Part shown: positions 1 to 64,000 of the stretch, in pieces
Numbering within the stretch: the first letter of the stretch is position 1
How the letters are laid out: every line of letters starts with the position of its first letter
DNA from: a virus
DNA length: 64,000 nucleotides
Strand: one strand, 5' to 3'
Virus record (IMG/VR): IMGVR_UViG_3300023181_000029
Coordinates: 14,595-78,594 of that record
Made by a program: the position numbers and the translations under genes
The notes under the pieces: model-generated
Seen by the model: the letters and a program-made list of their open reading frames with translations, nothing else
The model's database searches: none
Told to the model about the DNA's origin: nothing

Positions 1-2
1 TA

Positions 3-485
3 GGGTTTGACGCTGATAAAATACTATCCTACGTTATATTCCTAATAGATGACAATTCGCCGTTCTTTAAAGTAGAGGATTTCGCGCAAAGGCACCGATT
101 GGCCGCGCAGCAAGCCGGACTAAAGGAAACCGACATTGAAAAGCTGGATATAAAGAGTAACGTTGCCCTTAATTCGATATTCTCAGGCTATCTGCGGGTA
201 GTAAACAGCGATGACTTTACGTTGTGGTTTTCTTTAAAGCAGAACTTCTACAACAACACTGAAATGATACGCGATGCTACACTTGAGGGCAACGACCCCG
301 TAATGGCGGTAAAGCGTAAACAGGAAATAGGCATAGCGCTTAAAGATTCCCTGAACACAATCCGCGACCTAGAGGCTAGATTGTTTAAGGACGAAAGAAT
401 AAAGGATAGGGTTACGCAATCAGCAATGATAGAAATGGTTAACTGGACAGAACGTTTGGCTGACCCATCAGGCACAGTACATTGA
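3..485 (+). CDS. 5'-truncated protein upstream of terminase (possible small terminase subunit)
   Basis: Frame is open from position 3 (GFDADKILSYVIFL...), upstream of the ORF-track start. Its stop overlaps the TTG start of the large terminase. Function inferred from position only. Confidence 0.5.
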   Translation, partial: GFDADKILSYVIFLIDDNSPFFKVEDFAQRHRLAAQQAGLKETDIEKLDIKSNVALNSIFSGYLRVVNSDDFTLWFSLKQNFYNNTEMIRDATLEGNDPVMAVKRKQEIGIALKDSLNTIRDLEARLFKDERIKDRVTQSAMIEMVNWTERLADPSGTVH

Positions 486-2605
486 GAGAATACACGATTA
501 GTTGGCACCAAGGCTTAACAAAGCAAATCGGCGAGTTTCAGGTTCCTATACCTGACATGCCGGAGCCTAAAGATATTATCAACTACGGACTACCGGCGCA
601 TAAGCAGTTCTTTGTTCGCACTATTATCCCAGAGGATATAATCACACGCACCTGTTCGCTACAAGTTGAAGAAAAGTTTGTTGAGCGAGAATGGCACCGT
701 AGGCGTAACGGCGTATGGATGTATATTAAGGGTGAAGCACATTGGCTCCCCGGCAAGTTCTACTACTTTATGAATTACTGGACGTGCGAGTATGGCGGGT
801 TGCCGCACTTCCGTTTAGTGCAATTAAACGTAGCTCAGTTCTGGGAAATGTGCGTAGCTGATAAAGATTGTTTTGGAATGCTACTCATAAAGCCACGTAG
901 GGTAGGCGGAACAGAATATGCGCTATGTGATACAGCCGAACATACTACTAGGGTAGATGAGGCTAGGGCAGGTATGCAAAATATGACTGACGACGACGCG
1001 AAAGCAGATGTCACGCGTATTAACAAGGCGCTAAAGAAGATGCCTCACTACTTTTTGCCGGTAATGGCAACTCCGTTTACCTCAAAAGATAAAGTGGTGT
1101 TCGACATACCTAGCGAGCGTCAAACTAAAGCAAAATCACAAGAGAAGTTTAAGAGAAGCGCTGAGAATAAGGGTATTAAGGTGCTAGGGTCTGAAATAAT
1201 CATCGAGGCAACAAAAATATCAGGCTTCGACGGTAAACGTTTAACGCGCCACAGGTTAGGTGAGTGCCTAAAAATAGACCCCGCGCGGATGAACATTAAG
1301 ACGCAATGGAATAACGTGCGTATGTGTATCTCGTTAAATAACGGGCAAGATTTAGTAGGTAAGGGCTATTGGGAATCTACAGTAGAGCAGGCGGAGGGCG
1401 GTAAAAACAAAGAACTAACCAACTTAAAGCAGGTTCAAGAATTATGGGAAGAATCAGACCCTATGATTCGCGATAGGAACGGGCGCACATTATCTGGCAT
1501 GTACCGTCTGTTTATTGATGCATCACAAGCCGCCAAAGTGGATGAATACGGATATCCTGAATCAGAGAAAACGGTTAAATTCCTATTGCAGCAATGGGAA
1601 GACTGGACTAAGAAAGGAAAGTTTGACGATGTTTTGATTGACCAGCGCAAAAACCCGCTCACAATAGAACACGCGCTTACTCCAAGTAACGAGCAATGCC
1701 CATTCTTACCTCAGATACTAAAAGAAAGACTAGGCAAGATATTCCAAGGATTAGACTATAGAGGCGAAACTACCGATGTATTTGGGCGCGAAGTAAAAGA
1801 TAAGGTAGGGAAATTTAATCTTATCCGCGAAGGCGGTCAGCAGGATGGTCGGGTTATCGCGGTTCCTGACCCTGAGAATGGACGGTGGGAAATGCTACTA
1901 GGACACCCAGAAGAAACCAACAAATCGACGTTCTCAAACAACGCCAAATATCCTACCAATACCGATAAGTATTGTATGGGCGTTGACCCTTACGATGACG
2001 CTACTACTGCCTCAGTCTATCATAGGTCAAAGGGAGCCTGTGTAGTATTTAGGAAGTTTGATTCATTATTAGATGGCAACAAATACGATGTAGTTCAAAC
2101 TACAGAAGGCGAAATACAAAAACCACTTGCAGGACAGTATGCGTCGTTTATGCCCGTAGCAGTCTATGTGCACAGGCACGACAACCCTAAGCATTTCTAT
2201 GAAGACATGGTAATGACGGCTCAATTCTTTGGATGTGAAATGCTACCTGAAACTAATAAGAAACAAATCATACCATACTTCCAAGAGCGAGGTTACGGTA
2301 GTTACATAATGTATCCACCGGGCTATATGTTAGACGGCAAAACAGTTCGACAGCCGGGGCTTGCATCTTCTACCAACGTAATAGAGGACTACATGCAAAA
2401 AATTCAAGCATACGTATCCGAATATGGCGACGCTATACATTTTGCAACGCTACTGAAAGATTTATTAATGTTCACTCCCGCCACACGTAAAAAGCGGGAT
2501 TTATCAGTAGCATTCGGCTTTGCATTGATAGCCAACTCAAATCTATTTGTTCAGGAACTAGACGACGATATATCAACGTTCACCCTAGACTTCCATACTT
2601 TGTGA
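482..2605 (+). CDS. terL: Terminase large subunit (crAss-like type)
   Basis: Walker A-like LLIKPRRVGGT and GMYRLFI; C-terminal RNase H nuclease motifs MGVDPYD, LPETNK and RDLSVA; 707 aa, directly before the portal. Confidence 0.9.
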   Translation: MREYTISWHQGLTKQIGEFQVPIPDMPEPKDIINYGLPAHKQFFVRTIIPEDIITRTCSLQVEEKFVEREWHRRRNGVWMYIKGEAHWLPGKFYYFMNYWTCEYGGLPHFRLVQLNVAQFWEMCVADKDCFGMLLIKPRRVGGTEYALCDTAEHTTRVDEARAGMQNMTDDDAKADVTRINKALKKMPHYFLPVMATPFTSKDKVVFDIPSERQTKAKSQEKFKRSAENKGIKVLGSEIIIEATKISGFDGKRLTRHRLGECLKIDPARMNIKTQWNNVRMCISLNNGQDLVGKGYWESTVEQAEGGKNKELTNLKQVQELWEESDPMIRDRNGRTLSGMYRLFIDASQAAKVDEYGYPESEKTVKFLLQQWEDWTKKGKFDDVLIDQRKNPLTIEHALTPSNEQCPFLPQILKERLGKIFQGLDYRGETTDVFGREVKDKVGKFNLIREGGQQDGRVIAVPDPENGRWEMLLGHPEETNKSTFSNNAKYPTNTDKYCMGVDPYDDATTASVYHRSKGACVVFRKFDSLLDGNKYDVVQTTEGEIQKPLAGQYASFMPVAVYVHRHDNPKHFYEDMVMTAQFFGCEMLPETNKKQIIPYFQERGYGSYIMYPPGYMLDGKTVRQPGLASSTNVIEDYMQKIQAYVSEYGDAIHFATLLKDLLMFTPATRKKRDLSVAFGFALIANSNLFVQELDDDISTFTLDFHTL

Positions 2606-2646
2606 TGCAATAATATTTTGCATTTATAAAAATATCATTACCTTTA
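2606..2646 (+). promoter_or_regulatory. Bacteroidota-type promoter (TTG...TACCTTTA) with overlapping TGCAA-N7-TTGCA palindrome
   Basis: TTG at 2618-2620, TACCTTTA at 2639-2646, palindrome at 2606-2622; same layout at 26357-26398. Confidence 0.55.
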
Positions 2647-2662
2647 CTGAAATACCTTTAGC

Positions 2663-5170
2663 TTGCCGGATTATTTAGCCAATCAGTTTCTCAATACGTC
2701 TGATTTTATGGGAGGGAACCACCCCTTTCCAGACGAGAATATTGACCCCAAAAAGAAAGGCAAGGATTACTGGTTAAAAGTAGTCTACGCTACTTGGCAC
2801 CTATACCTGAACAACAGGTGCATTGTGCCGTATAATTTCCCGTCAACAGGGTTTGATGATTCGGAATATTCTATAGACGAGCAACGCGCATATGCAACCG
2901 GCAAAATAAACGTCAACAAATACAAGCCATTATTAGCGCAACTATCTAAATCAACGCACCCTGTATTGGCTGGCAAGACCATGATGAATATTTCATGGAG
3001 GCAGGTTCCTATCATTCCTAAGTTCGTAGACATTGCCAAGGGAATGTTTATGCAGATGGATTACGACTTCGACGTTAATTCTGTTGACGCGCGCGACGTA
3101 GAAGAAAAGGAATTGCAAAAGGCGTTCTATAAAGTAGAGCACAATATAGAGTACCGCAAGTTCGTAGCGGGCATGGAAGCATTGGGTGTTCAGGTAAATA
3201 AAGAGGCCAAGGATAAGTTTGAGAGTGAAGCCCAAGTAGACCTAGCAGCAATGATGGGCATGTTTAAGGTAGCTCACGAAGCCGAACTATACACAGCGCT
3301 TAAAGCTACTATGGACGCTAGTTCATGGGACATTATTAAGGATAAGCTGTTTGAGGATTTAATATCTGTTTCCAAGACTGCTACTTGCACATACGTAGAG
3401 CCTAGTACCCAAACAGTAAAAACCCGTTGGGCTGATATACGCAATGTCATCAGCAGGAAGTCTCCGTATGAAGACGGTCGTACTATTGACTGGATAGGCG
3501 AAATAAGATACAATGTAACTATCTCAGAACTTCGTGAGCAATTCAAGGTCGAGGAAACTACATTGCGTAAAATAGTGAAGGACTATTCGCAGATGCGGAA
3601 CTGGAACGCCACCAATATATACAATACAGTATATCAGGGGCAGTCATACGCGCAGAACGGATTCTATAGTTACGATGGATTTGGTGTTGACTTGCTTGAA
3701 CTATACTATATATCCGGTGATACCGAAAAGTACACCGAGGTATACAATAAGAAAAAAGCCAGAACCTCATTCAATAAAGTAGGTAACGATTATCAGGAAA
3801 GCGAGGAAGGCAAGAAAGACGGCAAGAAACTGAGTACCGTTCGCGAGGAAAGACTATATAAGATAGTATGGGTTGTAGGCACTGACATATTAGTAGAATG
3901 CGGATTAGCGCACGATGTACCATATCAGGACGGCAAACCAATGTTGCCTATTCAGGTCTATGATACAAAAACCGTTTCCCTAGTTTCCAGAATGATAGGG
4001 TTTCAGGACGACATAAACCTTGCTACTTATAAATTTAGAAATGCACTAGCTAAAGTGCCGCCACCGCCACGCATGCAAGTAGAGCAACGTTCTATATCGA
4101 ATGTTACGCTTGGCGGCACTAAGATGAAGGAAACGGACGTTATTAATCTGTTCGGAGAATCGGGCTTATTCCTTATGAATAGCCTGAATGACCACCGCCA
4201 ACCGAATAGCGCGACACCCGGCAGACCTGTTACATACTTACAATCAGGTATAGCAGAAGACTTCGGAATGTTTATTCAGACCATAGACCACAACATCAAT
4301 ATGATGCGACTGGTAATAGGCATGAATGAAACCGCTGACGGTTCTACTCAGGGCGAAAGAAAAGCAGTAAGGGTAGCGCAAATGGAAATGAATAGCACTA
4401 ATAATGCTTTGTTTCCTATACAGCGTGGCTATATATCAATCTTTGAGCGCACAATGGACGTTGCTATGTGCAAGTGGCAGATAGTAGCAAGCGGCGGCAA
4501 AGAAATAAAATACAAGGGGCTTAATCAGTCTACTTACGATATTATTAAATTAGGCGCAACACATAGTGCGCGTAATTTCGGCTTAAAGGTTAAAATCCTG
4601 CCGACCAAAGAAGAACTGAAACAATTCTTGGTGAATATCGAGAACATGTACGCAGGTCGCCAACAGACAGGACAAGGCGGTATTAGCTACGAAAAATACA
4701 TCATCCTCACTAGAATAATTCAAACCGGCAACCTAGACCTTGCTCAGTTGATGGCTGTTCAATTGGTCAACAAGCAACGCCAAGAAGACGCAGAAACCAA
4801 AGCGCAGGATGTACAACTAAATGCTGACCAGCAAATACAATCAGCACAAGCCGCCAACGAAATGAAGATGGGCGAAATCCAGATGGAAATCGACCTGCAA
4901 CTCAAGGCTGATATGCAGATGAAAGATTTGGATTTCCAAATGAAAGAACTGGAATCGCAACTTAGAATGCAGGAAATGATTTTGCAAAGTAAACTTGCAA
5001 AAGGCGAAATAGAAACTGTAGAGCAGTTTGAAACTATGCGCACCACTATGAAGTTAGCTATTCAGGAACAGAAGGACGCTTTAATGGCGGCAACTCAAAT
5101 AAAGATAGCTGAAATATCCGCAGCAGCTAAGAAACAAACTGCTAACAAATCGAGCAAGAAAGTTGCGTAA
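2663..5170 (+). CDS. Portal protein
   Basis: 835 aa after terL; ISWRQVPIIPKFVDI and IGMNETADGS segments; long Q/M/E-rich coiled-coil C-terminus typical of podovirus/crAss-like portals. Confidence 0.85.
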   Translation: MPDYLANQFLNTSDFMGGNHPFPDENIDPKKKGKDYWLKVVYATWHLYLNNRCIVPYNFPSTGFDDSEYSIDEQRAYATGKINVNKYKPLLAQLSKSTHPVLAGKTMMNISWRQVPIIPKFVDIAKGMFMQMDYDFDVNSVDARDVEEKELQKAFYKVEHNIEYRKFVAGMEALGVQVNKEAKDKFESEAQVDLAAMMGMFKVAHEAELYTALKATMDASSWDIIKDKLFEDLISVSKTATCTYVEPSTQTVKTRWADIRNVISRKSPYEDGRTIDWIGEIRYNVTISELREQFKVEETTLRKIVKDYSQMRNWNATNIYNTVYQGQSYAQNGFYSYDGFGVDLLELYYISGDTEKYTEVYNKKKARTSFNKVGNDYQESEEGKKDGKKLSTVREERLYKIVWVVGTDILVECGLAHDVPYQDGKPMLPIQVYDTKTVSLVSRMIGFQDDINLATYKFRNALAKVPPPPRMQVEQRSISNVTLGGTKMKETDVINLFGESGLFLMNSLNDHRQPNSATPGRPVTYLQSGIAEDFGMFIQTIDHNINMMRLVIGMNETADGSTQGERKAVRVAQMEMNSTNNALFPIQRGYISIFERTMDVAMCKWQIVASGGKEIKYKGLNQSTYDIIKLGATHSARNFGLKVKILPTKEELKQFLVNIENMYAGRQQTGQGGISYEKYIILTRIIQTGNLDLAQLMAVQLVNKQRQEDAETKAQDVQLNADQQIQSAQAANEMKMGEIQMEIDLQLKADMQMKDLDFQMKELESQLRMQEMILQSKLAKGEIETVEQFETMRTTMKLAIQEQKDALMAATQIKIAEISAAAKKQTANKSSKKVA

Positions 5171-5198
5171 TTCAGAAATTTAAATATACATTTGTATC
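5163..5198 (+). promoter_or_regulatory. Bacteroidota sigma-A promoter, probably leaderless
   Basis: TTG at 5163-5165, 21 nt spacer, TACATTTG at 5187-5194, 4 nt, then ATG at 5199. Confidence 0.6.
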
Positions 5199-6209
5199 AT
5201 GGGAGAAAATAGTGCCACAATGGATTTAGTTGCCGCAGCCGTTCAACGCGCTAGTGGGCAAGAACAATCAGTTCAACAAGAACAGCAGGCTCAAGAAACC
5301 ACGCAAGAACAGTCAGCTACAGAGCAGGCGCAAGAGCAACAAACTACTACTGTTACAGAAAAACAATGGTGGGAATCAGTAGAGAATCCAACAGAGTTCC
5401 TTGAAAACGCTAACAAGTACAAAGAGATAGCCCCAAAGGTTACTGAGTACGAAGAAAAGTTAAAGGGCTACGAAGGGTACGTTAAACCAGCCAACGATTA
5501 TGTAAAAGGATTAAACGACCTTTTATCGAGTGGCGCTGACGAAGGTAAGATACGTGCTTTTCAAAAGGTAAACACGGTAGCTTTCGACAAACTCAACCCC
5601 ATAGATAAGGTTTCGCTTCAATTGCAACTTGATAAAGGTTGGGATGAAGACCGCGTTCAGTATGAGTTGGGCAAAAAATACAGACTTGATCCTGACGTAT
5701 ATACAGAGGATGAAGTAAGTGATTCAAAGCGCCAATTACAATATGACGCTCAGGACGCTGAAAAATTCCTAGGTGACTACAAGAAAAATTTTGAGATACC
5801 AAATCCTGCCAAAGAACAAGAACAACTTGAACTAAGGGCGCAGGAAAATCTCAGGGAACTGGATAAAATAGTGCCGCAGTTTAAGTTTGAAGGAGTAAAA
5901 GTTGGCGACTTAGAATTTAAGCCAACTGACGAATTCAGCCGACAACTGCCGGAAATGACTAAGAATTTAATGATACAGTTTGGGATACCGCCGACCACGG
6001 AGGGTCTTGAAAAGGTTAGACCTGCTGTAGAAGCTGCTTACAAGGCAGCGAGCTTTGAGAATGCCGTAAAACATGCTGCTGACGAAAGGGAAAAAGCTGT
6101 ACGCGCTGAATATAACAACCCGTCTAGGGACAGACGCGGTGAAGAGCAAGGACAGATAACTACCGATAATCAGAAAATAGCACAAGCGATATTGTCAATG
6201 CGTAAGTAG
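5199..6209 (+). CDS. Putative capsid scaffolding/assembly protein
   Basis: Acidic, Q/E-rich helical protein between portal and major capsid gene. Confidence 0.65.
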   Translation: MGENSATMDLVAAAVQRASGQEQSVQQEQQAQETTQEQSATEQAQEQQTTTVTEKQWWESVENPTEFLENANKYKEIAPKVTEYEEKLKGYEGYVKPANDYVKGLNDLLSSGADEGKIRAFQKVNTVAFDKLNPIDKVSLQLQLDKGWDEDRVQYELGKKYRLDPDVYTEDEVSDSKRQLQYDAQDAEKFLGDYKKNFEIPNPAKEQEQLELRAQENLRELDKIVPQFKFEGVKVGDLEFKPTDEFSRQLPEMTKNLMIQFGIPPTTEGLEKVRPAVEAAYKAASFENAVKHAADEREKAVRAEYNNPSRDRRGEEQGQITTDNQKIAQAILSMRK

Positions 6210-6274
6210 GTAATAAGCCAAAACGGGATATTCCCAGATTTTGGGTTTTTAACACATAAAAACCCAACAAAACA

Positions 6275-7729
6275 ATGCCTTATAGTAACAACGTAAACCC
6301 TAACCCCGCAAACTCGCAAGGTGTTAGGCTTCCCGTGGGCACAGTAGGCGGCGGTGCAAACTCCGGCGCGATACTAGATGCTTACGATGAATCAATTTTC
6401 CCTCTTGACAACTTACTACAGTTGTTCCAGCAACACGGCGTAAAGCCCGGCTACCGCATGGCGCTAAAATCAGTAGGGTTCAACCTGCCGGTAAACACGC
6501 TTGGCACAAGTCACTTTGAAACCTCATGGTACAAAAACAACGTAACCGTAGGCTCAATAGTAACCCCTGCCGCCGGTGCTGGTAATGACATGGTAATTGC
6601 TATTGACCCTGATGATATGTGGTCTGTGCCGGTTGCCGGTAATACCCTGAGGTCTTCTTATCCAAAAGAAGGCGATGTGCTAGTATTTGACGCAGGTATA
6701 AACGCCCGTGTTCAATCTAAGAACACATCTGTTAACCCTCACCAACTGACACTTACCCCTGTACTTGCGTCTACTGACCTTGACAGCTACGTGGTTTCTG
6801 GTGGTACTTATTTCATAAGTCACAACTCGAACCCAGAAGGCGCTCAAATGGGTAAAGGCCGTCAAACCCGCGTATTCAAATACACCAACTCTCTAGTAGA
6901 GATACGCGAAGCAGCTTTCACCTCTGGTACTGCGCTAACACTTGGCACTGCGTTCCAGCCTGTGCCGGGTCAGGATGGCACTTTCTTTATGCTAGTACAG
7001 CAACAAACTACCCAACGCTTCGAGGATTCATGCTCGAACGCATTGCTGTTTGGTACTAACTCAAACAACGTGCAAACCGTATCTCCGGGTCTTGGATACA
7101 CCGTTAATGTACCGGATACCGAAGGTCTTGTAACATGGGCTTCATTATATGGTCATGGCGTTCAAACCAATCCGGGTTTCACCACCTTTGCAGATTGGAA
7201 AGAATCGCAGCAAACTATCGTGAACGAGCAAGTACCTACCGATACTTACTTCGCATGGCAAGGAAACAGGGCTTACACAGACGTTATAGACGTTTTGCGT
7301 GATTACCTAGGCGACGTTGACAGGTTCGCAGAAGGCACAGGAAATGACATCGCAGTTAAAGTAGGTTTCAAGTCTATTGAGTACGGCGGCATCAAGTTCA
7401 TGTTCAAGAAACTGCACGAATTTGATGATATTAAAGGTGCAGGTGGCCCCGGCTATCAGTTCACTAACTGGTCAATACTTACACCTAACTATATGGTGGA
7501 GGGACGCGACCAAGCAGGTGCAGCTAAAGCAATGCCGTCTATAGGTTACGTATACCGTTCTTACCAAGGCTACAACCGTGAAAACATCGTAAGGATGCAA
7601 GACGGTACTGGTCTATCTGGCAAAATGGTTAACACTGACCTTGACATGCAGAAAGTAGAGTACAGCGCGAACATCGGCGCTCACTTCGGTTGCCCTAACC
7701 AAGTAATTGTAATGGCACCAAATATTTAA
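6275..7729 (+). CDS. Major capsid protein
   Basis: 484 aa in crAss-like position after the scaffold; ALLFG, TEGL and GFKSIEYGGIKFMFK segments; followed by a strong hairpin. Confidence 0.8.
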   Translation: MPYSNNVNPNPANSQGVRLPVGTVGGGANSGAILDAYDESIFPLDNLLQLFQQHGVKPGYRMALKSVGFNLPVNTLGTSHFETSWYKNNVTVGSIVTPAAGAGNDMVIAIDPDDMWSVPVAGNTLRSSYPKEGDVLVFDAGINARVQSKNTSVNPHQLTLTPVLASTDLDSYVVSGGTYFISHNSNPEGAQMGKGRQTRVFKYTNSLVEIREAAFTSGTALTLGTAFQPVPGQDGTFFMLVQQQTTQRFEDSCSNALLFGTNSNNVQTVSPGLGYTVNVPDTEGLVTWASLYGHGVQTNPGFTTFADWKESQQTIVNEQVPTDTYFAWQGNRAYTDVIDVLRDYLGDVDRFAEGTGNDIAVKVGFKSIEYGGIKFMFKKLHEFDDIKGAGGPGYQFTNWSILTPNYMVEGRDQAGAAKAMPSIGYVYRSYQGYNRENIVRMQDGTGLSGKMVNTDLDMQKVEYSANIGAHFGCPNQVIVMAPNI

Positions 7730-7741
7730 TCAACCAAGGAC

Positions 7742-7763
7742 GGGGCGGCGTAACAACCGCCCC
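7742..7763 (+). terminator. GC-rich hairpin after the major capsid gene (terminator or mRNA stabiliser)
   Basis: GGGGCGG-N8-CCGCCCC; lacks a clear U tract. Confidence 0.5.
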
Positions 7764-7783
7764 TAACCCTTAAAACAAGGACA

Positions 7784-8941
7784 ATGCTATACGTAGATAA
7801 TGTAAAAGTATCAGCTAAAGAGCTGGAAGACAGGTTTAAAGTTACCTTGCCAAAAGCAGAGGTATTGACTTTTGAATTAACTCCAAGAAAGAGGAAATTC
7901 AGCTATGACAACAACGTAGAGGTTCACCCGCCATCAATAAAGATAAGGAGTTATTTTTCTGCTTCTGATAACACGGGTCAATCATGCGAGATTCGTTTTG
8001 CTACTGGTTCACCGGTTCGCAAAAAAGACAGGAATGGTAACGTTGATATGGAGTTCCCAGAGAACTTTATTACGTGGTCTGGAAAGACAATGATATTCGA
8101 CCCTATCCGCGATAGAGAAAGAGTTCTATACTTGTATTTGAATGAGGCTTGCGGTAATAGCCCGTTCTGTGCTAAAAAAGACAAAGCTACTTATGCGATT
8201 AAAGACTTTAACGCAGAGGCAGAACAAGAAAACCTAAAAGACGACTACCTGCTTGACGCACTTACTATTGTTTCTCAATTGAGCGACGAAGACTTGCGTT
8301 TCAGGGCTAAAGGCCTTGATATACATAGCGTGGACAAAATGACCACCGAACAAGTTAAAAGAGAACTTAATACCCGCGCTAAAACTAATCCGTATGAGTT
8401 TATACGATTAATGAAAGGTAAGGAAATAAAAGTTACCGGAATTATCAGGAACGCTATCGACAAGCAAATAGTAATTGTCAAGAAAGTAGACCTGAATGAT
8501 TCATGGGTGTGGAATCACGGGATACAGAAAGGAACGTTTATGTGCGTGGTTAAACCACAACACAGAGGCAAGCCTAGCGTATCACTGATAGAGTTCTTGC
8601 AAACATCTGGCAACGAGGACTGGTACGGTAATATTATGACCGCCAATGCAGAAACTAATACCAGTTCCAATATATCGAAACTGGCTGACATGACACCTGA
8701 TGATGATATTGGCGGTGTTGCTGAGAATATAAGCGACAAAGACCATTACTCTATAGGTATAGCCAAAGGGGTGCTCCAATTGGACGGCAACACGGTATAT
8801 ACCAAAAACAAAGGTAACGGCGAGCGTAAAGATATAATGACGTTCAGCGAAAACGCAAAGACTGAATTTAACAACTTCATCGTTAAGCCTGAAAACGGTA
8901 AAATGATGCGTGAAATAAACCTTAAAATAAGCAAAGCCTAA
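7784..8941 (+). CDS. Conserved virion-module protein after the major capsid gene
   Basis: 385 aa; synteny with the crAss-like capsid block; function not recognised. Confidence 0.5.
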   Translation: MLYVDNVKVSAKELEDRFKVTLPKAEVLTFELTPRKRKFSYDNNVEVHPPSIKIRSYFSASDNTGQSCEIRFATGSPVRKKDRNGNVDMEFPENFITWSGKTMIFDPIRDRERVLYLYLNEACGNSPFCAKKDKATYAIKDFNAEAEQENLKDDYLLDALTIVSQLSDEDLRFRAKGLDIHSVDKMTTEQVKRELNTRAKTNPYEFIRLMKGKEIKVTGIIRNAIDKQIVIVKKVDLNDSWVWNHGIQKGTFMCVVKPQHRGKPSVSLIEFLQTSGNEDWYGNIMTANAETNTSSNISKLADMTPDDDIGGVAENISDKDHYSIGIAKGVLQLDGNTVYTKNKGNGERKDIMTFSENAKTEFNNFIVKPENGKMMREINLKISKA

Positions 8942-10419
8942 TGGCAAACATAATCAGTCTGGATTTTACTGTCACGTTTGACCTCGATACTAACTCAGCC
9001 ACAGTAGGCAAGTTTCTTATCGAGGACATAACGGGTTACGCTGGATTAGGTATAAATACCAACAACGTAATAGGATACTTCGACATAGTGTATCCTGACG
9101 GCACAATAAGGACTGGTTCTTTTGGCTCGCCTGATATTTTAGGCTCTGCTTCATTGGAGTTTAACACCCTTGATATTCCAACGGATATTAACGGGGATTA
9201 TCTTCAAGGGGATTACAGGTTTACATACTACGAGAGAACATCGGGCGGCGTACTGCCCGGTGATTCTCAATTAGCTCAGTCGTTTAAGTTCTGTCCACCA
9301 ATACCTGTGAATGCTAATATATCTGTTACTACGGATTGTATACTGCATAAGATGTCTGTAGTGGATTTAACTATGTACCCGGCAACATCCGTTCAAAGTA
9401 AACTAATAACGCTTACACCGCCGTTAAACACGGGTCAAACTACCGCTACTACTACGGGTTCAAATATTGTTTACCAATTCACGCATACAGGCGTGTATAC
9501 GGTAACGATTCAAAACCAAGTAACCGTAGTAAGTGGTAATTTCACTGTTGTAGGATTATGTGTAGCTACCAAGATGGTACAGGTTGACTGCAACGTCAAT
9601 ATGTGTAAGCTGGTTAACTGCTACAACGATTACATAACGGATGCAGAAGCAGCTATTGCTCAGTACGGCTCGTTAAACAAAATACCTAATAACACTTACT
9701 CTAAGTACGAATTGATAGTAGGCTGGTATATAGGGTTTATTCAATCCTATAATTGCCAGTTATACGACGAAACTACGGCTTACTACAAGAAGCTAATTAA
9801 GGCGCTGAAATGTAATTGCGGTTGTTCTGGAAATGGCACACCTCAGTTGATTAACCCGTTCGGCCAAATCAATACTGGCCCCCCTGGCCCTCAAGGAGCA
9901 ACTGGTGCTACCGGTGCTCAGGGCGCAGCAGGAGCACAAGGACAAGCGGGCGTATCTATTCTTTATAATTCTAACACGGATTCAGGGACAGGGGCTAACA
10001 CCACTAATACGGTGCTCAAAACATATACGCTGCCAGCCGATACTTTGAGTGATAATGGCGATGAGTTGCACATCCGCGCTATATTTAAAGTTGGCCTTAA
10101 TGCCAGCGCTAAAACGATGCAGATATTCTTTGGCGACCTGTTATCTTCTGTAGGAAATCTTAGCGTTAATAACAACAATCTTTTCACTTATCGTTTTGAA
10201 TTTAATTGTGTTGTTTCGCGTCGCGGTGCAGCAACTCAAACGATATTTACGCAGACTATCCTTTATGGACTACCGACAAACACGGTACTGAATCAGTATA
10301 CTGCTACTAACGATTTTACCACTGCTTTAGTAATAAGAGCAACAGGACAGAATGGAACAGCTACAGCAAATGACGTTGTGTGCGAGCAATTAATGGTTGA
10401 ATTACACAAAACAGTATAG
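8941..10419 (+). CDS. Structural protein with Cys-rich segment and short collagen repeat (head fibre or hub-like)
   Basis: CNCGC cluster, [25 protein letters not shown], beta-rich C-terminal domain. Confidence 0.55.
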   Translation: MANIISLDFTVTFDLDTNSATVGKFLIEDITGYAGLGINTNNVIGYFDIVYPDGTIRTGSFGSPDILGSASLEFNTLDIPTDINGDYLQGDYRFTYYERTSGGVLPGDSQLAQSFKFCPPIPVNANISVTTDCILHKMSVVDLTMYPATSVQSKLITLTPPLNTGQTTATTTGSNIVYQFTHTGVYTVTIQNQVTVVSGNFTVVGLCVATKMVQVDCNVNMCKLVNCYNDYITDAEAAIAQYGSLNKIPNNTYSKYELIVGWYIGFIQSYNCQLYDETTAYYKKLIKALKCNCGCSGNGTPQLINPFGQINTGPPGPQGATGATGAQGAAGAQGQAGVSILYNSNTDSGTGANTTNTVLKTYTLPADTLSDNGDELHIRAIFKVGLNASAKTMQIFFGDLLSSVGNLSVNNNNLFTYRFEFNCVVSRRGAATQTIFTQTILYGLPTNTVLNQYTATNDFTTALVIRATGQNGTATANDVVCEQLMVELHKTV

Positions 10420-11571
10420 ATGCCCCAGATACTACCTTATGAGTACATAGAGATAACCGCAGGTGGTGGCACTCTTAATCTTACCAACGATGATTATAAG
10501 TCTATATACATCGCTTTTGGGGATACTACTTTAACTTCATCATGGACGGTACAATTGAATGGCGAGGAAACGCCTACTGTTGGAACTGTCTTTCAGTTTA
10601 TATATAACGCCACTATAGTTCTTAATGGCAACTCAATAACTTTCTTTGGCAAGGATATAGATAACTTCGCTGATAAAGTTTGTAAGATTACCTGCGTGTA
10701 TGGGTTTGACGCTGATTTCGGCGACAATAAATGGAACGTAATAGTTAGCCCTGATTTTGAGGGCGTAGGGTTTATTGAAACAGAGGATATTGCTGATTCG
10801 GCGGTCACCACTGCGAAGCTAGCAGCTAATGCAGTAACCACAGTTAAAATAACAGACGCAAACGTCACAGTATCAAAACTTGCTACCGATTCTGTTACTA
10901 CTGTTAAAATCGTTGACGCAAACGTAACCGCTGCGAAACTAGCAAGTGACGCGGTAACAACAGTTAAGATACTTGATGCGAATGTAACGACAACTAAGAT
11001 TGCTGATTCCAATGTCACTACCGCAAAAATAGCTGACAGTAATATAACTACTGCGAAGATTAATGATTCAGCTGTAACTACAGGCAAGGTGGCTGATTTG
11101 GCTATTACTGGCGCTAAACTAGCAGATACGACAATTACAGTAGGTAAAATTGCATCGAACGCAGTAACCAATGTAAAGGTATTAGCGGATACATTGCAGC
11201 CATCCAAGTCAACCCAATTGGCGAGAACCGAAGTAATCACAGCCTTTGTAAGTTTCGAAACAGCAGAACAAGGCACTTACAAAGTGTATTGTCCGTATAA
11301 AGGCAACGTGACAAGCGCTGCATTTAGCGTAACAAAAGCGTTATCCAACACAGATGACGGCTCAATAATATTAAGGAATGACGCAGGAACCGTAATGACT
11401 GGCGGAACTCTGACAGTTCCATTATCTAGTGCAATAGGAACCAACATAGAGGTATCGCCAAGCGCCAATAACGCAGTTGACCCCGGCGACTATATTCAGA
11501 TGGTTATTTCAAAAACCACAGTAGGCGGCAAAGGAACAATATTCATAGGTATAGAAAGACAAGATAGCTAA
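10420..11571 (+). CDS. Fibre-like structural protein with 10-aa repeats
   Basis: About 13 copies of (A)DxxVTTxKI/L in the central region. Confidence 0.6.
   Translation: MPQILPYEYIEITAGGGTLNLTNDDYKSIYIAFGDTTLTSSWTVQLNGEETPTVGTVFQFIYNATIVLNGNSITFFGKDIDNFADKVCKITCVYGFDADFGDNKWNVIVSPDFEGVGFIETEDIADSAVTTAKLAANAVTTVKITDANVTVSKLATDSVTTVKIVDANVTAAKLASDAVTTVKILDANVTTTKIADSNVTTAKIADSNITTAKINDSAVTTGKVADLAITGAKLADTTITVGKIASNAVTNVKVLADTLQPSKSTQLARTEVITAFVSFETAEQGTYKVYCPYKGNVTSAAFSVTKALSNTDDGSIILRNDAGTVMTGGTLTVPLSSAIGTNIEVSPSANNAVDPGDYIQMVISKTTVGGKGTIFIGIERQDS
10792..11190 (+). repeat. Degenerate 30-bp coding tandem repeat (DSAVTTAKLA-like)
   Basis: Visible in the protein translation; DNA copies are diverged. 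Confidence 0.8.
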
Positions 11572-11577
11572 TGTACT

Positions 11578-12264
11578 ATGATAGATGTAAACAGCGTAAA
11601 ACTCCAAATAGATAATCTTTCTAAGAAAGACCAAGCTGGCTATTCTACTAAGGATGAATTTAACCTTGACCTAAACGCTGCGCAGACTTTCTTATTCCAA
11701 TACTTTTACAAGCAGTATCAGGATAGCCAAAATGTCGTTGATGCGCTTGAGCCATTTCTTTTAGACGTTCAATTACCGGTTGCTATAGATGGGCGTGTTG
11801 ATTACCCAGTAGATTACGCGCATTGGGCAGGCATGTATTTTAGGATGGTTAAAAATAACCCATGTAAAGACCCTACGGTATCATGGTTGCCTATTGACCT
11901 AATGATGGCAAATGAGTTTGCGTACACGATGTCTAACTCAATTCGTAAGCCTAGCATTGAAAACGAGATACTTCGCTACAGAGCGGTTAATAACGCCATG
12001 TTTGTGTACCCGAATAACCTTAAGAATATTAAGTTGGTGTATTTTAGGAAGCCAATTGACGCGCTATGGAATACTATTACAGTAGTTACACCAACAGAGG
12101 ACATAGAAGAATACGACCCTGCGACATCTATTCAATTAGAATGGAACAAAGAGCAGGAGCAGGATTTCGTGGATATAATGCTATTCTTACGAGGCATAGA
12201 AATACGCGAAACAGCATTGATACAGTTTGTTAAGCTAAAACAGAAAGAGGGTATCGTTAATTAA
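11578..12264 (+). CDS. Tail ring/adaptor protein 1
   Basis: 228 aa; KDQAGY..EFN N-terminus and LVYFRKP motif; lies before the nozzle gene. Confidence 0.6.
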   Translation: MIDVNSVKLQIDNLSKKDQAGYSTKDEFNLDLNAAQTFLFQYFYKQYQDSQNVVDALEPFLLDVQLPVAIDGRVDYPVDYAHWAGMYFRMVKNNPCKDPTVSWLPIDLMMANEFAYTMSNSIRKPSIENEILRYRAVNNAMFVYPNNLKNIKLVYFRKPIDALWNTITVVTPTEDIEEYDPATSIQLEWNKEQEQDFVDIMLFLRGIEIRETALIQFVKLKQKEGIVN

Positions 12265-12266
12265 TT

Positions 12267-12884
12267 ATGGGCTACACTAAGCGCGAACTGGCAGACCAGA
12301 TACTATTAAAGGTCAACGGCGGCAAACCGTCGCAGGATACCCGTGTGCGCCGTGAAGACATCTACAAGTATGTTCCGGCAGCAGTTAATTACGCGATGAC
12401 TAAGCAGTACTACATCAATAGTCAAGATGGGTACAAGCAATTACCCGATGATTTCATAGCTACTTATGAATCAGTGCCAGTTCAATTTAATGCCGCGCGT
12501 GAACTATACTACGTGCAGTTACCAGCGCGAATAATATCATTACCTAGGAATATTGGGTTAGATACTATTAGCCCAATGAAAGGGTTTACTAACTTCGTTG
12601 AAACGTCATTTTCATCACGTCAATTAGATTCATATTCACTAAAACACATGGCTGACCAAGTGTTGTATTGGATAGAGTTTGATAAGGTTTACTTTGAACA
12701 GTTGTCGGATTTGGTTACTGAGTTACTTGTTCGAATGATTGCAAGTGTTGATGACCTAAGCCCTGACGACCAATTACCGATACCGCCGGGTATGGAGGTA
12801 GAAGTGCTGAAAATAGTAGAGGAATTTTTCCTTGAGCAGAGAAAGATACCAGCGGATACATTGGATAACAATAATAACAACTAA
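12267..12884 (+). CDS. Tail ring/adaptor protein 2
   Basis: 205 aa; second of three similarly sized genes before the nozzle. Confidence 0.55.
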   Translation: MGYTKRELADQILLKVNGGKPSQDTRVRREDIYKYVPAAVNYAMTKQYYINSQDGYKQLPDDFIATYESVPVQFNAARELYYVQLPARIISLPRNIGLDTISPMKGFTNFVETSFSSRQLDSYSLKHMADQVLYWIEFDKVYFEQLSDLVTELLVRMIASVDDLSPDDQLPIPPGMEVEVLKIVEEFFLEQRKIPADTLDNNNNN

Positions 12885-13633
12885 TGCTGACGCTAGACGA
12901 ATTGGTGCGAAATGTATGCGAGGAATCGGGGGATACTAAGTTTAAAATGTATCCTAAGTTTCTCAGGTTAGCGATACGCTGCTATCGTGACTTAGGGCTA
13001 TTTGTGATACCTACCATAAAATCCGTAGAGTTACCAATAAATAACAATAATACTGTAGACCTTCCGGCTGATTTTATATACCTAAATAAGGTAGGTATTT
13101 GCTGTGGTGGGCGCATTGTGACGTTATCGGTAGACGACTCGTTGTGTATCCCAGAAGAATTATGTTCGTGTGCTGATATAAACGAAGAAATTTCACACGT
13201 TAACGGGTGCTGTACTGGCGCAATCAACCCTAGTGGCACCACTGCCTTTTACGGGTGGAATGGTGGCTACGGCGAGCTATATGGACTAGGCGCAGGATAC
13301 AACTGTTTAGGGTATTATCGTTTTGATAAAGAGAACCAAAGATTAATACTTAATTCGGGCTATCCAAATCAGCTGAAGCCCACTATAATTGTAGAGTATA
13401 AGGCTGACGGAACCGCGAATGGGGTAAGATACGTACCAGCGGAGGCGCAGGAAACAATAATTGCTTGGATAAACTATAAACACTTTCTGCAAAGCAACAG
13501 GGGTGTATCTGAATCGGAGTGGTACAAATACACCATTAACTACGATAAACTCATTAAGCTATACGGCTCAATGAATATGGAGGACTGGCATCATACAGTA
13601 TTGCAAACCATCAAATCCTCACCTAAAAGGTAA
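12884..13633 (+). CDS. Tail ring/tube protein 3 with Cys-rich insertion
   Basis: TVDLPADFIYLNKV and IIVEYKADG motifs; CCGG, CSC and GCC insert. Confidence 0.6.
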   Translation: MLTLDELVRNVCEESGDTKFKMYPKFLRLAIRCYRDLGLFVIPTIKSVELPINNNNTVDLPADFIYLNKVGICCGGRIVTLSVDDSLCIPEELCSCADINEEISHVNGCCTGAINPSGTTAFYGWNGGYGELYGLGAGYNCLGYYRFDKENQRLILNSGYPNQLKPTIIVEYKADGTANGVRYVPAEAQETIIAWINYKHFLQSNRGVSESEWYKYTINYDKLIKLYGSMNMEDWHHTVLQTIKSSPKR

Positions 13634-16600
13634 TGGCTAAAGAACACCAATCAAGTAAAAATGAGTTCAAGGGTGGACTGGATTACGATAGCGACAAGCT
13701 AACTATAAGTCCAGACAACTATACTTATGGGCTTAATATCCGCAATGGTGTAGCAGGTAAAGGAAAATTCGGAAGAATAACCAATGTCAAGGGTAATGCT
13801 AAGGTTAATTACTTATTGCCGGGCGGTATAAATAAATGTATCGGCTCGTATGAATACACCCCTACTGACCAAGTATTTTACTTCGTTTACAATTCTAATG
13901 CAAATCACACGATATTAAGATACGATGGTGCTTCTATAATTGAGGTAATGCGTTTTGATTTTGGCTGGACGGAAGACCAAAAGATAACCCATATTGATTT
14001 AGTTGATGGCAAGCTATTGTATTGGGTAGACCCCAAACCGCGTAAAATAAACATCGAGAAAGCCATCAATGTCGGCAAGAAGAAAAAGTGGAATTGGTAC
14101 CTAATAGGCGACATAGTTAGATTACAAATAACCGACGAACAAGGTACAGTTTCTGATTTGGATTTTAATGTACCGGCGACTACATTAGAATCCATAGTAG
14201 ATACCTTAAATTTTATTCCGGTATTTAACCGTGGACTTGCCGCAACTCTATGTAGCGGCAAAGTAGAAATCGAGCAACTGACCGCTGACAACGGGTACAA
14301 TATAGAGGGGCAGTTAGAGTCTATTGTTGTTGCCCAGAACTTTTACTCAGAGATATTTGAAGAAACTGTTTATCGCGGCAAGTACCCGTTTCCATGTTTT
14401 CCCAACGTAGCGTTACGAAGAAACAACGATGTTACCTATAATTATATTGAGCAGCGAATATTCCAATTCAGAACCTCTATAGTTTATGACGATTATGACT
14501 ACTCTGTAATGAGTGCCATATCTGATATAACCGTTGATAGCTGCAAAACAGGACACAATTATATTGAGGTCGATTTCACAATAGGTAAACTTAACGACCC
14601 GGCTCAATTAGAAATAGTGCGCGCAGTCAAATTATATGTTCGCGAAATAGCCGACATGGACACTACCTATGCTAATGCACCGTGGAAACTTGTTAAAGAA
14701 ATAACCCAAGGCGAATTATGGGACTATTCAAATCAATTAGGTACAAATACTTTTGACTTCTATAACGATTCCACTTACACCGTTATAGATGAAGCGTACT
14801 CCACTAAACAGTATGATGCACTCGGTATAGAAATTCAATGCTCTGAATTTACCGACAATAGGTTAGTTGACGCTAATTTTACAGAAAACTATGAGCAACC
14901 GTGTAATAACGATACTATTGACGTAGAGTTTCTCCCGAAAGAAAACCCGAATCGCTTTAATATAGAGGGCGTAATAAGAGTAGCAAGCGCGGCTCAATTT
15001 AGGGGGCCAGTAATATCGAATAGTGGTCGCATAGGGGCTATATACAGGACTGGTGAAAACCTATTTAATGAGGTTGATATTCCGGTTTTTGGCGGCGCTG
15101 ATTCGCATAACATACTTGAATGGACTGGCGCTGGCGCTTATCAATATTTACCAGAGGGCGGATGGCCTATATATGTAGCCGGAACTGACTTGCTTACTAT
15201 TAGTAAACAGAGAAAAATAACCAATCTCTCATACCTGCCTAACGGAGTTATTGACGCTACGGCCGCTGGCTCTCAGGATGAATTAAAGGGGTGGTATAGC
15301 GATTACGAGGATGGCATTCAGACTGGCAATATGCTTTCTGACTTTAAATTAGAAGGAGTGCCGTCTGGTCGATATGTTATACGGCTTGGTTCTCACAATT
15401 GTTCTTTTGGCGACAAGCTAGGATTTGGGCGGTTATACGACCTCAATAACAATTTAGGGTACCAAAGAACCAGTACACATGTTTACGGCATTTTCGACCC
15501 TGATAACAATTACAACCAGATAGGCGATACCGAAATGGTAATCCAAATAGCCGACAATGGTGATTACGAGTTAAGCTCTCCGGGGTATGGTGCTATAAGA
15601 ACAGGCAATATTCCTTCTGGCGGCTCTGTGTTTATCGGCGACTATATAGTTATGGATTTAACGGAGCCTGCAAATTATTACGATTCAGCGGATGACGATA
15701 AGCAAAACTATATCACTGGGTACTTGTATGATGGCGGCGGCGTAGGAACCTTACAGGAAGTGGCGGCAGGCACACCAATAGAGCGACAAGTAATTCAGTT
15801 GGATGCCGGAACCAATCAGGCAAGCGAGGGCGTAATACAGCCGCTAAGACGGCTAATAACAGACCATAACGGGTTCTTCTTCTTTGGTACTTTTTATGGC
15901 GGTAAGAAAACGTCTGATTCTAATTTGTTTTCTTATATCCAGTTACGGGCTTATGGGGCGTCACAAATCAATATCAAAACGGCACTTGACGGGCATATCG
16001 TTGGTAACCTTGACCAATTATTTAATCTAACCGCCGTTCCTGATAATAGTGGCTTTATAGAGGTTCAAGATAAAATTCACACCTCTTCTGTAATATATAA
16101 CGCAAACCAAAGTTTTTATAACCAACAAAGAACCGTTGTCCAAGGGACTATTATTGACAACACGGGTAACGGTGTAGATGGTGTTTCTGTCGTGTTAACC
16201 AGAACGTCGCGCTCACAGGATACAGACATGAATGGCGACTATTCTATAGTGGCTTACTCTCAGGCTTATTCCCCTAATGCCGGCGGGTATTTATTCGGTG
16301 AGCCTCAATTTTCACCTAATAACACTGGCGGTAATTTTCCCGGCCCCGGTATTCCTGTTCCTGCAATAGATGGTATATTTAAAAGGACTTTGGATTACCT
16401 GATATTTAATACAGGCATTGATTGTCCAGTAGTTTATACTAACGGCGATAATTACTTTGTTTACGAGGTTGATATTACATACCCACTTTATAACAATACT
16501 ACGCCGTACCCTATTTCCGATATAGTGTTCAACCGCCCTGTTTCTTATTTAAAGAAATATTTAAAGAGTGGCGGAAGCTATTCTTTCGCAGAGTTATGGG

Positions 16601-18486
16601 TGGACGACATGAATAGGCGTTGTTCAATCAGCACCAAGACTGACTTTGACAAATATATCCCATTTATTACTGAGGACGTAAATAAATACTACCCGAATAT
16701 ACCGTCGCAGCAGGCAGAAGGGTCGTTTAAATTAACGCTTAACCTTAACGGCTCGCCGCCTGATTGGGCAGTAAAGCTATATATTCTAAGAACCAAGAAC
16801 GCCAACTATAATGCGTATCTGCAATTTCCAGTTACGCAAATAAAGTATGCCTACGGATACGATTCAGATGATGATTCTATATTCGAAACTACTTATCAGA
16901 ACAGGGATGCGAACCTAATATTTATTGATTTACTGGGTGCGCTTAAGAATTACAAAGAGTATAACGCGGGTTCTAATAAGAATTGGGTATTTGAGGAAGG
17001 CGACAGAATTCGATTCATAAGAACCTCTGATGGGCAATTGTTTGACAGGCTTATTGATTTGCCTATACGCCAGCAAGTAGGCGATTACTATGTCATAGAG
17101 GCCGTAGATGACTTGCCGGAGTTAAAGCCGGGCACCCTAATAGAAATATTCAACCCTAAACTAAAGACGGATACCGATTTATTCTTTGAAATACCTATTT
17201 GCGTAGACATAGTAAATGGTCAATACGCCGTAAATTCAGTTGAATTAATTACTGGCGACACCTACCGCAGAGGACGGAGCGTTACAGTTGATGGCGTTGG
17301 TGGTATAAGAAGCGCTATAGAAGACGCTGCGCTATCAGATTTTTATGCATCTACTGTGCAGGATATAGGGCGCATCAACTTTGAAGACGATTCATTTGGC
17401 AGGTTAAATAGAACACAAGCATTACGTTACTCGAATCAATACGTATCCGATACTAAGATTAATGGATTATCTTCATTTGAAGGCGCAAACGTTATTCAGT
17501 TAGAGTATCAATACGGCGCGATAAATTTCTTAACTAACACTTCTGATAATAATTATCGAGAGGTTCTGTTAGCTATTTGCTCAAACAGGGTAGCTAGTAT
17601 TTATGTTGGTGAGGTATTGTATTCTGATGTGCAAGGTGACGCCTTTATCGCTACTTCTGATAAAGTACTAGGTACTAATAGGATGATGCTAGGGGAGTAT
17701 GGCACAGTAAATCCAGAATCAGTAGTAGTGCTAGATGGCAACGTTTGGTTTTGGGACGGGATAAGAGGCAGATTTATAAAATACTCAGTAAACGGGCTTA
17801 ATCCTATTTCCGATTACTTCATGGCTTCATACGCACAGGAAAAGTTACGTCAATACACAGGGCTTAATTATAAAGTAGACGGCGTATATGATAGGTATTA
17901 TCGTGATGTGATTTGGACATTCTCAGCAACAGAAGAAATACCGGCAGAAACCTTAGCGTTCAACGAGATTAAAAACCTATGGACTTCATTCTTTTCATTT
18001 ACGCCGGAAGAATATTCTACTTTGAACGACAAAGTGATTTCATTCCTGAATGGAGAATTATGGGTGCATGATACCAATGAAACGCGCGATAACTTTTACG
18101 GTATACAATACACTTCACAGGTTAAATTCGTGCATAATCTTAACCCGTACCAATTGAAATTATTCTACTCATTCAGAGAGAATGCGAATAAGAAATGGTA
18201 CCTACCTGACATTACCACTATACCAAATAGTTCGTATCCGGTGGGCATGAAGTCGAGGGTTAAAAAGAACAACATAGGGTTGTATGAAGGTGACTTCTGG
18301 GCTGAATTTTTACGCGATATGAACGACCCTGCATTCTACAATCAGCCACAAGTAAATGCTTTACTAAGAGGCAGGATGTTGCGAGGCGGGATGCTAGAAA
18401 TACTATTGGAGAACGACGACACTACTGATGCTGATTTGAAATACTTTGAGGTCTACAGTTATCCATCAGACCAAACTAATCCGTAA
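13633..18486 (+). CDS. Tail nozzle/muzzle (P22 gp10-like stabilisation) protein
   Basis: 1617 aa; N-terminal FKGGLDYDSD...NIR...NVKGN and LLYWVD..PRKINI; C-terminal GEYGTVNPES, GLNPISD..M and WTSFFSFTPE propeller motifs. Confidence 0.8.
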   Translation: MAKEHQSSKNEFKGGLDYDSDKLTISPDNYTYGLNIRNGVAGKGKFGRITNVKGNAKVNYLLPGGINKCIGSYEYTPTDQVFYFVYNSNANHTILRYDGASIIEVMRFDFGWTEDQKITHIDLVDGKLLYWVDPKPRKINIEKAINVGKKKKWNWYLIGDIVRLQITDEQGTVSDLDFNVPATTLESIVDTLNFIPVFNRGLAATLCSGKVEIEQLTADNGYNIEGQLESIVVAQNFYSEIFEETVYRGKYPFPCFPNVALRRNNDVTYNYIEQRIFQFRTSIVYDDYDYSVMSAISDITVDSCKTGHNYIEVDFTIGKLNDPAQLEIVRAVKLYVREIADMDTTYANAPWKLVKEITQGELWDYSNQLGTNTFDFYNDSTYTVIDEAYSTKQYDALGIEIQCSEFTDNRLVDANFTENYEQPCNNDTIDVEFLPKENPNRFNIEGVIRVASAAQFRGPVISNSGRIGAIYRTGENLFNEVDIPVFGGADSHNILEWTGAGAYQYLPEGGWPIYVAGTDLLTISKQRKITNLSYLPNGVIDATAAGSQDELKGWYSDYEDGIQTGNMLSDFKLEGVPSGRYVIRLGSHNCSFGDKLGFGRLYDLNNNLGYQRTSTHVYGIFDPDNNYNQIGDTEMVIQIADNGDYELSSPGYGAIRTGNIPSGGSVFIGDYIVMDLTEPANYYDSADDDKQNYITGYLYDGGGVGTLQEVAAGTPIERQVIQLDAGTNQASEGVIQPLRRLITDHNGFFFFGTFYGGKKTSDSNLFSYIQLRAYGASQINIKTALDGHIVGNLDQLFNLTAVPDNSGFIEVQDKIHTSSVIYNANQSFYNQQRTVVQGTIIDNTGNGVDGVSVVLTRTSRSQDTDMNGDYSIVAYSQAYSPNAGGYLFGEPQFSPNNTGGNFPGPGIPVPAIDGIFKRTLDYLIFNTGIDCPVVYTNGDNYFVYEVDITYPLYNNTTPYPISDIVFNRPVSYLKKYLKSGGSYSFAELWVDDMNRRCSISTKTDFDKYIPFITEDVNKYYPNIPSQQAEGSFKLTLNLNGSPPDWAVKLYILRTKNANYNAYLQFPVTQIKYAYGYDSDDDSIFETTYQNRDANLIFIDLLGALKNYKEYNAGSNKNWVFEEGDRIRFIRTSDGQLFDRLIDLPIRQQVGDYYVIEAVDDLPELKPGTLIEIFNPKLKTDTDLFFEIPICVDIVNGQYAVNSVELITGDTYRRGRSVTVDGVGGIRSAIEDAALSDFYASTVQDIGRINFEDDSFGRLNRTQALRYSNQYVSDTKINGLSSFEGANVIQLEYQYGAINFLTNTSDNNYREVLLAICSNRVASIYVGEVLYSDVQGDAFIATSDKVLGTNRMMLGEYGTVNPESVVVLDGNVWFWDGIRGRFIKYSVNGLNPISDYFMASYAQEKLRQYTGLNYKVDGVYDRYYRDVIWTFSATEEIPAETLAFNEIKNLWTSFFSFTPEEYSTLNDKVISFLNGELWVHDTNETRDNFYGIQYTSQVKFVHNLNPYQLKLFYSFRENANKKWYLPDITTIPNSSYPVGMKSRVKKNNIGLYEGDFWAEFLRDMNDPAFYNQPQVNALLRGRMLRGGMLEILLENDDTTDADLKYFEVYSYPSDQTNP

Positions 18487-18506
18487 AATAACTATATTTA
18501 CAGTGT

Positions 18507-19316
18507 ATGATTCCTATCATGGCAATAATGGGCGCTGCTCAAGGCGCAATGCAACTTATACAGGGCGTTAAGCAAGGTAACCAAGCTGATGCTTTAAAAG
18601 CAGGCAATAAGCGTCCTGTAATGGGTATTCCTAAAGGCATAAAGCAGGCGGAGAACATCTACCAGAATAACGCCTATGGTACAAGATTGCCGGGTCAAGG
18701 CTATTTAGAGAATCAGCTACAGCAATCTACCGCTAACGGAATGAGGGCTATAAGTGAAACAGCACAAGACCCTGCGTCTAAACTGGCGGCAATATCCTCA
18801 CTATACGGCAATCAAATGGCGGCTCAGGATAAAATAGGTTTTGAGGCAGCAAATAACTACTATGGTAATCAACAGAACCTTGCTCAGTTTCTAGGCGGCA
18901 CAAAGGCTAATGCTGAAAGAGAGGTGTTTGATTACAACGCGATAAAGCCTTACGAAGAAACAGCAGCAGCAGCAAGCGCATTGGAAGGTGCAAGTCTACA
19001 GAATAAATACAAGGGAACGTCGGGACTACTGGGTTCTATAGGGGGTGTAGCGGGATTAGGTATTAATAACGCAGTAGATAAAAATGTTTACGGCGCGATG
19101 TATAGGAAGCAAAACCCTAACGCTACTCAGCAAGACATTAATCAGGCATTCATGTCAAGCAAAAGATATGGCACTAACACCCTAAGTTCACAGAGAGCAA
19201 GCGGTGGTGGCGACAGGTCAATATACGATAAGTATTTTGGTAAGAAAGACGACGGATTTAGCTTTGAGGACATGTACAATACAAATTATCAATCCGCAAC
19301 CCCATACATACGCTAA
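18507..19316 (+). CDS. Ejection/pilot protein 1
   Basis: G/A/Q-rich with hydrophobic N-terminus; directly after the nozzle. Confidence 0.6.
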   Translation: MIPIMAIMGAAQGAMQLIQGVKQGNQADALKAGNKRPVMGIPKGIKQAENIYQNNAYGTRLPGQGYLENQLQQSTANGMRAISETAQDPASKLAAISSLYGNQMAAQDKIGFEAANNYYGNQQNLAQFLGGTKANAEREVFDYNAIKPYEETAAAASALEGASLQNKYKGTSGLLGSIGGVAGLGINNAVDKNVYGAMYRKQNPNATQQDINQAFMSSKRYGTNTLSSQRASGGGDRSIYDKYFGKKDDGFSFEDMYNTNYQSATPYIR

Positions 19317-20752
19317 TGGCAGACGGAAAAGAAATAGTGTATAGAGGGCTTGAGGGCACAGGCGCAGCTCAGATATACGACAACAACCTTGTCGATAGAG
19401 GGCTTGACGAAATCGCTAAGGAAGATGCGCGTAATAATGCGTGGCGACAGAAAGTAGGTCAGGAAATGAAACCTAAGCCCGTAGGTAAACTACCTAATTA
19501 TAAGATAGATTACACAGCCAAAGACCAGCAATTCCTGCTTGGTGTAGACAATGATATTAAAACCCATCTGGCTAAAAACATCAATCTTGTTACTGACCCG
19601 AACAATCAGGAATATTGGGATGGGCAGAAGCTAATGCAACTAGGCATATCATATGGAGCCAAAGCAAAGGAAAATGAAGCCACGTATAATGCAATGGTCA
19701 ATGATGTAAGCGCTAATCCAACTAAATTTAAAGACGGCGCAATCGACGAACTTAATGCGTGGTATGATGTGCCGCTTGACCAACGTCCGGCTAAACCACC
19801 TGTATTGTATAAGGGTGCTACATACGACCCTATAGAGTTCTCAAAAAAGATGAATACCATTATCACTAACCCTGATGTGGTAGATTCTTATGGGATGGAT
19901 AATAACCTAGGGGCAATAGTTACCAATAAATCCACCGAATATTCATTGCCACGAAAGATAGCATACGGCGCAATAGCGGGAAAGGATAAAATGTTCCGCG
20001 ATACTTACGAGCCTATCTATGAGGCGCTGCCGGACGATAAAAAACAATCGCTTCAAAAGAAAGCTGATGAAGCTAATAAAAAGGCAGGCGTAGATACATT
20101 TACGCCGTTTGACGTGTTCGCTGCTCAACAAACAGAAGTTGCGTCACAATTCAATAAGACACAGGATAAGGGTGTCCAATTCCTGCCTAAAGATATGCGA
20201 GGCGGCGGTTCTGGTAACAAGGAAGCAGCACAAACTTTTGCTATGAGGGTTAAGCAGATGATGACTGGTTCGCCTGAAATGTACGGGCAGATGGGTACCC
20301 CAAGCGTGGTATCTCCTACTTTAATGGGCGGTGCGCCTACTGTTACTGAAAGAGGAGAAACCCTTGAGTTCCTTAATGGTATGACCATAGGCGAAAAAGC
20401 TGATAGTGAAGGTAAGATTGTCAAAGAGGTCATTACTAAAATTGAGTACAAGAATGGGAAGCCTTATGTTTATACTAACAGGGACACAGACGGCAAGCCA
20501 ATATCAAACCCGCTTGACCTATTACAGAACCTACGAGTTAAAAACAGCGGCTCAAAGGATATGATAGATGAAACTATTAAAATCCTGAAAGAAGACGGCT
20601 CACTGGATAGTAATGATACATGGAATAGCGGCGATACAAAATCAGTTCCTAAATCAACTATCAAGAACCTAGTCGGCAAGAAAGGCTACGAAGGGTACAC
20701 TGAACAAGAATTAATCGAATATTACAAGTCACAAGGATATAACGTAGAATAA
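19316..20752 (+). CDS. Ejection/internal virion protein 2
   Basis: 478 aa helical protein, translationally coupled to both neighbours. Confidence 0.5.
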   Translation: MADGKEIVYRGLEGTGAAQIYDNNLVDRGLDEIAKEDARNNAWRQKVGQEMKPKPVGKLPNYKIDYTAKDQQFLLGVDNDIKTHLAKNINLVTDPNNQEYWDGQKLMQLGISYGAKAKENEATYNAMVNDVSANPTKFKDGAIDELNAWYDVPLDQRPAKPPVLYKGATYDPIEFSKKMNTIITNPDVVDSYGMDNNLGAIVTNKSTEYSLPRKIAYGAIAGKDKMFRDTYEPIYEALPDDKKQSLQKKADEANKKAGVDTFTPFDVFAAQQTEVASQFNKTQDKGVQFLPKDMRGGGSGNKEAAQTFAMRVKQMMTGSPEMYGQMGTPSVVSPTLMGGAPTVTERGETLEFLNGMTIGEKADSEGKIVKEVITKIEYKNGKPYVYTNRDTDGKPISNPLDLLQNLRVKNSGSKDMIDETIKILKEDGSLDSNDTWNSGDTKSVPKSTIKNLVGKKGYEGYTEQELIEYYKSQGYNVE

Positions 20753-23700
20753 TGCTGCCACCTCCACCGCCTAAGAGAAGTACTAATAACGGAGATAGCG
20801 GAATTTTACCGCCGCCTCCAAAAAAAAAAGATGTCTCCGATGGTATAGAACCTCAGACGGATGGCAGCTCATTATCTGGAACTGGTCAATCACTTTCGCC
20901 AGAATATAATAGCGATTTAGCAAATCAAGGTTATCAGTGGGGTGGCGAACCAACGACCACTGTGGGCGTAGTAAGCCCAACAATAGGCAATCAGGCAGAA
21001 ACTCAACAAGCGGTAAATCCTAGTACTGCAAAAGAAATAGAAAACGTTGTTTATCCTGAATATTCTGGCACTCCAAAGACCGATAGCCCAACGTATGTGT
21101 GGGGGGATAGAGAATTAACCCGCGACCAGTTTACGGCCAATATCTCTGACGAAAAAACCATGCAGGATATTTTGCAAGGCAAGCAGGATTTCCAGATACA
21201 CAACGACCCTAAATTACAAGAATACCTAGCCAAAGCAAAAGACAAGTACGATTCAGACTTGAACTACATGCAATGGAAAGAAAAAGAGTTAGGCATTCCA
21301 ATAGCAGTATCGCAAGCTGAGAATGCTTTTGTAAAAAGAGCGTCAGAAGTAGTTAGCGGTGCGTTAAAATCTATTTCCATTGGTGGCAGAGAGGTTGATA
21401 AGATTTGGGACGGCGAAAAGCCTATCGAGGATTACACCATGTTTAAATTAGGCAAAAAGGTCGATGAAATAATAGACATTGGATTTCCTGAATTGCCTGA
21501 ATATAAAGACGATGTATTAACGAACGTAGCCGGTATGGCTGGAACCATAACAGGACTAGCCGCTGGTGGTGCTGTTACCCGTTCTTACTCATTACCCGCG
21601 GGTATATCTGAGAAAATAGCCGCCAATACTATTACAGCAGGGTTAATTCCTACCGAGATAAGCAGTGGCGCAATGATATTTGGTGGAACTACTGTTGCTG
21701 CCCCTGAATATGAAGCAGCGCTAGAGGCCACTGGCGACCCTGATAAAGCATTTAAGGTGTGGATGGCTAACATGGCTATCGGCGCTACTGAAACTGTGCC
21801 TATTAATAACTTTCTAAAACGATTAAACGGCGTATCAGGCGGTAAATTCGCCAACATTTTAGCCGAAGGATTTAAAGGTTCGGCAGAAAGCGCAACTCAA
21901 GAGGTATTTCAACAACTCGCCAGTAACCTTACCGCGCAACAAACCTATGATTTAACGCGCGAACTCACAGAAGGATTAGCTGAAAGTGCTATGTATGGTG
22001 GATTAATGGGCGGTGTGTTTAGTGGAGCAGCAGTTGCTTTGCAATCTAAAGTAGACCAATTGCCACCAAGCCCTGAAAAAGAGCAACTACAAGCAGTAGT
22101 GCAGACTTACGAAGAAAAAGCACAAGAAGCATCTACTAAAGATGTAACCGACATAAACGATTACGCTAATACGCCACAGGTTCAAGAATTATTGAAACAA
22201 AAGTCTGAGGTAGATGCTGATTTACAAAAACCAAATCCACCAGAAGTAAAAGCAACCCTAGAGCAACAATCAACACAAATTGACGCTCAATTAAAAGAAG
22301 CACAGGCGCAAGGACTAAAAGAGAATATTGAAACCGAAGCAGCGCATAAAGTAGCTGACAAAAAACAAATAGAGGTCGAACAGCTAGATACAGCCTTACA
22401 GAACGAAACGCTGTCAGAAGCCTCAAAACAGGCATTAATCGGCAAGAAAGAAGCATTAACGCAAGAAGTAGAACAAATACGCTCACAAATACCAGAAAGA
22501 ACAGTAGTTGAAACAGAAACCATTAATACAAGTGACGGTACGGCAAGTGAAACTATCGGAGTTGCCGCCACCAATGAGCCGGCAGGAGATACAGAAGCAG
22601 CTAGACAAGTTAAAGAAGTAAGTGCAGAAATTGCACCAACTGAACCAACAGTCAAAGAAAATGTGACAGTTGAGCCGATTACTTTTAAAACAGGTCGTGG
22701 CAGCGCATATCAATTAATCAAAGGCGAAAATGGATACCAAACTATTCGCGATAAAGTAGTTGATGCGGCGCATCCTGACGGCGGCATTCAAGATAAATCC
22801 GAACGAACTATTTTTATAGACCCTAAAGATATTGGCGCTGCTACAGAGTTAAGCGCTCAAGGCCACATAAGTTCCGAAGAAGTAGATGCAGGGGATAAGC
22901 TAATTATAACCAGAACATTCGAGAATGGGCGCAAGAAGGTTATAGAAATCCCATATCACACTGAACCAACAGTAGGCGACCATCCACTCGAATTATGGAG
23001 TGACGCGAAACACTTAGGCAGCAAAATAACTGAGATAAATTCGCCTAATGCTACTTTAGAGCCTGAAAGTAAATTAACCGAACCCGTAAATGTAGTTTCG
23101 GATACCGAAAGCAACACCAATAACGTACAAACAACGGAAGTCACAGAAACCGAAGTAATACCCCCTGCAAAAGAATCTGATGTTCCAGAGGGTATGCGTC
23201 GCAGGAAATTAGCGGAACGTATTAAAGACAGCACTGAAATATCGCAGGATTTAAAGGACTCGCTAAAGCCTGATGCTGAATTTTACGTGCCAAAATCATT
23301 GAATGCAACTGACGCAGAAGTTAAAGCATTGGTTGATTTCTATGGCTTAGAGGCTGCTACTGAATCGGCATTAGACCCGCAATCCAAAATGACTGGCGAT
23401 ACGCGCTCTAGGTTAATGCAATATGGTATTAAAGAATTGGATAAGCAGGCCGCTAAAACCGAAGACCCTATAGAGAAAAACAGGCTGCAAGATAAAGCCA
23501 ACAAAATAGCTGACGCTTACACTAAGTTTGGAACCGAAGCCGGTCAAACCGTCAACTCATTCAAGGGATGGTCTATTAACTCGGGACGTGGCATAGTAAG
23601 GCAGTATGAGAAGACTATTGAAAAAGCCAAACAAAAAGCAGAAGAAAAACTAGAGCCAGTAGTTAAAAAGGTTCGCAAGGCGGTTGATAGCGGGAATAAA

Positions 23701-26343
23701 AAAGCTGCCGAGAAAGCCGTTGATTCTTTTATGAAAAAGAAAGGTATCAAAGTAGATACGGTATTCGGCTTAACTAAAACGCAAGCCCAAAAAATACAGA
23801 AAGACGCACTGTCTGATTTCCGTAAAGCAATGACTACAACCAATAGCGGCGTTAACCCGGAGGCTTTAAAGGCTATGGTTAAATACGGGTACGGGTTAGC
23901 AGCGGAAGGCATCATAGATTTCAAACAATGGGCTAGAAGGATGCGCTCAGATTTAGGTGTTGACTTTAAAGATGAAGACTTACTGACTGCATGGAAAGAT
24001 AACGCAGATGGCAAATCTATTGAGGACAGAATAAATGACAATATTAAGGTTAAGGATATTGTTATCAACCACCTGAAAAATGGCAAGGTAGATGGGCTAA
24101 GCGATAAAATTCAATCAGAAATAGGTATTGAGAAAACGATTGCTGATGCTATCGAAACAGAAATAGGCAAAGAATTTACTGTTGCTCAAAAGCAAGAGTT
24201 AGATGTAGAGGCTAAAAAGAGTGGTAAAAGAGAGTCCATTCAGGAAGCTATAAGAAGTGGTTCTGCAAGACCAGAAGAAATAATCAATTCATTAAAGAAA
24301 GAGTTTAAGATTCCAGAAGTATCGCCAGAGGTAGTTGCCGAACTCATGGAGATGGATGCTAAAAGGCAGCAATTACCAGAAGGTAAAATACAGGACGAGC
24401 AAACTATTAAGATGCTTGACCTCATAGCCAGCAAAACCAAAATACCAAAAGCTGACTTAATAATGTCGATATGGTATGCCTCTATACTTTCTGGCCCAGG
24501 AACACATATGGTCAACGTTGCAGGTAACTTAGTAAACTCTACTATGGAGGGCGGTATTGACGCAATGGAGCAATTGGCTAAAGGCGACCCTACTTATTTG
24601 TTACGTTTAGCGCCATATTTATTCCAGCAAACCAATAAGGCATTCTCTGAATCTAAAGCGGTATGGACAAAAGGTTTAGATTCAAGCAGGAGTGCAGCAA
24701 TGAATCAAATGCCTAACCCTTTAGAGCAAGTTAAATTCAAAGGCGGCAAAGCAAATCCATTCAATTACTATAAGTATGTTGGGCGTGGACTATCGGCAGT
24801 GGATGCTTTTTTCTATTCTATGGCTACAGATTCGCGTTCATTCCTTGAGGCAAACAGAATTGCGCGTGAAGAAGGGTTAAAGGGTCAAAAATTAGTAGAC
24901 CGAACCAACGAGATACTATATAACAATAAAGAAATAGCAGAAGAAGCCGGGATACAGGCGAGAACAGAACTTGAATTAGCCAGCGAAAAAACGGGTATAA
25001 AATTTACAGAGAACGATATTAAGCGTCGCAAGTTCGAGATACTTGAGCAGAAGCGCTTAGACAGGGTATCGAACGCTGCTAAAACGTTTGCTCAACAGGT
25101 AACCTATAATTACACCCCTCAAGGTGTATTGGGCATGTTTGCGAAAGTATTTCAATACGCAGGTGACAATTTTAAGCCATTTAAGGCTATTATACCGTTT
25201 ACCAGAATCGTAGCTAACGTTCTTAACCAGCAGCTAGATTATACGCCATATGGGTACGCAAGGGCATTTGATAAAAGTTTAAGCGGTATATTTTTCCCAG
25301 AGGATTTTCAAATAGGTTCTACTGGTGCAAAAACCGTTGAAGAACGAAACAGAAAACTAATAAAAGCATCTATAGGATTGTCTACAATGGCGGGATTATA
25401 CGCTATGGCAGCTTATTATGACGGACTAGAAGATGACGACCCTAGAAAGAATTACTTTGACATTATTGGACGTGGGCCATCTGACCCGAATAAGAAAGGC
25501 CAACTAATGACACAAGGGGTAAAATTCAATTCCCTTAAAATTGGTGACAAGTATATTAACTTCCAATATACCCCTCTAGGATTAATACTAGGACTAACTG
25601 GAAACTACAGGGACGCGGTCAAGTATAAAGAGCTGGATAAAAAGGCTATCGACCAAAGATTAGCGTATGCGGCAATGAATATTCCCGGCGCTATACTTGA
25701 TATGTCATTCTTATCATCGTTATCAGACATGTTATCGTCATTAGGGCGCGAAACAAGCCCCGAAACAGCACAAAACATAGCAACTGGCATGATAGCCCGT
25801 AATGCTACTTCTTTTGTGCCAGCAATGTTTAAACAGATAGACAAATGGTTCGACCCAACTATTTATGACGCTACAGATTTTCAGTCAGCTATCCTTAAGG
25901 AGATACCGTTTGTTGACGACCAATCAGGACTAAAGCCTAAGCTAAATATATTAGGACAACCAATCTCAAAACAAGGTCGTTTTACTTCGCCACAGAATAC
26001 AGAGCCAGTTTGGAGATTCTTAGCTAAGAAAGAGATATTCATATCAGCAGCCGGTAGAACCACAACACTAAATGGTCAAGTAATGACACCTGAGCAATAC
26101 TATGAGTACGTAGAAAAATCAGGCAAAAGAAGCTACGACCAAATTGAATCAATTATTTCTGAGTTAGAATCAATGCCTAAATCAGAGGCTAAGAAGCTAA
26201 TAGATAAGCTGGTTAAGAAAAACAGAAAGAAAGTCAAGGCTGAAATGGCAGGCGTACAACCAGAATCAGAAGAACAAGAAGAATCTAGCGATAACGGTTA
26301 TTCTGACGCATATTATAAAGCGTTAGAGAAAGTGTCGAAATAA
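20752..26343 (+). CDS. Large internal virion (ejection) protein
   Basis: 1863 aa, helical; G/A-rich membrane-like segments and IIPFTRIVAN..DYTPYG motif; no DxDGD RNA polymerase motif seen. Confidence 0.7.
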   Translation: MLPPPPPKRSTNNGDSGILPPPPKKKDVSDGIEPQTDGSSLSGTGQSLSPEYNSDLANQGYQWGGEPTTTVGVVSPTIGNQAETQQAVNPSTAKEIENVVYPEYSGTPKTDSPTYVWGDRELTRDQFTANISDEKTMQDILQGKQDFQIHNDPKLQEYLAKAKDKYDSDLNYMQWKEKELGIPIAVSQAENAFVKRASEVVSGALKSISIGGREVDKIWDGEKPIEDYTMFKLGKKVDEIIDIGFPELPEYKDDVLTNVAGMAGTITGLAAGGAVTRSYSLPAGISEKIAANTITAGLIPTEISSGAMIFGGTTVAAPEYEAALEATGDPDKAFKVWMANMAIGATETVPINNFLKRLNGVSGGKFANILAEGFKGSAESATQEVFQQLASNLTAQQTYDLTRELTEGLAESAMYGGLMGGVFSGAAVALQSKVDQLPPSPEKEQLQAVVQTYEEKAQEASTKDVTDINDYANTPQVQELLKQKSEVDADLQKPNPPEVKATLEQQSTQIDAQLKEAQAQGLKENIETEAAHKVADKKQIEVEQLDTALQNETLSEASKQALIGKKEALTQEVEQIRSQIPERTVVETETINTSDGTASETIGVAATNEPAGDTEAARQVKEVSAEIAPTEPTVKENVTVEPITFKTGRGSAYQLIKGENGYQTIRDKVVDAAHPDGGIQDKSERTIFIDPKDIGAATELSAQGHISSEEVDAGDKLIITRTFENGRKKVIEIPYHTEPTVGDHPLELWSDAKHLGSKITEINSPNATLEPESKLTEPVNVVSDTESNTNNVQTTEVTETEVIPPAKESDVPEGMRRRKLAERIKDSTEISQDLKDSLKPDAEFYVPKSLNATDAEVKALVDFYGLEAATESALDPQSKMTGDTRSRLMQYGIKELDKQAAKTEDPIEKNRLQDKANKIADAYTKFGTEAGQTVNSFKGWSINSGRGIVRQYEKTIEKAKQKAEEKLEPVVKKVRKAVDSGNKKAAEKAVDSFMKKKGIKVDTVFGLTKTQAQKIQKDALSDFRKAMTTTNSGVNPEALKAMVKYGYGLAAEGIIDFKQWARRMRSDLGVDFKDEDLLTAWKDNADGKSIEDRINDNIKVKDIVINHLKNGKVDGLSDKIQSEIGIEKTIADAIETEIGKEFTVAQKQELDVEAKKSGKRESIQEAIRSGSARPEEIINSLKKEFKIPEVSPEVVAELMEMDAKRQQLPEGKIQDEQTIKMLDLIASKTKIPKADLIMSIWYASILSGPGTHMVNVAGNLVNSTMEGGIDAMEQLAKGDPTYLLRLAPYLFQQTNKAFSESKAVWTKGLDSSRSAAMNQMPNPLEQVKFKGGKANPFNYYKYVGRGLSAVDAFFYSMATDSRSFLEANRIAREEGLKGQKLVDRTNEILYNNKEIAEEAGIQARTELELASEKTGIKFTENDIKRRKFEILEQKRLDRVSNAAKTFAQQVTYNYTPQGVLGMFAKVFQYAGDNFKPFKAIIPFTRIVANVLNQQLDYTPYGYARAFDKSLSGIFFPEDFQIGSTGAKTVEERNRKLIKASIGLSTMAGLYAMAAYYDGLEDDDPRKNYFDIIGRGPSDPNKKGQLMTQGVKFNSLKIGDKYINFQYTPLGLILGLTGNYRDAVKYKELDKKAIDQRLAYAAMNIPGAILDMSFLSSLSDMLSSLGRETSPETAQNIATGMIARNATSFVPAMFKQIDKWFDPTIYDATDFQSAILKEIPFVDDQSGLKPKLNILGQPISKQGRFTSPQNTEPVWRFLAKKEIFISAAGRTTTLNGQVMTPEQYYEYVEKSGKRSYDQIESIISELESMPKSEAKKLIDKLVKKNRKKVKAEMAGVQPESEEQEESSDNGYSDAYYKALEKVSK

Positions 26344-26356
26344 TTCACATACATTT

Positions 26357-26402
26357 TGCAAAATAATTTTGCACTTTTAAATATTCCGCATATCTTTACG
26401 AT
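26357..26402 (+). promoter_or_regulatory. Promoter (TTG-N19-TATCTTTA) with TGCAA-N7-TTGCA palindrome, probably leaderless
   Basis: Palindrome at 26357-26373, TATCTTTA at 26391-26398, 4 nt, then ATG at 26403. Confidence 0.6.
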
Positions 26403-26870
26403 ATGGCTATTACTACCACTCGTAACGTAACAGGAATAAGCACTATCCCATTAGGTACTGCTAAAGCTGGAACCGTGACGGGCGAAACAGTAGGCGGCAG
26501 ATTCTACCTACGTGGCACTGGAACTGATTTTAATTCATTTCTAAGTATAGCCCGTGATAACGATTACATTTTTGTTGAGTCTGATTACTTGCTATTTCAG
26601 GTAAAATCCGTATTCAAAGACGTTATCGAGGTAGACCAAGACCCTACAGCAGTAAGTGGGGCAACATTCACATACGTATATGCTAATCTAGCAAGCTACA
26701 CTTGCACAAATCAAGGTTCAGCCGATGCTGACTTTGATGGAGCCGTAATGGAAGCGGGAGTAACGGAACAAGACGAAAGGACTGACTACAATCAAGTAAG
26801 GCAATCACTTTGCCAAGCTGTTAAGATTGATGGTAGTGGTACTGACTTGTTAATCCGCGAAAGCCTGTAA
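26403..26870 (+). CDS. Putative tail/fibre-associated structural protein
   Basis: Thr-rich beta protein with a GTVT...GTGTDF fibre-like motif. Confidence 0.45.
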   Translation: MAITTTRNVTGISTIPLGTAKAGTVTGETVGGRFYLRGTGTDFNSFLSIARDNDYIFVESDYLLFQVKSVFKDVIEVDQDPTAVSGATFTYVYANLASYTCTNQGSADADFDGAVMEAGVTEQDERTDYNQVRQSLCQAVKIDGSGTDLLIRESL

Positions 26871-27125
26871 ATGAGTGTAAGAAGTTCAATCTCTAAAAGT
26901 TCAGGTGGTGGTGGCGGTCTCCCAACAGGCGGCGAACCAAACGATATTCTATCAATAGACGAGAACGGCGACCCGATTTGGCTATCCTATGTTCCGATTG
27001 GTAGCGACTGGCGTTTACGCGAAACCGACGTATCTGATGCAGAAGGCGCAGGCAACCTAATCACAGAGAACAATAATCCCGGCGACTGGACTGAAAAATC
27101 TATTGACTACAAGATTGAACCATAG
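26871..27125 (+). CDS. Small fibre adaptor-like protein
   Basis: GGGGGLPTGGEPNDIL...W linker motif of the kind seen in phage fibres. Confidence 0.4.
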   Translation: MSVRSSISKSSGGGGGLPTGGEPNDILSIDENGDPIWLSYVPIGSDWRLRETDVSDAEGAGNLITENNNPGDWTEKSIDYKIEP

Positions 27126-27155
27126 TTAACATCCCTTCTTAGGGCTTTTTAAAAA

Positions 27156-28847
27156 ATGAAACACATTAAAACTAGCCTTATATTATACCTAGTGTTAGGT
27201 ATATTCGTTGCTCATTCCCAAAACGTACCACCGGGCACACAATCAGCTTGGTCATATGACATATCAGGAAACACTACTACTGGCGTAGGGACATACATGG
27301 GCAACAGAACTTATAATGTCAACGGCATGGTTGGCTGGAAAAACCTTGTACAAAGCGCACCGACTACACCGACAGACAGTAATGGATTATTTTTGTCAAA
27401 AGACACTAGCTACCTTTGGAGTAATAATATATGGCGCATACTGGGGCCAAGTGTGAGCATCGGTTGCTTAGCGGGTACCGGAACGCGGGTAGTTACGACG
27501 AATGCTACAGGTGGGCTGGGGTTTAATAAATTAGAGAATATGGCTTGGGGGTTAACAGGCAACGACGGTACAGACCCTACCATTAATTTTATAGGAACCA
27601 CTGACGCAGTGGATTTTGTCTTTAAAGCAGACAATACGGATTTCGGTCGGGTTACAAGCATGGGCAGCTGGCAGTTTGGGCAAGACAATGATGTGTCAGG
27701 CATTTCTACTTCTATGGCTATAGGAAATGGAGATACCGTATTGGGTAGGGCTTCTGTAGCAACCGGAACGGGGCTATATCTGAATGACATTTACACTTAC
27801 GCCACGGGTGAATACAATGAACGCAATGTGCCTAATTTACTTTGGGCGCTAGGTAATGGAACGACCTTTGACGACGCGTCGCGTAAAAACGCCATTACAG
27901 TACTAAAAAATGGAAACGTAGGCATAGGCACATCAACGCCAAATTATAAATTAGATATACAAGGAGATTTAGGCGTTTACGCTAGTTTGGCGGGGGATGA
28001 AACAAGTGTAGTTGTTGTTCCTGGGAGAAGTGAAACACAAATTACCACCTCGCTAGGTGGGTTAAGTTTATTTCAACAAACAGAAGGATTGCAATTTACT
28101 GGTTCTGGGGATGTCATTTTGCAATACTCTGTCGGTAATGGTAACGTAGGCATAGGGATGTCTAGTCCGCTAGCCAAACTTGATGTAACGGGCACATTCA
28201 GACAACAGTTTGATAACGGCACCACTACAGCAGTAATTACTAATGATGGTAATAATATAAGGCTTACTACTTCTAACAACACATCGGGTGAGCGTACAAT
28301 ATTAAACGTGTATTCTGACGGGATTGGACTTGATTATGACCAAGATAACACCGGAACGCTTACGCAATCTATATTAGCTAATTCTAGTGGATTGTTGTTA
28401 AATAGCGGTTCCAATGATAAAAATGTAGGTATAGGTACGACCACACCGATAACAAAACTAGATGTAGCAGGAATTGTTGGAAACGAGGGTTTGCGATTTA
28501 AAAGCACTAACTATGGTACGGATAGCGTAGAATTAGAACCACAAGTATATGGATGCGGTTGTGATTGGGACACTTATAAGTCATTAGCTTTTACTGACTA
28601 TAATAATGACGAAGTAGTATTATCAGTGCCGTATCTAAGTAACGGGGGTGGTGCGTATCTAGGATTAAGCGATAACGTAGGTATTGGAACAACAACCCCT
28701 GCCAGTAAATTAACCGTAACCGATGGGGACGTGTATATAACTGACATTGGTAGCGGCGTAATAACTAAAGACGATGATGGCTTTTGCTGGCGTTGTCGCG
28801 CGTCTACCGTAGGAGCATTTGAATGCGTAAGTATAACCTGTCCATAA
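27156..28847 (+). CDS. Signal-peptide-bearing tail-fibre-like trimeric beta protein
   Basis: Sec signal (...FVAHS/Q), WGLTGN.GT...NFIGTTD motif, YadA-head-like repeats, four NVGIG repeats, Cys-rich C-terminus CWRC...C...CP. Confidence 0.7.
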
Positions 28848-28857
28848 ATTAAGAACC

Positions 28858-30006
28858 ATGAAACGTGTATTGCTTGCGCTTTTGTTCCTGATGCCTTTTG
28901 CGGCTTTCGCACAAGGCACACTAGCCTACCCGCTCGTAGATATTTTGAAGCTAAAGCGTGTCGCAATAGATGGCTTTTCCGGTGACAGTACCATGTATTT
29001 AAACGCCCCAAAGACACGGGTAAACAACTTCCAGATACATATAGGTTCAGCGTGTGCCGGCTGCATATTGCTAGGTACTGATAATAACGGTAATGTTGTT
29101 TGGGCGGCTCCATCGACTATGGATATAAGCGCATTTAATAACGATGCCAGTTATATGTCATACAACGACACTGTACCGATGGGTAAGGTGATGACAAGGA
29201 GTTCAGCAGAAAACTCAATAGGCATTCTTGAAGATAGTATAGCGGCATTGCGTAATTCAATAAACACTATAAGCCTTACGCCCGGCGCAACCGGTTCTAC
29301 CGGCGCTACAGGATTGCAAGGCGCTACAGGTTCTAACGGGCTTACCGGAGCCACCGGAACGGCCGGAGTAACTGGTAGTACCGGAACCGTTGGAGCCACG
29401 GGCGCAACCGGTGTTATAGGCATAACGGGCAGTACAGGCTTAACAGGCAGTATAGGGGCTACAGGTTTGCAAGGTAGCACCGGCGCGACTGGTAGCACGG
29501 GTAGCACTGGCCTCACCGGAGCCAATGGCGTAACAGGCATTACGGGCGCTACCGGCCTCGCTGGTACTACTGGGGCGACTGGAAGTACCGGCACAGCGGG
29601 CACAAACGGAACGAATGGGGCTACGGGTGCGACAGGAGCCACGGGTGGAACTGATGGCACATATACACCAACGTTCACCCCTGTAACGAACATTCTTAGT
29701 GGTAGTATTACGGGGACGCTAGCAATGTACACCCGCATAGGTAATACAGTGGAGGTATCAGGTACATTCACCTGTACGCCTACATTGATAGGTAATACCA
29801 CGTTCACTATATCATTACCTGTAGCCTCCAATATGACGGTATCGTATGACCTATCGGGTCAATATGCAAGTGCTAATCTTGTAAGTGTTGGCAACGTTGG
29901 CATTACTGGCAATCCAACTACTGACTTAGCAACAGTATCTTTTAGTTCCTTGCTGGCATTAGGCACCGCTACCGTTCCGTATAACTTCACATATCGAGTT
30001 AAATAA
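28858..30006 (+). CDS. Signal-peptide-bearing collagen-like protein
   Basis: Signal [19 protein letters not shown]; about 40 Gly-X-Y triplets, mostly GXT; C-terminal GTYTPT...YTRIGNTV fibre-tip-like domain. Confidence 0.8.
29284..29643 (+). repeat. Collagen (Gly-X-Thr)n coding repeat
   Basis: About 40 uninterrupted triplets counted in the translation. Confidence 0.9.
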
Positions 30007-30007
30007 C

Positions 30008-30268
30008 ATGAAACTACTATCTGTACTATTCTTATTGCTGCCGGCAGCGCTGTTTGCACAATGTTCAAGTGGTGGTGGACACGACTTAGCGGGCATCTTA
30101 TCCATAACCGATGAGCCATGTGAGCAGCAGGTGACAGAAACAAAAGACAGCATCGTAGTAGTACAAAGGTACTGCCTGATGCAAACTGGTGAGTGTATTA
30201 AATGCCATCAAGTAATCACACAGCCAAGGAAAGAACAGTATAGGTACGCATTTAAACGGAAGGAATAA
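30008..30268 (+). CDS. Small secreted Cys-rich protein
   Basis: Signal ...AALFA/QC; C..GGGH and CIKC motifs. Confidence 0.6.
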   Translation: MKLLSVLFLLLPAALFAQCSSGGGHDLAGILSITDEPCEQQVTETKDSIVVVQRYCLMQTGECIKCHQVITQPRKEQYRYAFKRKE

Positions 30269-30391
30269 GTATATTTAGCAAATGAAAAAGATAATAAAAG
30301 CCATAGCGTTTATTTTCCCTACTACAATATGCTACCCTTTGTTTCATCCATATATTGAACCTGTAACACGGTACGAATTTAAAAAGTAATA

Positions 30392-30865
30392 ATGGATAAG
30401 GTAACACTAGATAGAATCCAATTGCTTCACCCCAAATTGCGGGTTGAGGCTTTGGCTATTTATACTGAAATATGCGCTGCATTAACAGGTACCGTTATTT
30501 GCCGCTTTACCCATACGCTTAGGACGATAAAGGAGCAAAACGACTTGTACGCTATTGGGCGCACTAAGCCGGGTAAAATTGTGACTAATGCTAAAGGCGG
30601 CACATCGTACCATAACTACGGACTGGCGATAGATATTTGCTTAATTATCAACGGCAAAGAAGCATCATGGGACACAGTTAAGGATTTTGATGCTGATGGA
30701 ACTGCTGATTGGATGGAAATAGTACTTATATTTAAGAAGCATGGTTTTGAGTGGGGCGGTGACTGGAAGTTTAAAGACTATCCGCATTTCCAAAAGACTT
30801 TCGGATTAACTATAAAGCAATGTCAGGCTTTGGTAACTAAAGAACCTTATATACAGATAGTATGA
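30392..30865 (+). CDS. Endolysin, peptidase M15 (L-Ala-D-Glu type)
   Basis: RT..EQ..LYA.GRT, SYHNYGLAID, FEWGGDW and DYPHFQ zinc-peptidase motifs. Confidence 0.93.
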   Translation: MDKVTLDRIQLLHPKLRVEALAIYTEICAALTGTVICRFTHTLRTIKEQNDLYAIGRTKPGKIVTNAKGGTSYHNYGLAIDICLIINGKEASWDTVKDFDADGTADWMEIVLIFKKHGFEWGGDWKFKDYPHFQKTFGLTIKQCQALVTKEPYIQIV

Positions 30866-31068
30866 GCATAAAGAAACCTAAAAGTTGGAGAACGACAGTT
30901 TTAGGCTGTATAGGAGCCGTTATAATGGCTGCGGTTCCGTTTTTACAGCAAGACAGCTTTGAAATTTCAAAGGATTGGAAGTATCTTGCCGCTGCTGTAT
31001 TAATAGCCCTTTATGGTGCTGTGTCAAAAGACGCTCAGGTATCTGGAAATGGAACTAAGCCGCAATAA
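30862..31068 (+). CDS. Putative holin (two TM segments)
   Basis: KSWRTT..G start, two hydrophobic helices, SKD end; overlaps the endolysin stop. Confidence 0.65.
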   Translation: MSIKKPKSWRTTVLGCIGAVIMAAVPFLQQDSFEISKDWKYLAAAVLIALYGAVSKDAQVSGNGTKPQ

Positions 31069-31603
31069 CGATAGAGTGGTAAAGATAGCTATGTGGGTTT
31101 TACGGCAATATAACATGACAGAAATAATCTGTGCGGAAAATCTTCAATATCTGCTAAAGAATACTATACTGGTGTCTATTGGGTTCTTTGCTATCGTGGA
31201 ACTAATAATAGATTATCCTGTACGGCTTATGGCTGTATTTGTTATATTGGGTATATTTTGCGACCTAACTTGTGGAATATGGGCGAATTGCTGGAAGGGT
31301 GACGAAAAAATTAGCCCTAAGAAAATAGCAACCTCGATAGGCTATGGAATATACCTAATATCACTGATAGTGCTGCTTTCTTACTTCAAATACATCATTA
31401 GCGTGGTGGAACTGAAATGGGGACACGATTTGTTAGTATTCAGCGTAGACGCGCTTTTTATAACGAGTATTAGTATTTTTTTTATATCCCTTGTATTAAA
31501 CATAGTATCAAATGGCGCAAAAGTTGGAGTATATGGGTGTAGAAGGCTTGCTAAAGTACTAAAATTGAAATTAGACCGAATAAGTGATGACAACGGTAAT
31601 TAA
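31049..31603 (+). CDS. Multi-TM holin-like protein
   Basis: DLTCGIWA...GDEKISPKK pattern like holin family 4; four TM segments; start more likely 31049 than 31013. Confidence 0.55.
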   Translation: MELSRNNDRVVKIAMWVLRQYNMTEIICAENLQYLLKNTILVSIGFFAIVELIIDYPVRLMAVFVILGIFCDLTCGIWANCWKGDEKISPKKIATSIGYGIYLISLIVLLSYFKYIISVVELKWGHDLLVFSVDALFITSISIFFISLVLNIVSNGAKVGVYGCRRLAKVLKLKLDRISDDNGN

Positions 31604-31745
31604 TACATTTTTTGCTCTTTCGCTACTAGGCATAGGTGTGGTGGCTTGTGCGCCTGCTTTCCTTTATGGCAAAAAGCGCCTACAGCCGATGTGGCTGGAG
31701 ATTAAGCATTTTGTGATGTCGTTGTTTTATCGAACGCATCCATAA
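31587..31745 (+). CDS. Small membrane or lipoprotein candidate (not in ORF track)
   Basis: 52 aa, MTTVINTFFALSLLGIGVVAC...; last gene of the lysis block. Confidence 0.3.
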   Translation: MTTVINTFFALSLLGIGVVACAPAFLYGKKRLQPMWLEIKHFVMSLFYRTHP

Positions 31746-31773
31746 ATCAGAGTGTATTTTTATCGGTCATAGG

Positions 31774-31977
31774 TTATTTATCTTTGTGCCAGTCATATAT
31801 TTCGCCATCTGCGCTTCGGTAGGCGAAGTCGCCAGTGAAGTCATCCAAAAAGTAGTAGCTCAAAGCAACAAAGAAATCTTTAATTGCTGGCGTCATTTCG
31901 GAATCTGGAATGCTTAAAGCCTTATTCTGCAATACACGGTACCTTAATGCTTGCTCTGTTTTTATTTCTGTGCTCAT
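31774..31977 (-). CDS. Hypothetical protein
   Basis: ATGA overlap with the upstream gene in the leftward operon. Confidence 0.55.
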   Translation of the reverse strand: MSTEIKTEQALRYRVLQNKALSIPDSEMTPAIKDFFVALSYYFLDDFTGDFAYRSADGEIYDWHKDK

Positions 31978-32213
31978 ACTGTAGGGGTTAATTCGGTTGG
32001 GGTGTTAGATTGAAGCATAGTGGACGCAATAGCTTCCCAATAATCATAACCTTGCTCGGTTTCAGCCCATCCAAATGCAGATTTTAACGCCAAATAAAAC
32101 GTACTATACGACATTAGGTTACTATGCTTATCATCGCTATCTAGCCCGTAATAATATAATGCCTGCTCCCTTATAGGCTCTGGCAATCTATCTAACCATT
32201 GTGCTATTGTCAT
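31974..32213 (-). CDS. Small 'LPEP' family protein
   Basis: L..LPEP.R.QAL and AF.W....G.DYW; paralog of 45293..45505; 5' end duplicated at 63959. Confidence 0.7.
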   Translation of the reverse strand: MTIAQWLDRLPEPIREQALYYYGLDSDDKHSNLMSYSTFYLALKSAFGWAETEQGYDYWEAIASTMLQSNTPTELTPTV

Positions 32214-32248
32214 TTCTTGGTGGTTTCAAGTTCAATTATAAAATCAGG
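32172..32248 (-). repeat. Inverted repeat, copy A (77 bp visible, exact)
   Basis: Reverse complement is identical to 63924..64000. Confidence 0.95.
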
Positions 32249-32434
32249 CTTGCTTAGCTGTAGGGTGTAGCCGTAGTGGTTGAATAGCTTTACCATGTCG
32301 GGGAACTTAGGTACCCATAAGCCTTTCTCATACTTGCGGTAGGCTACCGTGGATACCCCCATGCCTGATGCTGCTTCGCTTTGTTTTTGCTTGTGTAGCT
32401 TACGATAGTGGGTTAATAGTTCGGGTGTGGTCAT
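32210..32434 (-). CDS. XRE-family HTH protein
   Basis: YRK...KQSEAASGMGVSTVAYRKYEKG..VP motif. Confidence 0.8.
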   Translation of the reverse strand: MTTPELLTHYRKLHKQKQSEAASGMGVSTVAYRKYEKGLWVPKFPDMVKLFNHYGYTLQLSKPDFIIELETTKK

Positions 32435-32497
32435 TTTAGTAATAATAATCCCTTAAATGCGCAGGAAATACGTTTCCAATAATTTCGCTTTCAAATT

Positions 32498-32725
32498 TCA
32501 TAATACTCTGTTTATTTCCTTTAGAAAGGCATTCCATTCAGACATGTTGCCAATGGTTCCAGTGCAAGCCATACGTTCTATGTGTTCAGCTAAAAGAGGG
32601 TATTTTTCAAATGGCTGCTTATTTGCTTCTTCTGCCCCTTTTACTTCCCACCCAACACCAAAAATAGCATCCATTAACTTTTGCTCCTGTGGTGTATATC
32701 CATTCTTATTTGTCTCGGTGCTCAT
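32498..32725 (-). CDS. Hypothetical protein
   Basis: Co-oriented ORF in the leftward early operon. Confidence 0.5.
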   Translation of the reverse strand: MSTETNKNGYTPQEQKLMDAIFGVGWEVKGAEEANKQPFEKYPLLAEHIERMACTGTIGNMSEWNAFLKEINRVL

Positions 32726-32742
32726 ATCTATGAGGTTTTAGT

Positions 32743-33033
32743 CTATCCATTAGTTAATAATACTCTACAATTGTTAACCGCCACTTCAAAGTCAGAGGTT
32801 ATATCGTAGCGGCTTGATTGCAACATTACCTCAACCGCTTCGCTACCTGTAGAGCATGGGTTAAATTCCCATCCCAAGTTGTTTTCATAGAAATTATACC
32901 CGCGCTGCTTCTCTTTACTGTCAATCCAGCAGACGGCTATTGTTTCATGCTCTTTTTTGTCAAGAATAAAATACTTGGCGTTTACTTTAAGCCATTCAAG
33001 GGTTAATATTCTTTCTTCTGTTTCTGGTGTCAT
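32743..33033 (-). CDS. Hypothetical protein
   Basis: Co-oriented, with ATGA coupling to the upstream ORF. Confidence 0.55.
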   Translation of the reverse strand: MTPETEERILTLEWLKVNAKYFILDKKEHETIAVCWIDSKEKQRGYNFYENNLGWEFNPCSTGSEAVEVMLQSSRYDITSDFEVAVNNCRVLLTNG

Positions 33034-33203
33034 ATGGTTTCTTTTACGTAATCTTCAATTGATAATTCACTGCAAAAACTTTCGTACACATCACCACGTG
33101 TTGGTAGCCGGTATTTATACCCCGCAACCTCTAGGGCTTCACATATTGCGCTCCAATACTTATCAAGGTCTTCGTTGTACCAGTTATCTGTTTGTGTGCT
33201 CAT
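33030..33203 (-). CDS. Small hypothetical protein (57 aa, not in ORF track)
   Basis: MSTQTDNWYNEDL...; start and stop overlap both neighbours. Confidence 0.5.
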   Translation of the reverse strand: MSTQTDNWYNEDLDKYWSAICEALEVAGYKYRLPTRGDVYESFCSELSIEDYVKETI

Positions 33204-33343
33204 TATCTATCTAATTGGCTTTCGTTAATGTAAAAGTACATTCCATATTCATGTGAGTTAATAAACTTTTCAGCTTTCTCTCTTGTGCTAAAGCCCTGAA
33301 TATAACTATCCGTAATTTCTCTAAAAACTAAGTACACTATCAT
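33203..33343 (-). CDS. Small hypothetical protein (46 aa, not in ORF track)
   Basis: MIVYLVF...GFSTREKAEKF, a common small phage-protein pattern; first gene after a promoter. Confidence 0.55.
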   Translation of the reverse strand: MIVYLVFREITDSYIQGFSTREKAEKFINSHEYGMYFYINESQLDR

Positions 33344-33352
33344 GTTTGTGGT

Positions 33353-33393
33353 TTTTGTCTTACAAATATAACACAAAGGTTTTGATTTAGCAA
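33353..33393 (-). promoter_or_regulatory. Bacteroidota promoter with TTTGT-N3-ACAAA operator
   Basis: Minus strand reads TTG...TATATTTG; TTTTGTCTTACAAAT at 33353-33367. Confidence 0.65.
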
Positions 33394-33429
33394 GTCTAAA
33401 GACGCTATTATATGAAGTAACGTTTCCTT

Positions 33430-34143
33430 TTACCGCTTCTGCTTCTCGATGAAGTTGGCAAAGTAGGTATTATCCATGTAGCGGAGCGTGTCAAGCAAGT
33501 GGGTGCGCTTTAAATCCGTTTTCACCATGCGCCCTTCCTCTATAGCGTCTTTCATCAACTTGCCTGATTCCCAGCGCACTAGCCTCATGTCCTCAATAAG
33601 GTTATAGCAGCTGGAATGAAACTTCCTGTTAGGGTGGCGGCCAAGTATCGTATTTGATAAAGTCCGGCTCTCGCTTACATTGGGGTTGGAGCGGGTTACA
33701 TCAATCTTTGCGGGCTTTAGCACTTGCTGTACTATTTCCCAATCCCGGAACCTGGATGAGGTCTTACGTGCCCAGCCGCTACTATCACCGGTGCATCTTA
33801 TGTGGCAATGCCCTAACTCGGCTTTAATCCTTTCGCATAGCTTTTCAGTGTTGCTATCGTTCAAATTATATTCCTTGAGCGTATAGTACCAGCCATCCCC
33901 GTACTGATGCACAGAGCATGTTATAGGATCTACGTTAAAGTCAAATGACAAGTAAACGGTAAGCCGTGGGTTGATAGTTATTGAATCGTCAATAAAGGAT
34001 TCATCCCAGCAGTACATAAATGGATTCGTAACCTCTGTATGGCCCCATTCGCCTTTAAAGTATATCCGGTAGTAGTCATAGATGAACACAAAAGTAATCA
34101 TCGTAATTGGAATTATAAACAAGAGCCTGTCAAGCAACATCAT
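33430..34143 (-). CDS. TM helix fused to a terminase-large-subunit C-terminal nuclease domain (no ATPase)
   Basis: N-terminal hydrophobic helix, then DYYRIY..GEWG, SFDFNVDP, TGDSSG, SNP.V and HLLDTLRY. Confidence 0.75.
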   Translation of the reverse strand: MMLLDRLLFIIPITMITFVFIYDYYRIYFKGEWGHTEVTNPFMYCWDESFIDDSITINPRLTVYLSFDFNVDPITCSVHQYGDGWYYTLKEYNLNDSNTEKLCERIKAELGHCHIRCTGDSSGWARKTSSRFRDWEIVQQVLKPAKIDVTRSNPNVSESRTLSNTILGRHPNRKFHSSCYNLIEDMRLVRWESGKLMKDAIEEGRMVKTDLKRTHLLDTLRYMDNTYFANFIEKQKR

Positions 34144-34298
34144 TGTAAAACACTTAAGCAGGTTACCATAAGGACTATTAAAGACAGTATAAGCGTAAAA
34201 CTAGTAAAGGCAATAGTATAAACATGAGCCTCAAATTTGCGTCGCCCGCCATAGCTTGCTAAATACCTATTATTCCAGAGTGTAATAAATTCCCTCAT
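34140..34298 (-). CDS. Small membrane protein (52 aa, not in ORF track)
   Basis: MREFITLW...VYTIAFTSFTLILSLIVLMVTCLSVLQ; ATGA overlaps at both ends. Confidence 0.6.
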   Translation of the reverse strand: MREFITLWNNRYLASYGGRRKFEAHVYTIAFTSFTLILSLIVLMVTCLSVLQ

Positions 34299-34525
34299 AA
34301 GGTGCGGTTTTTAGCTTTCATATCAAGCAAACCGTTCAATACAGTCAAGATATAATTAGCACCAATTAGGTTAACGATAGGAATAAATGCAACTATCAGT
34401 AATGGTTTCTTCTTAAAATTCTCATCCTGCCGGGCTGCCCAAAACGTAAAGCATACAATAACAAGCAATGGGAATACGTATGCAAATACACTAATCCATA
34501 AATACTCCTCGTTAGTAAACTCCAT
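34295..34525 (-). CDS. Small two-TM membrane protein
   Basis: Two hydrophobic segments and FIPIVNL motif. Confidence 0.6.
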   Translation of the reverse strand: MEFTNEEYLWISVFAYVFPLLVIVCFTFWAARQDENFKKKPLLIVAFIPIVNLIGANYILTVLNGLLDMKAKNRTL

Positions 34526-34533
34526 AGCCGTGG

Positions 34534-34590
34534 TTTTGTCCTACAAATATACACCTTGCTTTCTATTGTGCAAATTTTTGTCGTACAAAT
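34534..34590 (-). promoter_or_regulatory. Bacteroidota promoter flanked by two TTTGT-N3-ACAAA operators
   Basis: Minus strand reads TTTG...TATATTTG; motifs at 34534-34548 and 34576-34590. Confidence 0.65.
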
Positions 34591-34593
34591 ATT

Positions 34594-35037
34594 TTACTTC
34601 TTTACGTCAATGCGAGTTTTAGCCTTATGACATGACTTGCATAGTCCTTGAAAATTCCACAAACCCATTCCGCCACCGCCTTTATGAACCGGCAATATGT
34701 GGTCAACATCATCAAAGCCTTCTACGCCGCAATGTTTACAGAAATCCCCTTGAGTAATATACAACATACGCCGTATAGACGAACTATCAGAGGAGCATAA
34801 CCGCCATAACCACTCTAATGTAGAAGCACATTCGCTAGAAGACCAGCGCGTTTGACGACCTGTAATCGGTGTTCCGCAGCCACAATCGCATAATCCATCG
34901 TTCTTAGGCGGCAATAATCTAGTAAAGAAATTAGATGTCTTTTGTCTGCGGCTGTATGGATTAATAATACCATCAGCAACCAACTTATTAAATCGGGCTA
35001 AATCATAATTGGCTACTATTTGTGGTATTGTATCCAT
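34594..35037 (-). CDS. HNH endonuclease (HK97 gp74-like) with extra Cys cluster
   Basis: CKHCG...DVDHILPVHKGGG...NFQGLCKSCHKAKT; N-terminal CDCGCG. Confidence 0.88.
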   Translation of the reverse strand: MDTIPQIVANYDLARFNKLVADGIINPYSRRQKTSNFFTRLLPPKNDGLCDCGCGTPITGRQTRWSSSECASTLEWLWRLCSSDSSSIRRMLYITQGDFCKHCGVEGFDDVDHILPVHKGGGGMGLWNFQGLCKSCHKAKTRIDVKK

Positions 35038-35759
35038 GTGTAGAACAAAGCTAAATAGAATTTCCTGTAATGGGCAGGGAGTATTAATACTATAAATGGT
35101 AAAAGGTAATTGCTATAGGGTACCTGTGATATAATGAGAGGTGACCTGCGGAAATGTTTCGGGAATACTAATATTGACTATCTCTGCTTGATAACAATCT
35201 TGCTTGACAGAGTATATGTGTACTTCGTGCATGTATACCGGGCATTTAATCCGCGAGGGCAAGTCGCTCAATCTCGACCGGGTACATCAACCTCACGAAA
35301 TCCTAACTTGCCCACCAATTTCAAAACCAAAGCACAAAAGCCAGTCCATACTATAGAACTAAGCTAAAACATGGTTATGACGTAGCGATACATCAATTAA
35401 TCATGTGTGCTAATGGGAATGACTTACTGTGTGGTATGTGCTAGGCTGTGGTGCTAATGCGAATTATCTCATTAGGTTGCAATACGTCTATGGTTAAGTT
35501 ATCATACACGCCAGTTAAACGACTAGGTGAATATAACGACTGCTCATACATTGTATGTATTTCAATTAAGTATCTTGTTTGGTTGCTCATAGGGCTAAGG
35601 TAATAATATTGCAGTTAACTATATTAGCGATGATAGTTTACAATGCGCCTAATTACATGTTATTTCTGGATTATCGGTGGGGTAGGGGAGGGGCTGAGGC
35701 ACACTGACATAATGGCTATTTAACATAAACGTGGTTATCGTGGGATTTTGGTAAACGCT

Positions 35760-35787
35760 GGAAACTTTAAATGTTCCCGCAGTTTCC
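35760..35787. promoter_or_regulatory. Palindromic operator GGAAACT-N14-AGTTTCC (copy 1)
   Basis: Directly upstream of the TTG...TATCTTTG promoter of the HTH gene; second copy at 36155. Confidence 0.6.
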
Positions 35788-35839
35788 TATTGCAATCCTC
35801 ATACCTATGTATTATCTTTGTTGACATAAGTCGCTGCAA

Positions 35840-36064
35840 ATGATTAGTAAAAGCCCACTTTTGGCAAAAGACATACTTAAGGAAGCACGTAAAAGGCGTA
35901 AATTGACGCTATCGCAGGCCGCAATAGTTACTAAAATTAAGGCATCGACACTATCAAGGTATGAAAACGGCAACAGAAAGATATCAGCAGATGACTTTAT
36001 AAGTATTTTGGGTTATTATAGTGCTCATATTGCCATTATTGAGGCAGATTTTCTATTAACTTGA
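35840..36064 (+). CDS. XRE-family HTH regulator
   Basis: LKEARKRRKLTLSQAA...IKASTLSRYENGNR. Confidence 0.88.
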   Translation: MISKSPLLAKDILKEARKRRKLTLSQAAIVTKIKASTLSRYENGNRKISADDFISILGYYSAHIAIIEADFLLT

Positions 36065-36154
36065 CATTACCTGCTGGAATATGCACACAAAAGGCATGTT
36101 TTGGCAATTATTATGAGTGAAAACAGGTGCAAGAAACAGTCAAAATCCCTTAAC

Positions 36155-36182
36155 GGAAACTTTAAACACACTGAAAGTTTCC
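36155..36182. promoter_or_regulatory. Palindromic operator GGAAACT-N14-AGTTTCC (copy 2)
   Basis: Same arms, same 14-bp spacer, same TTAAA spacer start as copy 1. Confidence 0.6.
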
Positions 36183-36224
36183 ATAGTTCCTATATTTTAG
36201 CGGTAAATAGTTGATATTCACAGC

Positions 36225-36710
36225 GTGAGCAATGCGAAGTCATACGCCTATAAGACTAGCGGATATAATACTCCTGAGCGTGATACACAGAAGTCTGTCC
36301 CTGCTATCACTGCTTATCTTCATGAGCGTAGGCGCATCTATACACTTGTCCTGCATGAATTATGCCCTCCCCGCCCTTCGGGGTCTACTGATAGACGTAA
36401 ACGTATCTTAGATGATATTGTACACTCTGACTTAGATACACTTCTTTACTGTGTTGGTCTGGATATGCGTGAGATAGTCATTATTATAGGCTGTGATTTA
36501 CTCGATAATACTGGCCTGCCTTTAGTTGAAGGCCTTTCAAAGCGTGAGTTTAACCGCATGGATAAATTAGGTCTATTAGGTATCCGCAAGCGTGGGCGTG
36601 TTGAGGTCGAAGGCAAATACTATGATACAGCACGAATATCTGATAAAGGCTTAAAGCTATGCGCACGTATTGGTGAGCTTGTGCGCAAGGTTGCGCAAGA
36701 TTACCGATAA
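36225..36710 (+). CDS. Hypothetical protein, possible C-terminal winged helix
   Basis: MDKLGLL...ISDKGLKL pattern; followed by a terminator. Confidence 0.45.
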   Translation: MSNAKSYAYKTSGYNTPERDTQKSVPAITAYLHERRRIYTLVLHELCPPRPSGSTDRRKRILDDIVHSDLDTLLYCVGLDMREIVIIIGCDLLDNTGLPLVEGLSKREFNRMDKLGLLGIRKRGRVEVEGKYYDTARISDKGLKLCARIGELVRKVAQDYR

Positions 36711-36711
36711 T

Positions 36712-36744
36712 AACAAAGCCCCGCATTACTGCAAGGGCTTTGTT
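36712..36744. terminator. Bidirectional intrinsic terminator
   Basis: AACAAAGCCC...GGGCTTTGTT between convergent units. Confidence 0.7.
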
Positions 36745-37143
36745 TAATTGTTGTTACTGGTGTTAGCTCTTAACTAATATCCGTAACGCTATAGATAGGG
36801 CTTCGTATGCATCTCCTATTAATTTGTCTTTGTTGTGGCGGTCAGGATGTGCGCCTACTAGCCCCATTGCTTGCGCTATGTGTAATATTGCATCCTTTCT
36901 GCTCTTATCTTCTTGCTCTTTCATTCTGTTATGTTTAGTGGCTAGTTATTTGATTTTCTTTCTAAAGCTAGCGGTTACTACATAATCACATAGTTCACTA
37001 CCATAAGCCTCAATCCAATTTTGGGCTTGTGCGCTTTATATCCTGCTTATTATTACAATAATGAACCTCGCAATACTTCCCGCTACTTATTACTAATTGG
37101 TGCCCTCCGGTGCTGTGTTATAGGCTTGATGTCTTTATAGTGC

Positions 37144-37338
37144 TCATATAATTTCCCTTGTGGTTATTGTAGTTACTTTTACTATGCGGGTTTGGTATGC
37201 CTCAAATAGTTCGCTTGCTGCTGTCTTTGCCGCTTCACTTAATGTATCTTCAAGTATGGTGCATTGCGCCCAATTCTCATGCTTTGGGCTTTTGTATTCA
37301 ATTTGGTAGTATTCCGTTGTTTCTGTCTTTGTGCTCAT
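37144..37338 (-). CDS. Small hypothetical protein (shared motif family)
   Basis: W...DTL.EA...RIVK pattern shared with 51178, 51366 and 48970. Confidence 0.55.
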   Translation of the reverse strand: MSTKTETTEYYQIEYKSPKHENWAQCTILEDTLSEAAKTAASELFEAYQTRIVKVTTITTREII

Positions 37339-37341
37339 GGG

Positions 37342-37593
37342 TTAGATTTCTGTGATTATTATTTTAGGCATGTCATACGCTACATAGTAAGACCCTTTTA
37401 TTTTCGTCTCTCCTATTTCCTGCAACTTATTAAATACTTCGCTGTGCTTACCCTTGTGCGCTGCGGTATTAGCGCCAACTTCACAAATAAATTTAGGGAT
37501 GTTCTTTTCTACCCTGTAAACAAGTAGTGTGTAATTCGTGCCGCCCGTCTTTAGCCGCCTTTCTGATACTGTGGTGAATATGTAGCTTTTCAT
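37342..37593 (-). CDS. Hypothetical protein
   Basis: First gene after the minus-strand TTTG...TAGGTTTG promoter at about 37626-37657. Confidence 0.55.
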   Translation of the reverse strand: MKSYIFTTVSERRLKTGGTNYTLLVYRVEKNIPKFICEVGANTAAHKGKHSEVFNKLQEIGETKIKGSYYVAYDMPKIIITEI

Positions 37594-37619
37594 AAGTCCG
37601 TTTTTTGTTTCGATTATTA

Positions 37620-37790
37620 ATACGTCAAACCTACATAAATGTTTTCATTTCTGCAAATTTATTTTTGCATGAAATTTATTTTTAGTGCTCAAATACAGTC
37701 GTAGTGCAGATTTATTGCTGAAAGAAAATTTATTTTGAATTATTTTCTGTAAAACATTTGGATTTATGGTTCCGATTGTATTATGTTTGT
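37620..37790. promoter_or_regulatory. Divergent Bacteroidota promoters
   Basis: TAGGTTTG on the minus strand and TTTG...TATGTTTG on the plus strand, in an AT-rich gap. Confidence 0.6.
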
Positions 37791-38110
37791 GGAGAAGAAA
37801 ATAACAACTAATCAATCACAATTACGTAAACAGATAAAACGCAACTTTATGACACCTACCAAATTAAACTTCTCAGGCGTGAAACATGATGTATACGATT
37901 TCCACAATATACACGTAAAAAGAAACAATAAATTACTTTTCGTAAGGGCAAGCGAGGTTAATATAAATGAAAGCGTATATACAATAGATGGCTACCTAAT
38001 GGGTCAAAGACTTAATTAACCGAAACGGGTTTAGTCCCGTCTATGTCTACCCCATAAAGGACATACTGAGGAGAAGGGAATTAACTAATAAACTAAAAAA
38101 AATTGCACCA

Positions 38111-38626
38111 ATGAAAGACAAGAAAGAAGTATTCAACCTGGCTAATGGCAATATACTAATTGTTGAATATGGTTTATTAACCACTAATTCGTCCCCATAT
38201 TTTTCTATTACCGGCAGTCTGTACGAAAAACAACCGCTAACAGATAGAAACATGATTTCGTGCAGTTGTATACATGATGATATACTAGACAATGCGCCAC
38301 AATTTACTGACCTTGTAGCATTGCACCTATCAGGCATTGACGGCACACCAATGTATGTAGTAGAGAATGGTTTTTATCACTTTCAAACTGCTATTGGAAC
38401 AGCACAATATCATACTAAAGAGGACGGAGATAGGGAGAAGTACACCAAAGTAGTAGCCGACCATTTACGTATCTCATTAGTAGATGCAACGGCACTAATT
38501 GAACGACTGGAAAAACTTACACCAAGCCAGCAAAAAATGGAGTTTACGGAATTTGTAGTAAAACAGCGTGAGCGCTGGAATAAAGAAGCACAGGACGCAG
38601 TATCTAAATACGGCTTAACAGCTTAA
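38111..38626 (+). CDS. Conserved-looking early phage protein
   Basis: PYFSITG, SCIHDDI and LHLS..DGTPM motifs; function unknown. Confidence 0.6.
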   Translation: MKDKKEVFNLANGNILIVEYGLLTTNSSPYFSITGSLYEKQPLTDRNMISCSCIHDDILDNAPQFTDLVALHLSGIDGTPMYVVENGFYHFQTAIGTAQYHTKEDGDREKYTKVVADHLRISLVDATALIERLEKLTPSQQKMEFTEFVVKQRERWNKEAQDAVSKYGLTA

Positions 38627-39193
38627 CAACTTCCAATCCCTGCAATAATTCATAACACGTAAAAACTAAACCCATGAATAAATCAAAACAATTGCGTCAG
38701 CTACTTAAGGAATTAGGCTATATAGACAATACGCTTATTAATGAATCTATGCAAGCATTTGAAAACAGTAAACCAATAGCGCATCCCTTAATAAACCTCA
38801 TAGCGGACAGGCTGCGTGTTAGCGCATGGGAAAATACAGCAGACAAGATAAAGAGCGATTTAAACACTTTAAAGAAGGCCAGTAAGCTAATCCAGCAATT
38901 ACATGCCGATACTAACGCATAAGAAAGGACGATACAGATTAGAGCATATTTAAAAAAACTAACGATGAAAAACAAGGAAATACTAACGGCGGCATTAAAT
39001 GCGCTAGGCTACCCTGAAAAGCAACATTCTGCCATAATCGAAAAGTGTAATACTGGCGATTTTGGCAACCCGCTAACACTGTACATTGTAGCCACCATAA
39101 ACAGCAGCGATGATACCGGCATGATAGAGGCAGACTTTGAAGATGTGCGGGAGATACTGCAAAACGTTATTGACGCAATACAAAACCTAACCC

Positions 39194-39460
39194 ATGAAAA
39201 AGGACACAACAATAACCGAAGTGCAATTTCTAGTTAATGACAAAGAACACGGATTCGATGATGTCTTTGCTTTTTTCCCAAAAGAAAACTATAACGATTT
39301 TTCAGACCAAACGAAAAACTCGTACACCCATATCGGTCAACATGGGCCATGTCACGTAGACTATGCAGCAGAAAGCAGACCAGCGACACCGGAAGAATAC
39401 AAAGACCTGAAAAGTGAACTTGAATCATTGGGGTATAACTTGAAAATTGTGCAGCTATGA
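39194..39460 (+). CDS. Conserved-looking early phage protein
   Basis: VFAFFP, SY.HIGQH and ATPEEY..LK.ELE..GY motifs. Confidence 0.6.
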   Translation: MKKDTTITEVQFLVNDKEHGFDDVFAFFPKENYNDFSDQTKNSYTHIGQHGPCHVDYAAESRPATPEEYKDLKSELESLGYNLKIVQL

Positions 39461-40432
39461 ATATAAGGCAAAGATACCGCCTATCAGATATAGCGCTTGC
39501 TATTCAAAAAGTGCGAGATAATTGGGAGCGACTAACGTTAAGCGAAGACCCTATTTATGAAGTGGCGAAACTCAATCTTATGTGCCAAAGTGATGCGCAG
39601 ATAGTACTAACCATTGTTAAAAGCGAAAAACTAACCACAGCATGAAGATAAAATACACCGACTGGCTTAATCTTGACAAAAGCAAGAAAGACGAGCTAAG
39701 AAGTAAAAACGAAGTTGTTTACCCGAAATCAATAGGCGCAAAACTCACTTTGGTGCCAAAACAAATAAAACTAGGATTGTGAAATACGCAAAAACTCACC
39801 CTGCTTTTAATTGGCGGGAATATGTCGAGAAAATACCACAAGGCGAAACTAATTGCATTTCGTGGGCATGGAGGCTAAACGGAGAGCGTATTAAATTTGA
39901 CAAACTAGTAAAACTAGGGTATTACCAAAAACGTAGCTCAAAAGGCATTGACGCATTTACAAGAACCGGTAAAAGTTGGGCAGAACCACATTATACATTA
40001 TAACAATGGAATTTACTAACGATAAAAAGTAGGCCATGAGCGATAGTAAGAAAAGAACAATAACCCGCATGCTAGGTATTGCCTCAATGATGGGCGCAAC
40101 TGGATTATTTACGGAAGATAGGATACCAAAGAAGGGCGAAGAAAAGCCGTTTGAAGACTCATATTTACCATATGCAATAGAATTAAAACCGCATCATGGA
40201 GGCGAACGATATTTAGGAAAACCAAAAACTAAGCAACCATACGGCACAAAATGGTTAGGGGATACTGAAAACTTAACCGTGCGCCCATTTCAGACTGGCA
40301 AACTGAATCGGGAAATATTAGTTTATGGTGAAACCGAAGCAAAAGCACTAAAGAATTTAAAACTGAAACTAAAACACGAGAAATGAGGCCACGTCAATAC
40401 TATATCGCATTTTATTCCAATAAGCTAGAATC

Positions 40433-40720
40433 TTGGGTTTACCATTCTCGATAGCTAATACGGACGGCTGGAATAAAACATTAGAAGCAAATACTGACGG
40501 TTATGGGGCCGCAGGACTAAGATACGCGGCACGTTGGGCTAACTACATGGAGAAAGAAATAGCAAATGGCAATCAACTGTCAGACATAGCCGAACAAACA
40601 AGCAGTGAAGCAGATAAAGAAGGTATAACTGGCTTTCAATACGGATGTGCGTTATCTATTCTTACGCAAGTTTGGGCACACGGGGCAGAACTTAAAAAAT
40701 GGAAGGAGGCTCAAAGATGA
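40433..40720 (+). CDS. Hypothetical phage protein
   Basis: YAARWA..ME and GITGFQYGCA..IL..W.HG motifs. Confidence 0.5.
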   Translation: MGLPFSIANTDGWNKTLEANTDGYGAAGLRYAARWANYMEKEIANGNQLSDIAEQTSSEADKEGITGFQYGCALSILTQVWAHGAELKKWKEAQR

Positions 40721-41019
40721 AAGCCATCCTGCAACTAATCCGTGGCGAAATCAGAGAGGAGCCGCCATATTATAGTCCCTTGAGGTGCTATAAAGCCAAA
40801 GATGCAAAATTTAATGACTGGGCTTTACATATTTCACAACAACTAAAACTCAAAAAATGAAAAGAATATCACTATCAGATTTACAGGCAGTAATGCAATA
40901 CGCCAAAGAAAAAAGCGAAAAAGCAGTAGGCTATTCTCATAAAATACAGGATTTTTGGGATGGCGTTTATCAAGACGCAAATGATGAATTTATCACTCGA
41001 TTGCGTGAAATAGGATATA

Positions 41020-41340
41020 ATGAATACGAATATTAAAACCAATAAAATTATGAAGAAGCAGAAATTAGGCGACATCACCAGAAAAGTAAAAGACGCGTTA
41101 TTAAACCCTAGCGAAATCCTAGTGATTGAAACACTTAGCAACAGGGCTATGACGGCAGCGGAATTATCAGCTATTCTAAAACGTGCACCAGGGTCGATAA
41201 GCACTACCTGTGTTAGCCTGAAATCTAAAGGCTACCTAACCAGCGAAAGAAATGGCACAGACTATCGCACCAACGTCTATAAAGTAGACCACGAGAAAGT
41301 AGCCGCATTAACTGAACGCTTGCAAAACGCTGTAGAGTAA
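41020..41340 (+). CDS. Winged-helix (MarR-like) DNA-binding protein
   Basis: MTAAELSAIL....SISTTCVSLKSKGYL..ERNGTD.R. Confidence 0.75.
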   Translation: MNTNIKTNKIMKKQKLGDITRKVKDALLNPSEILVIETLSNRAMTAAELSAILKRAPGSISTTCVSLKSKGYLTSERNGTDYRTNVYKVDHEKVAALTERLQNAVE

Positions 41341-41370
41341 TTTCAAATAACCGCTTAAAACTAAACGACA

Positions 41371-41763
41371 ATGGACACAATGACATTTATGGATATGGTT
41401 CGCCACGAAGTTGAGCAACTGAAAATCCACCTAACAGACGAGCAAAAAGGGAAACTGGATAAAGCCACGTTTAAGCCCACTCATTCAGAACATTGCGTAT
41501 ATGGGCAAATAACAGGGGATTGCTTTTCACATGAGGCTGCCAAATTGGTAGATGCTTGTGCGGTAAGTATTGGTGTTGCCGATTGTCCTCTTGATGTTAA
41601 ATCGTTTGATTTGCCACCTAGCGAAAGGGGGTTTTTTGACGGGTACGCGCCTATAGGATTCACCCCACTAGAAAAATACATCTACGGCTCTCCTAAACAC
41701 AACATCCTAGAATATCTGAAAGGCGAGGCTGATACACTACAACTTGAAAAAATTACCCCTTGA
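41371..41763 (+). CDS. Hypothetical protein
   Basis: CVYGQITGDC and FTPLEKYI motifs; A-rich leader. Confidence 0.55.
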   Translation: MDTMTFMDMVRHEVEQLKIHLTDEQKGKLDKATFKPTHSEHCVYGQITGDCFSHEAAKLVDACAVSIGVADCPLDVKSFDLPPSERGFFDGYAPIGFTPLEKYIYGSPKHNILEYLKGEADTLQLEKITP

Positions 41764-41904
41764 CCCCATCGGAGCGCACCTACTGGCAGCTACGACAATA
41801 AAGTACACTGCCTTTTTATCCCACTACGCAAGGGAAAGTGATAGTAGGGCGGTACAGTACAAAGAGTATTTAAATAATGCAAACAACAAGCTAAAACCAC
41901 AGAG

Positions 41905-42291
41905 ATGAAATACGCAATAATTAGTGAATTATATGAAGAAATTGCACACTTGAAAAGCTTATGCAGTACGGGGCCCTACCCAATGGAGGCGCACGACTTT
42001 GACAGTATTGAGACGGTATATAAGATGCTTTTAAGCTCACACGAGCCCGATGAAGTGTACGAGGTAAAGCGCATACACAACGCTACCACAATAGAGCCAT
42101 CACGTACTATGATTGCGGCAATGGCTATGCAGGGTATGATAGCTTCATTTGAGCGTAACCTACAGTTAGTGATTTCAAACTCTAAAAGCTCAGGTTGGAA
42201 AGTAATATATCCGCCTGAAACAGTTGCTGAGCATTCAGCTAAATACGCTGATGCCCTTTTATTGGAGCTTGCTAAACCTGTGGCGCAATGA
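41905..42291 (+). CDS. Phage protein with AAMAMQG...YADALL motif
   Basis: Widespread small-phage-protein motif of unknown function. Confidence 0.6.
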   Translation: MKYAIISELYEEIAHLKSLCSTGPYPMEAHDFDSIETVYKMLLSSHEPDEVYEVKRIHNATTIEPSRTMIAAMAMQGMIASFERNLQLVISNSKSSGWKVIYPPETVAEHSAKYADALLLELAKPVAQ

Positions 42292-43193
42292 TAGACTTCA
42301 ATAATATAACGGTAGAAAAGGCAAATGAATACAACAATCTACTTACTAGGTTACAGCCTCAACTGGAAGATTTCCTGCCGAATTGGGAAGAAGCCGATGC
42401 GCTAACAATATACTCTGTGTGCCCAGGATACATAGAAGAAATTGTATCCTTTTGGATGGATTGGGATGCGAGAAAGCAAAAAGACTTCTGCCTTGTGATT
42501 GGAGTATTTGTATGGATTAGAGATAGCGAAGAACTTAAAAACGCTTTGCAAAGGCATTACAAAGCCTAAAGCCATGAAGCCACACCCACTAGATAACGCC
42601 GGGCTTAAAAACTAAATAAAATGATAGGGATAAATCTAAATAAACAAGGTCAATTCTCAATAAAAGGGACAAAGCACTTTAACTCTGTATCAGCAATAGG
42701 TAGCTACGAAATTATTAACGGTAAGCCGGTAATTCAGAAACTAGAGATTGAAATTGACCGAGATACTATGAATTGCGGGTTAACAATTGAGAGCAACAAG
42801 GTTACGGGCTATTGGGGTAGAAATGAATCATTTGCCATAAAGAATGATAGATGGCTTGTGTATTTCGGACTATATACCGACCCGCCAAATATCAAGGTGG
42901 ACTTTAATCAAAAGGTGGTCAATATTAAACTTCAACCAGTAAAAATTACACAATGAAACAGGACAACGAAACGCTAAATACCGGCTTCTACGACGATGTA
43001 GTGCCAAAATGGAGAGAAATGCAAGACTTTATCAACCTATGGGCACCGTTCATGGTAGATAGAGAAACTGGATACATCTGCTTATCCGACTTTTTGATAG
43101 GCGAACTTGAAAAGAAATACAACTTAAGTAAAAAATAGTCCAACTTTAATTTGGCAGTTGCATTTTATTGCCGATATTTGGTGTAGAATATAT

Positions 43194-43283
43194 GACGTAT
43201 GGAACACGTCTTTCTAAAATACTACAGCCCTATTAACTTGACGCAAGTTCCATTTGCCGACTAGTTTCTAGGGCTTCTTTTTT
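43194..43283 (+). promoter_or_regulatory. Structured RNA leader with kissing loops and terminator-like stem
   Basis: Loop ATGGAAC (43199-43205) is complementary to loop GTTCCAT (43247-43253); AGCCCTA/TAGGGCT stem plus U tract before the ATG. Confidence 0.6.
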
Positions 43284-43790
43284 ATGCCTGAGCAAAATAT
43301 AATATGGCGACCAATAGTTGGTTTCAATGGAAAATACTTGGTAAGCAATACAGGTCAAGTAAAATCTACAATCAGGGGCAATATCTTTAAAAACCAAGTT
43401 CAACAACCTGGATATTGCAGAATAGTTCTGTACTTAGATAAAAAGCCTTACACCTCTCAAGTACACCGCTTGGTCGCACAAGCGTTTATATCAAACCCCG
43501 AAAACAAGAAAGAAGTTAACCATAAAAATGGTTGCAAAACAGACAACAGGGTTGAAAACTTAGAGTGGTGTACTGCAAGCGAGAATCAGAAACATGCATA
43601 TAAATATTTGGGAAGAATCCCTCAAACAGGAGAGAAGTGTGGACACGCTAAATTTACTAACAACCAAGTAGCTTTAATTAGAAAAGAACATGCCCCGGGT
43701 AATTTTTCGATAAAAGACTTGTGTCTTAAATATCCTATATCCTACTGCGGGATGCGTAATATTGTTAATTACACTACATATAGATTTTAA
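43284..43790 (+). CDS. NUMOD4-HNH homing endonuclease
   Basis: WRPIVGFNGKYLVSNTGQVKS, VHRLVA.AF and VNHKNG.KTDN...NLEWCT. Confidence 0.92.
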   Translation: MPEQNIIWRPIVGFNGKYLVSNTGQVKSTIRGNIFKNQVQQPGYCRIVLYLDKKPYTSQVHRLVAQAFISNPENKKEVNHKNGCKTDNRVENLEWCTASENQKHAYKYLGRIPQTGEKCGHAKFTNNQVALIRKEHAPGNFSIKDLCLKYPISYCGMRNIVNYTTYRF

Positions 43791-43853
43791 TACAACCACG
43801 ACCACAAGAAAGATTGCACCGGGATTTTTATTTTACAAAACTTAAAGAGCATA

Positions 43854-44348
43854 ATGAAATTCAAGATACTAAAAGGAACACCAACGTTTGAGAAACTGCA
43901 AGGCTTGTATCAGTTAATAATAAGCATTAACAAAAAGACAAAAGCCTTGGTTGAACGACTGGGCGCTGAACAATTTTTAAGAAACGACAATTATCTAGCA
44001 GGTGCGCCAATAGGATTCCAGTTTGACAAATGCCCTGACGGCTGGAAAAGCGAAGGTCAAGGTTGCTATTTTCCTAAAGCAAACCTTAAAGCCAACAAAC
44101 CACTACTTGCTGAGATAAAGGCACTCCCGAAATTAGATAAACAAGAACTTTTAACTATACTAGGTTACAAGCCGATGCAACGAGGTAAGGGTAATATTAT
44201 TTACTTTTCACCATCTTTCAGGTGGGGTAACGAGTTTTGCTTACTTGAAGTCCAAGAGGATATTAAATTTACCCCTAACGCTGACATGATAGAAATTCTT
44301 AGCAGCGAGTATAAGACATTATCTAACCAAATAGACTTAGAGCCATGA
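43854..44348 (+). CDS. Hypothetical protein
   Basis: Coupled ORF ending in DMIEILSSEY. Confidence 0.55.
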   Translation: MKFKILKGTPTFEKLQGLYQLIISINKKTKALVERLGAEQFLRNDNYLAGAPIGFQFDKCPDGWKSEGQGCYFPKANLKANKPLLAEIKALPKLDKQELLTILGYKPMQRGKGNIIYFSPSFRWGNEFCLLEVQEDIKFTPNADMIEILSSEYKTLSNQIDLEP

Positions 44349-45292
44349 ATACCGACACATTACGTAAACTCGCAGCCTACATCGGCGCAAAATGCGAATA
44401 CACAAAACGCGCAATATCTTACAGTGGAGAGTTTGGATTTGATGAATTGTCGCTATTACAGTTTAATCCCCCTTCCGATTTCAAAGTCCACCTGAGAACA
44501 ATTGATAGTATCACAGAAGGCGAATTGGCAGATATTTATGATGAATTTATTGATAAGGTATCCGATTTTACAGCAAAATTCTCATACAGCGCTGAATCGA
44601 AAGCAAGTATTGTTTCTAGCTACTTAAATGGCGGTAGACAGCTTTATTTAGACCAAGCCAATATTTTGCTTAATATTTGCCGTAACCACTTTATCCTAGT
44701 AGACGACATTCCCCTTGAACTTGTAAAAATTATTAACTAATGGGAGCGCACAAGAACATCAAACAACTAGCCGAAGAATGGTACGATAACAATTCTGACA
44801 GCCTAGTTATAGAACACACTTACAGCGATATAATCACAACATTCGAAGCAGGTTACAAAGCCGCTTCTGAGGGAATGTATTCGCTTGACCAAGTAATTCA
44901 GATGATTTCCGATGAACGCGATAGGTGCATGGAGATATGTCAGACCCATATAATAAAACCAAACGACATACGAGCGCTAACAGTTGCAATGGAAATCAAT
45001 AATAAAATAGCAAACCGCACACAAGAAGGTTCGCAGCCATTAACTGATAGGATTCGCCAAGAACTACTAAATGCTGGAATATGATAATCACAAAAGGAAC
45101 AATCAACGATAACGCATGGGTAAATAACACATGGTTGGCACCATACTTTAAATACCCTGTAACGCTGCGAAAGTTTATTACTGGCAGGATTGACTTACTT
45201 CTTGATGGTGAATGGTATGAACGTGTTGATGGTGAGTATTTAACGTCTAATGGTTATTAATATACTATTGAAAAACTTATAACGACCACACC

Positions 45293-45505
45293 ATGAAAAC
45301 GATACGCGAACATTTGGAAACTTTGCCGGAGCCATACCGCGCTCAGGCGTTAGAGAATCATGCTGCCTATCCGATGCCTAATGCTCCTGAATCATTTGAA
45401 AGCCTTTTAGAGGCATTTTATTGGGCTTTTGATTGGGATGGCTCAACTGAGAGATTTGATTACTGGTGCGAACTTTCTGACCGCATCGAATCCAACACAC
45501 TTTAA
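45293..45505 (+). CDS. Small 'LPEP' family protein (paralog)
   Basis: LETLPEPYRAQAL...AFDW....FDYW. Confidence 0.65.
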   Translation: MKTIREHLETLPEPYRAQALENHAAYPMPNAPESFESLLEAFYWAFDWDGSTERFDYWCELSDRIESNTL

Positions 45506-45537
45506 CTACAGTTTTAACCAGTAAAGAGAGAAGTAAT

Positions 45538-46326
45538 ATGCAGTACAGTATTTCCTTTAACCAAAAAGCAGCCGTTGATAGCAAGTTGCCACTGGATGTT
45601 ATAGATTTATCAATCCTTGCTTTCATTAAGGATTTTACGCATACTGGAAACTGTAACCATGTAAATTTTGGCGGTAAATCATATTACTGGATTAGCCATA
45701 AGCTAATAATCGATAACATGCCGTGTTTAGGTATAACTTCTAAGAGCGGTATCTTTAAAAGAGTTAAAAAACTATGCGAATTAAAGGTACTTACGGCGCA
45801 TCCAGACAATCAAATACTATCATCGTCTTACTATACTTTTGGCGACAATTATTCAGCATTATTTTTCTCAACATCTACCGAACAAAAAAACGACTTGTCA
45901 CCTACGCCTGAAAGTATGCACCCTACGCCTGAAAAGCCGAAGGGCTACTCCCGAAAAGGCATAGCCCCTACGCCTGAAAAGGTAGAGTACTATAAATACT
46001 ACTTAGATAATGGGAATAAAGAACAAACTATTAAGGTTCCAAGTGATTTTTTGAAATCTTCTGAGGCAGAAAAAGAACGGTACTTAATTTTCCAAAGGCA
46101 GATTGAAGAAGAATATCAAAAGGTTTATCAGTTAGAACCGATAAGTATTAAAATATTAACCAACTGTTGTGTGATTTACGGCAAAGAAACAGTTATGGAT
46201 AAAATAGGGGCTATGGAAAATTGCGCTGATTTGCTGAAAAAATATAGTAGCGCAGGGCTTACTCTTAAAACTTGGCTAAAAAGAGAATTAACGCTGGAAC
46301 AAAAACGGGCACAGAAAAAGGGATGA
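45538..46326 (+). CDS. Replication initiator protein (lambda O-like organisation)
   Basis: N-terminal wHTH-like region (YYWIS...I..K...KRVKKL), internal iteron repeats, directly upstream of the primase-helicase. Confidence 0.75.
   Translation: MQYSISFNQKAAVDSKLPLDVIDLSILAFIKDFTHTGNCNHVNFGGKSYYWISHKLIIDNMPCLGITSKSGIFKRVKKLCELKVLTAHPDNQILSSSYYTFGDNYSALFFSTSTEQKNDLSPTPESMHPTPEKPKGYSRKGIAPTPEKVEYYKYYLDNGNKEQTIKVPSDFLKSSEAEKERYLIFQRQIEEEYQKVYQLEPISIKILTNCCVIYGKETVMDKIGAMENCADLLKKYSSAGLTLKTWLKRELTLEQKRAQKKG
45901..45979 (+). repeat. Iterons / putative replication origin
   Basis: CCTACGCCTGAAA at 45901, 45922 and 45967; degenerate GCTACTCCCGAAA at 45944; spacing 21-23 bp. Confidence 0.75.
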
Positions 46327-48083
46327 TACGCAATATTTGGAACGAGATAGATTTCAAGGGGCGCGCAAGTGGACAGCACAAATTTATTTGCCCCAATTGC
46401 AGCCACACTCGCAAGGATAAGAAAGACCCTTGCTTGTCAGTGAACCTCAATGAGCAAACATACAATTGTCATAACTGCGGCGCTACCGGCTGCAAACTAA
46501 GACCAGTGAGAGAGAAAAAAGAACCTGTTATTTTACCAAAATTAAACACCTCCGATTTGAGCGATAAAACGTTCAAGTATCTGAACGAGGTTCGTATGAT
46601 TTCTAATACAACAATCAAGCGCAACAGGATTACCGAAGGTCAGTATTTTATGCGAGGTGAGAATATGAATTGCATTTGGTTTAATTACTATGTGGATGGG
46701 CAGCACACGAATACTAAATTCAGGAGCGGAAAGAAGCAGTTCGCACAAGTATCTAATGCTGATAAGCACTTTTATAAGGTTGATGATTTAGTAGGGCAAA
46801 CCGAGGCGCTGATTTCGGAAGGTGAATTTGACGCCTTGTCATGGGAAGAAGCAGGATTCTTAAATTGCGTATCGGTTCCTGATGGAGCATTGCAGCCTAC
46901 CCAAAATCATAGTGATAAGAAGTTTGAGTATATCGACAATGATATTGATAAGTTTGCCACTATTGAACGGATTTACTTAACTACGGATAATGATGCGCCG
47001 GGTATTGCTTTGCAGAAAGAGTTATCGCGTAGGTTTGGTAGAGAGCGTTGTTATATCATTGATTTAGGTGAATACAAGGACGCTAACGAAGTTTTGCAGA
47101 AGCTAGGCCGCTTTGATGGTTGCGAGTATTTGAAAGCCGCTAAAGAAGCCGCAAAGCCTTACCCACTGGAAGGGGTGCAAACAGTGGATGATTTAGCCGC
47201 CTCTGTGTTTGAGATTTATGTAAATGGCATTGATAATGGCGCAGGTATAGGATTTGGCTCACTGGATGAGCATGTTCGATGGCTAGTTGGGTGGTTTTAT
47301 TTAATTACTGGCGTGCCATCACATGGGAAAAGCTCGTGGTTAGACCAAGTGCTTTGTAAGCTAATGGAAAGGGAATGGAAGTTTGCTATATTTTCTCCCG
47401 AACATGCCCCTGAGTTACACCTACATAGAATGGCTAAAATAATATCTGGTAAAGCGTTTTGGGGCACTGAAAGAATGTCTTCTGACGAGTTAGAGGATAT
47501 TTTATATCAGCTAAATAAGAGGTTGTTTTTTATACGCCCAGACGACGAGGACTTTTCACTAGATAATATCCTAAAACTATCCCGTCAGTTAGTGGCGCGG
47601 CATGGTATTAAGGGTTTAGTTATCGACCCGTGGAATACACTAGACCACCAGGGAGCAGGAAGGGATAAGGGCGATTATATAAGCAATGCCCTTAGTAAGA
47701 TTAATGTATTTAAGCTACGTAATGATTGCTCCGTATTTCTAGTGGCGCATCCGACTAAAATGCAGAAGAATGATGACGGTACATATAAGGTTCCAACCGG
47801 TTATAACATTAGTGATAGCGCTCACTTCTATAACAAATGCGATATAGGGATTACCGTTTACCGAAACGATAATAATATCGTTGACGTAGAGATGTGGAAG
47901 GTAAAATTTGAAGGACTAATAGGCAAGAAAGGAACCGTCCAGTTTACATACGATAAGATTAATAATCGTTACACAGAGTATAGTGAGTTCCAGCAAGTTC
48001 AAGACACTCGATACGAAGTCGAGAACAACCGAAAGATAGCAAGACTCACAGAGGAGCCTAAAATTTCAAACGTACCTTTTTGA
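46323..48083 (+). CDS. Primase-helicase (T7 gp4/Twinkle-like)
   Basis: Zn finger CPNC...CHNCG; TOPRIM EGEFDAL and DND..G; SF4 helicase TGVPSHGKS, VIDPWN and VAHP.K. ATG at 46323 overlaps the initiator stop (ORF track starts at 46272). Confidence 0.92.
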   Translation: MIRNIWNEIDFKGRASGQHKFICPNCSHTRKDKKDPCLSVNLNEQTYNCHNCGATGCKLRPVREKKEPVILPKLNTSDLSDKTFKYLNEVRMISNTTIKRNRITEGQYFMRGENMNCIWFNYYVDGQHTNTKFRSGKKQFAQVSNADKHFYKVDDLVGQTEALISEGEFDALSWEEAGFLNCVSVPDGALQPTQNHSDKKFEYIDNDIDKFATIERIYLTTDNDAPGIALQKELSRRFGRERCYIIDLGEYKDANEVLQKLGRFDGCEYLKAAKEAAKPYPLEGVQTVDDLAASVFEIYVNGIDNGAGIGFGSLDEHVRWLVGWFYLITGVPSHGKSSWLDQVLCKLMEREWKFAIFSPEHAPELHLHRMAKIISGKAFWGTERMSSDELEDILYQLNKRLFFIRPDDEDFSLDNILKLSRQLVARHGIKGLVIDPWNTLDHQGAGRDKGDYISNALSKINVFKLRNDCSVFLVAHPTKMQKNDDGTYKVPTGYNISDSAHFYNKCDIGITVYRNDNNIVDVEMWKVKFEGLIGKKGTVQFTYDKINNRYTEYSEFQQVQDTRYEVENNRKIARLTEEPKISNVPF

Positions 48084-48084
48084 T

Positions 48085-48600
48085 ATGATAAAAGCAATCA
48101 ACACATTTTATAACGGACATTATTTTCGTAGCCGCACAGAAGCTAGGTGGGCTGTATATTTTGACACGTTAGGTGTAAAATGGCTCTATGAAGTAGAGGG
48201 GTATGAATTAGGCGATGGCGTTAGATATTTGCCTGATTTTTATTTTCCAGACTTTGACTTTTACCTAGAAGTGAAGCGAGAGAATTTTGGTGATTCTGAC
48301 CTACCAAGATGGAAGGAGTTTGTTATGCAATCACAGAAGTCGCTAGTGATAATGGAGGGGTTACCGATGGTAGATAAACTAGGCGCGTTATTAGAAATAC
48401 AATACGGGCAAGTGCTCCACACAGAAGGTATATTTATATTTGGGCATATAACAGGGAAAGACGTATTCTACGCTGGTAATCTTTATGATTACTCCGAAAT
48501 TTATCAAGAAGCTGTTATCGCTGCTAGATGTGCAAGATTTGAATTTTTAGATAATCAACAAACCAAATCACAACATGAGAACAATCAAATTCAGAGGTAA
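48085..48600 (+). CDS. PD-(D/E)XK nuclease
   Basis: FRSRTEARWA, YEVEG and YLPDFY..F.LEVK. Confidence 0.8.
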   Translation: MIKAINTFYNGHYFRSRTEARWAVYFDTLGVKWLYEVEGYELGDGVRYLPDFYFPDFDFYLEVKRENFGDSDLPRWKEFVMQSQKSLVIMEGLPMVDKLGALLEIQYGQVLHTEGIFIFGHITGKDVFYAGNLYDYSEIYQEAVIAARCARFEFLDNQQTKSQHENNQIQR

Positions 48601-48973
48601 AAAATTAGACAACAAAGAATGGGTCTATGGCGACTTAGTTCACGGTCAGGGCTATAAGGAAGGTAAGATGTTTATTTTGCCGCAAACACAATATTACCCA
48701 CAAGGTTGCCATAGTCTTGATGGATGGGATGTTGACCCTGATACCGTTGGGCAGTTTAGTGACTTAGTAGACATTAACAGGAAAGAAATTTACGAAGGAC
48801 ATCGCGTTAATTGCAATAATGTAGTTGTGACCGAAAGTGTATTGGACGCAGAAGTGGTATTTGTTATGGGTGCATTCAGGGATAACTACAATGGATATGT
48901 GCTTGCTGACGCTTACCGTAATATTGAAATCATCGGCGACATTTACTCACAACCCATATCCACAAACCCATGA
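48575..48973 (+). CDS. YopX-family protein
   Basis: MR.IKFRG, WVYG, TVGQF..L.D....EIYEG and EIIG.I. Confidence 0.88.
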   Translation: MRTIKFRGKKLDNKEWVYGDLVHGQGYKEGKMFILPQTQYYPQGCHSLDGWDVDPDTVGQFSDLVDINRKEIYEGHRVNCNNVVVTESVLDAEVVFVMGAFRDNYNGYVLADAYRNIEIIGDIYSQPISTNP

Positions 48974-49546
48974 TAACCGATATAATAAAAGACCTGAAAG
49001 AGAAACGGGATAATTGTGAAATATCAGACCGAGAAATGGCCTACGATTACGCCATAACCAAACTTGAAGAACTTATTGCGGCCAATACGGTGGTAACATA
49101 CGAGGTAAAAGAAGTGAAGGGACATTATGGAAACCCGCTAGAATACGATACGCTTTCTCATGCTGAGAAAATACAGATAGTAGAAGGGGGTAAAATATTC
49201 GAGCGCACCACCATATCAATAACCGAAACCCACGATAAAGAGCTATGAGACAGACAAAAATAAGGAAAGAAGTAGAGCTATTGTTCGAACTTAATTTTGG
49301 CGACTATTCATGCTTTAAGTGGAAATATATAGACGAAGATGAAGATTCTTGTACCCTTCAATTTGTCTATGAGGGCTATAGCGAGTATGTATCATTGGAG
49401 TTAATGCTATCCCTAGATGACCAAGATGTTTTACACCTACATACGCTGAGTGAAAATTACCAAGACATTACTGACCCAAAGGATTTATTCAGAGAATTAT
49501 TCTTGGTAGCGTTAAATGAGGCTCACTACTATAAATGCCATGCCGA

Positions 49547-49915
49547 ATGAAAGAGCAACACGAATTATTCTCCGCATTAGAGGAGATAACAGGAATTACA
49601 CGGGAGCAGATAATGAGCAAAAGCCGCAAACAAAATATCGGCGATGCTAAGAAATTGTTGCAGCTAGTATTAAGACATGATGCAAAGTGGACTTTTAAGA
49701 AAGTAGCGAAGTTTTTTGATTGCGACCATAGTAGCGTTATCCACAATAATAACGTATTGTTAGGGTTGCTTGAAAATGATTCCAAGATAAGGGCTCAATA
49801 CGAAACGTTGCGAGTTAAGTTGCAATTCTTTGGGGAGATAAAAGAAAGGCCAGTAGCTTCTTATTTTGCGCTACCAGCAAAGCACTATAAGCACGCAAAT
49901 AGACAAATAATTTAA
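49547..49915 (+). CDS. Stand-alone DnaA C-terminal (domain IV)-like HTH protein
   Basis: I.SKSR...I..A and VAKFF..DHSSVIH resemble the DnaA DHTTV.H signature. Confidence 0.7.
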   Translation: MKEQHELFSALEEITGITREQIMSKSRKQNIGDAKKLLQLVLRHDAKWTFKKVAKFFDCDHSSVIHNNNVLLGLLENDSKIRAQYETLRVKLQFFGEIKERPVASYFALPAKHYKHANRQII

Positions 49916-50107
49916 CCACTTAAAACCACGATATGAAAACGACAAAATATGAGTTTGATGATTTCGATTTGAAATCCTTTTGCGAGCAATTAGCCGCAGA
50001 TGCAGAATTTCATCTTGAATACGATGGTGAATTAAACACCAGAACTTTAGCTAGAAGCTATCAAAATACGCTTGAAGACTTACTAAAATCATTTATAATA
50101 GAATAAT

Positions 50108-50518
50108 ATGAAGACACTAAAAGAAGTAACCAAAGAAATCGAAACCACAATGGCCGATATTGCAGCACAGCGAGGCATACAAAATAGCAGCAAGGATGAA
50201 GACAAGATAGAAAAAGCTAGGCTTAAAGAGAAGCGTCTATCTAAACACCTGAAATTTCTGACTACTGCGAAATTGTATCTTGAAAAGACCCCTAGAGAGG
50301 GTTTTATCCAAGAAACAATAGATAAGACCGAAGCCGCTATTCAAGAAATAAACACAAGAGCGCCACGACTAGAACAGTTCGAAGGACGAGAGTATGCGCT
50401 AGAATTGTATAAGGCAGCACTAAAGCAACATAACGACGAATACCGCTTATCAGATAAGAAAAAGCACCTTAAATTGCCGTACTACTTATTGAACAAAAAT
50501 ATTACCAATAATCCATGA
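50108..50518 (+). CDS. Hypothetical coiled-coil protein
   Basis: Charged helical ORF coupled to the resolvase. Confidence 0.5.
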   Translation: MKTLKEVTKEIETTMADIAAQRGIQNSSKDEDKIEKARLKEKRLSKHLKFLTTAKLYLEKTPREGFIQETIDKTEAAIQEINTRAPRLEQFEGREYALELYKAALKQHNDEYRLSDKKKHLKLPYYLLNKNITNNP

Positions 50519-50967
50519 CAAAGCCAAAGTACGTTATCGGCATAGATGGCGGTGTTAATACTGGCTACGCTGTGTATGACCGTATAGAACGTAAATTAAC
50601 CACTGTATTCACTACAGATTTTTGGGGAGCGGTACGACTACTTGATTTGGTCGCCGCTCCTGAAAATATTGCTGATTATGAGGTCTACATCGAGAACCCA
50701 TCAGGAAACGCGCCTACGTTCGCGAAACAGGGCGCAAAAGGCATGTTAGTGTATAATAAGATAAGTCAAAATGTAGGGGCCAATAAAAGAGAGGCAATAC
50801 TCTTGATTGAGTACTGCCGGTTAAAGGGAATTAAGGTTACGCCAGTTCGACCAAATAAATCAAGCATGACTAAATTATCGGCTGATAAATTTCAGAAGAT
50901 TACAGGGTATGTAGGTAGAACTTCGGAGCACTCACGCGACGCTAGCATGATGATTTTTGGGCGTTAG
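50515..50967 (+). CDS. RuvC-like Holliday junction resolvase
   Basis: VIGIDGG..TGYAV, VYIE and EHSRDA RNase H-fold motifs. Confidence 0.8.
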   Translation: MTKPKYVIGIDGGVNTGYAVYDRIERKLTTVFTTDFWGAVRLLDLVAAPENIADYEVYIENPSGNAPTFAKQGAKGMLVYNKISQNVGANKREAILLIEYCRLKGIKVTPVRPNKSSMTKLSADKFQKITGYVGRTSEHSRDASMMIFGR

Positions 50968-51177
50968 TCGCACATTGTAACGGCGGTTGTGGCTATTAAA
51001 TAAGGTTAAGCGGCAACTAAGATGCCTTTTGTTTATCTATCGCCGCATAAATCTTATCCCATGAGGCTTGAATATCACGCTCATACCAGCCTACTTTATA
51101 GGCATTGTAGCATTGGTTTGCTTGACGCTCGTTAGGCTCTGTGATAAAAAACTCCTTTATAAACTCCTCTTTCGTTT

Positions 51178-51369
51178 TCATAGTGATATAATTGTTTCTT
51201 TAACAAGCCTCTCAATAACTCTGTATTTATGAAAGTGACCAGCGTTATCCTCCTCGTCCTCGGCTATTAATGCTAAAGCCTGGGCCAAAGTGTCGCATTC
51301 TCCGATATTATACCACTCTTTCTCTCCCTTTGGCTTGCGTTGGCTGATAAATATGGTTGTATGTGTCAT
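51178..51369 (-). CDS. Small hypothetical protein (shared motif family)
   Basis: W..IGECDTLAQAL...YRVIER. Confidence 0.55.
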   Translation of the reverse strand: MTHTTIFISQRKPKGEKEWYNIGECDTLAQALALIAEDEEDNAGHFHKYRVIERLVKETIISL

Positions 51370-51584
51370 GGTTGTGTAGATTTAGTGTTGTTAAAATATT
51401 CAGAATGTATTATACTGGTTTTGTCACCTGATTTTTTAACTATCCTATAATTCCAATAGGTTGTCGGAAGGCGCTCAGATTTAAACCGCTCTATAGCGGC
51501 TAATGCCTCTGCTTTACTTCCGTAGTCGGTATCTATCGCAGTCCAAATGCCAATGCCGATTCTTTCAGGCGTGAATGTTGTCAT
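51366..51584 (-). CDS. Small hypothetical protein (shared motif family)
   Basis: W......SKAEAL...YRIVKK; ATGA coupling. Confidence 0.55.
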   Translation of the reverse strand: MTTFTPERIGIGIWTAIDTDYGSKAEALAAIERFKSERLPTTYWNYRIVKKSGDKTSIIHSEYFNNTKSTQP

Positions 51585-51756
51585 TTTATCTGTTTTTGAA
51601 GTTCGATTAATTCTTTTACTGCTTTGGTGTTCTCTTGGGTGTAATGGTTGCTTATAATTGATAGTATCGCCATTTGAAGCGTTATTCTACTATTCCCGCC
51701 TGTATAGCCCATCTTATTGTCTGTAACTCTAGTGCTATCTTTTCCATGTTGTTGTT

Positions 51757-52110
51757 TTATTGAGGTAAGGTTTCGTCTTTTGTAAAGTATTTATTTACGC
51801 CGCTATTAAGTAGATTGGCAATCTTGTTCTGATGCTCCACGTAACCTAGCAGGGCTTTTAGTATAGTCGCCTTTTGTTCTTCTATTTCGTGAGGTAGCGC
51901 CCATGAGGCATAAGCCATGCGCCAGTCGCTACCAAACATTGCTTCAAAATTATCAAGCCACTTATAGTTTGCTTTAGCTATGCGCCTACCATTCCGGGTT
52001 TCTGTTTTCTCTATTACATAGCTGCTTGCGGTTTCTTTCGCTTCTCGTTCTACTAATTCAAAGGTTATCCCGCTTTCTCTTATTGTGCCTATTACTCGTG
52101 TAAGTATCAT
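51757..52110 (-). CDS. Hypothetical protein
   Basis: Likely start MILTRV after an AACAAC leader; the ORF-track start lies inside the promoter. Confidence 0.5.
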   Translation of the reverse strand: MILTRVIGTIRESGITFELVEREAKETASSYVIEKTETRNGRRIAKANYKWLDNFEAMFGSDWRMAYASWALPHEIEEQKATILKALLGYVEHQNKIANLLNSGVNKYFTKDETLPQ

Positions 52111-52119
52111 GTTGTTGAT

Positions 52120-52230
52120 TTGTACAGCGAAGATAATTTGAATAATCGGAATGCGCAAGTGAAAAGAAAAATAAAATAATTATGTGGTCGGTATTGACAA
52201 TACAAAACAATGGGCTATCTTTGCTATTAA
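52120..52230. promoter_or_regulatory. Divergent Bacteroidota promoters
   Basis: TTG...TATCTTCG on the minus strand and TTG...TATCTTTG on the plus strand. Confidence 0.55.
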
Positions 52231-53386
52231 CAAAACGGAATTATAGATGCCAAAGTTATACGGTACCACATTGCAAGTTGCTTCTGAGTTTTTAAAAGGG
52301 GTAAGTAATGAGCCTAGAAAATTACCAAAAGGAATAAACGTTCATTCTTTGCGCCGGATTATTTCTGGTCATTATAGGAAACAGTATTCAGTGTATAGGC
52401 ACCCAAGCGGAACGTACTTTATTATTAAAAATACCTCACCCGAAAACAACGAAAAATAATGCACCCCGACAAAATAAACCAACCAAAATCACCGCCGTCA
52501 TTATATGATGAATATGCGGAAACAATCACTGCGTTACGCAAACTAATGACCGAAACACACCACCAAGCAGAACGTGGCGCTGGAATGATATTAACGCATA
52601 AACAACTTATAGAGTGGCGCGTTGCTACAGAGGATGTAATTATTCTCGGAGATACTATTTTACCTTTGCTTAAGGCTTATGACGAGAAAAATAACGCACT
52701 ATGAAAGTAGAAAAAATCATAGAAGTCGCTAGCAAGCTGTTCAATAAATATCAAGACGAAGGCCATGTTGTTTTGACAGAATGGGACAATAAAGAAGATA
52801 CTGATTTGTTTGGTATTTATAACCCTATTTATTGTGACGATGACCTATCTAAATTCCCGCCTGACTATGTGGTTTGCAAATCACATGACGGTGATACCTA
52901 TGGGTATATGATTGGCTATACGTCAGGTGGCGGCTATGACGAGCAGCCTATATTTGACTATCAAGATTATTGGAAAAACAAACACGATAAGCCATTTTTA
53001 AACCCATACTCTGCGATGGTAGCTTTGGTCGAGGTAGTTGTTCTGAACGATATTCTACTGTCTGCGCATATCGAAGAAGAAATCGCTGAATACGAAGAAG
53101 ACCACGGAATATGAAAGACCTAATCGAAATACTAATTGCCGCGATTGAGAAAGCGACATCATTAAAGGGATGGACGCTTACTGATACCACTGATGATAAC
53201 TATGTTTTTCATACCTCTGATGAATCATGGGATTATGAGTTTTTGGTCGGTGTTAGGAATTACTACTTTGTTGAAGCCTCAATGAAATACGGTGATGACG
53301 GCACTAATCACGGATGTAAATTCTTCACGGATTATTACGTGCAGCACCTCAAAGAAAACGGGATTTAACCACTAAATAAACACCAA

Positions 53387-53683
53387 ATGGAAAATTACAA
53401 AGGAATTAAGGGGCATTACGATAGCGTATTCGCATCAAAGCTAGATGCAATTCAAGATGATTGGCTGTCTCATGTGACCGCCAATGATACCGAAATAGCT
53501 ATGGTTTATGGCACAACAAAAGAGGAAGCCGAGGCTACTGCCCAATTGTTTTCAGCCAGCAAAGATATGGCAAAAATACTCATAGACATGATAAAGCGGG
53601 CAGACAACTTTAAAGATTCCGTTGGTGATAACATTTACAACAGCGCAAAGGAAGCGCTTGAAAAAGCAGGGATTGAGATTTAA
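53387..53683 (+). CDS. Phage protein (EA.A.L..A..DM...ALEKA family)
   Basis: Common phage motif; function unknown. Confidence 0.55.
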   Translation: MENYKGIKGHYDSVFASKLDAIQDDWLSHVTANDTEIAMVYGTTKEEAEATAQLFSASKDMAKILIDMIKRADNFKDSVGDNIYNSAKEALEKAGIEI

Positions 53684-53700
53684 CCACTAAGGAGATAGAG

Positions 53701-54195
53701 ATGGAAGAAATTTGGAAAGATGTAGTCGGGTATGAGGGACGGTATATGATTAGTAGCTTGGGGAATATCCGAAGCAATACTTCGCATGGTAAAGGAAGAC
53801 TGCTGTCCTTTAAAAACAAGTCTGTCTATTGCAAGGTGACATTTTATAAAGAAAAAATAAAGTCCCATATTTTAGTTCATCGTCTTGTCGCTATGCACTT
53901 TATTCCTAACCCCGATAATAAAGCTACTGTGAACCACATTTCAGGCGATAAAGCAGACAATCGTGTCATTAACTTAGAATGGTGTACACAGAAAGAAAAT
54001 ATAAAGCACTCATTCGAGGTTCTAAAAACAAACTACAGTAACAGGAAACAAAAGCCAGTGCTGCAATGTAGCACAAGTGGGGATACAATAAAAGAATGGA
54101 AGAACATAAAAGAGGTGGCAGAATACTATGGGGTGTGCTATTCAGCAGTAAACAATGCGGTTATTGGATATTCTGATAGATTTAGGGGCTTTTAA
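53701..54195 (+). CDS. NUMOD4-HNH-NUMOD1 homing endonuclease (C-terminal motif out of frame)
   Basis: IWKDVVGYEGRY.IS..G, VHRLVA, VNHI.GDK.DN...NLEWCT and KPVLQ...IKEW. Confidence 0.9.
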   Translation: MEEIWKDVVGYEGRYMISSLGNIRSNTSHGKGRLLSFKNKSVYCKVTFYKEKIKSHILVHRLVAMHFIPNPDNKATVNHISGDKADNRVINLEWCTQKENIKHSFEVLKTNYSNRKQKPVLQCSTSGDTIKEWKNIKEVAEYYGVCYSAVNNAVIGYSDRFRGF

Positions 54196-54219
54196 ATGGA
54201 AATATAAAACAGAAACCGT

Positions 54220-55095
54220 ATGACACGAGAAGAATATATAGCCCTAGACGCGATTAACTATAGCCTGCTTAAGCAGTACCTTAAAAGCCCGAAGCACTTT
54301 AAGGCTGCATGGGATAATCGCAAGGACGACAATAAGGAAACGGAAGCTAGGATTATAGGCAAAGCAATACACAAACTTGCTTTGGAGCCTGCTAGTTTTA
54401 AGGATGAATATGCCTATCTTGATGCAGACAAGCGCCCTGAGTTAGATAAGGATTTTAGGAACGCAAAGAACCGCGACTGGCGTAAAGAACAATTATCTTT
54501 AATGGACGGTAAAAGCGTGTTGGATAAAGAGGATTGGAGCACCGTGGTATCAATGGGCGGCTCAATAGCTGATTGCGATGCTGCTATGAGATTATTAAGC
54601 GGCTGCAAAACAGAAGCTATAATACAATGGACTGACGCGCAAACAGGGATTAAGTTAAAAGCAATAGTGGACTTCTATAATGACCAGCGCCAATTTCCTA
54701 TACACGGCGACCTTAAATCGTTAGAAGACGGTAGCCCTAGCGGAGTTAGCGGATTTATAAGCAAGTGGCAAACATACTTACAATTAGCTATGTATGGTGA
54801 GGGATTGCAAGCGGTTACAGGCAAGCCATTTGATAATCCATTTATTATTACTTGCGAGAAGTCAGAACCATACATATGCCAACCATACTTTCTTGACCAA
54901 GCAAGTTACAATTTAGGCAAGCAGGTTTTTAGGTCGCTATTAAACCTACACAAGCAATGCTTAGAGAAGAAAGAATGGAAGGGCTACGACGTTACGGTTA
55001 AACCAGAGGATGTGCATAGCGGTGTTTTGGTAGCACATTTGCCGGACTATGTTTTTAACAAAATAGAAAACAGTTTTTTACTACAAAACAATTAA
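54220..55095 (+). CDS. RecE/exonuclease VIII-like PD-(D/E)XK exonuclease
   Basis: INYSLLK..LKSP.HF, IGKAIH...LEP, LKAIVD, DLKS and Y.LQLAMY; adjacent to recT. Confidence 0.85.
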   Translation: MTREEYIALDAINYSLLKQYLKSPKHFKAAWDNRKDDNKETEARIIGKAIHKLALEPASFKDEYAYLDADKRPELDKDFRNAKNRDWRKEQLSLMDGKSVLDKEDWSTVVSMGGSIADCDAAMRLLSGCKTEAIIQWTDAQTGIKLKAIVDFYNDQRQFPIHGDLKSLEDGSPSGVSGFISKWQTYLQLAMYGEGLQAVTGKPFDNPFIITCEKSEPYICQPYFLDQASYNLGKQVFRSLLNLHKQCLEKKEWKGYDVTVKPEDVHSGVLVAHLPDYVFNKIENSFLLQNN

Positions 55096-55098
55096 GAC

Positions 55099-55881
55099 AT
55101 GAAAGAGATTAAGCAGTTTTTTGAACAAGATAATGTTAAAGCAAAGTTTGTAGAGCTGCTTGGCAAAAGAGCGCCACAGTTCATAACCTCTGTGCTACAG
55201 ATAACAGCCAGCAATTCGTTATTAGCCAATGCAGACCCAATGAGCGTGTATAATGCAGCGGCAACAGCAGCTACACTGGATTTACCTATAAATAATAACC
55301 TAGGGTTCGCGTACATAGTACCATACAATCAAAAGCAGCCTGACGGCTCATATAAGCAAGTAGCTCAGTGTCAAATTTCATACCGTGGGTTCACGCAATT
55401 AGCGCTCCGTAGCGGGCAGTTTCAGACAATATCAGCCTCTCCTATCTATGAAGGGCAGTTGGCATCTAGCAACCCACTTTTAGGCTATGTTTTTGACTTT
55501 GAAAAGAAGACATCTGACAAGATAATAGGGTTTGCTGCTTATTTCCGCCTGCTTAATGGGTTTGAGAAGACTTTTTACATGACTACAGAGCAACTAAAGG
55601 CTCATGGGCTAAAGTACAGCCAAACGTACAAGAAGAAGTACGGGCTTTGGGAAACTGACTTTGATGCGATGGCGCTCAAAACCGTGATAAAATTACTGCT
55701 ATCTAAGTTTGCGCCTTTGTCAATCGAAATGCAAAAAGCCGTACTTGCTGACCAAGGAATCATAACGGCGCTAGAAACAGCCGAAGAACCAATGCAGGTT
55801 GAATATATCGACAACGACCCTGATGCTGAGAAGAAAGAGCAAGCGGATAAAATCCAGAACGTAATGTCAGAAGGCAAATAA
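55099..55881 (+). CDS. recT: RecT single-strand annealing recombinase
   Basis: LDLPINNNLGFAYIVPY, QISYRGF.QLALRSGQ and W..DFDAMALKTV...LL.K.APLSIE. Confidence 0.93.
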   Translation: MKEIKQFFEQDNVKAKFVELLGKRAPQFITSVLQITASNSLLANADPMSVYNAAATAATLDLPINNNLGFAYIVPYNQKQPDGSYKQVAQCQISYRGFTQLALRSGQFQTISASPIYEGQLASSNPLLGYVFDFEKKTSDKIIGFAAYFRLLNGFEKTFYMTTEQLKAHGLKYSQTYKKKYGLWETDFDAMALKTVIKLLLSKFAPLSIEMQKAVLADQGIITALETAEEPMQVEYIDNDPDAEKKEQADKIQNVMSEGK

Positions 55882-56314
55882 CCTACATAACGCAAAACCT
55901 TGAACGATGAGATACTTAATGTGGATACCAGTAGTAGGCGTTATAGCGTGGGTATATATAGCGATGCAATCAGAAGACTACCAGATTTCTATCACTGAGT
56001 TTACTTTGTGTGGGGTATGGTTTCTTGTTCAGTTCTTCTTTTTTATATGGCTAATATGAAAATCCTACAAGCCAGCGATGCTGATTTAATCGAACTTGCG
56101 ATGCTATTAGTCCCGCATTCAAAGGGGTTCAGTATTATTCGTGAAGAAGCCTATAATACTTATAGGTTTTATTGTGATAGCAACTATCCTGATTTGCGTT
56201 TAGTAATAATGGCTAACAAAGAAACGGGTGAAATTACAATATCGGGCGCGCCAGTTCCGCTTTTGGCAGTCGGTAAATTTTTAAGAGCAAAATCACTAAT
56301 CTAAAACAAACAAT

Positions 56315-56707
56315 ATGAGCATACTAGGAATGATTAACGCATTATTTGGCGGCATTAAAGCAAAAGAGAAAGAACCTCAATTACAAAAAGACCCAAGACG
56401 TAATATTAAGCCTGAGCAGTCGCTTAGTCGCTCAAATAACCTGCCTTACAAGCCGCAGTTTAATAATCGTAGTTACGACGCGTTCAGCGACCCATTAAAT
56501 CCGTTAAGTCCATTTTATATCGGGCATAGTAGCCACGATTCCAGTAACAACCATACGTCATCAACCGATAGCGATTCGTTCTCAGGATTCGGCGGAGGTT
56601 CTTTCAGCGGTGGCGGTGGTGGTGGAAGTTGGGATTCCGGTTCATCCGATAGCAGCAGTAGTTATGATAGCGGTTCTTCTGATTCGGGTTCATCTTCATG
56701 CGACTAA
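56315..56707 (+). CDS. Protein with Ser/Gly/Asp low-complexity tail
   Basis: FSGFGGGSFSGGGGGGSW followed by DSGSSD repeats and a terminal CD. Confidence 0.65.
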   Translation: MSILGMINALFGGIKAKEKEPQLQKDPRRNIKPEQSLSRSNNLPYKPQFNNRSYDAFSDPLNPLSPFYIGHSSHDSSNNHTSSTDSDSFSGFGGGSFSGGGGGGSWDSGSSDSSSSYDSGSSDSGSSSCD

Positions 56708-57483
56708 TATGAAAAAGAGACCACTAAGCCCACTACAGCAAAAAAATCAAGACCGTATCGACAACTTCAAGAAGGTGACGCAGCCGATAATTGATAAGAC
56801 GCTAAATGACACGCTCAAATTAGCTTACAAGGGCGGCGAGCAAATCCCTATATTCACGATAAAAGGTATTGATAAGGTTTTTCACAGCGAAGAAGAAGCC
56901 AATAAGCATATTCTTGACCTAGGCGGCGGCAAGGTTACTCTGATTGACGGCGATACTGAAAGAAAGTATAGGATTATTCCGGAGCCACAACTATCAGAAT
57001 CAGCAGTTCACGCTATTATTACGATTATCCGCAACAGAATAGACGGAGCATTATCAGCAGCGGATGTAGATGAAGCGCTTACTGACTTAGATGTGATGTA
57101 TAGGTTGACAGGTAATGAGTTATTTAACCAAGCCTTGATTGAGGCGCAAAATGATATAACAGCATGAATTTTCACGACTTCCACATAGGCCAACAAGTAG
57201 TGTCGCTATCTAATTTTGATGCAGTTAAGAAACTATACCCTGATATTAAGTATCCTAATATCAACATCACATATACAGTGCGTACTATTAGCGATAGACC
57301 GGAGCAACAATGGAGAGGCATAACGCTAGTGGAGCTCATTAACTATGATTTGTGGACACATGGCGATGATACACATTACGAAGAGGTGCATTTTTACGCC
57401 GGTAATTTTGCGCCACTTGACGAAATGCATTCCGCTGAACAAGCAGTCGCCGAATTAATTGAATCACTTGAAATGGTAGAGAT

Positions 57484-57912
57484 ATGACAATCGAAGAAGG
57501 AAATGTGCTAATAGCAAAATTCCTAGGGTGGGAATACGTTGGCTACGGGACTAAACTTCATCGGGAGTTAGGTAAGGCTGGATGGTACACCTATATAGTG
57601 AGAGATACCGATGGAAGGGTTCTTACTGGTTATCCATTTTGCAGAACACATAAGCAATTAAGGTTCTGTAATTCATGGAACGCTATAATGTCAGTTGTAG
57701 ACAAAATAGAATCCCTAACATCTGAGAGCGGTGGTAAGTATCTCATTATAATCGGCGGTCACAACCAATGTCAAATCATCGACCAACATTTCAGAAGCGA
57801 CGAAACGCCGTACTATTACTTCAATGATGCTACCGAGAGCACTAAATTACTGGCGGTTTATGTTGCTGCGGTGAATTTTATTCAATGGTATAATCAAAAA
57901 GAGAAGAAATGA
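57484..57912 (+). CDS. Conserved-looking phage protein
   Basis: N.LIA.F.G, F..SW...M.VVDKIE and V.FI.WYN motifs. Confidence 0.6.
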   Translation: MTIEEGNVLIAKFLGWEYVGYGTKLHRELGKAGWYTYIVRDTDGRVLTGYPFCRTHKQLRFCNSWNAIMSVVDKIESLTSESGGKYLIIIGGHNQCQIIDQHFRSDETPYYYFNDATESTKLLAVYVAAVNFIQWYNQKEKK

Positions 57913-58301
57913 AAGCATTAATATTACTCCTTCTGCCACTATCAATGACGGGTCAGACATTTGAAGATTGCCAAGGAAAGGGCTGTCCGGGATGGTATGA
58001 ATATATTGAGCAATGGTATGACTTACGAGGGAATTGCCATACCGATACAACTTGGGCAGATGATTTTGACAGATACCATGAAGAACAATGCGCATTATAT
58101 GGGCATACGTTTCCAGCGATAATGGTATTAAACGGTCAAGATGTTTTACAGCCATCGAGTTATTCAATATCTGTAGCAGATAGTTCAGGTGGGGTATGGG
58201 TTGAGAGAATATATTATTGCATGCGTTGCTTCGGTAGATTTACTCAAAAGTATTATCAACGCCCTACTGTATATAGTTCTTTAATAAAAACATCCAAATG
58301 A
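57909..58301 (+). CDS. Secreted Cys/His (Zn-ribbon-like) protein
   Basis: Signal MKALILLLLPLSMTG/Q; C...GH, ADSSG and CMRC. Confidence 0.65.
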   Translation: MKALILLLLPLSMTGQTFEDCQGKGCPGWYEYIEQWYDLRGNCHTDTTWADDFDRYHEEQCALYGHTFPAIMVLNGQDVLQPSSYSISVADSSGGVWVERIYYCMRCFGRFTQKYYQRPTVYSSLIKTSK

Positions 58302-58705
58302 AACTGTTAATACTATTTCTTTTACCGCTGCCAGTGATGGGGCAAATATTGTCCGAGAAATTGGAAATGATACAGAAAACAGAAGCCGATTTTAAACGCT
58401 TTTCGGATAGCCTAGATAGGGTGACAGATAGCTTGTGTTATCACAGAGGGCACATTCCCGTTGCATATGAAGCGCATGTTTGGCATCCTATAACTGATTA
58501 CACAGGGTTTAAAGATGATAGCCAATTTCATTGGGTCAGGCAATGGCAATATTTCGATGAAGCGGACAGTAGCGGATATATTTACACAGAACAAGGCTTT
58601 ACAGAAATAAGATGCATACGGTGCCATGAATTACTTAATACCGAACCTGTAGAGATATATAAGACTGTAACTACATGGCGCAGGAAAATAAATAACCCAT
58701 ACTGA
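58298..58705 (+). CDS. Secreted Cys/His (Zn-ribbon-like) protein, paralog
   Basis: Signal MKLLILFLLPLPVMG/Q; C...GH, ADSSG and CIRC. Confidence 0.65.
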   Translation: MKLLILFLLPLPVMGQILSEKLEMIQKTEADFKRFSDSLDRVTDSLCYHRGHIPVAYEAHVWHPITDYTGFKDDSQFHWVRQWQYFDEADSSGYIYTEQGFTEIRCIRCHELLNTEPVEIYKTVTTWRRKINNPY

Positions 58706-58845
58706 TGAAGCAATTCCTAAAGCGCCTATTTTGCGACCATACGTTCACAATTCACAGCATAAGTAGTATTAATGGCTTCAAGAAAGTTACAGCCTACAAA
58801 TGCGTTAAATGCGGTAAAATAAGCACTCAGGGATATGGGATATGA
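58705..58845 (+). CDS. Small Zn-ribbon protein (46 aa, not in ORF track)
   Basis: MKQFLKRLFCDH...KCVKCGK. Confidence 0.55.
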   Translation: MKQFLKRLFCDHTFTIHSISSINGFKKVTAYKCVKCGKISTQGYGI

Positions 58846-59218
58846 ATCAGGATGGCGCGCTATACCGAAGCCGGAAAAGCAGCCGAAGAAACAATCGAAA
58901 GGATTAATTAAAAAGCCCAAATCCGCCACGGGCGAAAAGGCTTTATTTGATAAACTATACAAAGAAAGTAATAAGCGGTGCCAGATAACCGATAAACCGC
59001 TATTGCCGCCTGAACATGACCTATATATTAGACAATTTTCCCATTGCCTCACAAAAGCTGCTTATCCAAGTTATCGCTTAGAGCCTAGTAATATTGTGCT
59101 TATGCTGCCAGAATGCCACTATGATTGGGAGTTTAATCGTCACAAGATTAAAGGCGACCCGAAATGGCAATGGCACTTTGAACTTGAGGAAGAATTAAAA
59201 GAGCAATATCATAAATGA
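58835..59218 (+). CDS. HNH-like nuclease
   Basis: RCQIT, FSHCL.K..YP..R....NIVL...ECH. Confidence 0.65.
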   Translation: MGYESGWRAIPKPEKQPKKQSKGLIKKPKSATGEKALFDKLYKESNKRCQITDKPLLPPEHDLYIRQFSHCLTKAAYPSYRLEPSNIVLMLPECHYDWEFNRHKIKGDPKWQWHFELEEELKEQYHK

Positions 59219-59427
59219 AAAATACCCCACCAAAGCAGGGTATTAGTACATTGCCGCCAATGCGCCATGAATAATTTACGGGGCTACGCTCTACGTAGGG
59301 GTTAAATCAGCAACGCACTCCACTATACAGATGAATACAAGTCCACTTCAAGGAGCATCTGTGCTAGTTTATTGAACGGCTCGCAGAAATGTCTTCCTGT
59401 TCACTCACTCCCCAACCTTGAAGTCTT

Positions 59428-59763
59428 TTACGCCTTTAGTCCGCTAACGAACTCTATGATTTTATTTTTGCCGTATTCCTTGGCTAAGTCTATTAGTTTG
59501 TTTGCGAACTCATCTACGTTGGTGCTGTCGAGCCATTTATTGTGTTCATCTACAACCTTATTGAAGGTATCGATATTTACGGGGTGGTACATTCCAAGCA
59601 AGACTACTCTGTTTCTCCTGGGGGATGTAACGCGATGTTTCTTGCCAGTAACAATCGTAGCTACACGGGCTGTAATGTAAGCACCAGCTTTTTTAAGGGC
59701 TTTTTGCAATTGCTCCTCAGTGCTGTCAAGGCTAATATGCGTTGATTTTTCGAATATCTTCAT
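59428..59763 (-). CDS. Hypothetical protein
   Basis: Last gene of the minus-strand cassette. Confidence 0.5.
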   Translation of the reverse strand: MKIFEKSTHISLDSTEEQLQKALKKAGAYITARVATIVTGKKHRVTSPRRNRVVLLGMYHPVNIDTFNKVVDEHNKWLDSTNVDEFANKLIDLAKEYGKNKIIEFVSGLKA

Positions 59764-59779
59764 ATTTATTGGTTGTTGT

Positions 59780-60148
59780 TTAGTAGGTGAATATCTGCCA
59801 GTCGTTAGCTAATAGGTCAGTCTGTGACGCAAGCCATCCGTTAACTATAGTTCCGTCAGCAGCCTTCATACAGATGTATTCAGTGAATTTGATTTTAGTT
59901 AGTCCCTGTTCAGAACCAGCCTCTTTTGCATCCTGTGCAGCGTAGTAATCCTTTAGGCTTTTAGGCAAAGATTTTACCTTCTCAATAATAAATCCTACTT
60001 CAAGTTCGTCAGCAGGCCTTGTAAATAGAAACATGCCTTTGCCGTTCCATCCTACTCGGGTTACAAGTTCGCCATCCTTTAGTAGCTGTAGGGCGGCACT
60101 AAACGATAAATTTTCTTTTGTTCTTAGCACTGGTGTTGTGTTATCCAT
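59780..60148 (-). CDS. tad2: DUF2829 / Tad2-like anti-defence sponge protein
   Basis: F..AL..LK.G..V.R.GWNGKGMF and GWLASQTD.LA.DW signatures. Confidence 0.8.
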   Translation of the reverse strand: MDNTTPVLRTKENLSFSAALQLLKDGELVTRVGWNGKGMFLFTRPADELEVGFIIEKVKSLPKSLKDYYAAQDAKEAGSEQGLTKIKFTEYICMKAADGTIVNGWLASQTDLLANDWQIFTY

Positions 60149-60354
60149 AATGGTTGTTGTTTAGTCTGTAAACTTAGACATTTTCTTGAATGTAAATCGG
60201 AACCCGTCATTATCGGTGTATGTGGTGTCGCCGTTATCGTTCTTAGGAAATGGCTTTGGTTTTGGCACAAAGCCAATATGTGCGCCACACCAAGTAGCTA
60301 GTCCGTTGTAGATATGGAACCAGTTGTCGCCTACTCTGTGGCATAGCGCTTCCA

Positions 60355-60606
60355 TCAATCTTGAAAATCTTCACGGTTACGGTCGGCAACCTTCATCGCT
60401 TCTTTAACTACGCTTACAGTTAAAAGCATATCGCCACCATTAGGGCATTTAACGTATAGGCGCTCTTTGTCGCTTTCGCCGAAGACAAAAGTCTTATTGT
60501 GTACCCATCGCGGAATAGCTGGTGTTTGATGCTGCTGTGCTTTACAAAGCGCGTACATAATAACAGCTCCGACTAAAATCCCGATTCCAAGAAATGCTAT
60601 AGTCAT
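60355..60606 (-). CDS. Small protein with N-terminal TM segment
   Basis: First gene after the minus-strand TATCTTTG promoter. Confidence 0.5.
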   Translation of the reverse strand: MTIAFLGIGILVGAVIMYALCKAQQHQTPAIPRWVHNKTFVFGESDKERLYVKCPNGGDMLLTVSVVKEAMKVADRNREDFQD

Positions 60607-60619
60607 AAATAGTGATTTT

Positions 60620-60687
60620 ATACTCCAAAGATAGAAAAATATTTGAAGGATGGAAATTTGTACGACAAAATGTTTTAGATTTGAGGT
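60620..60687. promoter_or_regulatory. Divergent promoters with TTTGT-N3-ACAAA operator
   Basis: TATCTTTG (-), ATTTGTACGACAAAA at 60656-60670, TAGATTTG (+) at 60676-60683. Confidence 0.6.
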
Positions 60688-60925
60688 ATGGAAGGATTAA
60701 TTATTGCATTAACAGTAATAGGAGGCTTCGCTTGTGGATACGCATTTTATCATGTATGGGAACTGTTGCAATGAAACCAGCATGCATCAACTGCTTCTGG
60801 TTTTCAAAAAACACTGTTTGCTATATAGCTGACAAATTAGTCGAGCCTACTATGAGTTGCTTAGACTTTTCTAAGGCTGGGTTGTCGGTTATAAAAGAAC
60901 GTGAAGAACAATTAAAGGATAAGAA

Positions 60926-61549
60926 ATGAATAAGGTATTTTTCGATACAGAGTTTATTGAAGGCTCAATATCCAAGAAAGGAGTAATCGGTTATGTACAG
61001 CGATTCCTACACCGGAGGGGCATAATTAAGTTGCCGTGGTCTATACAATTAGTAAGTATAGGGCTGGTGTTTGAACACGGGAAAGGCATTTATCTCCTTA
61101 ATAAGGACTTTAACCCGCATGATGCCGACCAATGGGTAAGGGATAATGTATTGGCTAAATTGCCGCCTCGCAAAACACCACACAGGGGATTTCCGCACAT
61201 TGAACTTGATACCCCTGAGTGGAAATCGTTATCTGAAATAAGGGACATCCTAATTTACGAACTTGACGGGACAGATAATGAATTTTGGACTTATTATGCC
61301 GCCTATGATTGGGTTGTATTTTGTTCCATATTCGGCAGAATGATTGACTTACCCAAAGGCTATCCGATGTTCTGTATGGATTTGAAGCAATTAATGGAGT
61401 CGAAAGGATTAACAAAGGAATGGAAGCAAGCAGTTTGCCCTGACCCTGTTGGTGAGCACGACGCCTTAGTTGATGCTAAATGGAATAAAAAACTATACGA
61501 TATTATCGCCGAGAGAGAAGCTGCTTTAAATACAAATTCGGCAAAATAA
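60926..61549 (+). CDS. DEDDh 3'-5' exoribonuclease (Rv2179c/RNase AS-like)
   Basis: FFDTEFIE, LVSIGLV, WV.DNV, YYAAYDWV, DLKQ and HDALVDA.W. Confidence 0.88.
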   Translation: MNKVFFDTEFIEGSISKKGVIGYVQRFLHRRGIIKLPWSIQLVSIGLVFEHGKGIYLLNKDFNPHDADQWVRDNVLAKLPPRKTPHRGFPHIELDTPEWKSLSEIRDILIYELDGTDNEFWTYYAAYDWVVFCSIFGRMIDLPKGYPMFCMDLKQLMESKGLTKEWKQAVCPDPVGEHDALVDAKWNKKLYDIIAEREAALNTNSAK

Positions 61550-62198
61550 CCTCCTTGCCTGTGACGCTACTAAGAATCGATGCGCAATTATTAGAAGCAG
61601 GATTATATACACTTCCGCGTTTAGCTTCTATACTATCTATATTAATACCCTCTACTGGAACGAATATCATATTTTTAAGCATGTGTCTACGTAACGGCAC
61701 CTTTGTATAGACGTTCTTCTGAAATGTATAAATATATCCATTTGCTATCAAGGCGCACCCCGAAACTTCTGTCCCATTCCATGTAGTTAGGAACTGCCAA
61801 AAATTACTAGGCCTAAAGAACGCCACTACAATTCCTCCCACATACTCTGTAGCTAAACCCTTTAGCGAGTGCTTATAATCCAGCCATAAACCTAGAGTTA
61901 GGCCAAAAACGATAGGTACCAACGATAGCGCTATTGATAGGTTGTATCTTTCGCTTAAAAATAGGTAATCAGGAATATCATAAGCCAAAGTAGCCGTGTA
62001 TGTGATGCAAGCAATTGTCGCCACTCTTTCTTTAGTCTTATACATTAAGCAACCAATAAACACCCATGCAATACATCGGCTAACTATAATGCATAAGTCA
62101 TTTACATAGAATGAGAAGTCACCCTCAAAAAGAAGGTCGAAGTAGTTTAGTACTACTCCGACCAATATGATTATAAATGTGACTATTTTAAGGTTCAT
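61503..62198 (-). CDS. Multi-TM protein with a possible permuted papain-like C-terminal domain
   Basis: About four TM segments, then YNPASNNC. Confidence 0.5.
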   Translation of the reverse strand: MNLKIVTFIIILVGVVLNYFDLLFEGDFSFYVNDLCIIVSRCIAWVFIGCLMYKTKERVATIACITYTATLAYDIPDYLFLSERYNLSIALSLVPIVFGLTLGLWLDYKHSLKGLATEYVGGIVVAFFRPSNFWQFLTTWNGTEVSGCALIANGYIYTFQKNVYTKVPLRRHMLKNMIFVPVEGINIDSIEAKRGSVYNPASNNCASILSSVTGKEVILPNLYLKQLLSRR

Positions 62199-62283
62199 TA
62201 CCTATGGACTTTAATAGGGCATCTCTTGCGTCTACCGCGTTTTACGGGAAGCATGCTAACCGCTCTATGGATTATTACGCTTG

Positions 62284-62559
62284 TCATGCTAGGAACGGTT
62301 GAACTCTTAGGTAAAGGCCATTCAGGTTATCATTTACCGCTTCTATTTTAGAGCCTGCTTGAAACAGGTAGGTTATTTTGTTGTTGATAGATACTGGCGA
62401 ATGCGAGAAATCATTTGCAACCGTCAATGTGCCTGAATCCGGCGCTAAGTATTCTACATAAACAGCGTCGCCTTTCTTAAGGGTGTTCATGGTTGAACTT
62501 GCTTCAATTGCTATGTCGCAGTTCGGGGTAAAGCTCATTTCTTCGTATCCTGATGGCAT
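62284..62559 (-). CDS. Hypothetical protein
   Basis: Beta-rich 91 aa; first gene of a leftward unit. Confidence 0.5.
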   Translation of the reverse strand: MPSGYEEMSFTPNCDIAIEASSTMNTLKKGDAVYVEYLAPDSGTLTVANDFSHSPVSINNKITYLFQAGSKIEAVNDNLNGLYLRVQPFLA

Positions 62560-62624
62560 ATTTTTTTCTTGCGAATATAGCGCGAAACTTTGAATATGTG
62601 GGTTAAAGTTTTGTGAAATATTAT

Positions 62625-62659
62625 TTGGTTGTTTGAAAACATTGTATTACATTTGTGAC
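62625..62659 (+). promoter_or_regulatory. Bacteroidota promoter, probably leaderless
   Basis: TTG at 62625-62627, 20 nt, TACATTTG at 62648-62655, 4 nt, ATG at 62660. Confidence 0.6.
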
Positions 62660-63779
62660 ATGGAAACTGAGCAGATGAAGTTTTACAAAGAACTTGCGAG
62701 GCGTGTAACTCGTAATGGGGTGCCTCGTGATATTGAAATATCTAAGCAGGTTTCGCAATATGCTATCAGCGAGTTAAGCGTTGTAAGATATTTAACCCAT
62801 AAAAATAATATAAAAACCTCATAAAATGAACATCCAAGCAGCAATAGACAAAATTAGTCAAATTAACCAAGAGCAACCATCAGAAGTTAAATCAACAGTC
62901 TTAAAAGAGGCGGTTAGTGCTGCCGTCCATCAGTTGCGTAAATCGAGAACTAAGTTAAGCGATATGAAGCGTAAGGGCATAAAGATAATACCATGAGTAA
63001 GCTATGCAAACAGAAAGAACACGCTTGGGAGCAGATGCAGGATATGCCACGCCGCTATAAATGCACCATTTGCAATGTTATCGGTAAGATTCGTTGTAGT
63101 ATGAAAAATAAAGGGACTAAAGTTTTGCCAATTCAATAATAAACCGCATTTATGAAAGAAGGAGAAATAGTAGTACTGGATAGTGGCCGCAAAAATGGTG
63201 GGCCTGTTAGGCTGGTAAAATTACGCCAATTTTATGCCCGTGTTAAAGACGAACAAACAGGCGAAGAATGGGACGTAATGAAGTTTCGGTTAGACTCATT
63301 TGATGAAAAATATAAGCAATCCAAGCAGTACAAGGAATTATTGTTTCAAGGTCAAAATATGCACCCTGATATAAATCACCCAGACAGATGAAAGCATATC
63401 AAGAACAAGAAACGTACATATCAGAGGCCATTAGGCAGCTTAATAACCTAGGCTGTGACCATGACAGAGGTATAATTAAAGAATATTTTCAAGACGAATG
63501 GCCTATTGAAGATGCAGTTTATGATATAGCGTCAAAGCAAACTGACATTGAACTATAAAATAATCCGCACATGACAATAGCGCAAAAGAAGAGAGCAGCT
63601 AGGATATTTGCTTTCTCTATATTGTGGAATTGCATTCCAAGCATAACCGATGAGGATTCTGATGAAGCAGCAGAGGTTTTGTTGTGCTTAAACGATTACG
63701 TACACCATAACTTGCAAAAGTTAAAAAGCGATGGCGTATCTGATTTAGGAAGGGCAATCGAACAAGTTAAAAAAGCAAA

Positions 63780-63962
63780 ATGAGCCGACCATACAAGCAA
63801 GACTTAACAGCAAAAATAATAATCCGCGTACATCCAGATACAAAAGCGGCAGTCGTTAAGGCCGCAGGGAAAAGAACAATCAGCGATGAATTAAGACCGG
63901 ATATTGAGAAGAAATATTTGAAACCTGATTTTATAATTGAACTTGAAACCACCAAGAAATGA
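63780..63962 (+). CDS. Ribbon-helix-helix-like DNA-binding protein
   Basis: MSRP....AKIIIRVHP..K..V..AA..RTISD.LR; C-terminal 13 aa identical to the HTH at 32210..32434. Confidence 0.6.
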   Translation: MSRPYKQDLTAKIIIRVHPDTKAAVVKAAGKRTISDELRPDIEKKYLKPDFIIELETTKK

Positions 63963-64000
63963 CAATAGCACAATGGTTAGATAGATTGCCAGAGCCTATA
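63924..64000 (+). repeat. Inverted repeat, copy B (runs off the window end)
   Basis: Exact reverse complement of 32172..32248. Confidence 0.95.
63959..64000 (+). CDS. 5' part of a second copy of the 'LPEP' gene
   Basis: MTIAQWLDRLPEPI is identical to the start of 31974..32213. Confidence 0.75.
   Translation, partial: MTIAQWLDRLPEPI

Follow-up and report, generated by a model that had tools for sequence, protein, structure and literature searches.

A small gene cassette duplicated in inverted orientation over 279 bp probably divides a ~78.7-kb phage genome map into two arms

The phage contig analysed here ends within a sequence that it also carries, inverted, in its interior. In the window (the whole 64,000-nucleotide stretch under analysis, in which positions are counted unless contig bases are named), bases 63924-64000 are the exact reverse complement of 32172-32248, which confirms the 77-bp match reported by the first-pass annotation; counted from 63921, 80 nt match at 99%. 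Chance is ruled out as the origin of an exact 77-mer in 64 kb, and the entire contig holds no further repeat of comparable length. On balance, this match appears to be the visible end of a small gene cassette that is duplicated in inverted orientation over 279 bp, within a map that closes as a ~78.7-kb circle. The order along this circle would be a 46,466-bp virion/accessory arm, the repeat, a 31,675-bp replication/recombination arm, and the repeat again.

Geometry and gene content of the repeat

The last base of the window is also the last base of a single 78,594-bp contig, labelled linear in IMG/VR with a CheckV completeness estimate of 68%. Contig bases 1-97 are the exact reverse complement of window positions 31970-32066. 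Together, the inverted matches at the contig end (77 bp) and at the contig start (97 bp) define an internal repeat copy of 279 bp, so that the repeat is longer than the 77 bp visible at the window end. The window appears to cut the repeat because the contig broke within copy 2, which straddles the contig ends. The contig shows 174 of the 279 bp of this copy (77 + 97), and the middle 105 bp, corresponding to window positions 32067-32171 and to codons 15-49 of a 79-residue gene, are absent from it. The repeat and its surroundings comprise the following features:

31774..35037 (-): 3.3-kb block in the ORF map, from an HNH endonuclease gene through copy 1 and the 67-residue gene
31774..31977 (-): 67-residue gene lying downstream of copy 1; the repeat ends with the first 8 nt of this gene (ATGAGCAC)
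31970..32248 (-): copy 1, complete and internal, 279 bp, its two ends matched exactly by 77 bp at the contig end and 97 bp at the contig start
31974..32213 (-): 79-residue gene, fully within the repeat; phrog_25460 (E 5e-10), an uncharacterised family of small helical phage proteins
32210..32434 (-): XRE-type HTH regulator with the tail KPDFIIELETTKK; Pfam HTH_3 (E 3.8e-5; 24.1 bits, cut-off 23)
32249..63923 (no strand assigned): unique arm between the copies, 31,675 bp, with replication and recombination genes and many small early genes
63780..63962 (+): 60-residue protein with the same 13-residue tail as the XRE regulator; RHH-like by pattern only
63924..64000 (+): first 77 bp of copy 2, ended by the contig end; its final 97 bp are contig bases 1-97, outside the window

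The repeat thus takes in the final 12 codons of the regulator upstream, the whole 79-residue gene, and the start of the next gene. As first described and now confirmed by the translations, both upstream genes terminate in KPDFIIELETTKK and each overlaps the start codon of the MTIAQWLDRLPEPI gene in an ATGA. The XRE assignment also stands, its Pfam HTH_3 score lying above the cut-off. Regarding the 60-residue protein, the RHH-like call is not confirmed: Pfam yields no match up to E 10, PHROG and PDB sequence searches are likewise empty, and its AlphaFold model (pLDDT 49) displays two helices following a possible strand. An orthologue of this protein, P0175, shares 85% identity over residues 1-46 and carries a different tail beyond.

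The 79-residue gene is a member of a real, conserved, and widespread uncharacterised phage family. A search of 1.8e9 representatives yields 210 homologues of its product, stand-alone or in tandem arrays, with residues W6, F47, W49, and W59 conserved in the family, and the AlphaFold model (pLDDT 87) is all-helical. Its BFVD matches are uncharacterised viral proteins only, and nothing informative was returned by Pfam, a PDB sequence search, Foldseek against the PDB, VIA-align (best Z 3.1), or the ESM Atlas.

Downstream of copy 2 lies only a 7-codon stub (MSTEISR), which shares its start with the 67-residue gene. Past the exact block, the similarity decays: both downstream ORFs begin with MSTEI and six of the eight next bases are identical. 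This gradual decay favours an evolved paralogous locus over a chimeric join. Within the 3.3-kb minus-strand block, the HNH endonuclease is identified by Pfam (E 1.6e-7), and a 237-residue ORF reports a weak match with a terminase nuclease domain (phrog_10250, E 0.0019). Promoter and terminator scans returned hits at chance level only, and neither an Rfam family nor a tRNA was detected in the window.

Arms, recombination genes, and orientation

The genes bearing on the proposed rearrangement are the following:

482-2605 (same strand as the primase/helicase in the contig): large terminase; phrog_6681, E 2e-64
46272..48083 (+): DNA primase/helicase with Toprim and DnaB_C domains; phrog_239, E 3.6e-79
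50515..50967 (+): Holliday-junction resolvase; phrog_1770, E 2.5e-16
54220..55095 (+): RecE-like exonuclease; phrog_412 (exonuclease VIII), E 4e-50
55099..55881 (+): RecT-like single-strand annealing protein; phrog_148, E 2e-75

The bracketed segment had been described as the entire early/replication half. The 31,675-bp arm does hold the primase/helicase, the RecE-like exonuclease, RecT, and the resolvase, but "entire" is too broad, since the bracket leaves out the contig start, with its ~6 kb of small accessory genes and a further HNH endonuclease. The exonuclease and the single-strand annealing protein are encoded by adjacent genes, as in a RecE/RecT-type recombination module. In a six-frame search of the whole contig, neither serine nor tyrosine recombinases (PF00239 and PF00589) gave a match at E ≤ 1, with positive controls in 13 and 14 of 14 genomes, in agreement with the first-pass remark that no site-specific recombinase is visible. 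The contig therefore combines general recombination functions with the absence of a dedicated invertase, the combination expected of a homologous flip-flop.

The two copies would be held identical by homologous recombination or gene conversion via the RecE-like exonuclease, RecT, and resolvase of the phage. The same homologous recombination would invert the 31.7-kb arm while damaging no gene, and the prediction that the junction ORFs on both sides stay intact following inversion is supported. Such an inversion would only swap the upstream operons that feed the 67-residue gene, on the one hand, and five small genes at the contig start, on the other. The flip would thus represent a passive structural isomerism, like that of plastid genomes and Anabaena cyanophages, and not a programmed switch.

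The whole evidence base is one sample. Queries with the repeat gene, the terminase, its nearest relative, and an exact 38-mer lying mid-repeat, run at the DNA and protein levels against the phage collection, IMG/VR, and JGI metagenome contigs, returned no repeat copy, no close relative, and no second record of the phage. The three relatives accessible for comparison, all of them distant (25-27% terminase identity), have no inverted repeat of at least 60 bp, which leans against the full flip-flop pair of the initial proposal. Three distant lineages with the same GroES-terminase-portal order have their replication genes on the strand opposite the terminase, and in Elemovirus this applies to 15 out of 15 records. 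The present contig exhibits the opposite layout, with its replication genes on the terminase strand, and a flip of the arm across the repeat would restore the family layout. Composition does not settle the arm orientation, because GC skew tracks the gene strand.

Known genomes with invertible arms

The Anabaena cyanophages A-1(L), N-1, Elbi, A-Lf14, A-Alj1, and A-Hlh1 possess an invertible ~30-kb region (bioRxiv 10.64898/2026.02.14.705889; PMC8297451). Inverted repeats of 400-700 nt flank this region, a dedicated recombinase is not known, and both isomers have been demonstrated by PCR, Sanger sequencing, and read mapping (bioRxiv 10.64898/2026.02.14.705889). In phage Elbi, we measured repeat arms of 617 bp with 99.7% identity, located 29,932 bp apart (PMC8297451). 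Like the present phage, these cyanophages (tailed, 64-69 kb) carry ~30 kb including replication genes between inverted repeats that are nearly identical and a few hundred bp long, and the orientation differs from record to record. However, both isomers are demonstrated there, whereas the present arrangement comes from assembled contigs; the cyanophage repeats occupy conserved positions in nine relatives and are mostly intergenic, whereas the repeat described here is absent in distant relatives and forms a complete gene cassette. No protein common to this phage and the Anabaena cyanophages could be detected.

The flip-flop of the plastid LSC-IR-SSC genome likewise generates isomers by homologous recombination, and its collapsed dumbbell graph leaves the orientation unresolvable with short reads (PMC7145664). 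In both genomes, a single pair of inverted repeats separates two unique arms, and the de Bruijn graph is the same dumbbell, but the plastid repeats span 10-30 kb at 2x depth, as compared with 279 bp at ~1.1x here. For the Burkholderia jumbo phage Matilda, flip-flop recombination across inverted repeats has been proposed to produce structural isomers; its 267-kb linear genome carries two repeat pairs near the physical ends, giving four isomers that long reads support (bioRxiv 10.64898/2026.10.21.760668). In the present phage, by contrast, one repeat pair divides a ~79-kb genome. For this phage, a flip-flop is plausible.

The Mu G segment with Gin, the P1 C segment with Cin, and the 2-micron plasmid with FLP each depend on a dedicated recombinase, of the serine or tyrosine family, and on short specific sites, and the phage invertible segments among them (Mu G, P1 C) span a few kb and switch tail-fibre genes. 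These systems share with the present genome a segment between inverted repeats and, for 2-micron, also the two-arm geometry, but unlike in the Gin/Cin/Hin and FLP systems, neither recombinase family is found in this contig.

Assembly graph, depth, and competing readings

A second assembly is provided by the independent k=31 contigs of run X1, the probable source run and the sole run found to hold the sequence. These contigs form a dumbbell graph composed of a 46.5-kb arm, the 279-bp repeat, and a 31.7-kb arm. Both ends of a 46,526-bp contig overlap one end of the repeat, both ends of a 31,735-bp contig (the 31,675-bp arm in a single piece) overlap its other end, and the repeat forms a contig of its own, unbranched and devoid of variants. 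Both copy-2 junctions are rebuilt, as ends of long contigs of equal depth. No junction without the repeat occurs in the run X1 k=31 contigs, and the cleaned graph contains neither a deletion joint nor loose ends. Since the repeat is longer than any assembler k-mer, it collapses to one node of the dumbbell, and the deposited contig follows one of two paths compatible with the graph, so that its relative arm orientation is not a measurement; this orientation may be an arbitrary choice of the assembler. The contigs of the two nearest terminase relatives, P0003 (77,034 bp) and P0006 (78,907 bp), fit a complete ~78.7-kb genome, despite the CheckV estimate.

Two other classes of genome models were considered and ruled out. 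Two strains with one copy each at different loci do not account for the two long contigs, both of which enter the repeat by 30 bp with no earlier branch, and hairpin-ended, protein-primed, or terminal-repeat genomes predict other graph shapes or a higher repeat depth.

The mean k-mer depth (run X1, k=31) is 15.4 for the repeat versus 13.8 and 14.4 for the arms, a ratio of ~1.1x that falls short of 2x, although each depth is a single figure per contig from one run at ~14x, where local coverage noise may be large. Two full copies per genome would be expected to yield a depth of ~28. The measured value, about one copy-equivalent, leans against the full flip-flop pair of the initial proposal, and composition bias does not explain it, as the GC content of the repeat equals that of the genome.

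A tentative reading is that this Bacteroidota-type leaf-litter phage exists as two isomers coexisting at appreciable frequency, its own RecE/RecT-type recombination flipping the 31.7-kb replication arm in each growth round, and that the contig represents the isomer inverted relative to the wider group. Consistent with this are the perfect identity of at least 174 bp of the repeat, the phage-encoded RecE-like exonuclease, RecT, and resolvase, the inversion of the contig layout with respect to the three distant relatives, and the experimental record of the same phenomenon in the Anabaena cyanophages and phage Matilda (bioRxiv 10.64898/2026.02.14.705889, 10.64898/2026.10.21.760668). However, the k=31 contigs cannot bridge the repeat, the depth argues that most molecules lack two full copies, and the odd orientation may be a mere arbitrary path. 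That same depth feeds a more doubtful reading, in which copy 2 is incomplete or under-represented and the recombination target shrinks to 77 + 97 bp. Most molecules might then be linear, running from arm 1 through the repeat into arm 2 and terminating physically at the stubs or close to them, in line with the IMG/VR class; or else copy 2 might be a remnant without codons 15-49, the contig end directly abutting the contig start. The assembler traversed copy 1 and halted at both sides of copy 2, hinting at weakly covered copy-2 joins, and the gap amounts to exactly 35 codons: 105 being a multiple of three, an in-frame deleted remnant is possible. Such a hypothetical deleted copy 2 would encode a 44-residue product. 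Against an incomplete copy 2 stand the unbranched 279 bp in the cleaned k=31 graph, with no deletion joint or loose ends, the lack of microhomology flanking the putative deletion, and the potentially large coverage noise at ~14x. Moreover, the stub lengths 77 and 97 fit the series 27, 37, ..., 127, which we take to be the k series of a common metagenome assembler preset; if so, both stubs are products of the assembler and not biological end points.

It is improbable that the repeat has a single copy and that the terminal stubs arose by chimeric joining or from a mixture of strains. The one-copy depth, the location of the feature exactly at both contig ends, and the single sample with no second phage record found would agree with such an artefact, but a second, independent assembler at k=31 rebuilds both copy-2 junctions on the 46.5-kb and 31.7-kb contigs and offers no repeat-free alternative, which makes the mis-assembly initially envisaged, with no second copy, unlikely. 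In addition, the copy-2 flank keeps a diverged stub of the downstream gene, unexpected of random chimeras. Least credible, to the point of being barely tenable, is the idea that the inversion serves as a programmed switch, or that a 2-micron-like device turns theta replication into rolling-circle amplification. The geometry is 2-micron-like, with two unique arms parted by inverted repeats, but the contig returns no site-specific recombinase, the repeat is an ordinary coding cassette rather than a recombinase site, and the flip alters only whether an operon reads into one 67-residue gene or five small genes. RecE/RecT phages, furthermore, already replicate via recombination intermediates. The replication switch put forward by the first-pass annotation finds no support here.

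A metagenomic phage contig that ends within an inverted repeat may carry a large segment in arbitrary orientation, and it can be tagged as linear and 68% complete despite a closed assembly graph, while a simple depth check can cast doubt on the completeness of the second repeat copy. The layout of a whole arm between inverted repeats is already known from cyanophages, the Anabaena cyanophages being the direct precedent. If both isomers exist, the present phage would represent a second, unrelated lineage with whole-arm isomerism independent of an invertase, suggesting that the cyanophage case is no curiosity. Recombination-driven whole-arm isomerism would then be recurrent among tailed phages, systematically hidden or misreported by short-read assemblies.

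Extent and content of the inverted repeat

A repeat search of the window returned one long inverted pair, at 32172-32251 and 63921-64000, of which 80 nt are 99% identical and 77 are exact, which bears out the 77-bp exact inverted match claimed by the first-pass annotation; no further repeat of comparable length was found in the contig. The annotation also had the repeat cut by the window end: position 64000 coincides with the end of the single 78,594-bp virus contig, and a further part of the repeat is found at the contig start, where bases 1-97 match window 31970-32066 exactly in reverse complement. As the 77 bp at the contig end and the 97 bp at the contig start match one internal stretch, they represent opposite ends of a single second copy (copy 2). 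The complete internal copy (copy 1), window 31970-32248, measures 279 bp. Copy 2 lacks its central 105 bp in the contig, equivalent to window 32067-32171 and to codons 15-49 of a 79-residue gene. In sense orientation, the repeat comprises:

Part 1: the 3' end of the upstream gene (12 codons plus the stop)
Part 2: the complete 79-aa gene, window 31974-32213 (-), its ATG overlapping the upstream stop (ATGA)
Part 3: 8 nt (ATGAGCAC) from the start of the gene that follows

Judging by its sequence relatives, the 79-aa protein is a member of a real, widespread family, with 210 homologues among 1.8 billion representatives. These occur as stand-alone proteins in many phage-like contigs or as tandem arrays of up to 7 units in proteins of 250-820 residues. 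Their consensus, KTIxEWLxxLPEPYRxxAL...AFxWxxTxEGxxYW, covers a helical domain of ~65 residues, and F47 and W49 are invariant. The protein matches phrog_25460 and its model is all-helical and confident (pLDDT 87); Pfam has no family for it, and the fold searches gave nothing informative.

The gene upstream of copy 1 encodes a 74-aa regulator whose XRE HTH assignment is confirmed by Pfam (HTH_3, E 3.8e-5). The 60-aa protein upstream of copy 2, window 63780-63962 (+), returned no family or structure match, and its structure model is of low confidence. Of the two junction regulators proposed at first pass, the XRE protein therefore stands, and the "RHH-like" label of the other, based on pattern alone, finds no such backing. 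ORF translations agree with the annotation that both proteins end in an identical C-terminal tail, KPDFIIELETTKK, and overlap the 79-aa gene through ATGA. P0175, an orthologue of the 60-aa protein in another sample, shares 85% identity with it across residues 1-46, after which it has an ending of its own, PIINIPD, so that the shared tail is not a fixed part of the 60-aa protein. P0175, with 53 residues, is encoded on a 1,346-bp ENA contig that might present a repeat-free version of the locus; no other trace of a related phage was found outside this sample.

Downstream of copy 1, a 67-aa gene begins MSTEIK, and only a 7-codon stub, MSTEISR, is left downstream of copy 2. Past the exact block, six of eight bases still match between the two flanks. 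This gradual loss of similarity looks like that of an evolved paralogous locus and not of a chimeric join. Several minus-strand genes near copy 1 likewise begin ATGAGCAC (MST...). But for one base, the 79-aa repeat gene shares its first 15 nt, ATGACAATAGC[G/A]CAA (MTIAQ), with a 70-aa gene that lies two genes upstream of this copy 2:

63571-63585: start of the 70-aa gene
63959-63973: start of the 79-aa gene

Such shared gene starts may be cassette exchange sites.

Assembly graph and depth of the repeat

One public run has the sequence, a 2018 leaf-litter metagenome that is probably the source of the contig. Comparison of its k=31 contigs with window 31300-33000 gave exactly three records:

46,526 bp: at each of its ends, shares 30 bp with the 31970 end of the repeat, on opposite strands
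279 bp: the repeat by itself, no variant
31,735 bp: both ends overlap the 32248 end of the repeat

The two longer lengths are those of the unique arms, 46,466 and 31,675 bp, each extended by two overlaps of 30 bp. The three contigs form the dumbbell graph of a circle that carries a single pair of inverted repeats, 78,699 bp in all. IMG/VR classes the record as linear, with a CheckV completeness of 68%. Given the closed graph and the contigs of 77,034 and 78,907 bp on which the two nearest terminase relatives sit, we take ~78.7 kb as the whole genome, and the CheckV value is probably too low.

In this run, the repeat contig has a mean k-mer depth of 15.4 and the arms have 13.8 and 14.4, where two full copies per genome would give ~28 for the repeat; the GC content of the repeat is no different from that of the genome. 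The original assembler passed through copy 1 and lost both copy 2 junctions, which, together with the depth, suggests that the copy 2 joins are under-covered. Coverage noise at ~14x could account for this; alternatively, the DNA of most molecules may physically end at copy 2 or close by. It is also possible that copy 2 is truncated: the gap is exactly 35 codons, which would permit an in-frame remnant, devoid of F47 and W49. However, the cleaned k=31 graph contains no deletion joint, and the putative break lacks microhomology.

Orientation of the 31.7-kb arm

Two paths through the graph are possible, and the contig arrangement follows one of them; none of the available k-mers, contigs and reads spans the 279 bp or ties a given junction on one side of the repeat to a given junction on the other, so that the arms may be oriented either way. 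Both stub lengths, 77 and 97, occur among the k values (27, 37, ..., 127) through which a common preset for metagenome assembly steps, and a unitig assembler that loses a branch at a repeat retains precisely k bases of it. If the contig was assembled in this way and the stubs are such k-length leftovers, the orientation was set by dropped branches and not by linking evidence.

Three distant lineages with the GroES-terminase-portal order were used for comparison, namely the Elemovirus phages of Flavobacterium, the Manatee Spring podovirus MW202828 and the Cellulophaga phage phi46:3. In all three (15 of 15 Elemovirus records), the replication/recombination genes lie opposite the terminase strand. 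In the contig, they share it:

482-2605 (+): large terminase
46272-48083 (+): primase/helicase
54220-55881 (+): RecE/RecT

Inversion of the 31.7-kb arm across the repeat would give back the family layout, and the contig may thus show this arm inverted relative to the usual layout of the group. Either this difference is a real inversion across the repeat, or the assembler took the other path. None of the Elemovirus, MW202828 or phi46:3 relatives has an inverted repeat of at least 60 bp; at 25-27% terminase identity, they are too distant to bear on positional conservation of the repeat. A 237-aa ORF in the minus-strand block, window 33430-34143 (-), weakly matches the nuclease half of large terminases (phrog_10250, E 0.0019) and is devoid of the ATPase half; the real large terminase is that at 482-2605.

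Possible recombination across the repeat and known cases

The RecE-like exonuclease and RecT genes adjoin each other, and the phage also encodes a Holliday-junction resolvase, several HNH endonucleases and a protein resembling endonuclease VII. The free-standing HNH genes number at least four and are spread over both arms, three of them in one PHROG family, phrog_59:

34594-35037: HNH endonuclease
43284-43790: HNH endonuclease
53701-54195: HNH endonuclease
5019-5756 of L001 (the contig-start sequence outside the window): HNH endonuclease

These endonucleases may give rise to double-strand breaks and gene conversion. Neither a serine nor a tyrosine recombinase was found in the contig, in line with the first-pass reading. 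Homologous recombination would be expected between two 279-bp copies, or even 77 and 97 bp, inverted on one replicon; it would keep the copies identical and invert the 31.7-kb arm. All ORFs would stay intact after the flip, which would alter only the upstream operon that reads into the 67-aa gene versus the group of five small genes with which the contig starts. Because only upstream operons are swapped, the flip looks like passive isomerism and not like a switch. The proposed flip-flop between two genome forms is partly supported: geometry and enzymes are compatible with it, but the two isomers are putative, and the repeat depth (15.4 vs ~28) is below that of two full copies. Nothing specific favours the accompanying idea of 2-micron-style amplification.

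The closest known case is that of the Anabaena cyanophages A-1(L), N-1, Elbi, A-Lf14, A-Alj1 and A-Hlh1, in which a conserved ~30-kb region lies between inverted repeats of 400-700 nt. PCR, Sanger sequencing and read mapping showed that both isomers coexist in these phages, for which a dedicated recombinase is not known (bioRxiv 10.64898/2026.02.14.705889). We measured repeat arms of 617 bp with 99.7% identity, 29,932 bp apart, in Elbi, which agrees with a published note (PMC8297451). Elbi and the leaf-litter phage have no detectable protein in common, so the latter would be an independent occurrence. Inverted-repeat isomerism works alike, at another scale, in the jumbo phage Matilda (bioRxiv 10.64898/2026.10.21.760668) and in plastid genomes (PMC7145664). 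To this genome isomerism, already known from cyanophages, Matilda and plastids, the leaf-litter phage would add a case.

Follow-up and report, generated by a model that had tools for sequence, protein, structure and literature searches.

A foreign terminase half behind a small membrane-gene cassette in a metagenomic phage: a probable relic of recombination

A minus-strand open reading frame of 237 codons, orf237 (33430..34143), was analyzed in a 64,000-nucleotide window of phage DNA, corresponding to bases 14595-78594 of a linear 78,594-bp IMG/VR record with an estimated completeness of ~68%. Codons 23-237 (33430..34077) encode the last ATPase-lid helix, the linker, and the complete RNase H-like nuclease of a terminase large subunit (TerL), and, as judged from sequence comparisons, orf237 appears to be the 3′ half of a foreign terL gene of the Terminase_3 type with a full length of about 425 aa. 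On balance, we consider it probable that orf237 is a relic of recent recombination, and that the unit maintained by selection consists of the promoter and the two small membrane ORFs in front of it. The present evidence does not raise orf237 above the case of a relic, and it is not a proven new weapon.

Over residues 23-237, orf237 shares 60% identity with P0016 (residues 216-421). P0016 is 422 aa long and has a Terminase_3 (PF04466) ATPase domain at residues 20-205. The linker and nuclease are also ~50% identical to those of the TerLs from contigs L002-L005. A family HMM of 148 full-length relatives aligned to orf237 through its positions 217-429 with an E-value of 5e-81. The sequences DYYRIY..GEWG, SFDFNVDP, TGDSSG, and HLLDTLRY, taken in the initial annotation for the linker and the three acidic catalytic motifs of a TerL nuclease, are present in orf237 and fall on columns conserved in the 148 full-length TerLs. 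Residues D68, D120, and D218 occupy columns that are 97-100% Asp in these relatives, and the columns of D72 and D185 are likewise conserved. An AlphaFold model of the 237-aa protein (pLDDT 86 overall, above 90 over the core) had the TerL nuclease fold. The solved structures closest to it, as ranked by Foldseek, were the TerL of Geobacillus phage D6E (5oe8/5oe9; 5oe9 with an E-value of 1e-8) and the nuclease domains of P22, SPP1, and G20c, and entries 5oe9, 4dkw, 2wc9, and 5m1f all matched with a probability of 1.00. A Pfam search of orf237 gave no match. In PHROGs, residues 53-233 weakly matched phrog_10250, 'terminase large subunit' (E 0.0019), a family of 228 positions that covers only the C-terminal half of this Terminase_3-type TerL, is also matched by the C-terminal parts of the TerLs from L004 and L005, and bears no sign of a hydrophobic leader. 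A nine-residue insertion, DAIEEGRMV (residues 199-207, 33535-33561), lies in a β-hairpin beside the nuclease active site; it is missing from all aligned relatives and was modelled with a pLDDT of ~64.

The description of the protein as ATPase-less was borne out. Homology begins at orf237 residue 23, which corresponds to P0016 residue 216, and the ASCE ATPase with its Walker A and B motifs is absent. No ATPase remnant was detected in any frame of the window or of the 78.6-kb record, and no TerS of the type found in L005 (phrog_606) was present in the record. Thus, unlike other Terminase_3 TerLs, orf237 lacks the part equivalent to P0016 residues 1-215, carries a 22-residue leader and the nine-residue insertion, and adjoins neither a TerS nor a portal gene, its neighbors being small ORFs without assigned function. 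Without a motor, the product of orf237 is unable to translocate DNA and does not qualify as a terminase. If made, it should, according to the model, fold as a nuclease domain whose two-metal active site is intact, preceded by a marginal hydrophobic leader. The isolated C-terminal domain of SPP1 gp2 has no detectable activity with Mg and is weakly active with Mn (PMC3592435); by analogy, no more than weak, non-specific nuclease activity with a preference for Mn would be expected of the orf237 product.

The phage has a complete TerL of its own, a 707-aa T4 gp17-like protein encoded at 482..2605 on the plus strand (phrog_6681, E 2e-64) and followed by the portal gene (2663-5170, phrog_6547). The resident TerL keeps the family-invariant residues D502, E590, and D673, and its structure model matches T4 gp17 across both domains (685 columns, E 3e-12), as well as the RB49 and G20c nuclease domains; sequence searches of Pfam and PDB with the resident protein gave no match. 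No BLASTP match was obtained between orf237 and the resident TerL, and hhalign returned a probability of 9% with an alignment in the Walker region. The nuclease of orf237 is thus of another type than that of the TerL at 482, as originally proposed. The nearest database homologue of the resident TerL, located on a 77-kb contig, is only 35% identical to it, and since this is the closest one available, the host phage lineage appears to be essentially unsampled. No relatives of the host phage were revealed by searches with the resident TerL or with the flanking genes of 161 aa and 196 aa. A distant relationship (about 25% identity) to the Flavobacterium 'elemo' and Cellulophaga podophages was observed.

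The plus strand of the window carries a complete structural arm, with the 707-aa TerL, the portal, very large tail proteins, and an M15 endolysin. It is followed by a block of small minus-strand genes running from 35037 down to 31974, beyond which a rightward arm opens with an XRE regulator at 35840. A dif-like site (ATTTAACATAA-ACGTGG-TTATCGT, 35676-35746), preceded by a G-rich tract, lies between the minus-strand and rightward arms. This putative Xer site is ~680 nt from the start of the HNH gene described below, so that the captured packaging-module remnant lies beside it. No coding similarity to the 26-42 kb part of the window was found in 13 other viral contigs with the dif pattern. The only sequencing run containing the record is a leaf-litter metagenome, which is probably the source sample; no RNA sequencing run was among the runs listed as containing the record.

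The three minus-strand ORFs of the initial annotation exist as described. orf76 (34295..34525) encodes a small protein of no known family, orf52 (34140..34298) shares an ATGA overlap with each of its neighbors, and orf237 is the last of the three. A candidate promoter of the Bacteroidota type (34535..34574, minus strand) precedes orf76. Its sequence, TTTG-N19-TATATTTG at 34574-34544(-), ends 19 nt before the orf76 ATG and fits the -33/-7 form of Bacteroides promoters, in which the -7 consensus is TAnnTTTG (PMC4747536); the window contains five matches to the pattern, against 2.1 expected. The candidate promoter overlaps a copy of a 17-nt motif, TAtaTTTGTAnGACAAA, at 34551-34535. A second copy with one mismatch, AATATTTGTACGACAAA, is located 42 nt away at 34593-34577 on the same strand, where it abuts the HNH stop codon. 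The presence of a candidate promoter with a repeated motif ahead of orf76 was confirmed, the two copies being candidate operators only. A third copy, TATATTTGTAAGACAAA (33354..33370, minus strand), is found 60 nt past the orf237 stop codon, before the next small gene, of which it is likely the promoter, as judged from its position. Altogether, the window contains four matches to the motif, against 0.08 expected. The fourth, GAAATTTGTACGACAAA, has one mismatch and is situated at 60653-60669 on the plus strand, in another small-gene region, near 60.6 kb. The small gene downstream of orf237 is listed as a 57-aa ORF at 33203-33376 with a TTG start; the ATG at 33343, which is 10 nt past the perfect motif copy and yields a 46-aa product, is a more probable start. 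The product weakly matches phrog_3002 (E 0.0017).

Hydropathy was calculated according to Kyte and Doolittle, with a 19-residue window and a threshold of 1.6. Two segments of orf76 (residues ~6-32 and 41-63), one C-terminal segment of orf52, and one segment of orf237 (residues 1-25, peak 2.17) reached the threshold. A hydrophobic segment is thus present in each ORF, as annotated, its helical or transmembrane status being a prediction only. In orf237, the segment largely coincides with the leader, MMLLDRLLFIIPITMITFVFIY (codons 1-22, 34078..34143, minus strand), which is 32% GC and has no detectable homology to TerL. The hydrophobic core of the segment spans only ~16 residues and contains a central proline, and the leader was modelled with a pLDDT below 50; a transmembrane helix is plausible from the hydropathy profile. 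Neither the family HMM nor a local alignment against the P0016 N-terminus scored the leader above shuffled sequences. An origin of the leader from the ATPase motif-III strand, where MAFFT had placed it, was rejected on the same grounds. A likeness of the leader sequence PITMITF to TerL was also discarded, P0016 reading KPQAILTFNP.

The gene directly upstream of the cassette encodes a 147-aa HNH endonuclease (34594..35037, minus strand; Pfam HNH, E 1.6e-7). Over 139 aa, it shares 47% identity with an HNH protein of 234 aa encoded by L005, a 42.5-kb IMG/VR contig, in which the HNH gene lies between TerS (phrog_606, E 7e-38) and a TerL of 424 aa that is ~51% identical to orf237. In L004, an HNH gene of another family is positioned directly ahead of TerL. 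The two different HNH genes (L004:8675-9202 and L005:8661-9365) are directly upstream of closely related TerLs, on contigs of ~42-44 kb. The HNH slot before terL genes of the Terminase_3 type appears to be exchangeable. In the window, the HNH gene and the TerL C-half succeed each other as they do in L005 and in the same orientation, from which we infer that both are remnants of one captured packaging-module segment. An HNH gene beside terminase genes is characteristic of the HK97 gp74 class (PMC5304195, citing Kala et al. 2014). The window resembles such modules in having its HNH gene directly upstream of TerL sequence, in the orientation seen in L005 and L004, but differs from them in that TerS and the TerL ATPase are missing, a promoter and two membrane ORFs lie in between, and the host phage packages its DNA with another TerL, encoded 32 kb away.

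The similarity to L005 is lost near the stop codon of the HNH gene and resumes only from TerL residue 23 onward. The stretch between these points is about 900 nt long in L005 and 516 nt long in the window, and the 516 nt begin exactly at the distal motif copy, which marks their left edge. They carry the promoter, the two small membrane ORFs, and the hydrophobic leader of 22 codons. Since the promoter motif is also found in front of the neighboring resident gene, the 516-nt cassette looks resident in origin. Base composition changes at the junction, from 32-36% GC upstream to 46% in the nuclease part. The GC3 of the nuclease part is 0.574; the mean of resident genes is 0.389 and their maximum is 0.462, and none of 141 resident windows of 216 codons had a GC3 of 0.574. 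GC3 was considered as a clock and rejected: the C-half of the L005 TerL gene is also high in GC3 (0.529), in a genome of 41% GC, and the high value thus marks foreign origin but gives no date.

The following sequence of events would account for the arrangement. As suggested by gene order, an HNH-TerL packaging-module segment from a phage lineage with genomes of ~40 kb may have been captured by an unrelated, much larger Bacteroidota phage that packages its DNA with its own T4-like TerL, the site of capture probably being the leftward accessory arm. Later, as the limits of similarity suggest, the HNH tail and the whole ATPase domain would have been exchanged for the 516 nt. These would have supplied a promoter motif of the resident type and the two small membrane ORFs, together with a start codon and an AT-rich stretch of 22 codons that runs, perhaps by happenstance, in frame into the TerL linker. 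In phages, it is common for mosaic junctions to contain truncated genes. Nuclease genes are often located at exchange boundaries (Barth et al., bioRxiv 10.1101/2023.03.23.533998). If orf237 is only a relic, it is a neat, datable example of phage mosaic formation and of modest interest: a foreign HNH-TerL segment overwritten at a promoter motif by a membrane-gene cassette, near a dif-like site.

The promoter and the two small membrane ORFs are most likely a moron-like cassette and the unit under selection. Phage morons and superinfection-exclusion genes, such as HK97 gp15 and P22 SieA, encode small membrane proteins, have their own promoters, and are found in accessory regions. The cassette is similar to them in its promoter-like element, in its location on the strand opposite to that of the structural genes, and in the very small size and hydrophobicity of the orf76 and orf52 proteins; these proteins gave no sequence or fold match to any such gene product. 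Neither they nor orf237 matched known defence or exclusion systems in PADLOC, Pfam, or PHROG. The ESM Atlas returned only low-score unnamed clusters for orf76, and no paralogues of the cassette were found elsewhere in the genome. A role of the membrane ORFs in superinfection exclusion is a guess.

A search of representative sequences yielded 961 homologues of orf237, and among the best 150 of these, on which lengths were judged, nearly all were 400-480 aa long. Eight short homologues were inspected; they begin inside ATPase sequence, and none starts with a hydrophobic segment. In all 80 relatives on viral contigs, 200-250 in-frame codons precede the matching part, save where the contig ends. 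A leader joined to a nuclease was not encountered elsewhere, either at the 80 viral loci or among the best 150 of the 961 representatives; uniqueness of the architecture had been named in the initial annotation as a finding that would speak against a repurposed module. Neither databases nor the literature yielded a TerL nuclease half that is intact, coupled to a promoter, and preceded by a hydrophobic leader, a literature search for truncated or dominant-negative terminase fragments retrieved nothing relevant, and no close relatives of orf237 were present in viral or metagenome contig collections. That orf237 is a singleton carries little weight as evidence, since no collection searched contains relatives of the host phage. 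A near-identical full-length terL, which would also have spoken against repurposing, was not found, the nearest being only 60% identical. The idea of a repurposed module thus gains no comparative support: the architecture is seen nowhere else, and gene order marks orf237 as a remnant of foreign packaging genes.

Simple decay had been argued against earlier, and in this respect the claim stands: the frame is open, the acidic residues are kept, and no acceleration of rate was detected. In a maximum-likelihood tree, orf237 is sister to full-length P0016, with branches of 0.274 and 0.305, respectively. At 30 conserved columns, orf237 departs from the consensus three times and P0016 four times; the mean for full-length TerLs is 2.7. 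In every comparison of orf237 with a relative at the DNA level dS was saturated, leaving dN/dS undefined. Lack of decay is expected whether the truncation is recent or the gene is selected, and the simplest reason for the intactness of orf237 is that the truncation is recent, rather than that the fragment is selected. The 237 open codons, the two ATGA couplings, and the promoter are also typical of a selected gene and count against a relic, as does the fact that useless DNA is usually quickly deleted by phages.

That orf237 is an exapted, stand-alone nuclease is a possibility that we regard as real but doubtful. In this case, a fusion protein expressed from the cassette promoter would be held at or near the inner membrane by its leader and would act on DNA by nicking or degrading it, possible substrates being the DNA of the host, DNA entering from other phages, and DNA first cut by the product of the adjacent HNH gene. 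The intact active site and the confidently predicted fold, the branch without rate acceleration, translational coupling behind a plausible promoter, a leader above the Kyte-Doolittle threshold, the preservation of an intact HNH partner, and the lineage-specific nine-residue insertion in the hairpin beside the active site are all consistent with this explanation. It is weakened by the failure to find a second example of the architecture among the best 150 of 961 homologues, by the lack of a PADLOC match, and by the poor activity of isolated TerL nuclease domains (PMC3592435). Moreover, the leader is short and contains a central proline, and DNA of 32% GC gives hydrophobic codons by composition alone. 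If orf237 were both expressed and active, it would represent the first case of a stand-alone TerL nuclease taken into a role other than packaging, and a candidate tool in phage-phage competition, with relevance to terminases, Avs sensing, and superinfection exclusion.

It is improbable that a membrane-tethered, stand-alone TerL nuclease kept under the phage's own promoter and its HNH partner, both from a rival lineage, are used against that rival, whether by portal occupation as a motor-less subunit or by DNA cutting at the membrane; such a use would amount to inter-phage warfare waged with stolen packaging parts. Still less probable is a function of the fragment as a poison of competitors, which would bind portals or TerL rings of donor-type phages of ~40 kb in the shared host and so block their packaging, or as a decoy that soaks up terminase-sensing Avs proteins. 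The C-terminal domain of SPP1 gp2 alone binds portal-containing procapsids (PMC3592435), the fragment stems from a different phage lineage with contigs of ~40-44 kb, and Avs3, which contacts the native nuclease domain, is represented by 8dgc among the Foldseek matches. However, both proposals are pure inference, the fragment is a singleton, and a membrane tether would hinder access to procapsids. The decoy idea, put forward in the initial annotation, lost ground for a further reason: Avs2 responds chiefly to the ATPase domain, and nuclease domains activate some Avs2 proteins (bioRxiv 10.64898/2026.04.30.721860), so that one more nuclease domain could be a disadvantage to the phage instead of a decoy.

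That orf237 is one part of a split second terminase, with an ATPase half located in the missing ~32% of the genome or hidden by an intron or homing endonuclease, is highly improbable. The record is indeed only ~68% complete, and separate PHROGs exist for the N-terminal half (phrog_3717, 277 positions) and the C-terminal half (phrog_10250, 228 positions) of this Terminase_3-type TerL, which suggests that split or two-ORF annotations exist in cultured phages. However, neither an ATPase match nor a donor TerS is present in the 78.6 kb, a search of 31500-37000 for group I introns and other Rfam families was negative, and a complete TerL and a portal are already encoded by the phage. An assembly chimera of two phages, conceivable for metagenomic DNA with a nuclease part of foreign composition, is scarcely credible, since resident sequence with the same promoter motif lies on both sides and two chimeric joins would be needed, and since a 31.7-kb contig produced from the same run by a second assembler spans 32900-35300 without one difference, an agreement that is only partly independent, as the sample is probably the same.

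A 10-mer, TTGCTTGAYA, occurs five times in the window, against 0.46 expected, and four of the copies are clustered at 33489-35209. One of these encodes HLLD of nuclease motif III and is ancestral, a copy being present in L004 too. Another encodes LLDR of the leader and is identical to the motif-III copy at 14 of 15 nt, and a third is near the end of orf76. The cluster could be due to chance, could reflect microhomology used in rearrangement, or could be a binding site. The fourth copy is on the opposite strand, 163 nt upstream of the HNH start, and is contained within a 26-nt, 77% inverted repeat with 34127-34152.
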